Below are positions 1 through 64,000 of a stretch of 64,000 bases of DNA, one piece after another; position 1 is the stretch's first letter; every line of letters starts with the position of its first letter. Made by a program: the position numbers and the translations under genes. Origin of the DNA: Paraphysomonas bandaiensis (taxonomy: Eukaryota; Protista; Chrysophyceae); assembly GCA_965644295.1 (NCBI GenBank), contig CBFFRP010000423.1, positions 186,001 through 250,000 of the forward strand, in the 5' to 3' direction. The notes under the pieces were generated by a model. It was not told where the DNA came from, searched no databases, and saw only the letters and a list, made by a program, of their open reading frames with translations.

Positions 1-2380
1 ACATATCTCCCGATGCGATGTCTGCGAATGAAGAATGGGTCCAATGGCCGCAGGAGTCAAAACGGTTCTATCGTTGTGTATGGGCTACGCCAGCGGAGGT
101 ACGGACAGATCAACATTGCTCTGATATGTGCTATGGAAAAGTGTAAAGTGCATCAAATACCATACACAATATGTTTTGTTGTGTACTATACGTGTATGAA
201 GTAATGCTATAGGAACTTAATTTCAGTCTATATTACGTGTGTTTGAAGATGTTCACTTAAATTCAGGTCATTCCGTGTATCTGCTCTAATCAACGCCGGA
301 CAACCTCCTCGCGGGATGTAGTGTCCGTATTCTGTGAAGGTGCAGACTGGACACCAGGATCCACAGTTTTAGGTGTTGATGTCAAAGGTGGAGAGGGTAT
401 GAGTCTTCCTCGAGCAGATGAGACCTTTTCTCTCCCTTTCTTTTTCGGTATCGACATTAGATCGGAAGAAGAAATGAAACTGGGGAAGTTTCCTAAGGTA
501 CTGAGACATTTATTTTTCTTTTGTGTAACATGTAATTGCTTTCTTGACTTTTTCGCTGCTGCCAACTTAGCCATACTAATAATGCATACAGGCGTTTGAG
601 TTTGATCCTAGCGCTCTCACTGACCCAGAGCGCTTGTCAACTTACTTGGTTACCCTGGAGCCGATGACTGAAATTGCTCATTTGTGCATTATCGGTATGT
701 TGTTTGGGGAATGTGTGTAAGATCTGTTTACTGTATTGGATGCTTGTTTTGTATTTATTACGCGAAATAAATATTTATTGATGGCTAAAACTTATTACTT
801 CTTATGTCATTTCTCTTGCAGGTGCTGGGGAGGAGTATATTCGCCGCGCAATGGCAACGAGCACACAGAGTGATGATCCTCTTTCAAACACAACATCGTC
901 AGAGGTGGATGCTGCTATAGCGGAGTACGTCACAGTACTAAACAACGTAGCCGTATTTTTCATGAAAAAAGGTTTCCAGCACGTCAGGTAAGAAATAAGA
1001 ATACCGAATACAGAAAGTAGTTTGTGGTGCACGTGCCGTTCTGTTAAATGTATGCTATATTTCTTCGTGTATGGATTTAAGTTTTGAGTAGTATTCTAGA
1101 CGGAGGGTTTTCAGCAGCTGCGCGCTACTTAATTCGCGGTGGATCTTCTTTCACTTTGGGAACGGCACTTGTGGATGTCGACGTTCCTTCTCTTGACCAA
1201 CTACTGGGATCTGGAACGTGCGAAAAACATCTTGGCGCACGGAAGGCTATCAAAACACAAGGTAGAATATATATATTTTTTCATGATTTGACTGGAATCG
1301 CATTGTGATATATGTTCGGATATCTCTTATGGTGTGCGCGGATGATGTAATAGGGGAAGAGTTTAGTAGAAGTCTATCGAGGGAAGAAGGGGGAACTGGT
1401 CTCACGGCCGCTGCGGGCCTGATGAACTATGCTGGCTCTTTCGTGGCAACTCTTGGCAAACAGGGTGTTGCCAGTCAGGCCTCGTCAGCATCTGCGGCCC
1501 AGTCGCGAGGTTCGGACGGTGAGTTGGGCACGAAGCAAGTATTTGAGGACCTGGGGAAGAAGTTTTCTATGTTTAGTACGTCTACTTTTGCTAATCTGAG
1601 GAAGGGTGTTGCTACTACCGCTACAACTGACTCAGCCACAGATGACACAGCAGATCCAGATGTGGATAAAAAGGCCCACGGGGGAGATACGTGGCGGTCA
1701 TCTGGTGGTGCGGCGGAAGATGGAAAAGGATACGGAAGTTCTTTGACGTTTGTGATCGATGAAGATGAGGAAGAGTTAGACGGAAGTGAGGGGGCGAACG
1801 AGGTTGAGAAGAAGGCCATTGTAGAATCTATTCCTGACACAGACCGGATATTCATATCAAAGACTGACGCAGAGCGTTCCCAGGCACTTGCAATGCACAA
1901 GTTATCTGGAGTGACTAAAGGGGATCATATCGTAATATCCCGTGAAGCACTTCCTGGGGCATTGCTGTTTCCTTGTATGAAGGAAAAGGAGGTCAGAGAC
2001 GATGATGGAGAGCTAATAATGGTGCCGGGGCCAGATGGAGAGACCTTACAACCGGTAACCGCAAGCGTTCACCGTTACCTGGTGATTACCAAGGAAAGGT
2101 TTATTGTTCTCGACTCGAATGGGAAGGGTGTAGGCTCCACAGCTACTGTCAAATCCAACCACCACCTTACCGAGCTACTGAAAATTACTTTCAAAAAGAG
2201 ACATCCAGATCTAGTTAGCCTATTTATATCTGATCCATCAGCTCCCAATGGAGAAAAGAAGCATGTTTATCGGGTTAATAAGAGGAAGGAGTTTGTGGCC
2301 ACATTGCAGGTATGTGTCGACATTATCTTCAACCAACGATGCTAACCACGTTGCAGAAAAATATGCTGTATTTCAAATAG
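1..2380 (+). CDS. TBC1D23: TBC1D23-like protein, 3' part (rhodanese-like domain plus C-terminal PH-like domain); multi-exon, 5' end outside the window
   Basis: Spliced exons read FFGIDIRSEEEMKLGKFPK..HLCIIG..NNVAVFFMKKGFQHVSILDGGF (rhodanese-like) and HRYLVITKERFIVL..LTELLKITFKKRHPDLVSL (compare TBC1D23 VVKITSKKKHPELIT). GT-AG introns; stop TAG at 2378-2380. Confidence 0.8.
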
Positions 2381-3299
2381 ATACTGAATAGCGACTATAG
2401 CACAGAAGCGCACTCACAACTTGAACCATCGTCGATATATAGTGGTTATCCAATGTTTGATACGAAATGCTACTATTACATTGTGATGAGCTTTTTAGTG
2501 CTTACCTAAATGTTATAAATAAGTAAATACGTTCACTATATTTTTCGGTGATAATAGCCGAATAGTCAATACAGTAGTCAAGAGTAGTGAAAGATAATGA
2601 TCGGAGTATTGTGCTGTTTAAGAATACCAAAATATTATACTTTTATACTTCATCCTGTATTATGTATTATCACAACATATCGTATACTTTCAATGTGTTT
2701 GCATTTAAATATGTGTCTTCTGAAGGCCCAGTGTAAATATACTATATTGGCGAGTGGTCTTCACGTCTTCACATCATTAGCAAAAATACAATGATATTTG
2801 ATAGTTTACTCTCTATGATGTCATTTCGGGTTGCAGTGGTATAATATTTTTCGTTATATTGCATACATAGTTCTACAATTAAGAAACGGTAGATGTGTAG
2901 GCAAAACACACGTATTAGTTCACGTGTTCATATAGTTTGAAACCAGTTATTCCTGCGACAGGTTACTCCACACATTACCCTTCTTTCGTTTCAGAACACC
3001 CTTTCCTACCGGTCACTCCCGGTATGCCAAATCTCTATATTGCATCCTATTCGTTACTATCATTTATTTTCTCAAGATCACTCGTGCAATGAGTTCTGGT
3101 ACCACTTTATCGCTCATGTCGCCAATTATTAGTCAAATGAACTATTAGTTAAATATAATATAATATATATTAATTAATCATAATATATATGGATATTATA
3201 ATCTTTCATCAATCTTCGACTATTAAAATAGTTTTCGCAATAAAATGACTTAGAGTTTGAAATTTCGGTTAGATTGTTGATGGGTGGACGTGCAGCAAG

Positions 3300-3729
3300 A
3301 AACTTTAAAATTAAAATATTTTTGCTCAATTAGGATGAAGAAGATGATGACAGTAAGAGTCTAGTTCAGAATGATGGCGCAGCGCAACGTTAGATTGATT
3401 GTAGCAGGCAAAGGAAGTCTTAATCAGTAAACTCGTCACAGCAGCATGAAGCACTTCCATGACACAACCAATAGGATTTAACGGTTGTTCAGTAGAGCTA
3501 AGATTGTTATGGCTGATATATGCGCAAGAGTATTGTTTGCGTTTTTACGCATGAACCGTCGCCTCTGGAATGAAATGACAGTTGAGGTAGCTATGTTGGC
3601 AGCTAATGTAGTTTAGTACTAAATAAGTGCAGTTAATTGCAATAATTGAAATTGAGACAGCAAGTAATAATTGCAATTATAATTGACTACAACCTGCGTC
3701 AATTGACTATTAATTGATGCGCATCCCTG
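3300..3729 (+). mobile_element. hAT DNA transposon relic, 3' end (transposase dimerization domain plus terminus)
   Basis: Degenerate translation TTNRI*RLFSRAKIVMAD..FLRMNRRLWNEMTV resembles the hAT C-terminal ERLFS..LFLR.N..LW motif. Ends in CCCTG (CAGGG terminus). Inverted homolog at 12281-12590. Confidence 0.7.
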
Positions 3730-4061
3730 ATATTTAATACTTATATTTTCATTAAGCCGAATATTTTCGGATTCTGTTCGTACTCCTTGTGCTTTGTTGT
3801 ATCACCATTTATTTTCTGTTGTAATGCGATGGAAATAATATTATTGCCTCTACTTTCCTGTTACTATGAACTATGAATCATTTCGTATTTAGTATGAACA
3901 CATTAATATACCACATATATATTGTGGTCAAGTTAAGAAAGTGTATTGTATCAACACCAAGACAGATAGCCAGAAATACAAAGACAACATTTACAAGCAA
4001 AACCATTTAATCACACATTATCAGGGTTCGGCACTAAACTACTAAACAATATTGTTATCGT

Positions 4062-6024
4062 CTACGAAAACACATCGCGACTCGTAGATCTCGAAATACT
4101 TCGTTGGTCTAGTACTGCAAATTCACCAAACGATTCTTGCATAGTCACAGAGGATGAGGCAGATATGTGTCCTTGGCTATTGGCGGCTGATTTAGAGTCG
4201 CTATCAGCAGAATCCGCCGTGACAGGTCTCTCATCATCTCCAGGTATTAGTGCTTTAATTAAAATATCCAAAAACTTTGCCTCATGCTCAGCGTCATGCA
4301 TCCAGTAAAAATGAGGAGCTTTGTCAAATACATGGGATGCAAAGTAACCCTCCGTCATATCTTGCCACTGGTTTAGTAAGCGCTCGCTCACTGATCTGTC
4401 ACTAGATCCACACAGAGCAAGCATATCGCACTCTAATTGGGCATGCATTTTACCCAGAGAGCGCAGCAATCGATACGTTTCCATAGCTTTGTAATCTGAA
4501 TCCATATAAATCATTAGTGTCGTATTAACATCGCTATAAAAATTACATCGCCACTTTTTTGTGTAATACTTAAAAGTGAGAGTGCAGTAATATATTTTGC
4601 ACTAACATCACCTACCTGCTCGAAATTGTTCAACGTACGTGCGCAGGATATCACGCCTACCCTGCAAGTGGGGTGGCACCATACCAAGAGTGATCATTCG
4701 GTTAATGAGCTCGATGTCGCTGTCCTTGTGATACTTTCGACTTTTCTCGTCTCTATTAAACTGGGACAATGCCTGAAAGATATACACTCTAAAGGCTAAT
4801 AACGAAAGTATAGAACTCAATAGTTCGGCAAAACACGCAGGATAGTATATAACACAAGATAATACTTTACCGAGGAGACCATCACACACAACTAATTTGC
4901 ATCAAGAGCACAACATGACCTGAGTAAAATATCAGTGTTACTGACCTGTGGCGGACGAGCAGCAGATACTATCAGCCTATGAAGCGGAACTCGAATGGTA
5001 GTAGATCTCTCCAGCTCACGAGCAAGTTCGAACCCAATTATGGCACCTAGGTTATGTCCAAATATGGAAAATGGGGGACCAACAGGTGGACGAAGGTCCA
5101 CTAAAGACATAGACATAGTGTTGGTGGTGGCAGTTTCACCACCCAAGCTTTCATCTCCTCTAGAGTTACTCCCGATGCCGTGATGAGCTAATGTCGCCAG
5201 GACTAGGTCAAGGTACTCGCTCACTGAGTGATAAAATGGTTCGTCTACTCGATAGAGGCGACCTATACAAATACACTCAGCAATAAGCAAAAGACCGCCT
5301 ACATATATATATGTATACCTGGAAACACGAACGAAATTAATTCCACTTCGTGTTCCGTAAAGAAATCAACATAATCCTGCATCACAAGACCATTGTCATT
5401 GAAACCCATCAAGAACACAAGAGTCGCCCTGAATATTCAAAACTTTAGTAAACATTAACGAATGCAATATATATACATCACTTACTGAGGACATTTTGGT
5501 GAATTTAATCGCAAAAGACTCTTATCTAACAGAGATGAATCAAACTCTCTAATTTTACGTTCACCAGATAAAAAACTATCCGTATCACGTGCAGGAGATT
5601 GTGGTTTAGATGCCATTTTTTCAGTTTCATGTGCTAATGTAGCTAAAAAACTAGTATATGAACTTTGTGTATTTGGTCTTGAATTTTGTTTGGAATCAGC
5701 TCGTGTATCTGCTTTCATATCTGATCGTGTGTTTGGTCTTGTATCTGATCGTATATCTGATCGTGTATCTGACCGTCCGTCTGATAGTGTATCTACTGTA
5801 CTGTTCATAGATATCATATGAGATAACCGTCTATCTATATCACTTGATTTTCTATGTTTTGATGATGATCTTCTAGCTGTATCTATACAATATGAGGTCG
5901 ATTCATCATCACTTGTATCTGGTTCAGGTGGTGATTGATATAACTTTAATTGCATGGTATGATACCATTCACGACGTTCTGTCGCATAAGAATCAAGTGA
6001 TGGTGCACCACGACGATGTGACAT
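4062..6024 (-). CDS. Type II thioesterase (GrsT/RifR/OLAH-like alpha/beta hydrolase) with a long disordered N-terminus; nucleophile Ser replaced by Asn; multi-exon
   Basis: Motifs PFSIFGHNLGAIIGFELAREL, LIVSAARPP, SDYKAMETY, LCGSSDRSV..W and VFDKAPHFY match the TEII family; GT-AG introns join the ORF pieces. Confidence 0.75.
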
Positions 6025-6386
6025 AATATAATAATAGTGTTTGATTGATTTGTTATGAGTGTTATGGTATGTATATATGTATATATATATGGATGTGTAT
6101 ATATATGTATGTAGATGTCAAGTAGTGAGAGAGTGCACGAAGTGCGTAGTAAATGAATATATACATACATATACTCTATATTCACTTCGTTTCACTATAG
6201 TTTATGTAATCTACCAATAAAATATATTTAAAGGCGGTAAGAGTTATATGATTGGATATCTGAAGATGAAGAGTTGTGTATGTGCAAAAGTGCAGAGCAG
6301 CAGTATATGTATGTAGGAATATACACCAGCATATGTATACCCCGTATACTGTATATATAGTATGTACAATTGTATACATATCCGGA

Positions 6387-6525
6387 TATCGTATGCATCT
6401 TATCGGAAATAAATTGAAGCAAATATTTTCTATATTACTGCAATACAACTACGGCTGAAATACAGCTAATTGTTGTCTCAATATTAGAGGCATCTTGGTA
6501 CAAAAATATACACAGGATGCTGATA
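6387..6525 (+). repeat. ~147-bp promoter-proximal dispersed element, copy 1
   Basis: Shares TCGGAAATAAATTGAAGCAAA..AACTACGGCTG..CTCAATATTAGAGGCATC..AAAATATACA..GATGC with four other copies; lies between divergent starts at 6024 and 6671. Confidence 0.9.
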
Positions 6526-6670
6526 CGGTATATGCACAGTGTGTCTATGTATATGTCCTGTATATGTACATTGTGGTAGGCATATATATATGTAGCGTTG
6601 TATGCATATATATATACAGAGTTGTGGATATGCATTTACATGCTATATACACTACATCAAATCATAAAAC

Positions 6671-8333
6671 ATGGAAGAATTATTAGATGTTGTAATATGT
6701 GATCCATTAGAATTTGATGGAAGATATTTTAATTGTTGGCTTAATGGTATTAAACCAGAAGATGCTGTATCAACAATTATACGTGATATCTATCATTCAA
6801 ATGACAAGAATGGATATGATCTGACATCATGCTATCAATCTGGTGTATTTGAACTTCTTAAATTAGAAATTATGGATTATTATAGAAGTTATGAAATATT
6901 AGATCATTATATATGTCGTCCATCATTATTATCTAGTCAAATGATTATACAAATACCAGATACAACTATAAGATGGATTATAGAAAAATATTATTGTTTA
7001 GATGATCGTGCTGTACGAGAAATGCTTGGAAAAAGATTTTCAAAAAATCGTAAAGATTTAGATGAAATTGCTGAGAGTTTTCATTTACCCATAGCGTCAG
7101 TAACACGACAATATGAAAACATAAAGCGTATATACTCTGCGATAGAAGAGTCAAGACAATTCCAGTGCAATATTCTAAACTTTGTTGAAACCCATTTTGC
7201 GCTACCTCTTCCTTTGGCTAGAAAGTATACATGTGTGCTCTTTTTAATGGCATGTAGATTCTCTGCCACATCAAAGAAGCGCTTTCAGACTATATCCTGT
7301 CTCCAACTTGAGTGTTGTGCGGCTGTCACCATGGCTTGCCTGATTCCTGAGGTTTCAGCATTTTTGTTACATTGGACTGGACCAACAAGCACCGAAGATA
7401 TGGATCCAGGAGATTCGATAGGAGTGAACGGTCATTCTGAGTGGGCTGCAGCGGCTCCAGAGAGTAGTGGTGCAACTTCTTCGTCTCCATGGCCGGGGAT
7501 ATGGCGACTTGTGGGAGAGGTATTAATACCAAAACACAAAGATGAGAACATGTAGTGACATGTACATTTAGGTGGATGCAATTGAACCTGACAAACAGGT
7601 GCGTGGAAGAGGTGTTGTTAAAATGTAGTGACGTTTTGCATGCTCTGCACCTCTGTATGATATTATCCTGTTCATGTCAATATACATGATACATATGGGC
7701 ATGATATGTAATATATTCTACAAGTTTCTAAATATTTATGTATTCGAAACATACAGCTGTTAGGGGTTTTACGAGAGGTCATGTCCTTGGTTAAAGGTGA
7801 GGTCCTCGAACGGGCAGTGCAGTCTGTTCGAAAAGGACTACATAGTTCGCAGAAAAGGTCTGCAATCGTGAGTAAAATGGGGTCCAATGGAAGGTAAGCA
7901 CTTCTAGCTTGTACCATGCATTGATAACGTTGGTTATAGAATAAAAGTGGTTTTGAAGACTTTGGTGAGTATTGGCGGTCACCTTTCGCAGTCGAGGGAA
8001 TATAGGGATCTGTTCGAAGACATTGCCCATAAGGTATGTTTTTAAGACGTCTGATCTGCACTGAGAAAATATAATGTTCAGATTGGAGAGCCGTTGGAGG
8101 AAGCCCGATTAACTCGTGAAGAATCGAATGTGTTTTTGATACATTGCAGTACCATTATAACTGGGACCAAGGACCTAATCATGAGAAGGTTAGGCGCTGG
8201 TCGTGAGAGCACCGGCAGTGGTGGTGGTTCGGCTTTCAGTAGAGCTACAACAGAACGAAAGATCTCAGTGATGGATAATGAATGGCTACGATTTGTCACG
8301 TGCTGTAGATTTTGCCTTTGGAACTTGTATTAG
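6671..8333 (+). CDS. FIBP: Acidic FGF intracellular binding protein homolog; multi-exon
   Basis: WLNG..MDYYRSYEILDHY..IEKYYCLDDRAVREMLGKRFSKNRKDLDEIAE..TRQYENIKRIY parallels FIBP ([43 protein letters not shown]). Confidence 0.85.
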
Positions 8334-9501
8334 CACCCTGAAATGTGTACATCTTGTTGTAAAATAATTAAGCACATATATGGAGGTCATGCATAACAGT
8401 GTCTTCTTGAATTGTATGAAATTAAACATCGAGGTGACTTAAGAAATCATAAAACTGTTTGGAATTGTTTTCGTTTTGAAAATCGCGCTGTTGGCAAGCA
8501 ACGTTCTATGATATATTTTGAGAAAGAAGAAAAGTGATTGCAAAGAAATATGCATCGACGTTTTATTTAGTAATTCGAAACCTGAAAAAGCATATTCTGC
8601 TTTTAAACTTGGTAAACTATAGAGACTAGAGACAAACTCTGTGCACTTGAAGATCACCCTTTAACATTTAAGTCGTGCTCAAATTTCTATACGATAGAGC
8701 ATTATGACGTTTATTCATTCAGTAATCTTATGCCATTCTAAACGTGAACGATAAATGAATACTTTATCAAAAAAAAACTGAACAATCCGATGTCACACTT
8801 CCAAACGCCTCCGCCGCTAACGATACCTTTCGTGCAAAACAGTAATTTATTAACATATATCAACATTTTTAAATTATATTAGGATGTCAGAAAGCACACC
8901 AGCCATAAACTACTTGGGAATAGTGCATCAGAATGTTCAAAGCGGACGAGAGAGTTCAAGATACTAATCATGCTATAGACATGCTATGCCTTTTTAGACG
9001 GGGATATATATACCCATGATAATCCAGTTATAATTATGTTGGATAGGCACTTGCATGGCACTTATATATCCAGAAGAATGCAAACTCAACAGCAGTCAGT
9101 ATATGCATTTTCACAGTATTATTGAGACAAACAGGCCGATACACTCTCTTTTTGTTGTATTGATGATTGATGGTGGATGGAGTTTTTCCCTGTACTTTCC
9201 CATCCCTTTAATTTCTAATGTTTATCTTCCATTAAAAACAGGTATTTTGAGGGAAATTTGAAGGGATTTGGGAAATGGGATTGAAGAAATGGGATATTTT
9301 ATGAATATTTGGAGTATGTCAGTGAAGTAAATCAGGCGTATGTCTTGGTATGGTATAGAAATCTACGTAGAAATCAAGTGGTTAATTCCATCAGATCCCT
9401 TCTAGTTCTTCTATTAAAACAATCACAATAGAATAAGCATCATAACTTAATGAATTCATTTATAATAATCATAATTTTATTATAGATATATAAACATTAT
9501 C

Positions 9502-11714
9502 ATGAAATATTATTCACCCACAAAAATCAATCCATCATCTTCTATATCAACATCTATATTACTGAAACCACAATCCTCATCAACTCCTCATTCTACAGTG
9601 ATTATGGATGATATCATGAATATGGATATTAATTATTGGACTTTAACGTTTTATAATCATCATATACAACAAAAATATGAAAGATTTCTATTAAATAAAA
9701 CATCTATATATGGATTAGGGTGTCTACTGATGATACTCTTCATTCTATATAGTTACTTATTAATTGATACTGTGATTAGACAATCAACAATGTTTTATTC
9801 AGCAAGAATATTACGTTTATTATCAGTATTTTCTGGTATGATTGTATTAATGTTTTTATTGAAAATTATTTCTCTACGAAACATGTATATTACACCATTA
9901 TTAACTGGGAATGTGATGTTGATTTTACATACTATGGGATGTGCATTGGATTTATATATGAGAGCACGTGGTATGCGTAGCTGTGAAAATGATAACTCTA
10001 CTGATTGTAACCCCGAGGCAGAAACGCACAGACTTCCTCAAGACACTCTCATGGTATTGATTGTTAGCATCCTTGTTCTCCAAGTAATTGTTCGATGTCA
10101 TTCGTGGATGGTAGTATTGGCTAGTTGGGTAGTGTCAGAAGGCATTGTTATAGCTTGTATGTTTAAATTTGACTGTATCGCATCGGCTCCAGCCGCCTTC
10201 CTCGGTCTAGTTCTTCTGATTGTGTTGTATGATCATGAGAAACAGGCAATCACATCTTTTTCTTCTCGTCTACGGAGCGAGTTTAATTCAGCCACTACTC
10301 TTGAACAGGAGAGTGAGCGGAAAGCATTGGAGCTCCAAGCAATTGACTTACGACAGCTAATTGGGAATGTTGCACATGATCTAAAAACACCTATGCAAGC
10401 GTTTGCACTGGAGCTATCCAATTTGAAATCGAATCTCATCAACGTTCTCCGTGGTTCACAGGAGATGGATGACTCTATTCGGGAAGTTCTTAGGGACATA
10501 CAAGTATCTTCTGATACTCTAGAAGGAACAAATGAGTTTATGCTGATGACTGTTAGTCGTGCCATCGATTTCACGAAGACTAGTGCCGGTATATCTCTCA
10601 AACCTAACTGCGAGACTGTTCCCGTGGAGCAAACGGTACGGTGGGCTATTAACTGTGTGAACCGCATGCAGAGTACTGTCCCGATAGTGTTTCACCCTAT
10701 TCCCTCGAATATGTGTTCCCATATAATAACAGACAAGCTGTGGCTGATTGAAAATACTCTCTGCTTGGTTTCTAATGCCGTGAAATACTCTACAGAGGGG
10801 AGAGTTGATGTGACGTGCTCACTCGGGTGGGGAGAGAAGACACTAGATGTGGTTTCCCCAGAAGAGGCAGATGTTACGGTATGTGAGCGCTCAGCGATGG
10901 TACGTATTGAGGTACAGGACAGCGGGATAGGCGTCCCTATTGAGCAACGAGCGAGGTTGTTCAAGCCCTTTAAACAAGCTCAGCGGCTCACGGGTGGTAC
11001 CGGACTTGGATTGTATTCGCTATACAAAAGAGTTGAAGCAATTGGTGGTGCTTGCGGACTTTCTTCTCGTAGCGACCACTCCAGCGGAAGTGTATTTTGG
11101 TTCGAGTTCCCGTATGTGTCTGACGCAATGACAGCTAATGCTGACGGAGAAACGAGGCGCCTTGCTCGAGAGGATACTGCCCAACGATGGGTTGAGGACG
11201 GCGACTGTATGCTGGAGGTCGAGTCATACAGTGGATCATTTAAGGAGTCATCCCCTCCAGTTCCGAGGAAACCTGTTGTTCTTTTGGTCGAGGATTCTAT
11301 TCTTATACAGAAAACCACGACTAGGGCACTGGCCAAAGTCGGGTGTGAAGTAGAAGTTGTTGGAAATGGACAATATGGTCTCGAGGCTATGAAGAAGAAG
11401 CGATACGACTTTGTATTGATGGACCTTCAAAGTGAGTGTATGAGTATATATATATATGCGTTGTGTAATTCGTTTTGCCTGTAGTGCCTGTAATGGATGG
11501 CATTGAAGCGGTTAGACGTTTGCGTATGTACGAACGCGAGACTAACGTCTCATCGGAAGACGCCGCTTTGGTGTATGGCATATCCGCAAATTCCGACTCT
11601 GAAACCGAGACTAGTGCACTGATGGTGGGAATGGATGGGTTTCTTGCAAAGCCATTCTCCGTTGATGCTTTTCTCAAGGCATTCCATATGCATCGTAACA
11701 TGGCGACTGTGTGA
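9502..11714 (+). CDS. Membrane-bound hybrid histidine kinase (multi-TM, HisKA, HATPase, receiver)
   Basis: H-box VAHDLKTP, N-box SNAVKYS, G1 QDSGIG, F LFKPF, G2 GGTGLGL; receiver LLVED..LMDLQ/MPVMDG..GMDGFLAKPF, joined across a 53-nt intron at 11432-11484. Confidence 0.93.
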
Positions 11715-12280
11715 AAGTCTATATTTTTTCAGTCGACCGACTTTTTCTCTCGATATTGCTAAGTCGTATGCCAGATATCTCTGCGCAGTACAGAACAGTT
11801 GGTATACAAGTTCCTGTACATATTGAAAATAAGAGTTATGTATGTGATATTATGCAGCGGTACTGCTGTGCAGGTACCGTATCAATTAGTCCTACAGAGT
11901 AGGAGTTTAGCACAGCTGTTTCTTTTTATACAAAATTATATTCATGGACATCCTGGAGTGTATGTGTCCCTTCGAGTGTGCGTCGATTGTACTGTGTAGT
12001 GCAAACACGAATCCAATATCAATGCCATATTGTTATGCATGTGTACGAACCTTAGATGCTTTCTTGCTTCCGATATCGAAGTAGGTGTGCTGTTAGTATT
12101 GTAAATAAAAGAAGTTTTTTTATTAGTTACAAGAATATACTGGCCTTTAAAAGTCTGTGAATCAAGCGTTCCAAGTGTATCCGAATCAAGCACCAGTGGG
12201 ATATCGTAGCTAGCTTGAACCATGTGACGGAGGGCCGGTACAGATTGATACTAGTCTACTGAGTAGCTATACATTAGGTG

Positions 12281-12590
12281 CAGGGCTGCGCATCAATTAA
12301 TCGACGTAGGTTGTAGTCAATTATAATTGCAATTATTAATTGCTGTTTCAATTTCATTGCAATTGCAATTAATATAGATTAACTGTCATGTCCAGGGACC
12401 TCTAGGCAGGTATATCTAATGTCTAAGTGCTTTGAGAAAATCAGTGGTAACAATCTTAGCTGTACTCTGTATCGAGCTTGTTTGTGAAAAAGTGCTCGCT
12501 TCCGCTGCCTGTTATCATCAATCAAGCGCTTCGCTGCTTTGAGATCCTGAGTTGATCCTCACTGTGAAAAAATAGTTGTTAAATTTCTAA
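12281..12590 (-). mobile_element. hAT transposon relic, second copy of the 3300-3729 family
   Basis: Starts CAGGGCTGCGCATCAATTAAT; is the reverse complement of 3631-3729, and also matches the AKIV-coding segment. Confidence 0.7.
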
Positions 12591-12826
12591 TCGCGGGTAA
12601 CACCTTGTAGTTTCACGGCTGTTAAGAATAATAGCAACATCGTAGCTCAGATAAGGCTCGACAATCGGGTGCCTTGTTCTGATGAATTCGTCAAACAATG
12701 TACAAACACTTTGAAATTTTCTTGAATATTTTAATAATAAGAACCACTAAAAATAGTATATTATAATATTCATATTAATCAGGAGTGGAAGTAGTGGTGA
12801 GTCTCTTTTTATTAACAATAAGCGTG

Positions 12827-13672
12827 TAAGTGTCAGAACTATTGTAGCATTATTGCAATGTATGTAGTGCTTAACCTCTGATATCCTACTATTTAACGCT
12901 ACGAAAGCTGCTTGTGCGTCACAGCAAGCGCCATGGTGCACCCACTTTTGCTCTATATCACTCAAAGCAAACGCAGTGAGCAAGCCGAACATTTGTATAT
13001 ATACCTAACATCTGCTGACTTCAGGACTTTTGAGTCCTCAAGGTGAACAGACCGAATGCTTGACTTCAGCGCAGGCAGCCCAAAACACCGGTTACCCTTC
13101 CGGTGGGCCCAAGAGGACGTCTACACCCTCAACAAAGTCGGAATCGCACCTTTTCGTGGTGTTCTGGGGGATAAGGGATAAGTACCGGAGATATTTCTCT
13201 GGGAAACTAACATGAGCGGCATATGTAGTCAGCAGATATACTCATATTATAGCCAAATGATTGTGTGATACAAAGGACACAAAAATAAGTTTCACTTGTG
13301 TAGACGTCTTTGGGCCGTGGCATCCGGGAATGGGCCCACCTCAAGGGAAACCGGGGTATTGGGCTGCCTACTGAAGTCAAGCATCCGGGATGTTTACCTT
13401 AAAAGGACAGAGAGCGGAAGTGGTCGCGCCATGGTGCTTGCTTTGACGCACAAGCAACTTTCGTAGTACCAAATAGTAGGATATCAGAGTTAAGCACTAA
13501 CTAGTTCGGTAAATTGCAATGCTACATTATTTCTGACACTTACCAGTGTCCCTTCTACTACACAAGCATTTGGCTATGAGTATATCTGCTGACTATATAT
13601 ATTATGTCGCTCATTTTAGTTTCTTATTCCCCAGATCACCACAAAAAGGTGCGATTCCGACTCTGTTGAGGG
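12827..13672. mobile_element. Composite non-autonomous element: long-TIR unit 13126-13672 abutting an inverted copy of its own interior (12827-13126)
   Basis: 13126-13281 is the reverse complement of 13545-13672; 12827-12947 of 13418-13542; 13039-13126 of 13298-13401. A further partial copy lies at 52821-53118. Confidence 0.75.
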
Positions 13673-14335
13673 ATCAGGAGTGAAATGCTTGTTACGGTTT
13701 GTCATTACATGTTATGGGACAGACCTACTTTTGAATCAAGTATATTTTTGCTCACATTTGATAGCAAGCTCAAATAAACTTCAAACCTATGCGACATACC
13801 TCAGGTGATGCATCCATACACCCAGCAATTGCAAAGTAGGAGACCTACTATTACCAAAGTAGCTGACTACAGTCTCTGTAAGAAGGTAATAATTTGACGG
13901 ATCCACTACATAAAATTGATATACTGATGTTGAATTTGTGCTAACTTTTATTCTGATTTCATAGTAGAGCTTGGTTATTGCGTTTAGCTACTACTGTGTG
14001 AACAGTCTCAATGCAGAGAACGCACCAATCTAATAGTTGATGTAATGAATATTATTGTTCCTGCGTTGTTTGCGCACATAAAGTTTCAATAACCATGTAA
14101 TAATAATGATTAGATGATGTTATCCTATTAAACATCGTACACACTTAGTCAACATCGTCAGTGTTGAACTCAACAATCAGGTTACACTTTCTCAAACATT
14201 CAGAGCAGAGATCAGGGCTATCATCAATAGTTTTTCTCATACTATCAATGGGAAAAACGACACTCGGACATATACGTTGTGTAAATATCCACGAAAGGCT
14301 CAAAACTCGGCTACACAAATACAACTCTAATAAAC

Positions 14336-16513
14336 CTATACAAGAGAAGGCAAAACTAATCGCTTGCTACGTTTTTCTCCTGAAGCTTGCTCTGAAAAAA
14401 CATTGCTTCCACATGTGTTAGGGGAAGGCGAGGGTAAATCAGCCGCAGCTGAAGCGCTTCTCTCCAGTAAATCTGTAATGACATTAGTTCGACTTCCTCG
14501 ACCACGTCTCCTTGACACATCGGTAATTTTGTCCGCTTCAGACTGGGAAAGCTGTTTACGTATTTGGTTCAGTGCCCGCACACTGCTGGGAGCACTCCCA
14601 TTCCGTTTCCCTTCTTCATTTCCGTTACCGTCCATACTATCCTCCGGCATCTCCCGACCTTCTTTCCGTGCAAGGGCTTTCATTTTTAGTAGTGTACGTC
14701 GTGCAGCTTTCTCATCCATCATGCGCTGACACTCGTTGGCCGTTGCTTGTGCTGCACTAAGCTCTGTTCTCATTTCATTAATACGTCGCTCGGCCTCTGC
14801 TACTTCCTGTCGGAGCTCAGAGATAGTATACTTATCGTCCTCCGCTTCGTCTCGGAGGTCGTCAATAATTCGTTCCAACACAGATATTCGATCCTTCAAT
14901 CTGTCACAAGTGCATTCTGCCTGACGAGTTCGTTCCTTTTCGATATCCACAAATCTACGGAGCTCAGTCACACGCAGAGCCTCAGCATCCAATGCTTCCG
15001 TCGCACGCCTTAAAGCCGATACAGACTCGCTCTTGTACTCACTGAACTCGGCCAAAGCTTCTTCTAGTTTTTGCGATGCCTTGTCTTTCTCTCGTACCGA
15101 AGCTTCTGCCTGACTCTTCATTTCATTCAGTCTATTGTTGAGATCCTGACGGTGTAAAAGTAGTTAGATCTGTTTCTCAAAGAGAGATGAACGACGACAT
15201 ATCTGTACCTCCTGACCGCGAATAAGGTTGTCGATGGACCTCTTCAAGTTTGATCTTTCCCCACGAAGCTCATCTATCTCCCTCTGGTACTGGGTTTGTT
15301 CTGCTATCAGCTGGTTCTTCATACCACTGTATTGCAACTCCACCTTCTTTTTTTCTTCCAGTAGGGTGGTTGTATTTTTTGTTGATGTGTCAAGTAGCCG
15401 CTGGAGCTTCAAGCACCGCTGCTCAAAATTTGCAGAGGACTTCTTTCGAGCCTCGGCAGTTCTAGTCATCTCATCCAAGAGCTCCCTAGTATCTTCCAGA
15501 TCTGCAATCGCAATTCTATAGTCCTTACGTAGATCAATTTCTTTTTTGGTCTACAAAGGAATATTATGACGCGGATAACAACCTCAACGACACAAGAAAA
15601 CACGCACCACTTCATCGAGCTTCTCACTAAGATCCTTCATACATTCCTGGTTGTTGCTTTGAACTTTATTTGCCATATTGAGTTCCCCAGACAGTTGGGA
15701 ATTTTCCGCCAAAGCTTCCTTTAGTTGGGTCTTTATTGTTGAAGTTTCACTACACATCTTTTCCAGACGGGTTGCCTCGTGTTTATACTGCTGATTCTTA
15801 GCGAACAACTCTTCGTTACGGGTTTTTAACTCGTCGTTCTTCGCTTTGAGATCTTTCAATTCCGAAAAGAGAACTCTTTTCTATTTAGACAATCAGCCAA
15901 TGGAAATTTCACGACAGTCACTCAGCATTACCTCCGCATTATGCTTTGCATCTTTACCGCTCAGAAATTGCTCTAATTGTTCAATCCTTGCTGCTTTAGT
16001 AGCAATTTCCAACTGCATTTTTTCCTTGCTCTTTTCTGCCTCCTCTCGTACGTTAGTTAATTTCGTTTGAAACTGATGCAATTTAGCGCTATCATGGTGA
16101 ACTATCTCGACGCTACCCCCACAACTATTGCACGGAATCACGTTAAGAGAAGTCTCATTAGGGGAAGCTAGCATCAAATGCTCCGACAAATCAATACTGG
16201 GGATATTTTTAGTCCACTGGTCAATAAAGATACCTCTCTTGTCAGCTGGAAAAAAGTCTTCTATCGCCTGCTTAAGAGCAACAACATCTCGAAGATATGC
16301 ATTCCTAATTTCTTGTATCACCTTTCCCCTCCGATTCAATCGATCTAAATATACATCCACTGATGCCTCCTTACGAGGTTTCTCATCCTCAGGTATCATA
16401 TCCGCATAATCATATTCTTCCATAAAACTACGCAAGTTTCGAAAGGGTTTAAAGCATGGCTTCAGTGTAGGGGTAGGGGGAGATGGGAATAGCTCGACGA
16501 CATCCATATTCAC
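14336..16513 (-). CDS. Long coiled-coil protein of unknown function with a CxxC motif; multi-exon
   Basis: Four collinear minus-strand E/K/R/L-rich heptad ORFs separated by short GT-AG introns; CNSCGG motif. Confidence 0.75.
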
Positions 16514-16880
16514 ACCTATATGTAATATATCACTTATAAAGTAGAATTATCTTAATGTTTTTAGTGTGTACGTTATGTTGTTATATGTTGTGCTATCTAT
16601 AGAGTATTGTATGCAGTATATTACATGTGTATATATAGTAACGTGAAGATGAAGTAGCTCTACAACACGATACATATGGTACCATACATATGAAGTATAT
16701 CATGTATCTGTATATATGTTATATGGTTACCTGTTATATATACAAACTAGTTATATACTACATGCTACTACATAAATACAATACAAATATAAGTACCTCC
16801 TTATACGTTATATGGTTACACTACGATCGTAGTTATATATATATGTGTATATGATATATGGGTATTTGTTATATATATGA

Positions 16881-17120
16881 ACTAGATATACACTATACGA
16901 TACTATGCATATATGTGTGTAGGTGTGTATATGTGTGTGTGGTTACCTGATCTAGATATACACTGCAGTGATACTATACATATATGTGTGTGTAGGTGTG
17001 TATGTGTATATGTGTGTGTGGTGATACATATATACACTGCAGTGATACTATACATATATATGTGTAGGTGTATATGTGTGTGGTTACCTGATCTAGATAT
17101 ACACTGCTGTGATATAGATA
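16881..17120. repeat. Minisatellite, about 4 units of ~60-70 bp
   Basis: Repeats of GTGGTTACCTGATCTAGATATACACTGCAGTGATACTATACATATATGTGTGTAGGTG. Confidence 0.8.
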
Positions 17121-18471
17121 TGTATATATCTGCGTGTTATTCTCTGATGTTTGCAAGTTTCATTTGATCATATTACATCATAACGAGTAAATATCACTGG
17201 TAATATCTGTGTGATATGTTCGTGTTACTATACATATACATACATATATGTGTATCTATAGGGTGTTATATATACATATATAGGCAGATATACGTATAGC
17301 TACACTCATATATATATATACGTACGTGGGTATATTCTAGTGCTATCACCGTACAGTGTGTCCGTAATATTTCCCTCATATTCGTACGCACATTTATATA
17401 TCCGTAATTCACATGTAACCCGTTTGTTATATTCCAAAAAATACGTAGCCTGTACATAAAAGTCCAGTTTTAATGTAGCCCGTTATTATATATACTAACT
17501 TGCATCTCCATGCATTGTACAACAATGTCCATACACTTGCACTTAACAGCACCATATTCTATTACGAATGTATCATGCAATGCACCATGCACCATATATT
17601 ATGCATCATACAGCTTGATATGTTGCAAAACAATGTACACCATATGGATATATAGCAGCTATTACTGTATATATGCAGCAGTGTACATACGAATACACCG
17701 CTTTGGTTTCATCACCACCACAATACCATTATCACAATATAAGAGTAACTTCTAATCATTAAAATAGCCTCACTCTGAGCATTGTTTAAAAGAATTGATG
17801 AGATAAGAACTGTGCTCATATGTGACACACAGACATGTGTCCACATTGAAAAATGTCGTCTCAGTTCACGTATAGACCGTGCATATCAAGAGATATGCTC
17901 ATATATACTGCTTCTATAGAAAATACAGATGCTAATGACTGGTAGTTCTCTACAAAAGTAGTGTATATGAATTATTTTGTGTTCGAATAATCATAAAGGC
18001 TTTTTTATTTCCTATGCGGAATTTCCTACTTTCATGCCTTCTGTAGGACGGACACTAACATAGACTCGGGTATGGAGAGGTATAGAACTCAGTACAAGGT
18101 CGTTCTATGAAGTAATGTTTTCGTGTGGGGCATACATACCTAACCGATTCTAGCTAATGTCAGCTGCTCAACAATGTTGTGTAATCGTGAGTTTGTGGTA
18201 ATTTAAATTCCCTTTGGGAGCAGACAACATATATGGAATTGTAGTCGACTTCCAGGTATAATACTAACTGGCAAAGTAACTATAATCGCCCATACCTACG
18301 CTACAGTTGATATAATAAAGTAGAACCTCGTTATTATTCCGTATAACAGAGGTTGTCACCTTATAATACGATTGAACCGCATGGTGATGACAGCATGATA
18401 TTATCTAGCATTAACATAGAATAGACCCAGGGCAGCTCGCGATACAGAAGTTTCTCGTCGAGTTACCCTGG

Positions 18472-20249
18472 CTACAGAAGTGCGCGAAGCTGACTCTTAG
18501 GAATAGCAGGCCTATCATGCTCTCTACCTTTGGGTACCTTGTAGAAGTCCCCAGTATCCTCGACAATACGGTCATACCACTGTTGCTGATACGGCAGACT
18601 GTTGGTCTCACACCCACACACAGGCACATGAGGAGCAGGAGTTGTCACATATCCATCACGGAATTTTACGAACAGTTTCCCAAAAAATGTAAACCAGTCC
18701 TTTAGAAGTTCTTGTCCTAGGTTTTCTGAAAATGATGTCATCATCTCGATGGCTTCGTCGACTCTACCCGACTGGATCACATCAACAACTTTAGCATCCA
18801 TCTCTTCAACTAGAGCGAAGTAAGTATTCTCTTTAGCAATAATCTCACTGTAAACATCAGCATAGATAGCATCCCATCGCGAGTATGCAAAGTTCGAAAC
18901 AAGATTGAAGACGTAAAATGCACTATCCAAAGAGAACTCCATCATGGGTGGGGTAACACCATCTTGCGGCCCCTTACCGGCCCATCCAGGCGCAATCCGA
19001 GTGACAGATCCATAAACAGGGAAATGCACAGAAGTTGAAGAATCATCAATCCCGTACCACATCAAGGCGGCCATCTGTCTAGGAACACCAGGCCGGGACT
19101 GACACACAATGTTCCACCCCGTCGGAGGTTGAGCAATAGTGCGCTCATTGAAATATTTGTTTCCGGGGTACGAGGGGGTTGTCCACGTGACAGGCGAGAG
19201 TCTATTGGGATATGAAAATGCACCAGCTCCAACATCCGAGAAGAGCTTTCCTGTGGTGTCCAGTGCAGTGCCTTCATAGTGATTACGCATACTCTGCATT
19301 ACATCAGCAACGCTGAGTGGTTTGGAGGGTTTAACCCACAATGGCATGCGGTTGGTCAAGTTGTATCCTTGTGCGTAGTCCAGGTACTGATTACTCCATT
19401 CCTCTCCCATGACTGTGGAGAAAAATGACCACACTCTCGCCTACACGCACAAGGTCAAGTTGATAGTTGAAAAGTATGTTAAATTACCTCACAAAACCTT
19501 GCCCCCGAAAATGTCACGGGGTCATATATGTCGGAGAATGAGAAATCTTTATCTTCACCCGTATAAAGTCCAATACTTCGGGCAAACGATATAACATCCG
19601 AACTATATATGCAATTCTCAGGATCATCAAGTGGAAAAGTTGTGATACGTGCTTGATTAGCATGACCAGTAACATAACCATCTGGTACTTTACGGGCTAC
19701 CCATACAGCCCCCTTTTCATATCTTCCCTTTCCTATTAGTTCCATATACCATAATTCATTTTGATCTGCAATAGAAAAACTTTCACCAGTAGAAGCATAT
19801 CCATATTCAGATACTAGTTTAGTCATAGTACTAATAGCTTCACGTGCATTACGTGATCTTTGTAATGTTATATATATTAAGGAACCATAGTCTATACGAC
19901 CCTCATTATGTGTACATGTTAATTCTATTAATCCACCAAATGTACTCTCTGTAATGATTAGACCATATTCATTTACATTCCCTACAACGTTATATGTAAC
20001 CTCTGCTTCAGGTATTTCACCTAAGTATGTACCATAATCCCATGTCCATATCTTACGCATTGTATCATTTGAATGTATGGATGCTGGGTAATGATAGATA
20101 GTTGTATAGAAATTAGCAGCATCAGCATTATATGCGATAGTGTTAGAGTGGTCTGTTGTAATGGACTTAGTATATAGGAGGTTAGTACATGCGTGTATAG
20201 AGTAAGAGAGTGTGAATAGAATGTATGTAGAAAAGAAGTGAAAGTACAT
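18472..20249 (-). CDS. Peptidase family C69 (dipeptidase A/secernin-like Ntn hydrolase) with signal peptide; 2 exons
   Basis: MYFHFFSTYILFTLSYSIHA/CTN places the Cys nucleophile right after the signal peptide; motifs VNEYGLIITESTFGG, GYASTGESFSIAD, HANQARI, ARFCE, MRNHYEGT, NERTIA. Confidence 0.9.
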
Positions 20250-20318
20250 TGTAGAGAAGATGAAGTGAGGTGAAGTGAGAAACTGGAGGAGATGAAGTGA
20301 TATAGAGGAGAAATGAAT

Positions 20319-20319
20319 G

Positions 20320-20351
<32 letters not shown>

Positions 20352-20665
20352 TGTATGTATGTATGTATGTATGTATGTATGTATGTATGTATGTATGTAT
20401 GTATGTATGTATGTATGTATGTATGTATGTATGTATGTATGTATGTATGTATGTATGTATGTATGTATGTATGTATGTATGTATGTATGTATGTATGTAT
20501 GTATGTATGTATGTATGTATGTATGTATGTATGTATGTATGTATGTATGTATGTATGTATGTATGTATGTATGTATGTATGTATGTATGTATGTATGTAT
20601 GTATGTATGTATGTATGTATGTATGTATGTATGTATGTATGTATGTATGTATGTATGTATGTATG
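20319..20665. repeat. (TATG)n microsatellite, ~345 bp, essentially perfect
   Basis: Directly visible; produces the spurious HTYI/MYVC ORFs. Confidence 0.98.
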
Positions 20666-21057
20666 CACTGCTCTGTGCACTCTCTATACGTGTACAAACT
20701 GTCATGTGTGGATGTACGTATGAAGTGGTGTGGTAGTGTGTGCGTACTCATAGTGGTATTTGTATGGTATGGTGGCCATATATGGCTCATGGTTATCACA
20801 TATGTCCAGACACTATCCTCTCACTGCACCTCTTCATATTTACCCACCTAAATACCTTCTATTACCACTCCTTATCACCACAAATAGAGGAGATTACACT
20901 GCTATTATTTATATATATAGAATGCACTGTATACAGTCACTAGATATATAGATGCATAGTAACACACACACACACACATACATACATACATATATCTATC
21001 TATCTAGTCAACTAATTTTATCATATTACTAATAATTTAATCTCATATATATATACG

Positions 21058-21996
21058 ATGATTGGTATGCCTTATATGAAAGAGATGGCAGATCGTCTAA
21101 CTGTTGCATTATCTGATAAGAGACCTGCAATATACAGTTCATATTTCTTTAAAATGCTGGTAAATATAAGTGATTTATTATAATAATTTATAATATAATT
21201 TAATTGTTTGAAGATGGTAATTGATGGGGTTGGTTTGGGTATTATTGCTGGGTGTACTACGTTTGAAGGTTTTGACGATTGGGATGATCCTCTTGGTTCT
21301 TACTTTCATGATAACATTCGTAGCATTTTCTTCTGGTTGGTGGGGCTAAATCTAGCTGTGGGTGGCCTCTTGCTGTTGATTATCAATACTGCAGCATTCG
21401 AGTCACTTCCTGCTATGGAACACCTGGGCATGGCGATGCTCACTTTTGCTCCCTTTGTGAATGTTTGTGCCTGGTTACTGCTTGATACCCACGACCCTTG
21501 GTTAGTATATAATAAGCAACAGATAGCTACTGAGGTCATTGAATTCATTGGCATGGGTTTGCTGGACTTGTCTTACTTTACGGAGAATCACGTTGTGGAG
21601 TGTCTGGTGGAGCTTTGCGGATATGTTGTGCTTAGTATGGCTGCGATGTTGGACATCGTGTTCTTACCGAACTCGGGTGGTGTTCCTCTTATACAAGTAA
21701 GGCAAGAGTATTATCACAGTAGTGATGTGTTTGGACTTTTTCTGTTGGCTATTGTGTCCATCGGAAAGTTCTACATTTCTCATCAAGCAGAATCACTGAA
21801 AATTATAAAGACTCCAAAGTCTATCCCATATGTAGGAGATTCTCTCGGACCACAAGATGTAGAGAGGGATTCGGAAGCTGTAGGATTACCAGTTAGAAAG
21901 CGGTCCAAAGCTGGGGATGAAATGATGACTTCCCCAGGACTGTTTAGTAGTAGCACAGATGAGGTATACGCCAGTATAAAAGACCTCAAGGTATAG
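21058..21996 (+). CDS. Uncharacterised multi-pass membrane protein; 2 exons
   Basis: ATG at 21058, in-frame intron 21160-21213, about six hydrophobic segments and a polar C-terminal tail. Confidence 0.7.
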
Positions 21997-23163
21997 GTTA
22001 GTATGATATGACCACAATGGATGTTGCTGTATATTGTATTAGTGTAGCAGCGTGTGTAATCTTCACAGTTTTTGATACTTTCATTAAGTTATATTCGTAT
22101 AGTGAGGCAGCGAAATCTGTACATCAATATTATGAAAACCTGTCCCTTAATATCATATCTTATTTACTAACAGTTTCTATCTGCGCAATACAAAGACAGA
22201 AATATCACACCTTCTTTTAGTTGTGGATTGTTAATGTATGTTTTGCGTGTTGTAACAGAATTTTATGTATATGCGCCTGGGTAGTACAACGTATTGTTAA
22301 CTTGTTTAGTACGATGTAAATCACAATATTAGGTTGATCTACTTTACGAAACTGTTACACTTACACTATTTTGACTTTTGACTAAGTTGAACAGTACATT
22401 CTGGGCATAACAAACAATAATTATAGCTATCTCTTATAATTATAGCTATGATGGCTCAGAGGATGAGTATGAGGAAACTTTTACATACACATGCATGCGT
22501 TTGCTGCAAATTAACGACAAATCTTGATATATGCTAAATTTCACCTAATCTTATAGTTCATTACAGTACACCATCTAGTTCTCATTATTGCTTGCGCATG
22601 TAACAGAAAAGCAATAACTGTACCCCAATGAATGAACTGATTATTACTCAACAGACCAATAGTACTCCAGCTACACACTCTACTACTCTAGTCTCTAGTA
22701 CCAATACTTATTACCTGACACTAGCCGGGAGTCTCTGGAGCTTAAAGCCATTTCTGATACATTATTTCTCTTTTTACCACGACTGAGAGCATTGCTCAGT
22801 AAGTCGAGCATATCCACTACCTCACCTGCATGGTCTTCTTTTTCCATTTCAAACACGGTTTCATGCTGTAAATCAGCACATGAATCAACGACGTACTCGG
22901 ACTGAACTTTCACTGCGCATTTCAAATGCTTTTCTCCCCTCCAATACTAATAGGCATACTGCTTGCTTGCGTCGTCTTCAATAACCTCGAGACATACACT
23001 CTCCGCTTTTCTACAGGTCACGGGAACCCACTTGTCACGCTCATTTTGTCGATAATGAGGCATAAACCTTCACAATAGCTCTCCCGCATAGTGATGAAGC
23101 TTGCAATACGAACTCACAGTTAATAATGGCACGATTCACAGTGTATTCGCTCTCTCAAATTCC

Positions 23164-23334
23164 TTCTGTGGGAATAAGTCGATCCAGCGGAATATGTCGA
23201 TCCAGCAAAAAAATCGACCTTTTTTCGTTATTTCTCTGAAATATATTCGTCAAAAAACAGCATGCATCAAAAAAACCTGGATTTTTTTGCTGGATCGACA
23301 TATTCTGCTGGATCTTATATTCCCACACACAGAA
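23164..23334. mobile_element. MITE with ~50-bp terminal inverted repeats
   Basis: TGTGGGAATA..GATCCAGCGGAATATGTCGATCCAGCAAAAAAATC is mirrored by GATTTTTTTGCTGGATCGACATATTCTGCTGGATC..TATTCCCACA. Confidence 0.75.
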
Positions 23335-23818
23335 TTGTTGCCTTATTGGAATTCCAAGACATCACTATCTAAGTGCGTGGCATTCGCTACTTCAAAATTG
23401 AAGTTGCGGTTTCTGCAGCACGACATCAAGATTTCAGCTGGATGATGGTATCTTGTTCCCTCAAACCATCCCTATCTGCTTCTTGGAGTTCCAAAACGCT
23501 GTTCACATACCAGTGCCTGCCCATACTTCAATGTTCTGTTCGACGTCACACTTTAGTCAGCCGCATTTGCGATTACTACACAATCACAACTTCACTGCAA
23601 TCAAGTCAGAGTTATCATCACGACTAAGATTCGTGTCCTCACAGTGAGTGTTGCCTGGAGTGACACTTCTTTATTGGCATGCTCCATTTCTGATTGGCTT
23701 CTGCGGTATATTTTTTTGGACAAGACGATGAAAAACGACGCTTTTGTTCTCGTTAGCGCGAAGGGCATCCCAGTAGAGCTCATAGAACTCCCATCCATAC
23801 ACTCGTATCCAGAATATA

Positions 23819-23880
23819 CTCCAGAGCGCAAGTAAAACTCCCTTGCCTGACAATCCTGGAGTTTTACTTGCGCTCTGGAG
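23819..23880. repeat. Perfect 23-bp inverted repeat with a 16-nt loop
   Basis: CTCCAGAGCGCAAGTAAAACTCC / GGAGTTTTACTTGCGCTCTGGAG. Confidence 0.9.
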
Positions 23881-24280
23881 CTTGAGGAAGATTTTACTCC
23901 CTTGCCTGACGATCCTGCAGAGTGTTCGATCATGGAAGACCGCAGTCCTGATCCCTTCTATCAGACATTGCATGCTCTTACTTGTCCAGATACACTGGAT
24001 GAAATGATTCGTTACTAATATTCGCCGCAAGGGAATGGATACTTTAAACGAGCAGCAGCATGTGGCAGCTCGAACAGCCGAACTGGAGACATCACGGTAT
24101 CATGACCAGCTCACTGAAACCAATTCATTTCCGTCGGCTGACTTAACACTGCTTCCTGCATCGTTTGTTTCTACTTATTTAGTAATATTTTTTGCTATCT
24201 GTTCCTTAGTCTTAGTTTGTTTCATTTTTACCATTAACTAACATTCGATACAACGTAACTTTTACTTACATAACCTTTCG

Positions 24281-24372
24281 ACACTTAGTAACACTTACTT
24301 CTATTCACACTTAGTAACAACTTAGTAACACTTACTTAGTAACACTTACTTCTATTCACACTTAGTAACAAC
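24281..24372. repeat. Short tandem repeat built on ACACTTAGTAAC / ACTTCTATTC units
   Basis: Directly visible. Confidence 0.8.
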
Positions 24373-24429
24373 TTTTTTTTTATTTTTAATTAGTTAAGGG
24401 TAGTGGGTTTGCTTATCAAGAAAGTGACC

Positions 24430-24602
24430 TTGGATCTTATAATGACAAGTACTAAAACTGGAAACTTCGGATGTGTTTACTTACTGATTAGTCGCACTAA
24501 TTTATTGCAATAGTATTGTAGGGCCGGTTTAAAAACTCCATCAATACTATTGATGGAACGCTATCTAACAATAGTATTGCAATATATATTTCCCTATCCC
24601 TG
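24430..24602 (-). mobile_element. One-ended hAT-type element fragment
   Basis: Reverse complement of 40545-40745; terminus related to the TIR of the 36399-36472 MITE. Confidence 0.7.
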
Positions 24603-24919
24603 AAGTATAACATAGTACGCGATTTCTATCACTGGTTGTGAACTGTGAACTAAATTCTGGCAAAAAAATCATGTTTACTTTACTATATATTATGATCGGA
24701 CAGCCCCCAGGCGTCATAAAAACCAACACTCATCAGATAATAACTCCTCTAATAAACAATTGCAACAGTATTCAATCGTCGATATATGCATAATATATAT
24801 TGACATGACAGCAGTGAGAAACAATATAATATACTTTAGCAAAACAATAGTCTATACCACACATGGAATATATATTTAAAGACAGTACAGTCTAAATAGT
24901 CCACGTATTAGAAGAATAT

Positions 24920-26110
24920 TTAAGGAAAAACGAAAGATTTGTCTTTCTTACGTGGCCCTCCGATAGTGAAGTCAACAACTCCTGTCATTCTAGGTGTTTC
25001 ATTTACATTTTTTCTGGGACTAGTGGCCTCAGGTTCACGTAAACTTCCATTACTATAGCGCCGAATATGATGTTCTACCAATTTTGGTGGGGGAACACAA
25101 TCTTCATTGACCACTCCACAAGACTCTTGTACTATATCCATACTATCCTACACAATTTGTCACTCAAAAAGAAAATTTCGGTGTAAAACTACCTCCTCCA
25201 AACTTGACACTTCCATTAGAGGTTCAAGTGTGGAACTTCCAGAAAAACTGTCCGTGGTAAATGAAATATCCGAAAGACAGTCAACATGTGCACCTGCTCC
25301 GACATCAGTTGTAGCCACAGGAGAACTAATAAATAACGTCCGGTGAGCGGTATCACATCCGTGCTTTGGACTAATCATCGCATCTAGTGACCGTATAGTT
25401 GGCAGGCGGGTGTCGCTTAACGTATTCTTCCTTCTAGATGAAGAGTTCCTTTTCTGGATAGGACTACATGCTTTTGGTGAGAGTGAAACTTTGCTATTTA
25501 AGCACACTTCTGATTGCTTTTCCACATTTTCGAGCATACCACCACAACCGAAGTGACTTTCTCTTGTGACCATTCGTTTCGTTGTATCTACACTGTGAAT
25601 TTCCGTGGCAGGGAGATCACATATATACCCAGTATAATGCTCTCGCGACCCATGTGTATCTGATACAGAAGTGATCTTCGTATTAACGAAACTGTCTAAC
25701 TTCTGGATATCAATTCTTCGTGAGATAGCAGAGGCAGATAGACATTCTAGAAAGTAGTCAAACGTAATATCCGCATCATTCTCTTTCATATTGAATATCA
25801 GGAATACATCGTTTCTACAACATACAATTCCTGAATGAAGGAATAATTCAATAATTGATTTAAATTTAATTGTTTTCATTGAATAATTATGCATAATAAA
25901 CCACTTATAATACTGATATATCTGTATGTCTGTAAATATCATATGATCATATCTATGTGATATATGATATGAATGAGATGAGATCGTAGTGTTTAATGAG
26001 GGTAAAGATATGGGTGATATATGATTAGATTGTATGGATGATATCGAGTTAGATGGTTGATTTATTAGTTGAGATGATGTGTTTATGGATAGGCTCCTTA
26101 AGGGATACAT
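24920..26110 (-). CDS. Uncharacterised protein, possibly with a degenerate EF-hand; probably 2 exons
   Basis: 316-aa ORF plus a downstream exon; segment MKENDADITFDYFLECL resembles an EF-hand exit helix. Confidence 0.55.
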
Positions 26111-26258
26111 AAGGAGCCTAGTGGGGGGTAGAAGGAGTAATGGGGGATTGGAGATAAGGTAGAAGAGAAAGGGTAAGATGTTTCATATGTAATATGGTGA
26201 TGGGAGGTATTGTGAGGGGTTATGTATATGTATATGTGTATGTATCTTATGGTGATGA

Positions 26259-26405
26259 TATCGGCAGTCATCATCGTAGTTTTCGGAAATATAATGAAGC
26301 AAATTTTCTCTATATTACTGAAATAAAACTACGGCTGGTATACAGATAATTATTATCTCAATATTAGAGGCATCTTTGAACAAAAATATACAAAGGATGC
26401 CGATA
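26259..26405 (+). repeat. ~147-bp promoter-proximal dispersed element, copy 2 (intact 8-bp terminal inverted repeat)
   Basis: TATCGGCA...TGCCGATA ends; 147 bp; lies between divergent starts at 26110 and 27012. Confidence 0.9.
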
Positions 26406-26639
26406 CAATATTACAGCAGAGTGTACAGAGTGCATATGTGTGCACATGTATCTGTAGTAGTATATATACTGCTGTACACAGTCTCTATAAATTCACCAAT
26501 TTTCCCTTGCAGTTATATAAAATCAGAGTTTTTATATCTTCTATATAAAAATACCTCGATTTTTATGCAGTACTGCACACAGTCTCCACTATATTTGTGA
26601 CCGCACATTTTAGTATAGTATAATCAGTGGAGTGATATG

Positions 26640-27008
26640 CTATGTATGGTATGTATGTATGTATGTATGTATGTATGTATGTATGTATGTATGTATGGTA
26701 TACACTGTACATATCTCTCTATATGTTAATGTGTGCATTGCTATACACTATCACATAGATAGAAGCACTTATAAAGCCAGATCTATTAAACAAACATCTT
26801 CTATATCTCTCTTATCTTACAGAGAACAGAGAAGATAACAACATACAGTAACTATCCATAGAAGCCTTTCAACACACACACACACACACACACACTCTCT
26901 CTCAGTCTCTCATTCTCTCTCACTCCCCCCCACACACACACTCTCTCAGTCTCTCATTCTCTCTCACTCTCTCTCTCACACACACACTCTCCCTCTCTCT
27001 ATATATAT
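26640..27008. repeat. (TATG)n, (CA)n and (CT)n microsatellites upstream of ValRS
   Basis: Directly visible. Confidence 0.85.
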
Positions 27009-27011
27009 GAT

Positions 27012-30000
27012 ATGATTCAATTCAATAAAACAAAAAAATTCCATAATATCTGGAATATTGTTTCATTTTCTCATATATATATACGTAAAATCACATCATT
27101 ACAATATAAAAACATTAATTTTCATAATGAAATACAAACAAAATATTATGATTATAAGAAACTTGATAATGAAATATATAAATGGTGGGAATCGAATGGA
27201 TATTTTCAACCATCTGGTAATAGTAATGAAAAATTTATTATTGCAATGCCACCACCTAATATTACTGGACGTTTACATGTTGGTCATGCTGTTTTTGTAA
27301 CACTACAAGATATTTTAACACGATTTCATCGAATGAAAGGTAAAACTACACTATGGCTACCTGGTACAGATCACGCAGGTATTGCCACTCAACTCTTAGT
27401 AGAGAAAGCAATGGCTAAAGAGGGACTAAATCGTAGTACTATGGGAAGAGAAGAATTCGTAAAGCGTGTCTGGAAGTGGAAAGAGGAAAATGGATCTCAG
27501 ATTACACACCAACTTAGGCGTTTAGGTGCATCAGCTGATTGGTCTCGAGAGAAGTTCACTCTTGACGATAACCTCAGTGAAGCTGTAACTGAGGCATTTG
27601 TACGTTTGTATGAGAAGGGATTGGTATACAAAGGAGATTATATGGTTAATTGGAGCCCGAGTTTGCAGACTGCTGTAAGTGACTTGGAAGTTGAATACAC
27701 CGAAGAGGAAGGAACATTGTACTACTTCAAGTACATGTTATCCGAAGATGGAAGTGGAACTAGCGGACAGTATATTCCCGTAAGCACTACTCGACCTGAA
27801 ACAATATTAGGCGACACTGCGGTTTGTGTGCACCCAGAGGACGATAGGTACGCGGCTTTCGTAGGCCGCCGTGTAATCGTTCCTATGTCTGGTGGTCATT
27901 CCGTACCAGGTAGGGCATTAATAATGGGAATGTCTTCTATTGTGTACAATTATTATGATAATTGAAATTCATATATTGTATGCTATGGTGCTATTGACTC
28001 AGTTTTGCAATGAAATTATGAGTACAATGCAGTAATTGCTGACGATTACGTGGACCGTGAGTTCGGTACTGGGGCTCTCAAGATAACTCCGGCTCATGAC
28101 CCAAACGACTATGCTATTGGTAAACGGCATAGCCTTCCGTCCATAAGCATTATGAACAAAGATGCTACCATAAAGACTGAGGTACGTCCTACAGAATGCT
28201 AAATGGCGGTTGTTCTCTGTCATGTGAGGTAGTCTGATTCTTACCATATATAGTACATTCTGGATTCGCCATCCAAGTATGATGGTATGGATCGATTCAA
28301 ATGTAGAGAGGTTTTATGGGAAGACATGAAGGTAGTGCATGTAGATATTCTTGTTATGGTTCATTTGCTGATCCTAAACTCATTTCAGGCAGCAGGCCTT
28401 ACACTAAAAACAGAGAAAGTGGCACAACGCATACCACGCAGTCAACGAGGTGGAGAAATTATTGAGCCCATGATATCTGAGCAATGGTTTGTGAACATGG
28501 AGGTATTTATATGTTTGTATATTTTAAAAGCGAGTGATAGCCGTGTAGACAATGGCCAAGCGAGCGATATCCGCAGCTCATTGTAAGGACATTGTGTTCG
28601 TTCCTGAACGATTTGAAAAGGTTTCATTATGACCTGTCATGATATTTAAGAGTGACGTCTTTCAGGACTGGTACAAATGGCTGGAGAATATACGGGACTG
28701 GTGTGTTTCCCGGCAGCTCTGGTGGGGTCACCGAATACCTGTTTATTACCTGTGTACGTGAATTGCATTTCCGAATATTCTCCTTATATTGTTTCAAGCA
28801 AATGATAGATCAAAGTGGGTGGTGGCTAGGACTTATGAGGAGGCTCTTGACATGGCGAGGCAAGTAGAATATTTTAATCACTGCACATACATGATAGTCT
28901 AGATTTAGGTATTTTCTTAACCATCAGTTTTTACCAAAGTATAATTTCTTTCAGAGAGAAGTTTGGCCCCGAGGTTGAAATCGTACAGGATGATGACGTT
29001 TTGGATACTTGGTTCAGGTCAGTAATGTTTAACACGTTACTCTGTCCATGTGTATTATGAAGCAGTTTGTCTATGTAAACTCTGAGCGCATATTATCATG
29101 GTGCATCGGCGTGAGACTGCTGCAATATCATTTGGCACACCCCTCCCCATGTCATGTTATGTTTGCCCTGTATGCAAATAACAGAGAATTCTAGCTCCGA
29201 CCCTTTGTGTTTCGTCGTCTATCTCGATTGATATATATCAGTTGGGTGAAGCGGCGAGCACAGAGGGAAGGAACCGGGCTAATGGTAGCCAGGTCTTAGC
29301 TACGAAGGCAACGAGAAGTACCGTAGGCGGTGTGCCTAGTGTAGACACTTATGCTTGACACTAGATTTGTGTTATAGTGATCAACTCTACACACATTATT
29401 ACACATGCTATATTTATACACCGGCTGTATTATATTGTAGTAAGCTTGTTGTGTAGTTCTGGTCTGTGGCCATTCTCTACTTTGGGCTGGCCACACAACA
29501 CAGGATGTAATAGCGACTTAATGAAGTTTTATCCTACATCCGTCCTGGAAACCGGCTATGACATACTTTTTTTTTGGGTAGCCCGGATGGTAAGTGAAGA
29601 AAAGTCATCGTTCTGTTATATGTATATTTAATTGAATATAGATACAATTTGCAGTAGTTGTTTTTCATTTCTCGCAGGTTATGATGGGTTTAGAGTTCAC
29701 GGACAGAGTGCCTTTCCATACAGTGTACTTGCATGGTATTGTGAGAGATGGTGAGGGTCGTAAGATGTCCAAAACAACTGGTACAGAATAATAATACTCA
29801 TGTCCGATATCTTGATTATGACACCCTATATACAGGGAACGTAGTTGACCCCATTGACACGATGGATATGTATGGCTGCGATGCATTAAGGTATTCGCTG
29901 GTTGTGGGGTCATCGCCAGGCCAAGATGTGCTGCTCGATGCAGACCGTGTCAAAATTAGTAGGTATGTATCACAGAATATGCTTAACTTTGCATTGTGAT

Positions 30001-31415
30001 GGTGGACGCAGGAACTTTGTAAACAAGTTATGGAATGCTGGTACATTGTGCGCCCATGTCATGGAGAATACCTCATAGGATATGTGTAGGGAAGTATATT
30101 GACAACTCGTTGCAAGGCTTATCCCCGCATGAAATGGATGGTCTTGCGATAGAAGCAACTGGTTTACCAATGTCGGAGGCTGAACTTGCTTCTATACCGC
30201 TTGCAGAACGATACATTATTAGTCGTTGTCATGAAGTGGTACATGCAGTGACTGTTTCCCTTGAGAAGTATCAGTTTGCTGAATGTGGGAAGATCATACA
30301 GGAGTTTTTATGGGATGAATTCGCCGACTGGTACATAGAGGTATGTCGGCGTTGTGCCTTTACGACGTGTGTTGACGATATTACACTTAGATTAGCAAAA
30401 CAAGGAATCACAGCGAAGAATCAAGATGTTCTTATCTTGCATCGAGGCGCGCATTGGTGTATGTGTGGGACCGTTGTCTTCGACTAACGCACCCGTTTAT
30501 GCCGTTTATCACAGAGGTATGAATACTGTGTATTGCTTAATAGGGTGAATGAGCTATAGCTATACTGGAGTGATTTCCTCTTTTTGTTGCAGACTCTCTG
30601 GCAATGTATACCTCATAATGGCGACACACTGATGCTTTCTCCTTGGCCTGACAAGGTATGACAGCGTTGTACATCTATAATATGTGTCGTGATTCATCAT
30701 CGTAGTGTGATGGGAAGCTTCCAGTCGATGAACTTGCGATAGTTTTGTTTAGTGAAATCAAAGCGGCCGTCAAATCTATTAGAAATACTAGATCTGGTAC
30801 AAAATTTGTTATTCAACATCTCTTGTGTGAATTGCCGTGGTGTTTTAGAGCATAATGTGGAGCCGAAGAAAAGAATTGGCGCCCGCATTGTGCTAAAAGG
30901 GGCGGAGAGTCATATATACGCGGAAGCGTTTCGCGCTGAAAAAAAGTCAATTGAGCTTCTCGCGAAGGTAGTTTTAGTCGTGCTTTGTAGAACTTGAGGA
31001 CCTTATTTCTGTATTCCAGATTGATTCTTCTGATTTGGAGATTATCGATTCCTCCGATTGTGCAGATTACTTGGACAGAATAGACAGCAAGCAGTACGTA
31101 CGAATTGTTGTCAGCCAGGTATTAATTATTCAGATGTTTCTCCAGAACTAATCTAACGGTTCTGTTGTGAAGTTGTGTGAGGTGTTAATCCCGGTTGCTA
31201 CAATGGTGGATCGTGAAAAAGAAATATCTAGGATTCAAGCACAGATAGAAAAGTTACAGGGATCTATCTGTGCGCTTCAACAGAGACTCTCAAATGAAGG
31301 ATTCGTGCGCAATGCAAAGCCAGATGTGGTTAACAAGTTTAGAGTTAATTTGATAGAGCAAGAAGAGCAGTTATCTGTTTTGAAAAGTTCTTTAAGTGAT
31401 ATTCTGTCGTCGTAG
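27012..31415 (+). CDS. valS: Valyl-tRNA synthetase, bacterial/organellar type with a probable targeting peptide; many exons
   Basis: [14 protein letters not shown] (HIGH), [78 protein letters not shown]-terminal coiled coil [11 protein letters not shown]. Confidence 0.95.
29134..29336 (+). ncRNA. Candidate structured RNA inside the long ValRS intron (family unknown)
   Basis: Closing stem GGCACACC/GGTGTGCC encloses three hairpins and a junction helix; non-Watson-Crick pairs in the helices are mainly G.U on the + strand. Confidence 0.5.
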
Positions 31416-32732
31416 CCAATTTTCTTCGGTTTTCAATAGATGCTAAAAGTGAATCCGTAACAAACTCTTGTAAAAATGTGGTGGTGTTTCTGTGATATAT
31501 ATACATCATCGTTTTGAAAGCTAACTTCTACAAACTCTTTCGCCAATTGTATCATACTGCTGATTCTGATAACCTTTCGTCTATATCCATATTTAGATTT
31601 TTATTGAATATAATGAATCCAAGCTAAAAATAATGTATAAGGTGCGAGCTGCTCTGCATTGTTGGTTGTAGCAGCTGTAGAGGGCCGGCTAATTTATGAT
31701 CGGCAATTGCACTTAATTTGGCACCATGGGCGCGTGTGTTGCATGGAGTATGAAGTATGGCAAAGAGTTTTGTGAAGAATGAACAATTACCTAACACAGG
31801 AACCTAGATTTCAATTTTAATTGTTTAACTCCACATGTAGATTGTTTTTACGTCATTCACTATGGTATGGGAAGGATAAACTTGCGTTGGAACTTGATCG
31901 CCCTTTTAGTTCGTCAGTGCAAGCCATGTCACATATCACTGGCAGCGTTATGTAGAACAATTGATGTATCCGTGGCAATGTCTCTTGGAGAATCCCCCTC
32001 AATAACCCTTATTATCTATGTGAATTATATTGCACTTGAAATGATTTTTATTCTATAAATAATTACGGAAGATTATTTGGCTATAGTGGAGTTTTTCAAA
32101 ATATATTAGTGAAGGTGATCTACGAATAACATCTCTACGACCTTTTAATTTCACATCTGAACTTGGTATAACTCATGGACATCAGAGACTCTGTGCTCGA
32201 GGCCTCTAGTGAGGGCACCTGTCTTGCCTCCAGGTGTCCCTTTTTGCAACCCATCTAACCTAATCACTGTATGGGTCGAGTTTGTCATGTAATGGGATCA
32301 ATGAAGCACGTACAGATGCTGCAATATCTGAAGAGGTTATCTCGTGTTAATGCGCAGTGTCTGAGCTGACTGCTGCTGTCCATTTATTGGCCACATATGC
32401 ATTAGAATGCTCTTTATGCATATAAAAGATATGCTATTGAGCAGAAATGATAGTTGAGTTAACAGATAGAGTGATATTAACAAAAGAATAGTATAGATAT
32501 GCAGTATATATATGACTGGGAAGGTATAGAGGTGCAGTGGAGGTCGCTTGTCCTCTGTATGATATAGTTGAGTGATCGCTCGCTGATTAGTTTCATGCTA
32601 TTTTTATGTGTTTTCAATGCAATTTACGAAAAATACCGAGATTTTTAATGAATTTTAGATTTTTTATGGGGTTTTTATATACTGTGTTTGCATCGCGTAT
32701 TATAGAGCACACGAGGAGTTCAAAGATGCCCA

Positions 32733-32880
32733 TATCGGCAGTCAGCACCTTATTTTTTCGGGAATAAATTGAAGCAAAACTCGTTGATATTACTGCAATA
32801 CAACTACGGCTGGAATACACATAATTGTGGCCTCAATACTAGAGGCATCTTTGAACGAAAATATACAAAGGATGCCCGTA
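32733..32880 (+). repeat. ~147-bp promoter-proximal dispersed element, copy 3
   Basis: Same consensus; 234 bp upstream of ATG 33114; preceded by an inverted fragment of its own 3' end (GTTCAAAGATGCC, 32718-32730). Confidence 0.9.
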
Positions 32881-33113
32881 TACGGGCAACGGGCCGTATA
32901 ATACAGAGAGTGTACATATCCCACACTTTCAACTGCTGTATTCTCCTGTATACATATGTATATATTACGGTTACTAAGCCTGTCGATCTCTCTCTCTACG
33001 TATAGAAACACTTGCACAGCCCACTCATTAAACATACATACATAATCTCACATATCTACCTCTATAAATATAGTAACATGATCATTTAATTGATCACAAG
33101 TAAACTACTCATT

Positions 33114-35976
33114 ATGTCTTCTTCAAAAACTGTCTCAAAGAGCACTTCAAATGATGTCAATGATAATAAAATGGATGAGATTATACATATTGATACTGAA
33201 GCATTACTAAGTGCTTTAAAGACAATTGAATATCAATTATCAGAATATAAACGACAAGATATATTGCCAAAATGGGCATCAACACTTTTACCACGTTTAG
33301 AAACACTTGAAAAAGGACATATAAAATCAAATCATACTCGTAAAGATGTTAGTCTGAAACAAATGTATGCTGATGATAAACTTATTGAAAAGATACGTGG
33401 AGAAGTTGAAACAAAAGCTAATACTTTAAAAGCAAATTTTGAATCAAAAACAGCTGCGACGGCGTTAGAAGTTGATCGTTTACATAAGTTGCTTTATATC
33501 CGACCCACGACTACTGAACTACAGCAGGTACTTACAGATATACAAAACGTTCATATTAAAACGGATGCGGTTGTTGGGAATGCTACCAGTGATATTCATG
33601 TTGTTGTTAGTCAGAAACTGGCAGAGGAGATGTCATCCATTGTTGATAGATTAAAGGTTACGGAGGAGCACTGTGACAAGACTGCAGTTGTTGTTGATAC
33701 CCGTGTATCGAATATGGAAAATGAGATTCGCAATATTCGGAGCGGCATTAAATCTGACTTTGATCAGACAGTGGTAACAATGGGAGATATGAAGGAGACA
33801 ACATCTGCTATCATAGGGGACGTCGCTAGTTTAAACGAACATCTCACTGATTTGGAGAAGGATACCAAGGAAGCTATTCAGGAGCTAACTACTGAACACG
33901 ACCTGGTCGTGAAAGACTTTGCAGAGTTCGAAGGGGCGACCAATGAACGCCTCGAAATCTTGGAGGAAAATCTCACGGCATGCGACGATCTTCTCAGAGA
34001 GGAAATTTCTCGATCAGACGAGCGGCATGATGTAATTACCTCCAATATCCAAGAGATAACGGATACATTTGAAACCTTCAAGGATACCTACGCCACGGAG
34101 TTAGAGTCTATGAGGGGAAATCATGATGCAATTCAGCAGTTGCTGAATACGACTATTGAAAGGCAGAACTCCATCCTCAGCTATGTTGAATCGTTGCAGG
34201 AATTCGATCTGACAGCTAAAGTGTCACGGAATGAAGAAGGAGTTGAAACTCTCAGACATGAGAGTGAATTGCTGGAGGAAACAGTCAACGGTGTGCTAAT
34301 GCAAGTCATGGACGTTAAGAAAGAGCAAACAGCAATGAATGAGGAACTGCAGGATGTTCCCACAAAAATTAACGTAGAGGCAGTGAAAATAGAAGTCAAT
34401 AACAAAGAAATCAAAAGCCTCAAGGATTCACTCAAGTATACGAAAACCATGATCCAAGAGCAGCAAAATCAGTTAGAAGACCTCTCTGTTCTCAAAGAAC
34501 ATATGGTTATGGTCAAAGATGTGTGTGACTCGCAAGATGATCGTATAAAGAAAATTCTCAGAAACGTCGCGGAAGTTGTGGAAAATGGTGAAATTCAAGA
34601 GAAGCGTATTGATGAAGTTGTGTCTGTTATATCGGTGAGAAATGACATGCTGATTCTTATGTTGTTTCCCACCACATAATTGTTTATATTTTTTGTGACT
34701 GTTTGCATTCAATTTTTAGGCTACGGAAGAGAAATTAATGAACCGCATTACTGCCTCGAAGAACAACATAGAAGATAGTATGACGCTAAAAGCTACAGAA
34801 ACTGCGTCGAAGGTGCACGAATTGAAGGAATCTATCGAGACTATTGCTGCCAATGTAGGATCTCGATCAAAGCCTGGAGCATCCAAGAATGCCATTCCAC
34901 TCCGTCCCCAAAAGGGCGAAACTGACAAAAAAGAGGTGCAGGTTGTAGATGCTTACGACCAGCGCCCAGGATCTGCAGATGCCAGTATCCACTCAGTAGC
35001 AGCAGACCGTATCGAAACCATTGCAGATATGTGTATGAATTTCGAGCAAATAGCATGTTTCCGCAATATGGTTCCGAGAGATATGCCTAGTGCCCTTTGT
35101 GGAGACCTTGCTAGTGTAGCGCAGAACTTGGCCGCAGTTTTAGCAGAAACGGCAGATATGGAAGTTATCCAAAAGATTATTCGAGGAGACCCTGCCGATA
35201 TAGGTTATGAAGACCCTGTGATAGACAAACGACAGTCGTTAGTTAACAATGTAATGATTGGATTGAGAGATAAGCTAAATCAGCTCGCACCAACAGCTGG
35301 GGCTGTGCGACTTGAGGCTAGAGATATGTTTGTCACGCGATTTTATCACGCTTTGCAGCTGGCAATGTCTAAACACGACCAGGTAGGCATCGTCTTTTTG
35401 GCGTTTTGCTTTAATTCTTGTTACAATTCATGTATATTGTAGATTCTGGCCACTGGAGGATCTAGACTGGGAAGACTTAAGGTTCCTGTGTGTATAGCTT
35501 GTGATCGGCCGCTGGTAAACAAGGTATGAAGACGACGCTTGTTTGATGCTTATATATCTTAGCCGAATGTGAACCAGGTGCAACGGGATTCCATCTCCAC
35601 AATTGAAAGAGAAAAATCTCCGTCTTTGTCTATGCGCCAACATAGCTCTGTGTATTCCGAGGGTCATTCAGCTCAAAGTAAGGGTCTAGCACCTATTGGG
35701 CAGCTCCCTGGGGAATGCGGAGAAGGGAGTTTATATGAAACATCAATGGATGAGGACAGTAACCTCTACCCTGGGAGTACTAGGAGGCGCAACGAATCTG
35801 TACGTGCAGCTGGAGCTAATTTGCACGGGGTCAACGAAGCCAAACGGATGTCTAAGACTTATTCATCCGGGTACGTATTGAGGGCCGGTTTTAGAATGCC
35901 CAAGAACGAACCTCGCCACCCAGCGCCCCTCTCAAGTGAAGGAAAAGCCCAGCAGCCTCTAACACATCCCATATAA
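33114..35976 (+). CDS. Long coiled-coil protein with a C-terminal CIACDRPL motif (QRICH2/C16orf96-like motif); 4 exons
   Basis: 529-aa and 234-aa heptad ORFs joined by short introns; small exon ILATGGSRLGRLKVPVCIACDRPLVNK. Confidence 0.75.
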
Positions 35977-36398
35977 ACATTTCGGGGACGTGACACTGTA
36001 TATCTGAAATGCCAATGTGACTGTGTTGTCGTGGACGTTAGAAATGTATTTTTTTTGCGGTTAGAAATGGTTGCATGTACCGATAGCATAATTCACATAA
36101 TGTATATGAATAATACGAGAAGTTAATAGATTAAATGTTTTGGGATATGCTTGTATCAAGGAACACATTATTATGTGTTGAATAAATGAAATGAGCATAA
36201 ATCAATCCATTGGGCTTCATTAGATATAAGCTAAGAATTTTATTTTACTCTATTGAGTTAGTAGAACATAGAACGTCTTACAAAAAATTGAGGAGGTTGT
36301 GGCCAACAACCTCTATCACTATCCACTATTAACTACAAACTGTGAATTTACTACAGTATCACTGCATTGTTTTCTAGAGATTATGTAATACTACATAA

Positions 36399-36472
36399 CA
36401 GGGCTAGGAAACAATATATTGCAATACTATTGTACAATGTATTGCAATTCAATATATTGTTTCCTAGCCCTG
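36399..36472. mobile_element. 74-bp hAT MITE with perfect TIRs and an 8-bp target-site duplication
   Basis: TIR CAGGGCTAGGAAACAATATATTG / CAATATATTGTTTCCTAGCCCTG flanked by CTACATAA at 36391-36398 and 36473-36480. Confidence 0.93.
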
Positions 36473-37081
36473 CTACATAACGTTCCCTGGTTAGAACGTT
36501 AGAACCCAATACATTTATTTTGCTATTGTGAACATGTTGTAGTATCTAATAATTATTTTTTTCCACAGCTCAGGTATTTACTTTTTAGTTAAATATTAGT
36601 ATGTATTAGATTATTTTAATATAGAATTTCCCTACTAACTTGACTACTGCTCCACCCAATGAATCGTATACAACAAGTGGTGTATGTACCCAAGCAAATC
36701 GTGAATTGTGTTGGAATATGTAAGTTTCCCTGAATAGACTGTAAAATACGGTCTTAAATACAGTGCGAAAAGCTTTAACACGTAGTCAAAATATTATACA
36801 GCTATAACTGCATAACTGTGAAGCTGAAGTATCATGACGATTCAAGATACGGAAGTTAATCAGAGGTTGATATGAAAGAAGTATAAAATTATGATGCTGA
36901 TGTGTTTTACATGACAATGCAGTAATAATAATCATCTAGTCTAACAACTTGACTTTCCTTTCACGATCTAAGCAAGTTAAAATGTTCAAAAGTCAATAAA
37001 TTTCTTTATGCTCTACAGGAGCATGTAAACATGTAATTTGATTTAATAATTCAAATTATTAATCAGTGTCATATACAAGTG

Positions 37082-38302
37082 CTAAACTCTCAACTCTCTT
37101 CTCATAAAATTAGACAATTCCCCATACAAATTAGACAATTCCTCATACAATTTATCAAGCTCCATTTCTCTTTCACGTACATCCATACCTTTTTCTTTAT
37201 TACGAGCAATTATTCTCTCTACAACACTTATGTGCTGCTCCTTTGCTTCAATCTTTCGACACTCCAGGATCTCACGGTTATCGTTTTCCCTACCCACGAA
37301 TTGATGTTTAATAATTACCGTTGGCGTCGAGGATTCCTTGGATGGTGGAGTCTGGGCGGTGTCGCCGACAGTGTGCCGGGCCTTCTTATTGAATCTACGT
37401 CCTATATCCTTCGCATGATGAATTAACATACCTTTTCGCTTCTCTCCTTGGGTTAAAACATAGGAGTTCAATGCCCTATCCTCCGCAGGCTTCCCAAGAA
37501 GAATAAATGTAAGCCACTCCTCAGGGTAATAATCCTCTGGCATTCCATCCTTGGTTGCGCGTGAAAATTTCTTGCCCTTAGTCAGTTTCTTTTTCGCATA
37601 GGCAAGATTGTTGTCTACACTCTTTTCTGATTTCTCTTCCTGACGCGATTCCCAGTATGCAACCCGAATAGCATGCAGAACACCACTTCTATTGTGACCA
37701 CTTCGATCGAAGACTTTGTTATTATAATGGGGCCCTAACTTGCTGTTCACAACTGTGCGGGTAGACTGATGTGTATCCCACACTTTAAATCCAAAATAGG
37801 CAATGACTTTTTCGCTGATGTCAAGCTCGTTGAACTCTTCGTTTTCACTCATGAAAGTACATGGAGGATAAATTTTATTCATCGTGGAAATAAAATCTAA
37901 AAATGTCTGTGGCCAAATATTCCCATCTAAATATTGAAATAATTTATCTTGTGCATACATCTTTTTAGGCCAATTATTTATAGTTTGAATAAAAGCCTTA
38001 TGTACTAATTGATATATAGTTAATGGGGGAGTATCAGGGGAGATGTCTTCAGTTATACTGTTCCCGGCAATCCCACAAACTAAACAAAACAATTGCTATA
38101 TATACATATATAATTCAAGTTATATAAATATATATATACATACTTTATGAAGAGATTCATTTGTATGATGTTGTAAATGTTGGAGTAAATGATAAACTTC
38201 ATCTATAGCTGGATAATTCTTATAAACCTTTAAAATATCTTCATTATGATCTTCATCATTATGATCTTCATTATTATCTTCATATTGTAATTCTAAATTC
38301 AT
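37082..38302 (-). CDS. Uncharacterised protein with a C-terminal coiled coil; 2 exons
   Basis: Acidic first exon 38302-38144, GT-AG intron, then a 336-aa open frame; no family recognised. Confidence 0.65.
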
Positions 38303-38838
38303 TGTATTGTATTGTATTGTATTGTTGTTTAAGGTGCTTTAAGTGTCTGTATATATATACATATATATGGATGGGATCGCTCATTTGAATCCACTTAAAA
38401 TCACCTGCCCTCTAATTACTGAAAAAGGATAAATTCCATGTTTTCTTCATCGAAACCATGGATATTTAGATATTTAGAGTTTTGGTTGGATGTAATATTC
38501 TTTTATCACATACAGAGTATACAGTACGTACTGCTACATTGGACAAAAAATCTGAAGGTTTGTTTTTCCAAGTCAACTTTTCAAAACATAAAAATCATGG
38601 TTTTCTATATTGAGGTTATGAATATTTTCTTCTCCTGTCCAAACTGCATTGTCATCTACACTTCAAGTTTATGTGTCATCCACATACATATACATACACA
38701 TACACATACATACATGTACATATACATACAGTACATACACACATACACACACAGAACTAGACACATTAACACCCACATATATATACATAATCACTTCAAT
38801 CTAATTCATTATAATAATAAACAAAATATTTTATACTC

Positions 38839-40173
38839 ATGTATGCTCCTTTTCCTAAAAACTTTAATAGTGAAGAACAATTACTACGTACATTCTGGCG
38901 TCGATGGTTCTCTGAAAGTATCCCTCTATTAGATAATAAAACTCCTGTAGAAGCATCTAAAACAAATGAAGGAAGAAAAAAAATAGAAGAATTATTAGAA
39001 TTTTATAATAATTCAAATAATAGAGAAGGTGGAATGAAATTATGTGGTAAATTTACTGCAAATCCTCCTGTGAATTGGGTACGATGGAAATTAGGGATGA
39101 TTGAAGGTGATGCTTCACAATTTGAGGAAGAAGAAAGAATTTATAATGATAAAGCCAGTATTGAACGTGCAGAACAATCGAATCAACCACAGAAAGCTGT
39201 AGAAAGTGGTATTAAATGTAATATGTGTGATAAGGAGGGCACACTACGATGCAGCAGATGCAAGTCCAGGAGGTACTGTACTGTTAAATGTCAAAAATTA
39301 GATTGGCCGGCACACAAGAAGTATTGTGTAAAGGTCGCAGAGCAAACTGCATTGTCGGATGAGGAGTGGAAAAAGGACTTCGAGACTAAGACTGCACAAG
39401 AGGTGTATTGCAAGTTGCACGAATCTGTCTGTAAGATGGCCCAAAACTCTGAAGATGGACCCAAACCTACCTGGAAACAATTTGTGCAGACATGTGTAAA
39501 GAAGGGTTATCCCTTCCCTGACTATCACAGGAGACCTCAGGACGTGCCGGAGGAGGAGCTGACCTTTCTCAAGGATAGCGGGGTGCATGAGAAGTTGTGG
39601 AAGTTGTACTTTAAGCTCACTGAGGCTGTGGTAGCGGCTCATGTTCATGGCAAGAAGAAGTACAAGGAAGAAGAACGGAAGCGCATACATAAAGAACGAA
39701 AAGCCACCCGTGCTGCGCTAGAGTCCTTTACGACCATTGACACCACAGTGCTACGCGACCTGCCTTCCCTGCCGGTGTACTTATCGGTGTCCTGGAGCTG
39801 TATGATGCTTAACAAAGCTACTGGACAGAAGGAATGCTGTGTTATGGCAATATGGATACATGATGGCATCAAAAATGAGAAGATCGCATATATGCATGCC
39901 CCCGTTCTCTGTGATGTGAAGCCTCCATTAGATGAACTTAGGCGTGCTTTATTCGTCAGCATGACTGCACCCGGTGGAATTCCCCCCGGAATCCCAACCA
40001 GGTATCGTCCCAGAGAAATTCAAATATCAAATAGATGGGGAGATGATTACTATGAGGCCGTGGCTGGACCTCTCTCGGATGTGGGTATTCTTGTGACGTT
40101 TCAATCCCGAGCGGACCTGGAACGAGAATGTCGACGGGAAGGAACTGACCCAGATGGCAATAACTTTTTATAA
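38839..40173 (+). CDS. MYND zinc-finger protein with an N-terminal MbcA/ParS/Xre antitoxin-like domain; intronless
   Basis: CNMC..CSRC...YC...CQKLDWPAHKKYC is a zf-MYND; WFSESIPLLDNKTPVEASKTNEGRKKIEELL resembles the DUF2384 pattern. Confidence 0.85.
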   Translation: MYAPFPKNFNSEEQLLRTFWRRWFSESIPLLDNKTPVEASKTNEGRKKIEELLEFYNNSNNREGGMKLCGKFTANPPVNWVRWKLGMIEGDASQFEEEERIYNDKASIERAEQSNQPQKAVESGIKCNMCDKEGTLRCSRCKSRRYCTVKCQKLDWPAHKKYCVKVAEQTALSDEEWKKDFETKTAQEVYCKLHESVCKMAQNSEDGPKPTWKQFVQTCVKKGYPFPDYHRRPQDVPEEELTFLKDSGVHEKLWKLYFKLTEAVVAAHVHGKKKYKEEERKRIHKERKATRAALESFTTIDTTVLRDLPSLPVYLSVSWSCMMLNKATGQKECCVMAIWIHDGIKNEKIAYMHAPVLCDVKPPLDELRRALFVSMTAPGGIPPGIPTRYRPREIQISNRWGDDYYEAVAGPLSDVGILVTFQSRADLERECRREGTDPDGNNFL

Positions 40174-40268
40174 ATTAATATTCAGTTGCGAACGATTTAA
40201 GTTTAAAAATGCATTTAAGTTTAGTCACTTGTACTGTTGCCCGTCTTTTAATAATTCAACACATCTAT

Positions 40269-41961
40269 AGAAATTTCTTTCTGGACAAAAAGTACTTCAG
40301 AAAGAAAACATCAAAAATCAATATGTAATTGTATGCAGTCTAAATTCACCAGAAAGAACTTCAGTCAGGTAACGTGTAGTAAGTTCTTCCTAGTGAGTTT
40401 AGACCGCATACACGTATTACATTTACATATTGATTTTTGATGTTTTTTCTGAAGTACTTTTTATCCAGATTTATTTCTTTAACTAGGCCGCGGCGCTCGA
40501 ACGCAGTCAGTTTATCATAGTTGACATGACCGAGCCTTTTGTGCCAGGGATAGGGAACAATATATTGCAATACTATTGTTAGATAGCGTTCCATCAATAG
40601 TATTGATGGAGATTTTAAACAGGCCAAACAATACAATTACAATATATTGCAATATATTGTCAATGTATTGCAATATATTAGTATGACTAATCAGTAGGTA
40701 AGCACATCCGTAGATTTCATTTTTAGTATTAGTCATTAAGATCACATGACAACCAAACCAACTGCTGCTTATAGCTACTAAAAATCCACCTCGTCCTCAT
40801 ACTCTGAGCCATCATCGGTGACGTCAACAGAACCATATTCATCCACAGAATTAATTGAAATATGCTAGTATCCGGCCATAACTGTCGAATAGCTTTCAGA
40901 AACAACAGCATATTAAGTAGGATGGATACTTTTGCGCAACACTGATATAATATGTTTAGCTGTGCTGAACAGACGTTCCCATGTATGGGAAGTACATACC
41001 AGGGCCAGGCAATCTAGAGTCTCGCCCCCGTTTAGAACTGACAACTGCAGCTTTAGCAGTCTTCAAGCGGAAGCAGTCTTTAGTCTGATGGCCTGGGATG
41101 TCACATATCTCACTCACAGGTAGCTTAGTTTTGTTATCACCCCTATTTCTGTTATCTCTATCTTTTTTCTGTGATCTTGTCCCCTTCATCCTCTTTATAA
41201 CATGTTCTGGAGTCTTGCACTCCCTAGCAAAGTGGCCAAGTTTCTTGCACTTATTGCATCTGCCCTTTCTCTTGTGCTCTTTCTATTTACTGTCATCCAC
41301 TGCTTGATTGACATTGTCTTTAACGTATGCTTGCCGAATGATGTGTTTTCATGTCCTTTGATTAGGCTGCTTGCTCTCGCGTATGTCACATCGTTTGCTG
41401 TATACAGGCTGTGTGCTAGCTGGGAATATCTCTTGTCTGTGAGACCTTCCTTTAGTCGAGTGAGCTTGTCGTCTTCCGTGACTTCACGACCTAGATTCTC
41501 GAGAACCTTGGCCTGGGCTTCAACGCTGTCGACGAACTCTGCTGCTGACTGACTTGAGGTAATCTTCATTGAATTGAGCTTTGTGACCTCTGCCTGCACT
41601 GCGTTCTTTTCAACATTGATAAATCTCTTTTCCAGTGCCTGTAGTAACCCTTTTGCTGTACTTCCTTCGTAGAGAGCGCCGCTGTTTTGCCTGCCTTTGG
41701 GTGAGCATTCCGGGTGTTCCAGAGTCTCTTCGCGTTGCGTAGTCGCTTCTCCTGTGCATCAGTCATTTGAGCTCCCGCTGGAACTGTAGAGTCTAGGTCA
41801 TGAATGTGCCTTGGTTTATTCTTTGAGAGGACAAGATGGGCCCGATTGTGTCTCATGAGGAATGAGGTGAAGAACTTCTTGAATTTCTTGAATTTCAGTT
41901 CCTCGAATGGAGATACCTTAGAGCCTGAGGCGACATTCGTGAAACTACCATCCGCTACCAT
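40269..41961 (-). mobile_element. Degenerate Ty1/Copia retrotransposon fragment (gag, two zinc knuckles, GAG-pre-integrase)
   Basis: SQSAAEFVDSVEAQAKVLENLGREVTEDDKLTRLKEGL (UBN2-type gag), CNKCKKLGHFAREC and CEICDIPGHQTKDC knuckles, WHKRLGHVN; frameshifted. Confidence 0.85.
40545..40745 (+). mobile_element. hAT-type element fragment inserted in the Copia relic
   Basis: Begins CAGGGATAGGGAACAATATATTGCAATACTATTG, like the 36399 MITE; inverted homolog at 24430-24602. Confidence 0.7.
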
Positions 41962-42384
41962 ATTAACTTAAGCTTTTAAGAGTGCAGTATTGACTGATTG
42001 ATATTAGGGAGATATAGTGAAACTATGATGTTGTAGCACTGTGATTTAGGAACCACGTCATTCACCAACATCAACATTCTGTTCTACAATCGTATCTTTA
42101 ACAGCTACTATATTTTCAGTTTCTTTGTATACTTGTAATAGCTACTCCTATAGTGTAGTGTATATTCTGTATTTCATTCCTACATAGAATACAGGATAAC
42201 TACTAGCGATTGGCTTCACCAAACTTCAAGTACGCACGTAGGAGTTTGGTTGTAGTTCAATACGTTGAAATGTAATGTATTGCATGTATACGAATATCTT
42301 CATTCATTAATTGATGGCTAGAGTATGCTCCCATGTTTAAATGAAATTTTTCTACTTTTGACTATAGGTGAATACCATAAACAC

Positions 42385-42512
42385 CTAGTCAACCTAGTCA
42401 TTGTAAATTGAAAATATGAATTATTAAATGACTGTTTTTCAACCGCTTGACTAGTTTTTTTAATACCAATTTTGGTGTGACTAGGAAAAATTACACCAAA
42501 ATTGACTAGATC
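42385..42512 (-). repeat. Fragment of the MITE family seen at 57686-57908
   Basis: CACCAAAATTGACTAG and GTAAATTGAAAATATGAA..AATGAC..TTTTCAACC match the reverse complement of 57686-57782. Confidence 0.6.
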
Positions 42513-43418
42513 CCTATTTAAGATGGCATGCTCCTTGACCCTTGACTATATCGGTATGACTGATTGTGGCACGACCTAAACAAAGAAACTTTATGTGTCT
42601 TACATTTACGCTCGTGGTTCACACAGAATATCGAAATGATGTCGTGGGGTCATGACTGGGAGCATAGTGTCCATGCGTTCCACTTTCAGCGAAGTTCGTC
42701 GTGACAGTACAAACTGCAGGGAGTTTTCAAATTTGAGTTTATGATTTTCTGTGGACATAGAAGTATTACCATGGCGTTAGGGAGCTGGGAATTCCATTTA
42801 GCCAAAAATAAAGCTAAAGCAACGTGATCAAATTTCCACTTAGCACAACGTTATAAGAATAGAATGCCTTTATTAGAGTGAAGCAACATTACTTCCAGTA
42901 CGGCATCCTATGCAATACCTTCGTCCAATAGAATATATCTTGTTGTCAACAGAGATAGCCAGCATGAGTGATTCCTTTTAGTCCATTCTGTTGTTTGTCA
43001 AAGTGTCAAAACAAAGTCTTAAACTTTCTTTTTTCGAGAATAGCGCCATTGATGTTGTGAAAGAATAACGCCTGATGAAGTGGGCGACATGCGAACGCTT
43101 TACTCCCAACGCATGAGGTGGACTACTTATCTTATTTCACGTGGCTTCAGATTCCAGAGCCACTCTACGGAGGTACATTCATGTGAGGAGGTACATATGG
43201 ATTATATCCGCCCACACCTATACAACTATAGTGTGTATAAACGATTGAAGTGATAATAATGGTTCATATATTCTCATTCATTCACAGTTTCAGTTACAAT
43301 ATGAATCCTTCAGTACAGGTAATTCTACAAGGAATGATATCCATATAAATCATATGTAATGATAATATAGTTATATATGTGTGATCCATCCAACAGAGTT
43401 TTCTCTAGATATGATAGC

Positions 43419-43565
43419 TAGAGACATCGTTTGTATATTTTTGTTCCAAGATGCCTCTAATATTGAGACAACAATTATCTGTATTACAGCCGTAGTTGTA
43501 CATCAGTAATATAGACAATATTTGCTTCAATTTATTCCCGAAAAATAAGATGCTGACTGCCGATA
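43419..43565 (-). repeat. ~147-bp promoter-proximal dispersed element, copy 4
   Basis: Reverse-complement copy, 284 bp upstream of the RPL27 ATG. Confidence 0.9.
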
Positions 43566-43848
43566 CGCATGTATGGATATAGCTATATGTACAGTACACT
43601 GTACAGTACGACGTACAGAACGATCGTAGTACACTGTAAGTGTATAAATGAGACAAACCGAGTCTATCCCTAAAAAAAAACTAAAAACCTTTTATAAAAA
43701 CTGAAAAAGTCAAGCTACTCTTAAAGATATCACTATATTATGGTATGGATGAGAAGAATGGTTCGAGAGATGGAGGTATACATACATATATATAACAGCA
43801 ATTGCAATAGCACTTAAATCAAATAATTAGGCATCATTAGTCGATAAG

Positions 43849-44435
43849 ATGGGAATGTAAGCGAATTGTATTAATGATATGTAATATTTAATATTGTTTT
43901 ATTATAGCATTAAGAGTGGAAGAGTTGTTATTGTCCTCGCTGGACGTTATGCCGGTCGTAAGGCAGTTGTTGTGAAGACTCATGAAGATGGTGGGGCTGG
44001 AAAGAGATTCGGTCATGCTGTTGGTATATTTTAATATAATTTTTTATTGTTTTATATAATTTTATTCATTTATAGTCGCTGGCATTGATCGTTATCCCAG
44101 AAAGGTTGTTAAGGCCATGAGCAAGGCTAAGCTTGACAAGAGATCCAAGATCAAGCCCTTTGTTAAGGCTATTAACTTCAACCATATCATGCCTACCAGG
44201 TATAATAAATCTGTTATAATATACTAGATGTCATACTCATGTTGAAATTTAAAGATACGTAACCGACTTCGACCTGAAGAAGATTGTTGATGAGGGTGCC
44301 TTGTCGTCTGAGTCCCGTGTCGAAACTAGAAAGGTCCTGAAGAAGACATTTGAGGAGAAGTACAGAAACCAGTCCGGAAAGAACGAGAAGAAGGCTGGTG
44401 GTACACAGTACTTCTTCAAGAAACTCCGCTTCTAA
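43849..44435 (+). CDS. RPL27: 60S ribosomal protein eL27; exons 43849-43856, 43908-44023, 44076-44199, 44255-44435
   Basis: Spliced product [71 protein letters not shown]. Absent from the ORF track. Confidence 0.97.
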
Positions 44436-44799
44436 ATATCAGTGTTCCCTCTTATGATTTGTCTAATTAATTGACGCATTCCTTTAGCTGTTGCACTGTT
44501 CCTTCCATACTTCAAAGTTTTAGTGAAAAGTATGTGTACTAGCTAGCTGACTGAGTAGTGAACACACTTTATTTGCATAGCGCTTGCTAATTAATTAATT
44601 GCATGCAAAAGTGAATTTTGTCGTGGCTGTATATCTTGATCTCAGAAATGGTCAAATCTCGCCTAGTATAAACAAGGACATCTTTAATTAGGGTGTATAT
44701 GTACTACTTGCCTCGATTGCGGTAGGGTAACTTGTATCTTATTGGCCCCATGGTAGTGAATGTCTTATTATTAGCAATGGTAGGCGTTTAAGAGTCACT

Positions 44800-45095
44800 G
44801 CTTAACAGGGCTTCGTCAGCTCTATTAAAGCTCCAAGTCTAAGACAACACCATAGTGCCTCAGACAGCAACTCCTTGTATCTTCCGCTTGGACCTCTCGC
44901 TACTTTGCAACCTAACCATGTGCTCCGCAAAGCTCCGCGGAGGGCCTAAGGGGCACCCACCCGACTAAAACCGTCTTCAGCCAAGGACTAAAACCGTCTG
45001 AGATACTAACTCAACTATCGGAACGGAAGTAGTCGCACCTTGGTGCTTAAGGCAACGCACAAGCAGCTTTCGTAGCGTTAAATAGTAGGATAATA
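44800..45095 (+). mobile_element. 3' end relic of a related non-LTR retrotransposon (5' boundary approximate)
   Basis: Codes PKGHPPD* at 44945-44968, followed by the shared 3'UTR motif GCACCTTGGTGCT..ACGCACAAGCAG. Confidence 0.6.
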
Positions 45096-45607
45096 GCGTT
45101 TGTACTAGTTAGTTACAGGTTTCAGGTAGACGTCTAACTAGCTTGACTAGCATCCATCTAGCTACTCAGTGGTGTAGATTCTTAACGACTATTGCTAATA
45201 ATAAGACTTTCAATATTATACATCCATTGTGAAAGTTCAGTATTATATATTCACCTAAAATCCCATCGCAAAACGACCAGTTATCTCTCCATCCCTCTAC
45301 ACCACGCACTTGCCAAGAGCGATTATCGCTCAATGACAATATTACCTACACAACAATTAAATCTACTACTGCTACTGTTAAACACATGCGTTTGCCAAAA
45401 GGAAGGAGTACTATGTAATTCAAGTTGCCACAGAAGCAATTTGTTGTGTCTTAACAAATAATTCAATTCTATCTATGTTATCTCATAAGTATCTTGTGCT
45501 TTAACTATCCTATTGCATAAGTAGCCACATTACAACATCTGCTTTCCTAAGAATCATAGTGAAGGAAATATAAAATAATAATGATTACGTTATAAATATA
45601 GCCATCA

Positions 45608-45725
45608 TGCATCATATAGCCATAACCACAACGCAACAATGAAGCCAGCACATGCCACTCACTCCCGGTATGTGCATCATATAGCCATAACCACAACGCA
45701 ACAATGAAGCCAACACATGTCACAC
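45608..45725. repeat. Tandem duplication, 2 x ~65 bp
   Basis: TGCATCATATAGCCATAACCACAACGCAACAATGAAGCCA occurs twice. Confidence 0.85.
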
Positions 45726-45983
45726 ACTATCGCTCTCTTTGTATCCGGAGTTACGAGAGAGAAGACCTGCACCCCAGGCCCGATACCCACTTATACCATT
45801 CAACATCAGTGTGCACAGTGTTGATCAGACACATAAGGAGTGTGAGTTGGCAGCATACGACACACGCAATACACCAGAACACTCGTGACAACTAACCTGA
45901 TTAATATAATTATCTACATGTCATGAATCCACTCTAGATTCTCTCGGTATGCATCAGGTTCGATGAAGGATCATATATACAAG

Positions 45984-46395
45984 CAATGCGGAGTGCGTGA
46001 AATTCTGTTACACTCATGTATACTTTTCAGTTTGTGTCGGTTGTAGATGTGTGTGCCTGTATGGCTGTATGTGTGTGCCTGTATCAAGGCGTGTATATGT
46101 GTATGTATGTGAGGGTGTGTGTAGCTCTATTAACAGTCACCCTCAATACATACAAGAACCTGAATCACTTCAGAGCAGAGATTGAAAGGGACATGACGGT
46201 CAAGTTGATATTCTTATGTTTCTGGTGTAGATATCACCTCATTTCATGGCACTGTTGATAGTGTAAAGTAACATATGAAGAGATGCGTATACCATATATA
46301 CACACTACACAACAGTATACCACGGTATACCAAAAACACATATCTACAACCGACACAAACTGAAATTTATATATGAGTGTGACACTCCCGCATTG
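45984..46395. mobile_element. MITE-like element with ~60-bp imperfect TIRs
   Basis: CAATGCGGAGTG..ACACTCAT..TTCAGTTTGTGTCGGTTGTAGAT is mirrored by ATCTACAACCGACACAAACTGAA..ATGAGTGT..CACTCCCGCATTG. Confidence 0.7.
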
Positions 46396-46493
46396 TATGA
46401 TGATCGACTACTACGTATAAGAGTGTATACAGACTGTATTTTCTGTATACTTTCTTAGTTCTTGGGTGGTTGTCAGATATGGTCATATACCCG

Positions 46494-46639
46494 TACGGTA
46501 GTTAGCATCTTATTTTTCGGAAATAAATTGAAGCAAATATACTCTATATTACTGATATACAACTACGGCTGTAATACACATAATTGTTGTCTCAATATTA
46601 CAGGCATCTTTGAACAAAAATATACAAACCATGCATATA
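46494..46639 (+). repeat. ~147-bp promoter-proximal dispersed element, copy 5
   Basis: Same consensus; 165 bp upstream of the LRR gene ATG. Confidence 0.9.
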
Positions 46640-46803
46640 TATATATCCAGATTCATGCATAACTAGCACTCCACCAGGACATCTATATCCACTATGTTAA
46701 TGAACTGCAACACATGGATCTTTCACCTCAGTATATTGCTTATCCTTCATAGGGTATGCACATGTCATAAAAGTGGAAAGTATTAACTGTATGTATAAGA
46801 AGT

Positions 46804-49800
46804 ATGCATATCTTATATGTATTGTTGAGTGCTCTATTGTCCCTTATATTTACTCGATCTGTGGCTATCCCCACTGAAGAGTATAATACTTTACGGGACT
46901 TATACTTCTCTACTCGAGGTGATTTCTGGACATGGAAAAGCGAGGCAGAAGCAGGTCCAATATGGGATTTTCAGAGCAATGGATCTTACACTGATCCGTG
47001 CAGTACGGACGGTGCGGTCTGGCAAGGCTTGACTTGCACGGATGCGGTGACTATTTGTCAGAATCAATCATGCAGTATCAGCGGAATCAACCTTTCCATG
47101 TATAATTTATCAGGTGTGTCCCAACATACATTTTCCATTAGTTTTGACACATGTTGAAGGAACTCTTCCCTCCACAGTTGCTATATTGAAACACCTCACG
47201 TCTCTTGACCTAACCTCGAATTCTTTAGTTGGTACAATTCCACCAGAACTTGGATTATTGTCAGAGTTGAAAGCTCTATCATTCTTTGATAATTCTTTCA
47301 CTGGAGAATTTCCTCGGGGGCTACTTTGCCCACAATCCCCAGGTCAATTGCATGCAATTAATGTGGACTTAAACGGCATAGAAAGCATAGCTGACTGCCC
47401 TACTCCTGTTGAAAATACATCATATCCATTGACTGCCATCTTTTTTGCTTTTAACAAAATTGATGGGCCATTGCCTTGGAATTTTTTCACCACTCTTTCA
47501 GCTTTGCAATATTTTGACGTATCTTTCAATGAAATCACTGGAAGTTTGCCTTCTTCTGTCGGCACGTTATCAAATCTAATATATTTTGACATATCTATCA
47601 ACTACCTGTACGGAACTTTCCCCTATGGTTTTCAGAATGCTGAAGATCTCAGGAAACTGTATCTGGAAGTGAACAGCATATCGGGAACTATTCCTTCTCT
47701 GATTGGCACTCTGAATTCCCTTGAATCATTTTACTTTGGTCATAATTTAATTACTGGTACGCTGCCGCCAGAGCTATCTCACGCAAGCCAACTACGGTAT
47801 ATTGTTGGTGAAAATAACATGCTTACTGGTTCCGTACCTCCAGCATATGGTTCGTTGACATTCCTCACTACCATGGAGTTCTCTGAAAACATGTTGACAT
47901 CTTCATTGCCACCAGAACTGGGACTATTATCTAACTTGCGCGTACTCAGTATGGAGTCTAATGCGTTGACTGGAGTTATACCTAGCAATATTGGAAGCAC
48001 CGAATTCACACAACAAATATATCTTTACAACAACTACTTCACGGGCAAATTCCCGACCCTGTGGGGTAACTTCACCGCTCTATTATGGCTGGACGTCAGC
48101 AATAATTACTTAGATGGCAGTATTCCAGAGACATTCACAGCGCTGTCAGGATTAGGAAGGTTTTCCGTTGCTAGCAATGCTTTAACCGGCACACTACCAG
48201 ACTTCCTCGGACATTGTAAAGATTTAGCCGTTTTGGATTTAAGTGATAATTTTTTCTCTGGTCGTCTAACGAAAGATATGTTTAGTTCTGAAAATTTGAT
48301 CGGTATATTTCTTCAAAACAATATGTTCTCCGGACCTGTGCCAGAACCAATGAGCTCTTTTCTTGCGAATTTATTTTTGTTTGATAATCGATTCACTTCC
48401 ACACTACCGGGATCGCTGAATAAACTATACTCCCTACAAACTCTTTTGATTCAGGACAACCAATTAACAGGATCTCTGGAGGATTACTTTAACAGGACGT
48501 ACGAATTATCATTTGATAGTCTCCAGGTAGTGGATTTAAGTGGTAATAAGTATACGGGTCCCCTTCCAAACCACATGGAGACACTACCCAGAATACTATA
48601 CTTGGCTCTTATTGGGAATTGTTTTACTGGCACGATTCCTGAGTCATTCTGCGAGGCGAAAACTCTCAACACGTTGTTATTGGATGGGCTGCATGCCGGT
48701 AGCAGCTGTCGTGAATATTTTTGGGATCCTCTTCATGTTCTGTCGGGCTACATAATAGACAGTGGTATTGTTGGAGGGGTGCCAGCATGTCTATGGGAAT
48801 CTAGTCAGCTGAAGATGCTTCATCTGTCGGGTAACAAGCTTACCGGCAGTATTCCCAAGACTGTTAATTGGGCAAGTATGGTCGATTTGAGCCTTTCGTA
48901 TAACCTGTTCACCGGAGAGTTACCAAATGCTCTAAAAGAGAGTAACATAGTTAAAATGGACTTAAGTCGTAATCGGTTTTCTGGGACGTTGGTCCACTCC
49001 AGCTCAGTTAATGCCAGCTCAAACTATGATAAACTCTATCTTAGCGAGAATAGGTTTTCTGGTGGTATTCCTGAACGCTACAAATCTGTTCGCCTTATAG
49101 ATATATTGAGTGGAAATATATTTCGATGTGAAAGCAGGAGGGAATTGCCTAGAGCAGACCCAGTAAGCGATTCGTACACTTGCGGTTCTGATGCCTATGA
49201 CACGCCGTTGGAAGTATGGGGAATAGTATGGGGGTTTGTATTCATTGCTGTCGTCATTATTGGTGTGCACACCAATCGTACTACGAGTGCTTTTATTGTA
49301 GATATGTACATGGAGGTACTAAAATGGCGCAAGGCCGCAATCACTTTACGCTTAGAACATGCACCAGAAGTGTTTCGACTTTTAAGAATTTTGCGGGATA
49401 TTCGCACACTTTCCTGTTATACATGCGCCTGTATTTGCACCGTGTATCTGTTTTTCTACTATTTCTCGAAAGAATATGGGGACATGGGGACTCATCAGTA
49501 CCAGTTTAGGTGGCGTTTTAGTGCTGCTTACCTCAGCAGCCAGGGAGCTGCAGCTTCTCTACTTGTCCTTTCATTTTGCTTGATGTACGCTGTTGTGTAC
49601 CATATCTACAGGATCACACGGTTGTGTGACTCTCTTCACGTCGTAAGCTGTGATACCTCGAGCTCAGCAATCAGAACTAAACCTCTTGCAGTTGTCACAA
49701 CGCGACAAGTTGATGCGGCGGCTTTTAAGTCCTACATTTGTGTCTTAGCTATCGTCTTCATCGATATGGGTGTCGTCCTGTTGGTGAAAGGCGCATTTAT

Positions 49801-50956
49801 AATTAAAACTCTGGATGACTCAACCACTCCTACAGAGAAAGTACTTTTACAGTTTGGGCTGTCTGCGTTTGACATTGTGTGGAACTCTGTCGTCGTAACC
49901 ACAGCCATAATTCGAACAGGAGATTTACTTCGCCCTAAAGTTCGAGTACGCTTGCGCTTTTTTCTTCTCCTATTTAATAGTTTATTTGCCCCTGTGCTTG
50001 CCACTGCATGCACGGATAGAAATTGCTTCGTAAGAGCCTTCACTGGCAACAAAGACATATCGACGTCGTCGGATGTTGTCTATTGCTCAGCTAAGGAGAT
50101 TGCAAGTCCTGAGTGTTATCAGTACGACTCAATTCACATGTCCACATCATTCGTGCCTCCGTTTACTTACAACTATCAGTGTGCCTCGGCACTTATTACC
50201 AAATTTGTTCCCGTGTTCCTATTCTCATATACCTTTCTATCGGTGTTGTTACCGACCGTGCATTATTTTCAATGTGTAAGAAGTAGAAATTCATCACATC
50301 GCAATGAGATAGGTGAGTCTTGTTCACTTTTTGTGGTGGATTTATTCAGGCGTGCGCGGGACATATGCCCAAGACCTTCCTATAACCCCGGTGTTGTTAT
50401 GTCAGACTTGCTGCATTATACCATTATGTTACTGACTTTTGGGGTTGTCAGCCCTCCACTTTCTGTTGTTATATGTGCCACTATTTCCGTGGCTGTATAT
50501 ATATTTGAAATGAGGATAGGGAAGGAGCTTTTGACGTGTGAGAACTCGGGTATTTGTAATAGAATCGATGATAGTACAAGCGTGAGTCCAATTGTTTCCG
50601 AGCTGGCAACATCATCCAAGTATTCGCCAAGTGATATTGGAAACTTATATGGGAATATAGAGACGAAATATAGGGGTGTGTGGATGGGGCCGTTGAAATC
50701 AATATGGATAGTGGTCGATGTGTGTTGTCTATTTTATGCCACCCTATGTTTTGATATGTCTGGCGATAGAACTGGATGGGTTCACGCACTTTTTACAGCT
50801 GTGCTACCCATGGTGGCTATTCCTGTTGTGTTGCGCATAATATTTCGACACAAGAAAATAATGTCCTACTTTGTTGCGTGTGATCTAACGAAGCTCGTTA
50901 CAAAGAGTAATACGGAAGCAGTAAATAGGACCTCTGTGGAATTGAGTACTGCATGA
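46804..50956 (+). CDS. LRR receptor-like protein: signal peptide, N-cap, >20 plant-type LRRs, multi-pass TM C-terminus, no kinase; 2 exons
   Basis: N-cap LRDLYFST..W..DPC..WQGLTC, repeated LxxLxLxxNxLxGxIP, intron near 47114-47159, then many hydrophobic helices. Confidence 0.9.
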
Positions 50957-51796
50957 TACAATGTTATCTAGACTATTCATTTTAGCTTTAATGTTTCACC
51001 GTTACTCTGTACGACGTAGATAATATACTGATATGGTTACGTTGATATAATCATTATATATGCACTACTTGTTGATTTGTACAAAAATGGAGTAAGAGAA
51101 ACTAATTTCACTGCTAAATCGATATTTTATCGACTATTTTTGTGAACAGTACTTTATTGTAATAGTCAGAACCGGTTGATAAAAACGACCCCACCTCGTT
51201 GATTGTTGATAATTTAACAAAGTGCAACATATTCGAGTTTTTGCGATGTAACCAGAAATCATCTCTGCTTTCAAATATTGCTTCTTTTTTACTTTCGTTG
51301 AAGCTGAAGTTCATACTCAGATATGCATTGCGGAAGTTTGCCTTCAATTTTTTGGCTTTCAATTTTAGCGTACAGCAGGAGAGTTATGCAAACGATATAA
51401 TCATAATTTAAAATTTTAAACTACAGGCATAATATTGAGGCATATTCTAGTAGATATGGACGGGATTGGCGAATGTGAAGTAACAGTTGTTTCAACAACC
51501 CCCAGTAGCGAGGATGCTGTCTGTGTATCGACCTCTGTATTCTGTATCGACCTCTGCGGCCTATGCAGTTGAAGGTCTGTTCGTCAGTGCATATATTGAA
51601 TGGACACAATTTTATAAGTGTAATATAGGTAGTAGAATACCCTGGAGGAGGACTACTTGTGGCGGGAGCGACATTTTTGGTTCACCCAATTGCACTTACA
51701 TCACATGCCACTGCTCCAAACTACTACCAATTATGGATTTTTCTTGCGCAGATGTGTATGTCCTCGAATGCGAAACCACATAGGTTTCAGCCAGGT

Positions 51797-52320
51797 ATAT
51801 AATAAAGTCTGATTATTACTTTGTTGGCCCTTTACTAGTCTGATAGAGTGAAGCTAATTTATACCACAGTACTGGTGCACGAATAACGAAATCAGTAATA
51901 ATGTTATTCTACATCTACAAATTCTTTGTGTCAGTGCTACTGTAGGTAACGAGCGATATCACCCTCTATCTGTTACTGCGAGCACCATGTCAGGGGGGCG
52001 ACCTTTAGGTAACACCTCTGTTATACTAGAGGTGTGGGGACTATGCGCTTCGGAGTCGTGAGAGGCGAGACTGAGTTGTGTGGTTAGGGGGAGAAGGGCG
52101 CGCTGTAGGTGGTTGAGGCCGCGTGGGAAATGTGATAAGTGTTTGCCTTTTGTACGTGTTAGGAGTACGTGGGGGGGGGGCTTGAGGATTTCTGGGGGTG
52201 GAGGAGACCTGCTGAAGGAGGTTTAGTATTGGCGGGTTAAGCGTGTGGTGGGCTTGTGTGCTGGGGTGGGAGTGAGAGCTTGGATATGGTGTGGGAGAGG
52301 TAGTCGAATTCATTTGTTGA
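51797..52320 (-). mobile_element. Diverged 3' end of the same non-LTR family
   Basis: PPILNLLQQVSSTPR resembles PKVLQLLQATSTPR; LPKGRPPD at 51989-52012; same terminus GTAATAATCAGACTTT. Confidence 0.75.
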
Positions 52321-52820
52321 AGGACGAGAATTTCGAAAAGTTGAAGGGAGGCTCGATTACAAAAGGAGGCCCATAAACTGAAGGAAGCGAGAAAGGAAAA
52401 AGCTTGTCTCCACTTCGAAGCCACGGTTCTACCATCCACTTCAGTTGGCATTATTGACACAAACCAAGTGGAATTGTTCCAGCAGACAGAAGACGATGAC
52501 ACTGAATTTCCAGTTGCAGTGGACTCGCATAGGCAGACTATACAAAGTGATTCTGGCAATCGTAAGCGTGCTTATTCCCCCACTTGTCTGATTCTTCAAC
52601 TTCAACATCTTCACGGAAGAAGAGCACACGGTCTGACAGGAGAACTAATCGTGATATCTTGGATGATAAGTACAACAAATCCATAGTCAAAGAGGTTGCG
52701 AGCACAAGCGGAACGTATTAAACTACCAGAGTGCATATTGAAAGTAAGCTGTTTGATTTTCTCACAAACATGACAGAAATGCACAGTGACATGGAAGTCA
52801 TGTTGAGTGATATGCAAAAG

Positions 52821-53118
52821 GTAGTCAGCAGATATTGTTCTGCCCACTCATAGCCAAATGCTTGTGTGGTACAAGGGACACTAATAAGTGTCACTTGTGT
52901 AGACGTCTTTGGGCCCTGACGAATAAACAGGCATCCGGGAATGGGCCCACCTCAAGGGCATCCGGGACAGGGCCCACCAGAAGGGTAACCGGGGTATTGG
53001 GCTGCCTGCTGAAGTTAAGCATCCGGGATGTTCACCTTAAGAACTCAAAACACCTGAAGTCAGCAGATGTCAGGTATATCAACATTCTGCTTGCTCCCTG
53101 CGTTTGCTTTGAGTGATT
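52821..53118 (+). mobile_element. Partial copy of the 12827-13672 element
   Basis: Shares GTAGTCAGCAGATA..ATAGCCAAATG..CACTTGTGTAGACGTCTTTGGGCC..GGCATCCGGGAATGGGCCCACCTCAAGGG..GTATTGGGCTGCCT. Confidence 0.85.
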
Positions 53119-53559
53119 GATGCTGAGTATGAGTTCACATTATTCGGTATCTGTGTGGCCAATGACCGAGGTAATGCGTCAAACTTTCCTCATGGATGCA
53201 TGGCAATGGCAATGATGTGATTAGACCTGTCATGTCTTCTCACACGTCTACTGCCTAGTCTTGGTTTCTCCTGACCCAGGTCATTGAGATTATATCAAGG
53301 CTCTGGCACTGTTCTCCAAGCAGTGTCAGGTACATTTGTGGTGCTTTTATGTTATTCTTGCTTAGTAGGTTTTCATCCGAGCGGGGAAGGTGCACGGTTT
53401 CCTACTAGTGTAAGTCACTCGGGAGAAGAGTGCAAGGTGGATGCATGTGCTGGACGAGTGCACACAATGGAGGGAAGACATTGGAGTCAGCTTGAATTTG
53501 TAACAGATTTTGGTAGATGTCTGTTTCATGCGTCAGTGTGCAAAATTGCACCAGTGAGA

Positions 53560-53935
53560 CCGCTTCGTGACCGTGGGAGGACCCGGCGCTATAGAGCTAC
53601 TTTATTCTCCCTTCCAGACTACCTGCTGCTGTGAACACCACCTTGAAGAGGGCCCTAAAGATCTGCCGCATATACAGGAGACATATGCCGAAGACACCGA
53701 CCGCAAGTTGTTTGTGTTAGGACAAGTAGATTGGGCAGGAGCGTATGATCCGGCTTAAACACGCAACTCGTCGTATGCCCATGTAGCTAACTAAATCGTG
53801 TTGTATAGTTGAGCACTTGTCGGTGCATGCAATAGTAACTAGATGAGAGTCATGTTATGCATAGTGTCGCGCGAGTTGTTAGGTTGGTCGCGGCAACGCA
53901 CAAGCTTGCGCTTCTTAATAATCAGATTTTCAATA
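53560..53935 (+). mobile_element. Probable retroelement 3' end relic
   Basis: Frame ending AYDPA*, partial motif GGTCGCGGCAACGCACAAGC and terminus TAATAATCAGATTTTC similar to the LINE end. Confidence 0.4.
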
Positions 53936-53979
53936 TATGCAAAAGGTAATAAAAGAATAGTTGTAACACTTAATTAATC

Positions 53980-54258
53980 ATTCGGTCTCCATGTATATTC
54001 CTAGTGGAGTGTCAATTGATTGATACTTTATACCGTGGTGATGCTTCCAGCCATTGTATAACGCCATTTGAATGAAGTTGTTGTACCGTCTTGCATTCTC
54101 TCCGTCGTCTACAGGACCATCTCTTGGTCTTTGCGTCTTTGCGTTGCAATGACTGTGCAGTCTATAAAGGAAAATACTTTGAAAAGGCTTGGTGGGTGGG
54201 AGTGAAGACGTGAAGACTCTTCTTACGTAGAAGCTTCAATCGAATCTTCTCGGCCATA
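53980..54258 (-). pseudogene. PIF/Harbinger-type DDE transposase fragment
   Basis: VFSFIDCTVIATQR, an 8-nt duplication frameshift, then RPRDGP..IQMALYNGWKHHHGIKYQSIDTPLG: DDE_Tnp_4-type first Asp and the YNGxKxxHxxKxQ motif. Confidence 0.75.
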
Positions 54259-54748
54259 AAAGGAATATATGGTTTCATATCTTTTTGCCCTCGTTTTAAA
54301 ATTTTGAGCGCGGGACAATATAGCCTCCTTATTGCCCGTGGTTAATTATAACCATATTAATTTTGTAATAAATAATATAAATAGAAGCTATCAAGGAGAG
54401 AGAATGGAAACTATCGAAGAGAAAGCCCCTTTTTAGGGGTTGGGGTAGAAAAAGGGGCTTGTTCCTGTCTCTCTCCCTTCGTTTTTTAACATATTCTTTC
54501 CTGGCCCTCATATAATTTGAATGAGAGCTATATAATTAGACAAGATTTAGCAATACACACAGTAATTGTTCAATGATAAGTATTATTATATTACGGCTGT
54601 TTCATAGCATGTAAAATTTAAATTTTACTTAAACATAGAACGTGTACAGTGCTTACTTGATAATGCAATAAATAATGCAGTTATTGGTACTGTGTTCACC
54701 CGGATTTAGAAATACCAGCTAGAAATCGAATGAGACATAAAACACAAT

Positions 54749-55441
54749 TTAAGATGCCTTTGTAAGGTTCGATTTCTTGGTGACGGTTTTGCCCATCCCG
54801 AAATTATCTCCGCCAACAAGGGGAGCCCAGTAAGGATCCAGTATGTAGAAGACACTGTAAATTAAACAGTAGGAGCACCACTTCGATCCTAATGTTAGTG
54901 TGCCTTCTGTGACATACAACGTTGTCATGACAGCCCCTAGAATAGATATGTGAAGCAGTCCAACACGTAGAGGCATAAGAACGAAAAACACCAAGGCGAC
55001 AATGCCACTGTGAATTAAAATTTGATACATTTCTGCTTCAACACCACCCCAGCAAAGAGAAGGACCGTGAATAGAGTCGACAACATGAGAGCAATTGAAC
55101 TGGTACATCATACCAAGGATAGGTAAAATATGTAGTGCAGCAAGAGTTGAGCGATATTTCGGTAGTGCGTTGGAAGGATAGAAACATTGAACACAATGTT
55201 GTGATAAAACAACAAGTGGTATAATATATTTGGATACAGTATAATTAGGAGTCGAACATGATGATAATCCAACACGTCCATCTTCAATCCATAAAGTAAA
55301 ATCAATTAATTGTGTTAGTGTAAATGTGAAAAGATAAGCAGCACCCCATCGATCATAATTAAGATTTCTACGATATAAATAAATACATACACCCCATGCA
55401 CCAAGTGCGGCAGCTAATGATATTTCAGGTGACCAACACAT
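54749..55441 (-). CDS. Multi-pass membrane protein, DUF5765-like; intronless
   Basis: N-terminal MCWSPEISL, then TQLIDFTLW and C-terminal GSKWC; six to seven hydrophobic helices. Confidence 0.7.
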   Translation of the reverse strand: MCWSPEISLAAALGAWGVCIYLYRRNLNYDRWGAAYLFTFTLTQLIDFTLWIEDGRVGLSSCSTPNYTVSKYIIPLVVLSQHCVQCFYPSNALPKYRSTLAALHILPILGMMYQFNCSHVVDSIHGPSLCWGGVEAEMYQILIHSGIVALVFFVLMPLRVGLLHISILGAVMTTLYVTEGTLTLGSKWCSYCLIYSVFYILDPYWAPLVGGDNFGMGKTVTKKSNLTKAS

Positions 55442-55892
55442 GATTGATTTTAATTATGGTATTGATACTGATATATATGGACACTAGACACTTATATATA
55501 TATATGTAGACGTATAGATGTATGTGTCCATACAATCACATACATACATACATATACATACATACATACATACATACATAGTACGATAGACACTGACAAT
55601 GTCCACATACTCAAAACGAATATTCTCTCATTGTTCGTAGTATCTGTTGCTCCTCCTGGATAAGATCTCTTTTTGAAACTAAAACTGAAAAAGGTGTCGA
55701 TTAAAGATATTTCTGCCATAAGTCTTTGTAAAAAAAAATATAACTGCCAAGGTCTATCTATATACAGAGAGTAGAGGCGTATGACTCACACACACTCACT
55801 CTATGCATCGTTATGTATGAAATCTACCGTATCATATAAAACAATAGAAGAAACCTATATGGACACTATCTTAACATACACACATACATACA

Positions 55893-55928
<36 letters not shown>

Positions 55929-55968
55929 TAGGGATAGTAAACATTCTATTTAACATTAAATTATAACA

Positions 55969-57436
55969 ATGTCAGATAGTCATGTAAGTTCTACTTTCAT
56001 CTTCCCTATAAGAATATCAATAACAATGTCTCATTATTGTTGTCTAGGTTGCAGATGTTCAAGCTGAGTTACAACAATATTTAAATTCGAAAAATATTAA
56101 TGGATTATTTATACAAATTGTTGAAAGTTTATTAATTGAAAAACCAGCTAATCCTGTTGGTTTTATGATTGAATATCTTTATAAACAATTTCCTGATCAA
56201 GCAAAAGCAGCAAGTATTGGAGGACTACAAGACAATGCTGAGTATGTATATATATATATGTGTGTATGTATGTATATATGTGTATATATATATGTATGTG
56301 TGTATATGATGAAGTTAATTATTTTCTATTCAGATCTAAAGCTGAAAGTAAGGGTGAAGATAGCAAACCAACTAGTAAAGCCCCTGCTAAAGGAGATAGT
56401 GACAGTGAGGATGAAGAAGATGAGGATGATGTCGCAGATATTGTAGAGATGGCTCCTCGTCCTCAACCGAAATCGCGTCGCGTATCTGTCTCTGCTGAGT
56501 CAATGGACCCTAGCAAAATGAAAGCCCAGATGTCTAATGTCACCAAGATTGAAAAGAGTCCTGAGGTTGCTACACGTCTACTGGAGGTTGTCTCCAAATC
56601 TCCATTGCTTCGTACTCTCGACGATGATCAACGTGATATGATCGTCAAAGCCTTTTCAGGACCTCTCATAAAGCAACCTGGCGACGACATTATTGTCCAG
56701 GGTGATATTGGAGACATATTCTACCTTCTGGAGGAAGGAATGGTGGATGTATATGTCAGTAAAAAAGGAAATCCTGAGGTCAAGGTACACACATACACTC
56801 CTGGTAATTCTTTCGGAGAATTGGCGATCATGTACAATGCTCCTCGTGCGGCGACATGCCGTGCCCAGACAGAGTGTAAATTGTGGGCTTTAGATCGCGT
56901 ATCGTTCAAGGTCATTGTTGTAGCAGCGGCTATGCAGAAGCGCGAGATGTATGTTGGGTTCCTAAAGAACGTAAGTCTTGCTTTACCAAACATCGGACTC
57001 TTCTGTATGTGTGTTTGGAACTGTACGAATCTGACATGGTTTTTCCCAGGTACCTATACTGGAGACTCTCACTGAGATGGAAGTCATGACTCTAGCTGAT
57101 TCCATGGCTGAAGAGAAATACACTGACGGACAAGTTATTTGTAACCAAGGGGACTCTGGGGATTACTTCTATATTGTTAAGGATGGTACTGCAGTGTGCA
57201 CTCAGAAAGACTCGACAGGGGCTGATAAGGAAGTCGCTCGTTTACAGTCTGGAAATTACTTCGGAGAGATTGCGCTACTAACGGATAAGCCTCGCCAGGC
57301 AACTGTTAAGGCGGAGGGTGCATTAAAAGTACTTGCCCTAGACCGCGCAACTTTCACTCGAGTCATGGGTCCTATGGATGACATAATGAAGCGAAATATG
57401 GAGCAATACAATAAATACACAGCTGATAATGCGTAA
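55969..57436 (+). CDS. PKAR: cAMP-dependent protein kinase regulatory subunit; 4 exons
   Basis: Dimerization/docking helix (LLIEKPANPVGFMIEYL), inhibitory site RRVSVSAE, two cNMP domains FGELAIMYNAPRAAT and FGEIALLTDKPRQAT. Confidence 0.95.
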
Positions 57437-57685
57437 AGTTGTCAGGGTGTAGTTAGAATAGGACCATATGCACTTTCATCAAGTGGCAAGTGTCCGCAAT
57501 CCTTTTTGCTTAGATATCCGCGTGTTGTATGATTGGGTATGTGTTAAAGTAGTTAGTAGGTAGCTCAAGAATCAATGGCACTAAGGTGATCAGAAATTGA
57601 AATTATGACGAGACGTTTCAGTAATAAGAATTGTACGACGAGTAATAATAATCATACCGTAGTAGGTAGAGTGTGCTACTTTTGG

Positions 57686-57908
57686 GCCTAGTCAATTTGG
57701 TGAAATGTCCAAGTCGCACTAAAACATAGTTAAGGGGTTGAAAATCGTGTCATTGAATAGTTCATACTTTCAGTTTACAATTCTGATGAATATGTGTTTT
57801 GTTGTATGAAGCCATTAATGAATGAATGCAGAATTATATAATAACTTGAAAACGTTTTTACACCGAAATTAGTGTGACTAAGTAGTTATTTAACCAATCT
57901 AACTAGGC
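57686..57908. mobile_element. MITE-like element with imperfect TIRs
   Basis: GCCTAGT...ACTAGGC ends with subterminal AGTCGCACTAA / TTAGTGTGACT; homolog at 42385-42512. Confidence 0.55.
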
Positions 57909-58108
57909 TGAACAATATTTCCTTACATTGATACTTTGGATTACTGGGCTGAATATAAAAGTTTGCACTACACTACATATCTATATATGAAGAGCCGGCA
58001 ACGTATTCTGAATATCTTGTATCTTGTAAAGCCCCTCTGACTAACCCTATCTGCACTTCAAGGGCTCACATCCATAGAGATCTTCTCCCTCACTTATACA
58101 AGATATAG

Positions 58109-59750
58109 GAAAGTCTGATTATTACATGAGAACGGTTGTGCACAGAAACTAGTTTATATCTATAAACTAACTACAGTAATAACTAGATTTGTTAAATACT
58201 ACTAGTGGCGGGCAACCGTCTCGGGACTGCTTGTGCATCGCTTCGAGCACCATGGTGCAACCGTCCCTTGTATTGAGGTTAGTCGGGGGGTCTACCTTTG
58301 GGCAATGTGTCTGGTGGGCCTGTGCCATGGATTATGTGAGGGGTGGATGAGGCGAGATGTATATGAGAGTGTAAGTCGGTGGTGGAGATGGTGCTGGTTG
58401 TTGAGGTGGGGTTTCGGCCACAAGTAAGGAGGAGTTGTTTCCGGAGTGGTTGCGCTTGCCTCTGTCGGGTCTGGACTCTTGCAGAGAGTGTAGTTCTTGG
58501 GGTGGATGTCGCCTGGAGTAGTTGGAGTATTTTTGGTGTCGGGTGAGTATCCTGGAACTGGCGTTGCTGTGAATGTGTCGTGACCGGTGTCGCCGGTGCT
58601 GTGTCTGCGTTGTGGTGTCTGAATCCCCTATTGCGAATCATGCGGAGCCCTCCATCATATAGGGGGAGTAGGATAGAGGCGATGGATTTTTCGAGGGCGT
58701 GGAACTGATGTTCGAGCAGTGAGCTGGATATGTGGCGTCCGAATGCGTCGGCCAATTGTGTGGCAGTAATGTGGCCGGTCCAGTAGCGCTCAACCTGGGG
58801 GGTGGTTGGGTTCCATGCGGCTTTGGCTAGTTTGGTTATGGCGGTGTAAAACCAGGGATGGGGGGGCGTGCGTGTGCGAAGTTTGTCAAGCTTATTGTGG
58901 TGTGCTTGGTGGACATCTTCATGTATATGAATGATGTCAGGATGAGTGCAGGTGAGAAGCATGTGCGCCATGTTGTCTGTGGGGTGTGCACAATCTGTGC
59001 ATGTGGAAGCCGTTGTGCGATCATGTCCGGATTTTCCTTTGGCTCGGTTTCTTCCCATTGCGAAGGATTTGTCCCATACGTATGCCGTCTCGCGTATACG
59101 CTCTGCAAGGGAGATGTAGTGTTTGGAGGAGTTATGGGTACGGAGGGGGTGGAACTTGTGTGGGAGCCTTGTTCCGCTGCGTGTCCAATACTGCGGGTCT
59201 CGCTGCGTTTGTGCAGCATACATGCTATCTCGTCGGAGGGTGTATTGATGGAGGTCCCACTGGTGGTGGAGATCTGTGACGTCTCCTAGCATGGGACCGA
59301 GGTCTGTGAGGAGGTGTGTATCGTATCTTCGCCAGTGCCATTGACCCGTGGTGAAGAATTCATCTAGTCAGTTGTGACAACACTGTAGTTGGAGGCTCCG
59401 AGCACTCTGTCTAGTGTCTTCCATTCGCCACTGGCGGCGGCGTCAGCTATATAAATGCCGTGGTCAGTGTAGGTCCAGTTGCTTTGATCTTGTGTTCTAC
59501 GTTCGGGGTGCAAGCGCGTCCATTTTATTGGGCGCTGTTTAAGAGCTGTGGTGGCGAGGCATTCGTAGAATATTCCCTGGGGCTTTGTTCCGAAGGCGCG
59601 CCGTCTGTGTGAGAGGGCCTCTTTGGTCCGCGTCTGTACCGCCTGACAATCAGTCCAGATTGGCACGGAAGAGTGGAGTACAGTGGAGAATGTCAGTGCT
59701 GCTGACATTGCAAGGGTTTCGTAGGTGTATGCGTTGAGGCCAGGCGTGGT
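58109..59750 (-). mobile_element. 5'-truncated copy of the non-LTR retrotransposon, in tandem with the longer copy
   Basis: Closely similar to 59757-61400; small deletion and stop near 59364; same 3' terminus. Confidence 0.93.
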
Positions 59751-59756
59751 GTATAT

Positions 59757-62700
59757 GAAAGTCTGATTATTACATGAGTACGGTTGCGTACAGAAACTAG
59801 TTTATGTCTATAGACTAGCTAATAACTAGATTTGCTATATACTACTAGTGGCGGGCAACCGTCTCGGGACTGCTTGTGCATCGCTGCGAGCACCATGGTG
59901 CAACCGTCCCTTGTAGTGAGGTTAGTCGGGGGGTCTACCTTTGGGCAATGTGTCTGGCGGGCCTGTGCCATGGATTATTTGGGGGGTGGGTGAGGCGAGT
60001 TGTATATGAGAGTGCAAGTCGGTGGTGGAGATGGTGCTGGTTGTTGAGGTGGGGTTTCGGCTACAAGTAAGGAGAAGTTGTTTCCGGAGTGGTTGCGCTT
60101 GCCTCTGTCGGGTCTGGGCTCTTGCAGAGAGTGTAGTTCGTGGGGTGGATGTCGCCTGGAGTAGCTGGAGTACTTTTGGTGTCGGGTGGGTATCCTGGGG
60201 CTGGCGGGGCTTTGCGTGTGTCGGGACTGGTGTCGCCGGTGCCGTGTCTACGTTGTGGTGTCTGTGTCCCCTATTGCGAAGCATGCGGAGCCCTCCATCA
60301 TATAGGGGGAGTAGGATAGAGGCGATGGATTTTTCTAGGGCGTGGAATTGATGTTCGAGCAGTGAGCTGGATATGTGGCGTCCGAATGCGTCGGCCATTT
60401 GTGTGGCAGTAATGTGGCCGGTCCAGTAGCGCTCAACCTGGGGGGTGGCTGGGTTCCATGCGGCTTTGGCTAGTTTGGTTATGGCGGTGTAAAACCAGGG
60501 ATGGGGGAGCGTGCGCGTGCGAAGTTTGTCAAGCTTATTGTGGTGTGCTTGGTGGACATCTTCACGTATGTGAATGATGTCAGGGTGAGTGCAGGTGAGA
60601 AGCATGTGCGCCATGTTGTCTGTGGGGTGTGCACAGTCTGCGCATGTGGAAGCCGTTGTGCGATCGTGTCCGGATTTTCCTTTGGCTCGGTTTCTACCCA
60701 TTGCAAAGGATTTGTCCCATACGTATGCCGTCTCGCGTATACGCTCTGCGAGGGGGATGTAGTGTTTGGAGGAGTTATGGGTACGGAGGGGATGGAGCTT
60801 GTGTGGGAGCCTTGTTCCGCTGCGTGTCCAATACTGCGGGTCTCGTTGCGTTTGTGCAGCATACATGCTATCTCGTCGGAGGGTGTATTGATGGAGGTCC
60901 CACTGGTGGTGGAGATCTGTAACGTCTCCTAGCATAGGACCGAGGTCTGTGAGGAGGTGTGTATCGTATCTACGCCAGTGCCATTGACCCGTGGTGAAGA
61001 ATTCTTCCAGTATGTGCGTAGCGTCTGTTGTGACAACACTGTAGTTGGAGGCTCCGAGCACTTTGTCTAGTGTCTTCCAGTCGCCGCTGGCGGCGGCGTC
61101 AGCTATATAAATGCCGTGGTCAGTGTAGGTCCAGTTGCTTTGATCTTGTGTTCTACGTTCGGGGTGCGAACGCGTCCATTGTATTGGGCGCTGTTTAAGA
61201 GCTGTGGTGGCGAGGCATTCGTAAAATATTCCCTGGGGCTTTGTTCCGAGGGCGCGCCGTCTGTGTGAGAGGGCCTCTTTGGTCCGCGTCTGTACCGCCT
61301 GGCAGTCAGTCCAGATTGGCACGGAAGAGTGGAGTACATTGGAGAATGTCAGTGCTGCTGACATTGCAAGGGTTTCGTAGGTGTATGCGTTGAGGCCAGG
61401 CGCTGTGTGCTGTGGTGCCGTAAGTTGTAGGATTTTGGTTTGTCTGTGACCCCAGGTGTTCTTGGGCGGGAGCCATACAATTGCAGCTCCTCCGTCGTGA
61501 GAATTGGGCTGTGTGTGGGTGTTGCCGAGTAGGTGAGCAGGGGTGAGGTGTGTGCGTGTGAAGGATCCATCCGTGAAGATGGCTTTGTAAGCATATTTGT
61601 GATCATTGTACAGTTGTAGCTGTGATTGGACTTTGTCAATGGTAGCTCGGAATTGTGGCGTAGCTGGGGAGGGAGGTTGTATTCTGATGCCTAGTTGTTG
61701 CCCCCATTGTACCAGACTGGTGATGTACGTGTCAACGTCCTGGGGGGGGTGCTCGTAGCGTTGCAAGAGCGATATGGCCGCACTCTTGGGCTGTCCTCCG
61801 AGTGTGAGAGCTCGTTGAAGAGTATGCCATTTCTGAGTCTGGGCGTGGGTTGAAAATTTGCGCAGTCCAAGCCCTTTGTATTTCGGGGGAAGGTAGATAA
61901 GATCCGTGGGATATCCAGGGGGGAGACGGAGTATTTTCCTAGCGGCCTGCGCGAGTAGTTTGTCTATGGCGATGTATTTAGCGTATGTCCAGGATGCTTT
62001 GGTGGCCTTGTATAGTAGGGTCGGGAGTATTTGTGTGTTGAGGACGAGTAGCTTGCAGTCAGGTGTCGCGCATTTGGATCGTAGAACTGCCGTGGATGTG
62101 GCTATGTAGGTGGTGCACCAGCTGTGGGAGTCGGTGTCCTTTACTGAGAATGGAAGTTGTACGCCGAGATACTTGGTGGAATTGGTGGTTGTTCGGATGG
62201 GGATGGGGTGTGGGCACCAGTTCCAGTCTCTTATGATGATGTGTGGGTTTGATTCTAACATGGCCGTCACCGCAAATGGGGCTCCCAGGGCAATGCATTC
62301 AGTTTTGGGGATGTTTAGTTGCATTCCGGAGAAGGCGCAGAAGGATGAGAGTTTGTCGGCCTTGAGCTGAGTGGCCTCAATGGAAGTTGTGATTTGGGAG
62401 AGGTCATCTGCGTACGCCTCATCTTGGCTATCATCATGTAGGTCAGACCAGCATAGGATCATGTCAAAGATGACGATCCATGCAACTGTGGATTCAGTTC
62501 CACCTTGTGTGACCCCTCTCTCCGCGGAGAATCCCATGTCAGGGTGCTGGATAAAGGAGCCATCTGAGCCAAGCAGTTCTTCGAGTGATCGGGGATCGAT
62601 GTTGTCGGCCATGTGTGGGGTCCAGATGAAGGTGCGACCCCCATCGTCGAGGTCGCTTAGCCATTTGATCGTGTCATCGGGGACACCAAGTCTTGCCCAT

Positions 62701-64000
62701 GCTAATTTGAGAAGATTGGGTGCGATGGAGTCGAAGGCCTTTTGAAAGTCCCAGAAGGTGCAGAGTTTCACATGCCCGGTAAGTTTGGCCAGTTCCGTGG
62801 CCGCGAGGACTCGTAGAATGGCCGTGTCCGTGCCGTGTCGCCATCGATAGCCGTGTTGCGCAGGGTGTAGGACTTCATCTTCTTCCCATATGTGGAGGAG
62901 CCGGTGGGTGATGATACGGGTCATTAGTTTGCGCAAAACCTCTAGGAGCCCTATCGGTCGGAGGTTCTTTAGAGACGTGTGTCCTGGTTTTTTAAGAAGT
63001 GGCGTCATGACTCTGTCTCTCCACCAGCGTGGCACATGGCGATGGGTCCAGAGGGTTTGGAGGAGGCCTAAAACTTCAATCTTTATTTCAGGGGTCCATT
63101 TCTTTATCATGTTGGTGGTGACCATGGATGGTCCGGGCGCTTTATCCTTGGCCATCCCGTCCAGAGTGGAGTGGAACTCGCTTATTGTGATCTGCTGTCG
63201 TAGAGCGTCTTGGATCTTTTTAGCTGTGGCGGAGGTAACCTTTGTTTTGCATAGGTTTCGTAGGCCGAGCTGGTGGTGATCGGGAATGGCGGAGTGTGGA
63301 TGCAAGGGTGTGTTCATGTCGGCGCCAGCTGCGAGCTCGTGCCACCAGGTGTCGTCATGATGTAGCTTGTGGGCGACTGGGTCAAGTCCGGATGGGATGG
63401 AGTGGTGGGCTGTGAAATGTTTGTTCAGCTCGTCCTGTATGTCTATGGGGAGGGTTAGGGTGGCTCCGTCCTCTAGGGTGAGTCGGGTGAGGGGTGGCGT
63501 CTGTTTGCGCTTCAATCCTATTGTCTGAAGGACTTTTCCGATGTGTTGGAGTTCCAGGTGGGCTTGGATGGTGTGGGTCCTGTGGGTCATACGCTTCCGC
63601 ATTTCTGTTCTTGCTCTTCCTTGGAGCATTCGGGTAAGGTTATCCCGTAGGGTGTCAAAGTGTGTGCTATTGATGGTCGCAACAGTCCATGTCAGCATCT
63701 GGCGTGGATCCACGGCAGGCTTGATGATGGTGGTGGGTGGGTGGGATGGGTCCTCTGAAGCGTGGTCCAGGGCGGCTATGGTGACCTCCCATCGCTGGAG
63801 GCCTCTTCGTGTAAGACTGTAGAGACGTGTGTCATCTACATGAGGGTGGAGATAGCCGGCTCTGTTGAAAAACTTTCTCTTTAGGTAGATGACTAAGTGG
63901 AGCGCTGTTTGAATAACTCTCATTTCCGCAGAAAAGCCGTCTTTGAAGCGGGAACGTTTGCGTTGGCAGAGGTGGTGAATGCGTGTTTTCTTCGTTCTAT
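59757..64000 (-). mobile_element. Non-LTR retrotransposon (RT, RNase H, C-terminal Cys/His knuckle); ORF open from 59922 beyond the window edge
   Basis: KAPGPS, LRPIGLLE, QHGYR, DFQKAFDSI, RGVTQG, YADD, KYLGV; RNase H FTDGS..E..WTDCQ..WTRSH..ADAAA; CADC..HMLLTC; 1333 aa without a stop. Confidence 0.95.

Follow-up and report, generated by a model that had tools for sequence, protein, structure and literature searches.

Maize Mutator, the Drosophila P element and, in yeasts, the hAT element Hermes favor the 5′ ends of genes or nucleosome-free regions, show no orientation preference and have insertion hotspots; they duplicate 9 to 11 bp (Mutator) or 8 bp (P and Hermes) of target DNA. The rice element mPing, a Tourist-type member of PIF/Harbinger, is 430 bp long and generates a 3-bp TAA/TTA duplication. 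Duplications of 2 bp are found in Tc1/mariner, which includes the Stowaway MITEs, in Mirage of the CMC group and in ISL2EU, and CMC elements start with CAC(T/A). Insertions of mPing are in excess in the 1 kb upstream of transcription starts, probably owing to open chromatin (PMC4065317). Little has been described of the transposons of diatoms and related organisms. In the Phatr3 annotation of Phaeodactylum tricornutum, 235 MITE copies were reported, their first detection in a diatom, and the MITE passages of that paper list the class only, with no anatomy, target duplication or gene placement (PMC5859163). A full-text literature search on diatom MITEs returned only a bare listing in one diatom genome paper.

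We analyzed a 64-kb stretch of DNA (the window) from a stramenopile alga, in which five repeats are copies of one 151-bp non-coding cut-and-paste element, a MITE. The element resembles mPing in being small and non-coding, with inverted termini and hundreds of copies, and in avoiding coding sequence and being in excess upstream of genes. It differs from mPing by its shorter length, its 2-bp duplication of variable sequence and its host, which is not a plant. Compared with Mutator, P and Hermes, its 2-bp duplication is distinct and its termini are unrelated, and its targeting is deduced from standing copies. With the MITEs of P. tricornutum it has the class in common, a likeness by class name alone. 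Its behavior matches that of mPing, and the element represents no new kind of biology.

The five copies pointed out in an earlier, sequence-only reading of the window are real. A family HMM built from 39 aligned copies was used to refine their bounds, and at E<0.01 it detected neither another copy nor a fragment elsewhere in the window. The five are approximately 83 to 91% alike, with a mean column identity of 83%. Copy 1 (6381 to 6527, plus strand) has a degenerate 5′ end, and the FIBP ATG (6671) is located 144 bp downstream; the first exon ORF of that gene (6671 to 7555, plus strand) matches Pfam PF05427 (E = 1.6e-42). Copy 2 (26257 to 26407, plus strand, 151 bp) is flanked by an AT/AT target-site duplication, and the first two bases of its terminal repeat are mutated. 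It lies in a divergent gap, between the ATG of a minus-strand ORF (26110) and that of a class I aminoacyl-tRNA synthetase ORF (27012) with a tRNA-synt_1 Pfam match. The minus-strand ORF (25160 to 26110) had been labeled EF-hand-like, for which there was no Pfam support at E≤0.01. Copy 3 (32731 to 32882, plus strand) occupies a tandem gap, 232 bp 5′ of the ATG (33114) of a coiled-coil-like ORF of 529 aa, and the last synthetase exon seen ends more than 1.3 kb upstream of it.

Copy 4 (43417 to 43567, minus strand), whose 3′ terminus is degenerate, is located 282 bp upstream of the ATG (43849) of RPL27 (43849 to 44486, plus strand). RNA contigs with GT..AG joints, a loose poly(A) end and an adapter-joined 5′ end gave the exon limits of RPL27 (43856, 43908 to 44022, 44075 to 44197 and 44253 to 44486, with a poly(A) tail after 44486). 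Its mRNA starts at approximately 43840, about 273 bp from copy 4. Copy 5 (46491 to 46641, plus strand) is degenerate at both termini and has, 163 bp downstream, the ATG (46804) of an LRR receptor-like gene (46804 to 50956, plus strand) with LRR Pfam matches and a 46-bp intron (47112 to 47157). The first base of an mRNA contig of this gene is at 46758, about 117 bp from the element. A second contig, C125, resembles the window from around its position 154,694, the likeness setting in just past the modeled end of copy 5 by a few bases, and is a candidate empty or allelic site. The sequence-only reading had placed the five copies 146, 149, 234, 284 and 165 bp from the ATGs at 6671, 26110 (minus strand), 33114, 43849 and 46804, and these distances were correct. 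The identities it gave to the FIBP and LRR genes were confirmed by Pfam, and that of RPL27 by its spliced, polyadenylated plus-strand transcript. It had also proposed two bidirectional promoters; only the gap of copy 2 is clearly divergent, and that of copy 1 is ambiguous as to the strand of the left-hand ORF.

At the level of the family, 24 of 31 copies with recognizable ends have the modal length of 151 bp, not the approximately 147 bp first given for the element. Fragments of 44 to 126 bp and, at three places, a deletion variant of about 137 bp also exist. The terminal inverted repeats, CGTATCGGCA/TGCCGATACG, are 10 bp long in the consensus ends and in most copies, rather than 8 bp as had been read from copy 2. 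The flanking dinucleotides match in 19 of the 31 copies, where chance predicts about 1/16, in line with a target-site duplication of 2 bp. Three further copies show a 3-bp match (ATG, TCA and TAA), and none of the 31 matches over 4 bp or more. The duplicated dinucleotides vary, often being AT and otherwise TT, TC, CT, AG, TG, GA and others; as TC, CT, AG, TG and GA are not palindromic, the duplication is direct.

The subterminal motif GCATC(T/C)TT is present three times per element, and these repeats are probably transposase binding sites. The core motifs and the 3′ stem singled out by the sequence-only reading are present as well, merely as part of the family consensus. The element has no coding capacity, and its GC content is 34%, compared with 41% for the window, with A/T tracts and TATA-like strings. 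Folding of a canonical copy as a single strand yielded terminal pairing and a small 3′ hairpin only (z = −2.7), and a long fold-back structure was rejected on that basis. An Rfam scan of the whole window returned no family at threshold, indicating that the MITE is not a known RNA gene.

A 23-mer specific for the 3′ end of the element had 668 matches in the 62.6-Mb genome and a 5′ 23-mer had 565, with no match for reversed control 23-mers. A first look by BLAST gave 894 candidate copies, and from these counts we estimate the copy number at roughly 600 to 900. Copies are 6 to 9% diverged from the consensus. The variable positions sort them into subfamilies, a pattern expected if there were several source copies, and no part of the consensus is conspicuously protected. 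We counted 22 indels versus 722 substitutions in a sample biased toward intact copies, a low ratio that could hint at a constraint on length. The substitution rate was 0.092 at CpG and 0.074 elsewhere, and 41 of 54 CpG changes were C>T or G>A; this decay gives a weak indication of methylation, from which we claim nothing.

One locus, L042, consists of three tandem units more than 98% identical, one of which carries a full copy while the other two are uninterrupted. The filled and empty sites differ by 151 bp plus TT, the duplicated target dinucleotide, and one G, and such a difference between near-identical units shows that the MITE has moved. An ATG lies 96 bp away from this insertion, and an older copy lies 51 bp away. 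Altogether, the target-site duplication, the inverted termini, the small size, the hundreds of copies and the empty site identify the element as a MITE. The mobile element proposed by the sequence-only reading is thus supported, and the empty sites and target-site duplications for which it had suggested a search are represented by the L042 site and the 2-bp duplication, respectively. The copies are clustered, as 13 extra ones were found in the 200 kb surrounding 20 focal copies, 8 or 9 loci have at least two copies inside 400 bp, and several promoters have two or three. The density in the window, 5 copies in 64 kb, is about sevenfold that of the genome as a whole (one per 94 kb on average), which fits the strong local clustering seen at other loci.

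We then considered the superfamily of the element. A Tc1/mariner (Stowaway-like) origin was rejected: this superfamily duplicates TA specifically, whereas the duplication is varied here, the empty-site junction is without TA, and the empty site puts the CG termini in the element. A related candidate, a TA duplication with a CGTACG target, conflicts with the empty site and with direct flank matches that are not palindromic, and was rejected. CMC elements differ in their termini, since the MITE starts with CGTAT. For PIF/Harbinger (Tourist-like), a 3-bp TWA duplication is expected, whereas the modal duplication is 2 bp and 3-bp matches were found in 3 of 31 copies. A hAT or Mutator origin needs 8 bp or 9 to 11 bp, respectively, and no flank of the 31 matched even at 4 bp. 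ISL2EU has a 2-bp duplication as does the MITE, a likeness by duplication length alone.

The genome was also searched with patterns of the element ends, excluding the interior of the MITE. The 5′-end pattern yielded only MITE indel variants and singletons. The 3′-end pattern yielded MITE variants and at least 55 identical copies of a repeat beginning CGTATCGACATCC. This repeat looks unrelated, and its 13-mer likeness to the MITE end may have arisen by chance and been multiplied with the copies of the repeat; none of 42 genome matches to DDE_Tnp_4, which is Harbinger-type, was within 39 kb of its listed sites. No autonomous partner or transposase was found with the end patterns or in the sampled DNA.

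We assessed the placement of the element relative to genes in a sample of about 60 of the more than 600 copies, half of them best BLAST matches and half exact 23-mer matches, a few being non-independent (tandem units and ankyrin-gene paralogues). For DNA outside the window, gene starts came from a custom predictor based on ORFs and codon usage, not from annotation, and this predictor misses small-exon genes such as RPL27. Among 66 copies with flanks, 52 had a predicted ORF within 1 kb, and the nearest one presented its 5′ end to the element in 50 of these 52, compared with 50.4% for all non-ORF positions in the same DNA (binomial, 7e-13). Where both neighbors were predicted, 21 gaps were divergent, 10 tandem and 1 convergent; the element was closer to the start of the downstream gene in 9 of the 10 tandem ones. 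The strand of the neighboring ORF was confirmed by Pfam in 13 of 20 cases, and several of these ORFs begin at the protein N terminus. The neighbors are unrelated host genes, including those for FIBP, class I tRNA synthetase, RPL27, the LRR receptor, DENND11, a formin, a mitochondrial carrier, eIF3j and an RsmB-type methyltransferase, among others. The promoter targeting surmised from five copies is supported by the wider sample, with 5′-facing neighbors at 50:2. The placement almost only beside gene starts likewise extends beyond the window and is not random with respect to control positions.

The element is probably a transposon that integrates preferentially into promoters, similar to mPing. 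A transposase encoded elsewhere would have spread the MITE to its several hundred places in the genome, with each insertion duplicating 2 bp of target DNA. The near-exclusive upstream position most likely reflects integration by this transposase into accessible promoter DNA, open chromatin being the presumed mechanism of the bias. We infer a preference at integration rather than later loss of other insertions, two processes that standing copies cannot separate. Single copies may alter the expression of neighboring genes, and the copies, taken together, behave like a transposon in decay rather than a conserved module of the host. With about 96% of sampled cases upstream of gene starts, the family would provide a clean natural instance, in a lineage other than plants, animals and fungi, of integration directed to promoters, with several hundred promoters marked, and perhaps perturbed, by the same sequence. 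The family points to a transposase which, if found and active, would be a candidate promoter-trap or insertional-mutagenesis tool for diatoms. In genome annotation, the family might serve as a pointer to gene 5′ ends.

It may be instead that insertion was near random and that selection purged copies from coding sequences, 3′ UTRs and terminators while tolerating those upstream of genes. No copy was found inside predicted ORFs, though ORFs make up 39% of the sampled DNA, the 6 to 9% divergence implies enough time for purging, and in a compact genome many intergenic positions are functional. Nevertheless, convergent (3′/3′) gaps at these loci, with a median of about 1 kb, leave space past the UTRs, but of the 32 gaps that contain an element just one is of this type. 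Insertions into promoters are not obviously less harmful than those past poly(A) sites, and several copies pile up tens to hundreds of base pairs apart. In addition, the L042 insertion, absent from the sister units, is already promoter proximal. We thus regard purging as unlikely to account for the bias.

A bolder version of promoter targeting is quite improbable in our view, namely that the MITE is spread by a transposase whose superfamily, with its 2-bp non-TA duplication and CGTAT termini, is undescribed or little known, that this enzyme is almost totally specific for promoters and that the MITE wired a subset of genes into a shared regulatory or chromatin response. If true, the same 151-bp AT-rich sequence would have been seeded upstream of several hundred genes.

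The sequence-only reading had favored a domesticated element, acting as a portable promoter or nucleosome-positioning module. Such a co-opted cis-regulatory module, be it a promoter, an enhancer or a nucleosome-sized element kept at about 147 bp by selection, would agree with the very strong association with gene starts, with the AT richness, A/T tracts and TATA-like strings, and with the few indels relative to substitutions. Moreover, the promoter-seeking mPing can confer inducibility on adjoining genes (PMC4065317). However, the orientation of the element relative to the gene is random (28:22), and in 50 of the 55 copies faced by the 5′ end of their nearest predicted ORF, the ATG lies anywhere from 51 to 863 bp away, with a median of 338. 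The two mRNAs whose 5′ ends could be mapped, from RPL27 and the LRR gene, both begin outside the element, at unequal distances and with the element in opposite orientations. The modal length is not that expected of a nucleosome-sized module, and fragments and the shorter variant are found as well. The subfamilies lack a protected block, and several promoters contain more than one copy. These features make co-option very unlikely.

Finally, passive spread within larger duplicated segments or a gene-carrying element, with the position at gene starts being inherited, is largely refuted and hardly credible for the family: three truncated L042 copies do belong to a 2.2-kb tandem triplication and four copies precede ankyrin-repeat genes that are paralogues with flanks 82 to 96% identical, but all-against-all comparison of 600-bp flanks otherwise revealed only neighboring MITE copies and one short repeat in common, the neighbor genes are unrelated, the target-site duplications differ between copies, and even the copies beside ankyrin genes occur in either orientation and at varying offsets.

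The five copies of the element in the window were all recovered by alignment, by an independent repeat finder and by an HMM. Alignment of the five stretches gave a mean column identity of 83% over about 150 columns, with a sharp drop in similarity beyond both ends, and the repeat finder located copies at these five places, four in direct and one in inverted orientation, matching pairwise at 74-91%. Refined bounds are 6381-6527 (copy 1), 26257-26407 (copy 2), 32731-32882 (copy 3) and 46491-46641 (copy 5) on the plus strand, and 43417-43567 (copy 4) on the minus strand. The HMM, built from 39 aligned copies, detected no sixth copy and no fragment in the 64 kb at E<0.01. The distances from the copies to start codons reported in the sequence-only reading were correct on recheck. 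Among the neighbor genes that it named, FIBP (copy 1) and the LRR receptor-like gene (copy 5) were confirmed by Pfam and RPL27 (copy 4) by spliced, polyadenylated plus-strand RNA contigs; the label "EF-hand-like" had no Pfam support. The Pfam content of the window, which includes a hybrid histidine kinase, LRR receptors and FIBP, points to a host among the diatom-like marine algae.

We aligned 40 copies with their flanks. The element starts with CGTATCGGCAGTCAG and ends with GGATGCCGATACG, giving terminal inverted repeats of 10 bp, and 151 bp is its most common length (24 of the 31 copies with recognizable ends). The 2-bp flanks matched across the element in 19 of these 31 copies, compared with about 1 in 16 by chance, and 3-bp flanks matched in three more. 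As matching flanks such as TC, CT, AG, TG and GA are non-palindromic, they indicate direct target duplication rather than a palindromic target. GCATC(T/C)TT, found near the element ends twice in direct and once in inverted orientation, represents putative transposase-binding sites; the previously described 3′ stem consists of two of these three occurrences. The element has no open reading frame, no long hairpin and no match in Rfam. A search of the 62.56-Mb host assembly yielded 894 first-look candidates, with dozens of full-length matches at 88-91% identity on many contigs. The 3′-end 23-mer had 668 matches with up to 2 mismatches and the 5′-end 23-mer 565 with up to 3, the reversed controls giving 0 in both cases.

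Mobility was apparent at L042 (G000:C41:15070-25069), a sampled locus of the host assembly with three tandem 2.2-kb units (2628-8070) that are >98% identical. Unit 1 carries a full copy of the element where units 2 and 3 are uninterrupted, and the filled and empty sites differ by 151 bp, a duplicated TT and one extra G. The first 30 bases of this full copy harbor diagnostic changes, and the same 30 bases recur exactly on another contig, suggesting that a diverged source copy was active recently. Each unit also has a 221-aa ORF preceded, at a distance of about 145 bp, by a 5′-truncated copy. Together, the inverted termini, the target duplication, the filled and empty sites and the copy number define the element as a MITE.

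Placement relative to genes was analyzed in 358 kb. Besides the window, this DNA covers 30 loci (3.1 kb each) surrounding the best BLAST hits, plus 20 loci (10 kb each) surrounding exact 23-mer hits, the latter chosen in contig order. This sample holds 66 good copies, only about 10% of those in the genome. Coding ORFs were predicted by length and a self-trained codon model, which finds the Pfam-supported genes of the window but not those with small exons, RPL27 among them; beyond the window, gene starts are predictions. The nearest predicted ORF faced the element with its 5′ end for 55 of the 63 copies having any predicted neighbor, and for 50 of 52 when that ORF lay within 1 kb (binomial P 7e-13). 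By comparison, 50.4% of non-ORF positions in the window and ten-kb loci have a 5′-facing nearest ORF, a conservative control in that it keeps the element-bearing gaps. Where both neighbors were predicted (n=32), gaps were divergent in 21 cases, tandem in 10 and convergent in 1. Genome-wide, the divergent and convergent types are necessarily equal in number, and their median lengths in the control were similar (about 750 bp and about 1000 bp). Of the 10 tandem gaps, 9 had the element closer to the start of the downstream gene, and no copy lay inside a predicted ORF, even though ORFs make up 39% of the sampled DNA.

Pfam confirmed the strand of 13 of the 20 neighbor ORFs scanned, and domain position placed the ORF start at the protein N terminus for DENND11, a formin GBD domain, eIF3j and an OGFOD2-like protein. 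The neighboring genes were mutually unrelated in these scans, and flank-against-flank BLAST showed the insertions to be independent except among four paralogous ankyrin genes and in the tandem units of L042. The association with gene starts, proposed from the window, is thus real and holds in a roughly 60-copy sample from many contigs. The 5′ bias is unusually clean. The promoters of the ankyrin paralogues were struck independently, with copies in both orientations. Four of the 20 scanned ORFs encode ankyrin-repeat proteins (L034:2-1147, L004:1723-3027, L046:5614-8136 and L029:3-1166). The flanks of L034, L004, L046 and L011 are 82-96% identical, which suggests a single paralogous family; the L011 ORF (1952-2905) had no Pfam hit.

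The sequence-only reading had proposed a mobile element, promoter targeting or domesticated, that acts as a portable promoter or nucleosome-positioning module under selection on length. The orientation of the element relative to the adjacent gene was 28:22, and of the 55 copies with a 5′-facing nearest ORF, 50 lay 51-863 bp from the ATG (median, 338 bp). RNA contigs from three public runs placed the start of the LRR-gene mRNA 117 bp past copy 5, at about 46758, and a junction between contig and sequencing adapter placed the 5′ end of RPL27 273 bp past copy 4, at about 43840; as assembled contigs, they give approximate starts and expression levels. In these two cases, therefore, the element is upstream of the transcript and not in it. 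Copies 4 and 5 are in opposite orientations, and at these genes the element does not supply the start site, nor is its spacing constant. Orientation, variable spacing and the two external mRNA starts lend no support to a portable promoter.

Lengths varied around the 151-bp mode, with fragments of 44, 88, 105 and 126 bp and a variant of roughly 137 bp lacking the 14-bp loop of the 3′ hairpin, found in at least three places with an identical junction. 5′ ends were frequently eroded. Internal indels were few (22 versus 722 substitutions), which may hint at a length constraint, although the sample favors intact copies. Divergence from the consensus was 6% in the best-hit set and 9% among unselected copies; the most variable sites co-vary, marking subfamilies, and no block stood out as protected in the substitution pattern across the sampled copies. 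The 200 kb around 20 focal copies held 13 extra copies versus 2-3 expected, and two or three copies lay within 400 bp at eight or nine loci, some 22-51 bp apart. These hotspots, the random orientation and the position of the L042 insertion close to a promoter match what integration preference predicts, and not what a selected module predicts. The earlier interpretation was half right: the element is mobile and promoter associated, but no evidence emerged that it is domesticated or constrained to nucleosome size.

This behavior matches that of Mutator, P and Hermes. It likewise matches that of rice mPing, which stays out of exons and is enriched in the 1 kb upstream of transcription starts, probably due to open chromatin according to a review, and which can alter the inducibility of neighboring genes (PMC4065317).

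No transposase was linked to the element by end-pattern searches of the genome or by the positions of DDE_Tnp_4 matches. Target duplications are 3-bp TWA in Tourist, TA in Stowaway and 8 bp or more in hAT and Mutator, whereas that of the element is 2 bp of variable sequence, and membership in these groups was therefore rejected. Duplications of 2 bp occur in Mirage (CMC group), whose termini differ, and in ISL2EU. In the literature searched, diatom MITEs appear only as a class in a listing (PMC5859163). An identical 30-mer, CGTATCGACATCCAGTGATTCAGAAGTAAA, occurs in at least 55 places in the assembly, e.g., C423:388942-388971, outside the window. It starts like the MITE terminus, with one mismatch, and several copies are located about 1757 or about 5420-5470 bp from the starts of contigs, as would be expected if a long young repeat interrupted the assembly. 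It may be related to the source of the MITE, or the resemblance could be due to chance.

Low-level RNA contigs from three runs cover about 900 bp at 42431-43336, without a convincing ORF, and end about 80 bp from copy 4; a leftward direction of this transcript would put the copy within a bidirectional promoter. A second RPL27 locus (C58:82930-83607) is 83% identical to 43808-44480 over the transcribed region only, and the promoter region with the MITE is absent from the match. The 5′ region of the LRR gene (46645-47094) has an 85% identical second locus at C125:154694-155140, where similarity starts four bases past the modeled end of copy 5 (46641); this could be an element-free site, either allelic or paralogous. 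In RNA run X3, a diverged allele of the LRR-gene region has 33 differences between 46729 and 47111.

Two other repeat families lie directly upstream of copy 5 (45018-45223 and 45972-46384). One, of about 200 bp, has at least 25 copies at 84-87% identity and the other, of about 320 bp, at least 20 copies at 85-89%, with an inverted 82-bp piece alongside; several copies of the latter belong to a tandem array of roughly 1.95 kb on contig C111. The summed depth of RNA contigs over 45000-45200 is very high. Short dispersed repeat pairs, direct and inverted and 83-91% identical (24499-24602/40545-40648 and 12876-13489/52878-53084), are probably other small transposon families. At 58104-63923, a minus-strand ORF of 1333 aa that encodes a reverse-transcriptase domain (PF00078) adjoins a direct duplication (58104-59666 versus 59752-61322; period about 1.65 kb, 96% identity); the region looks like a retroelement with repeated segments. 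A (TATG)n array of >600 bp (20234-20900) overlaps the frame for the N-terminal half of a Peptidase_C69 gene (19479-20705, minus strand).
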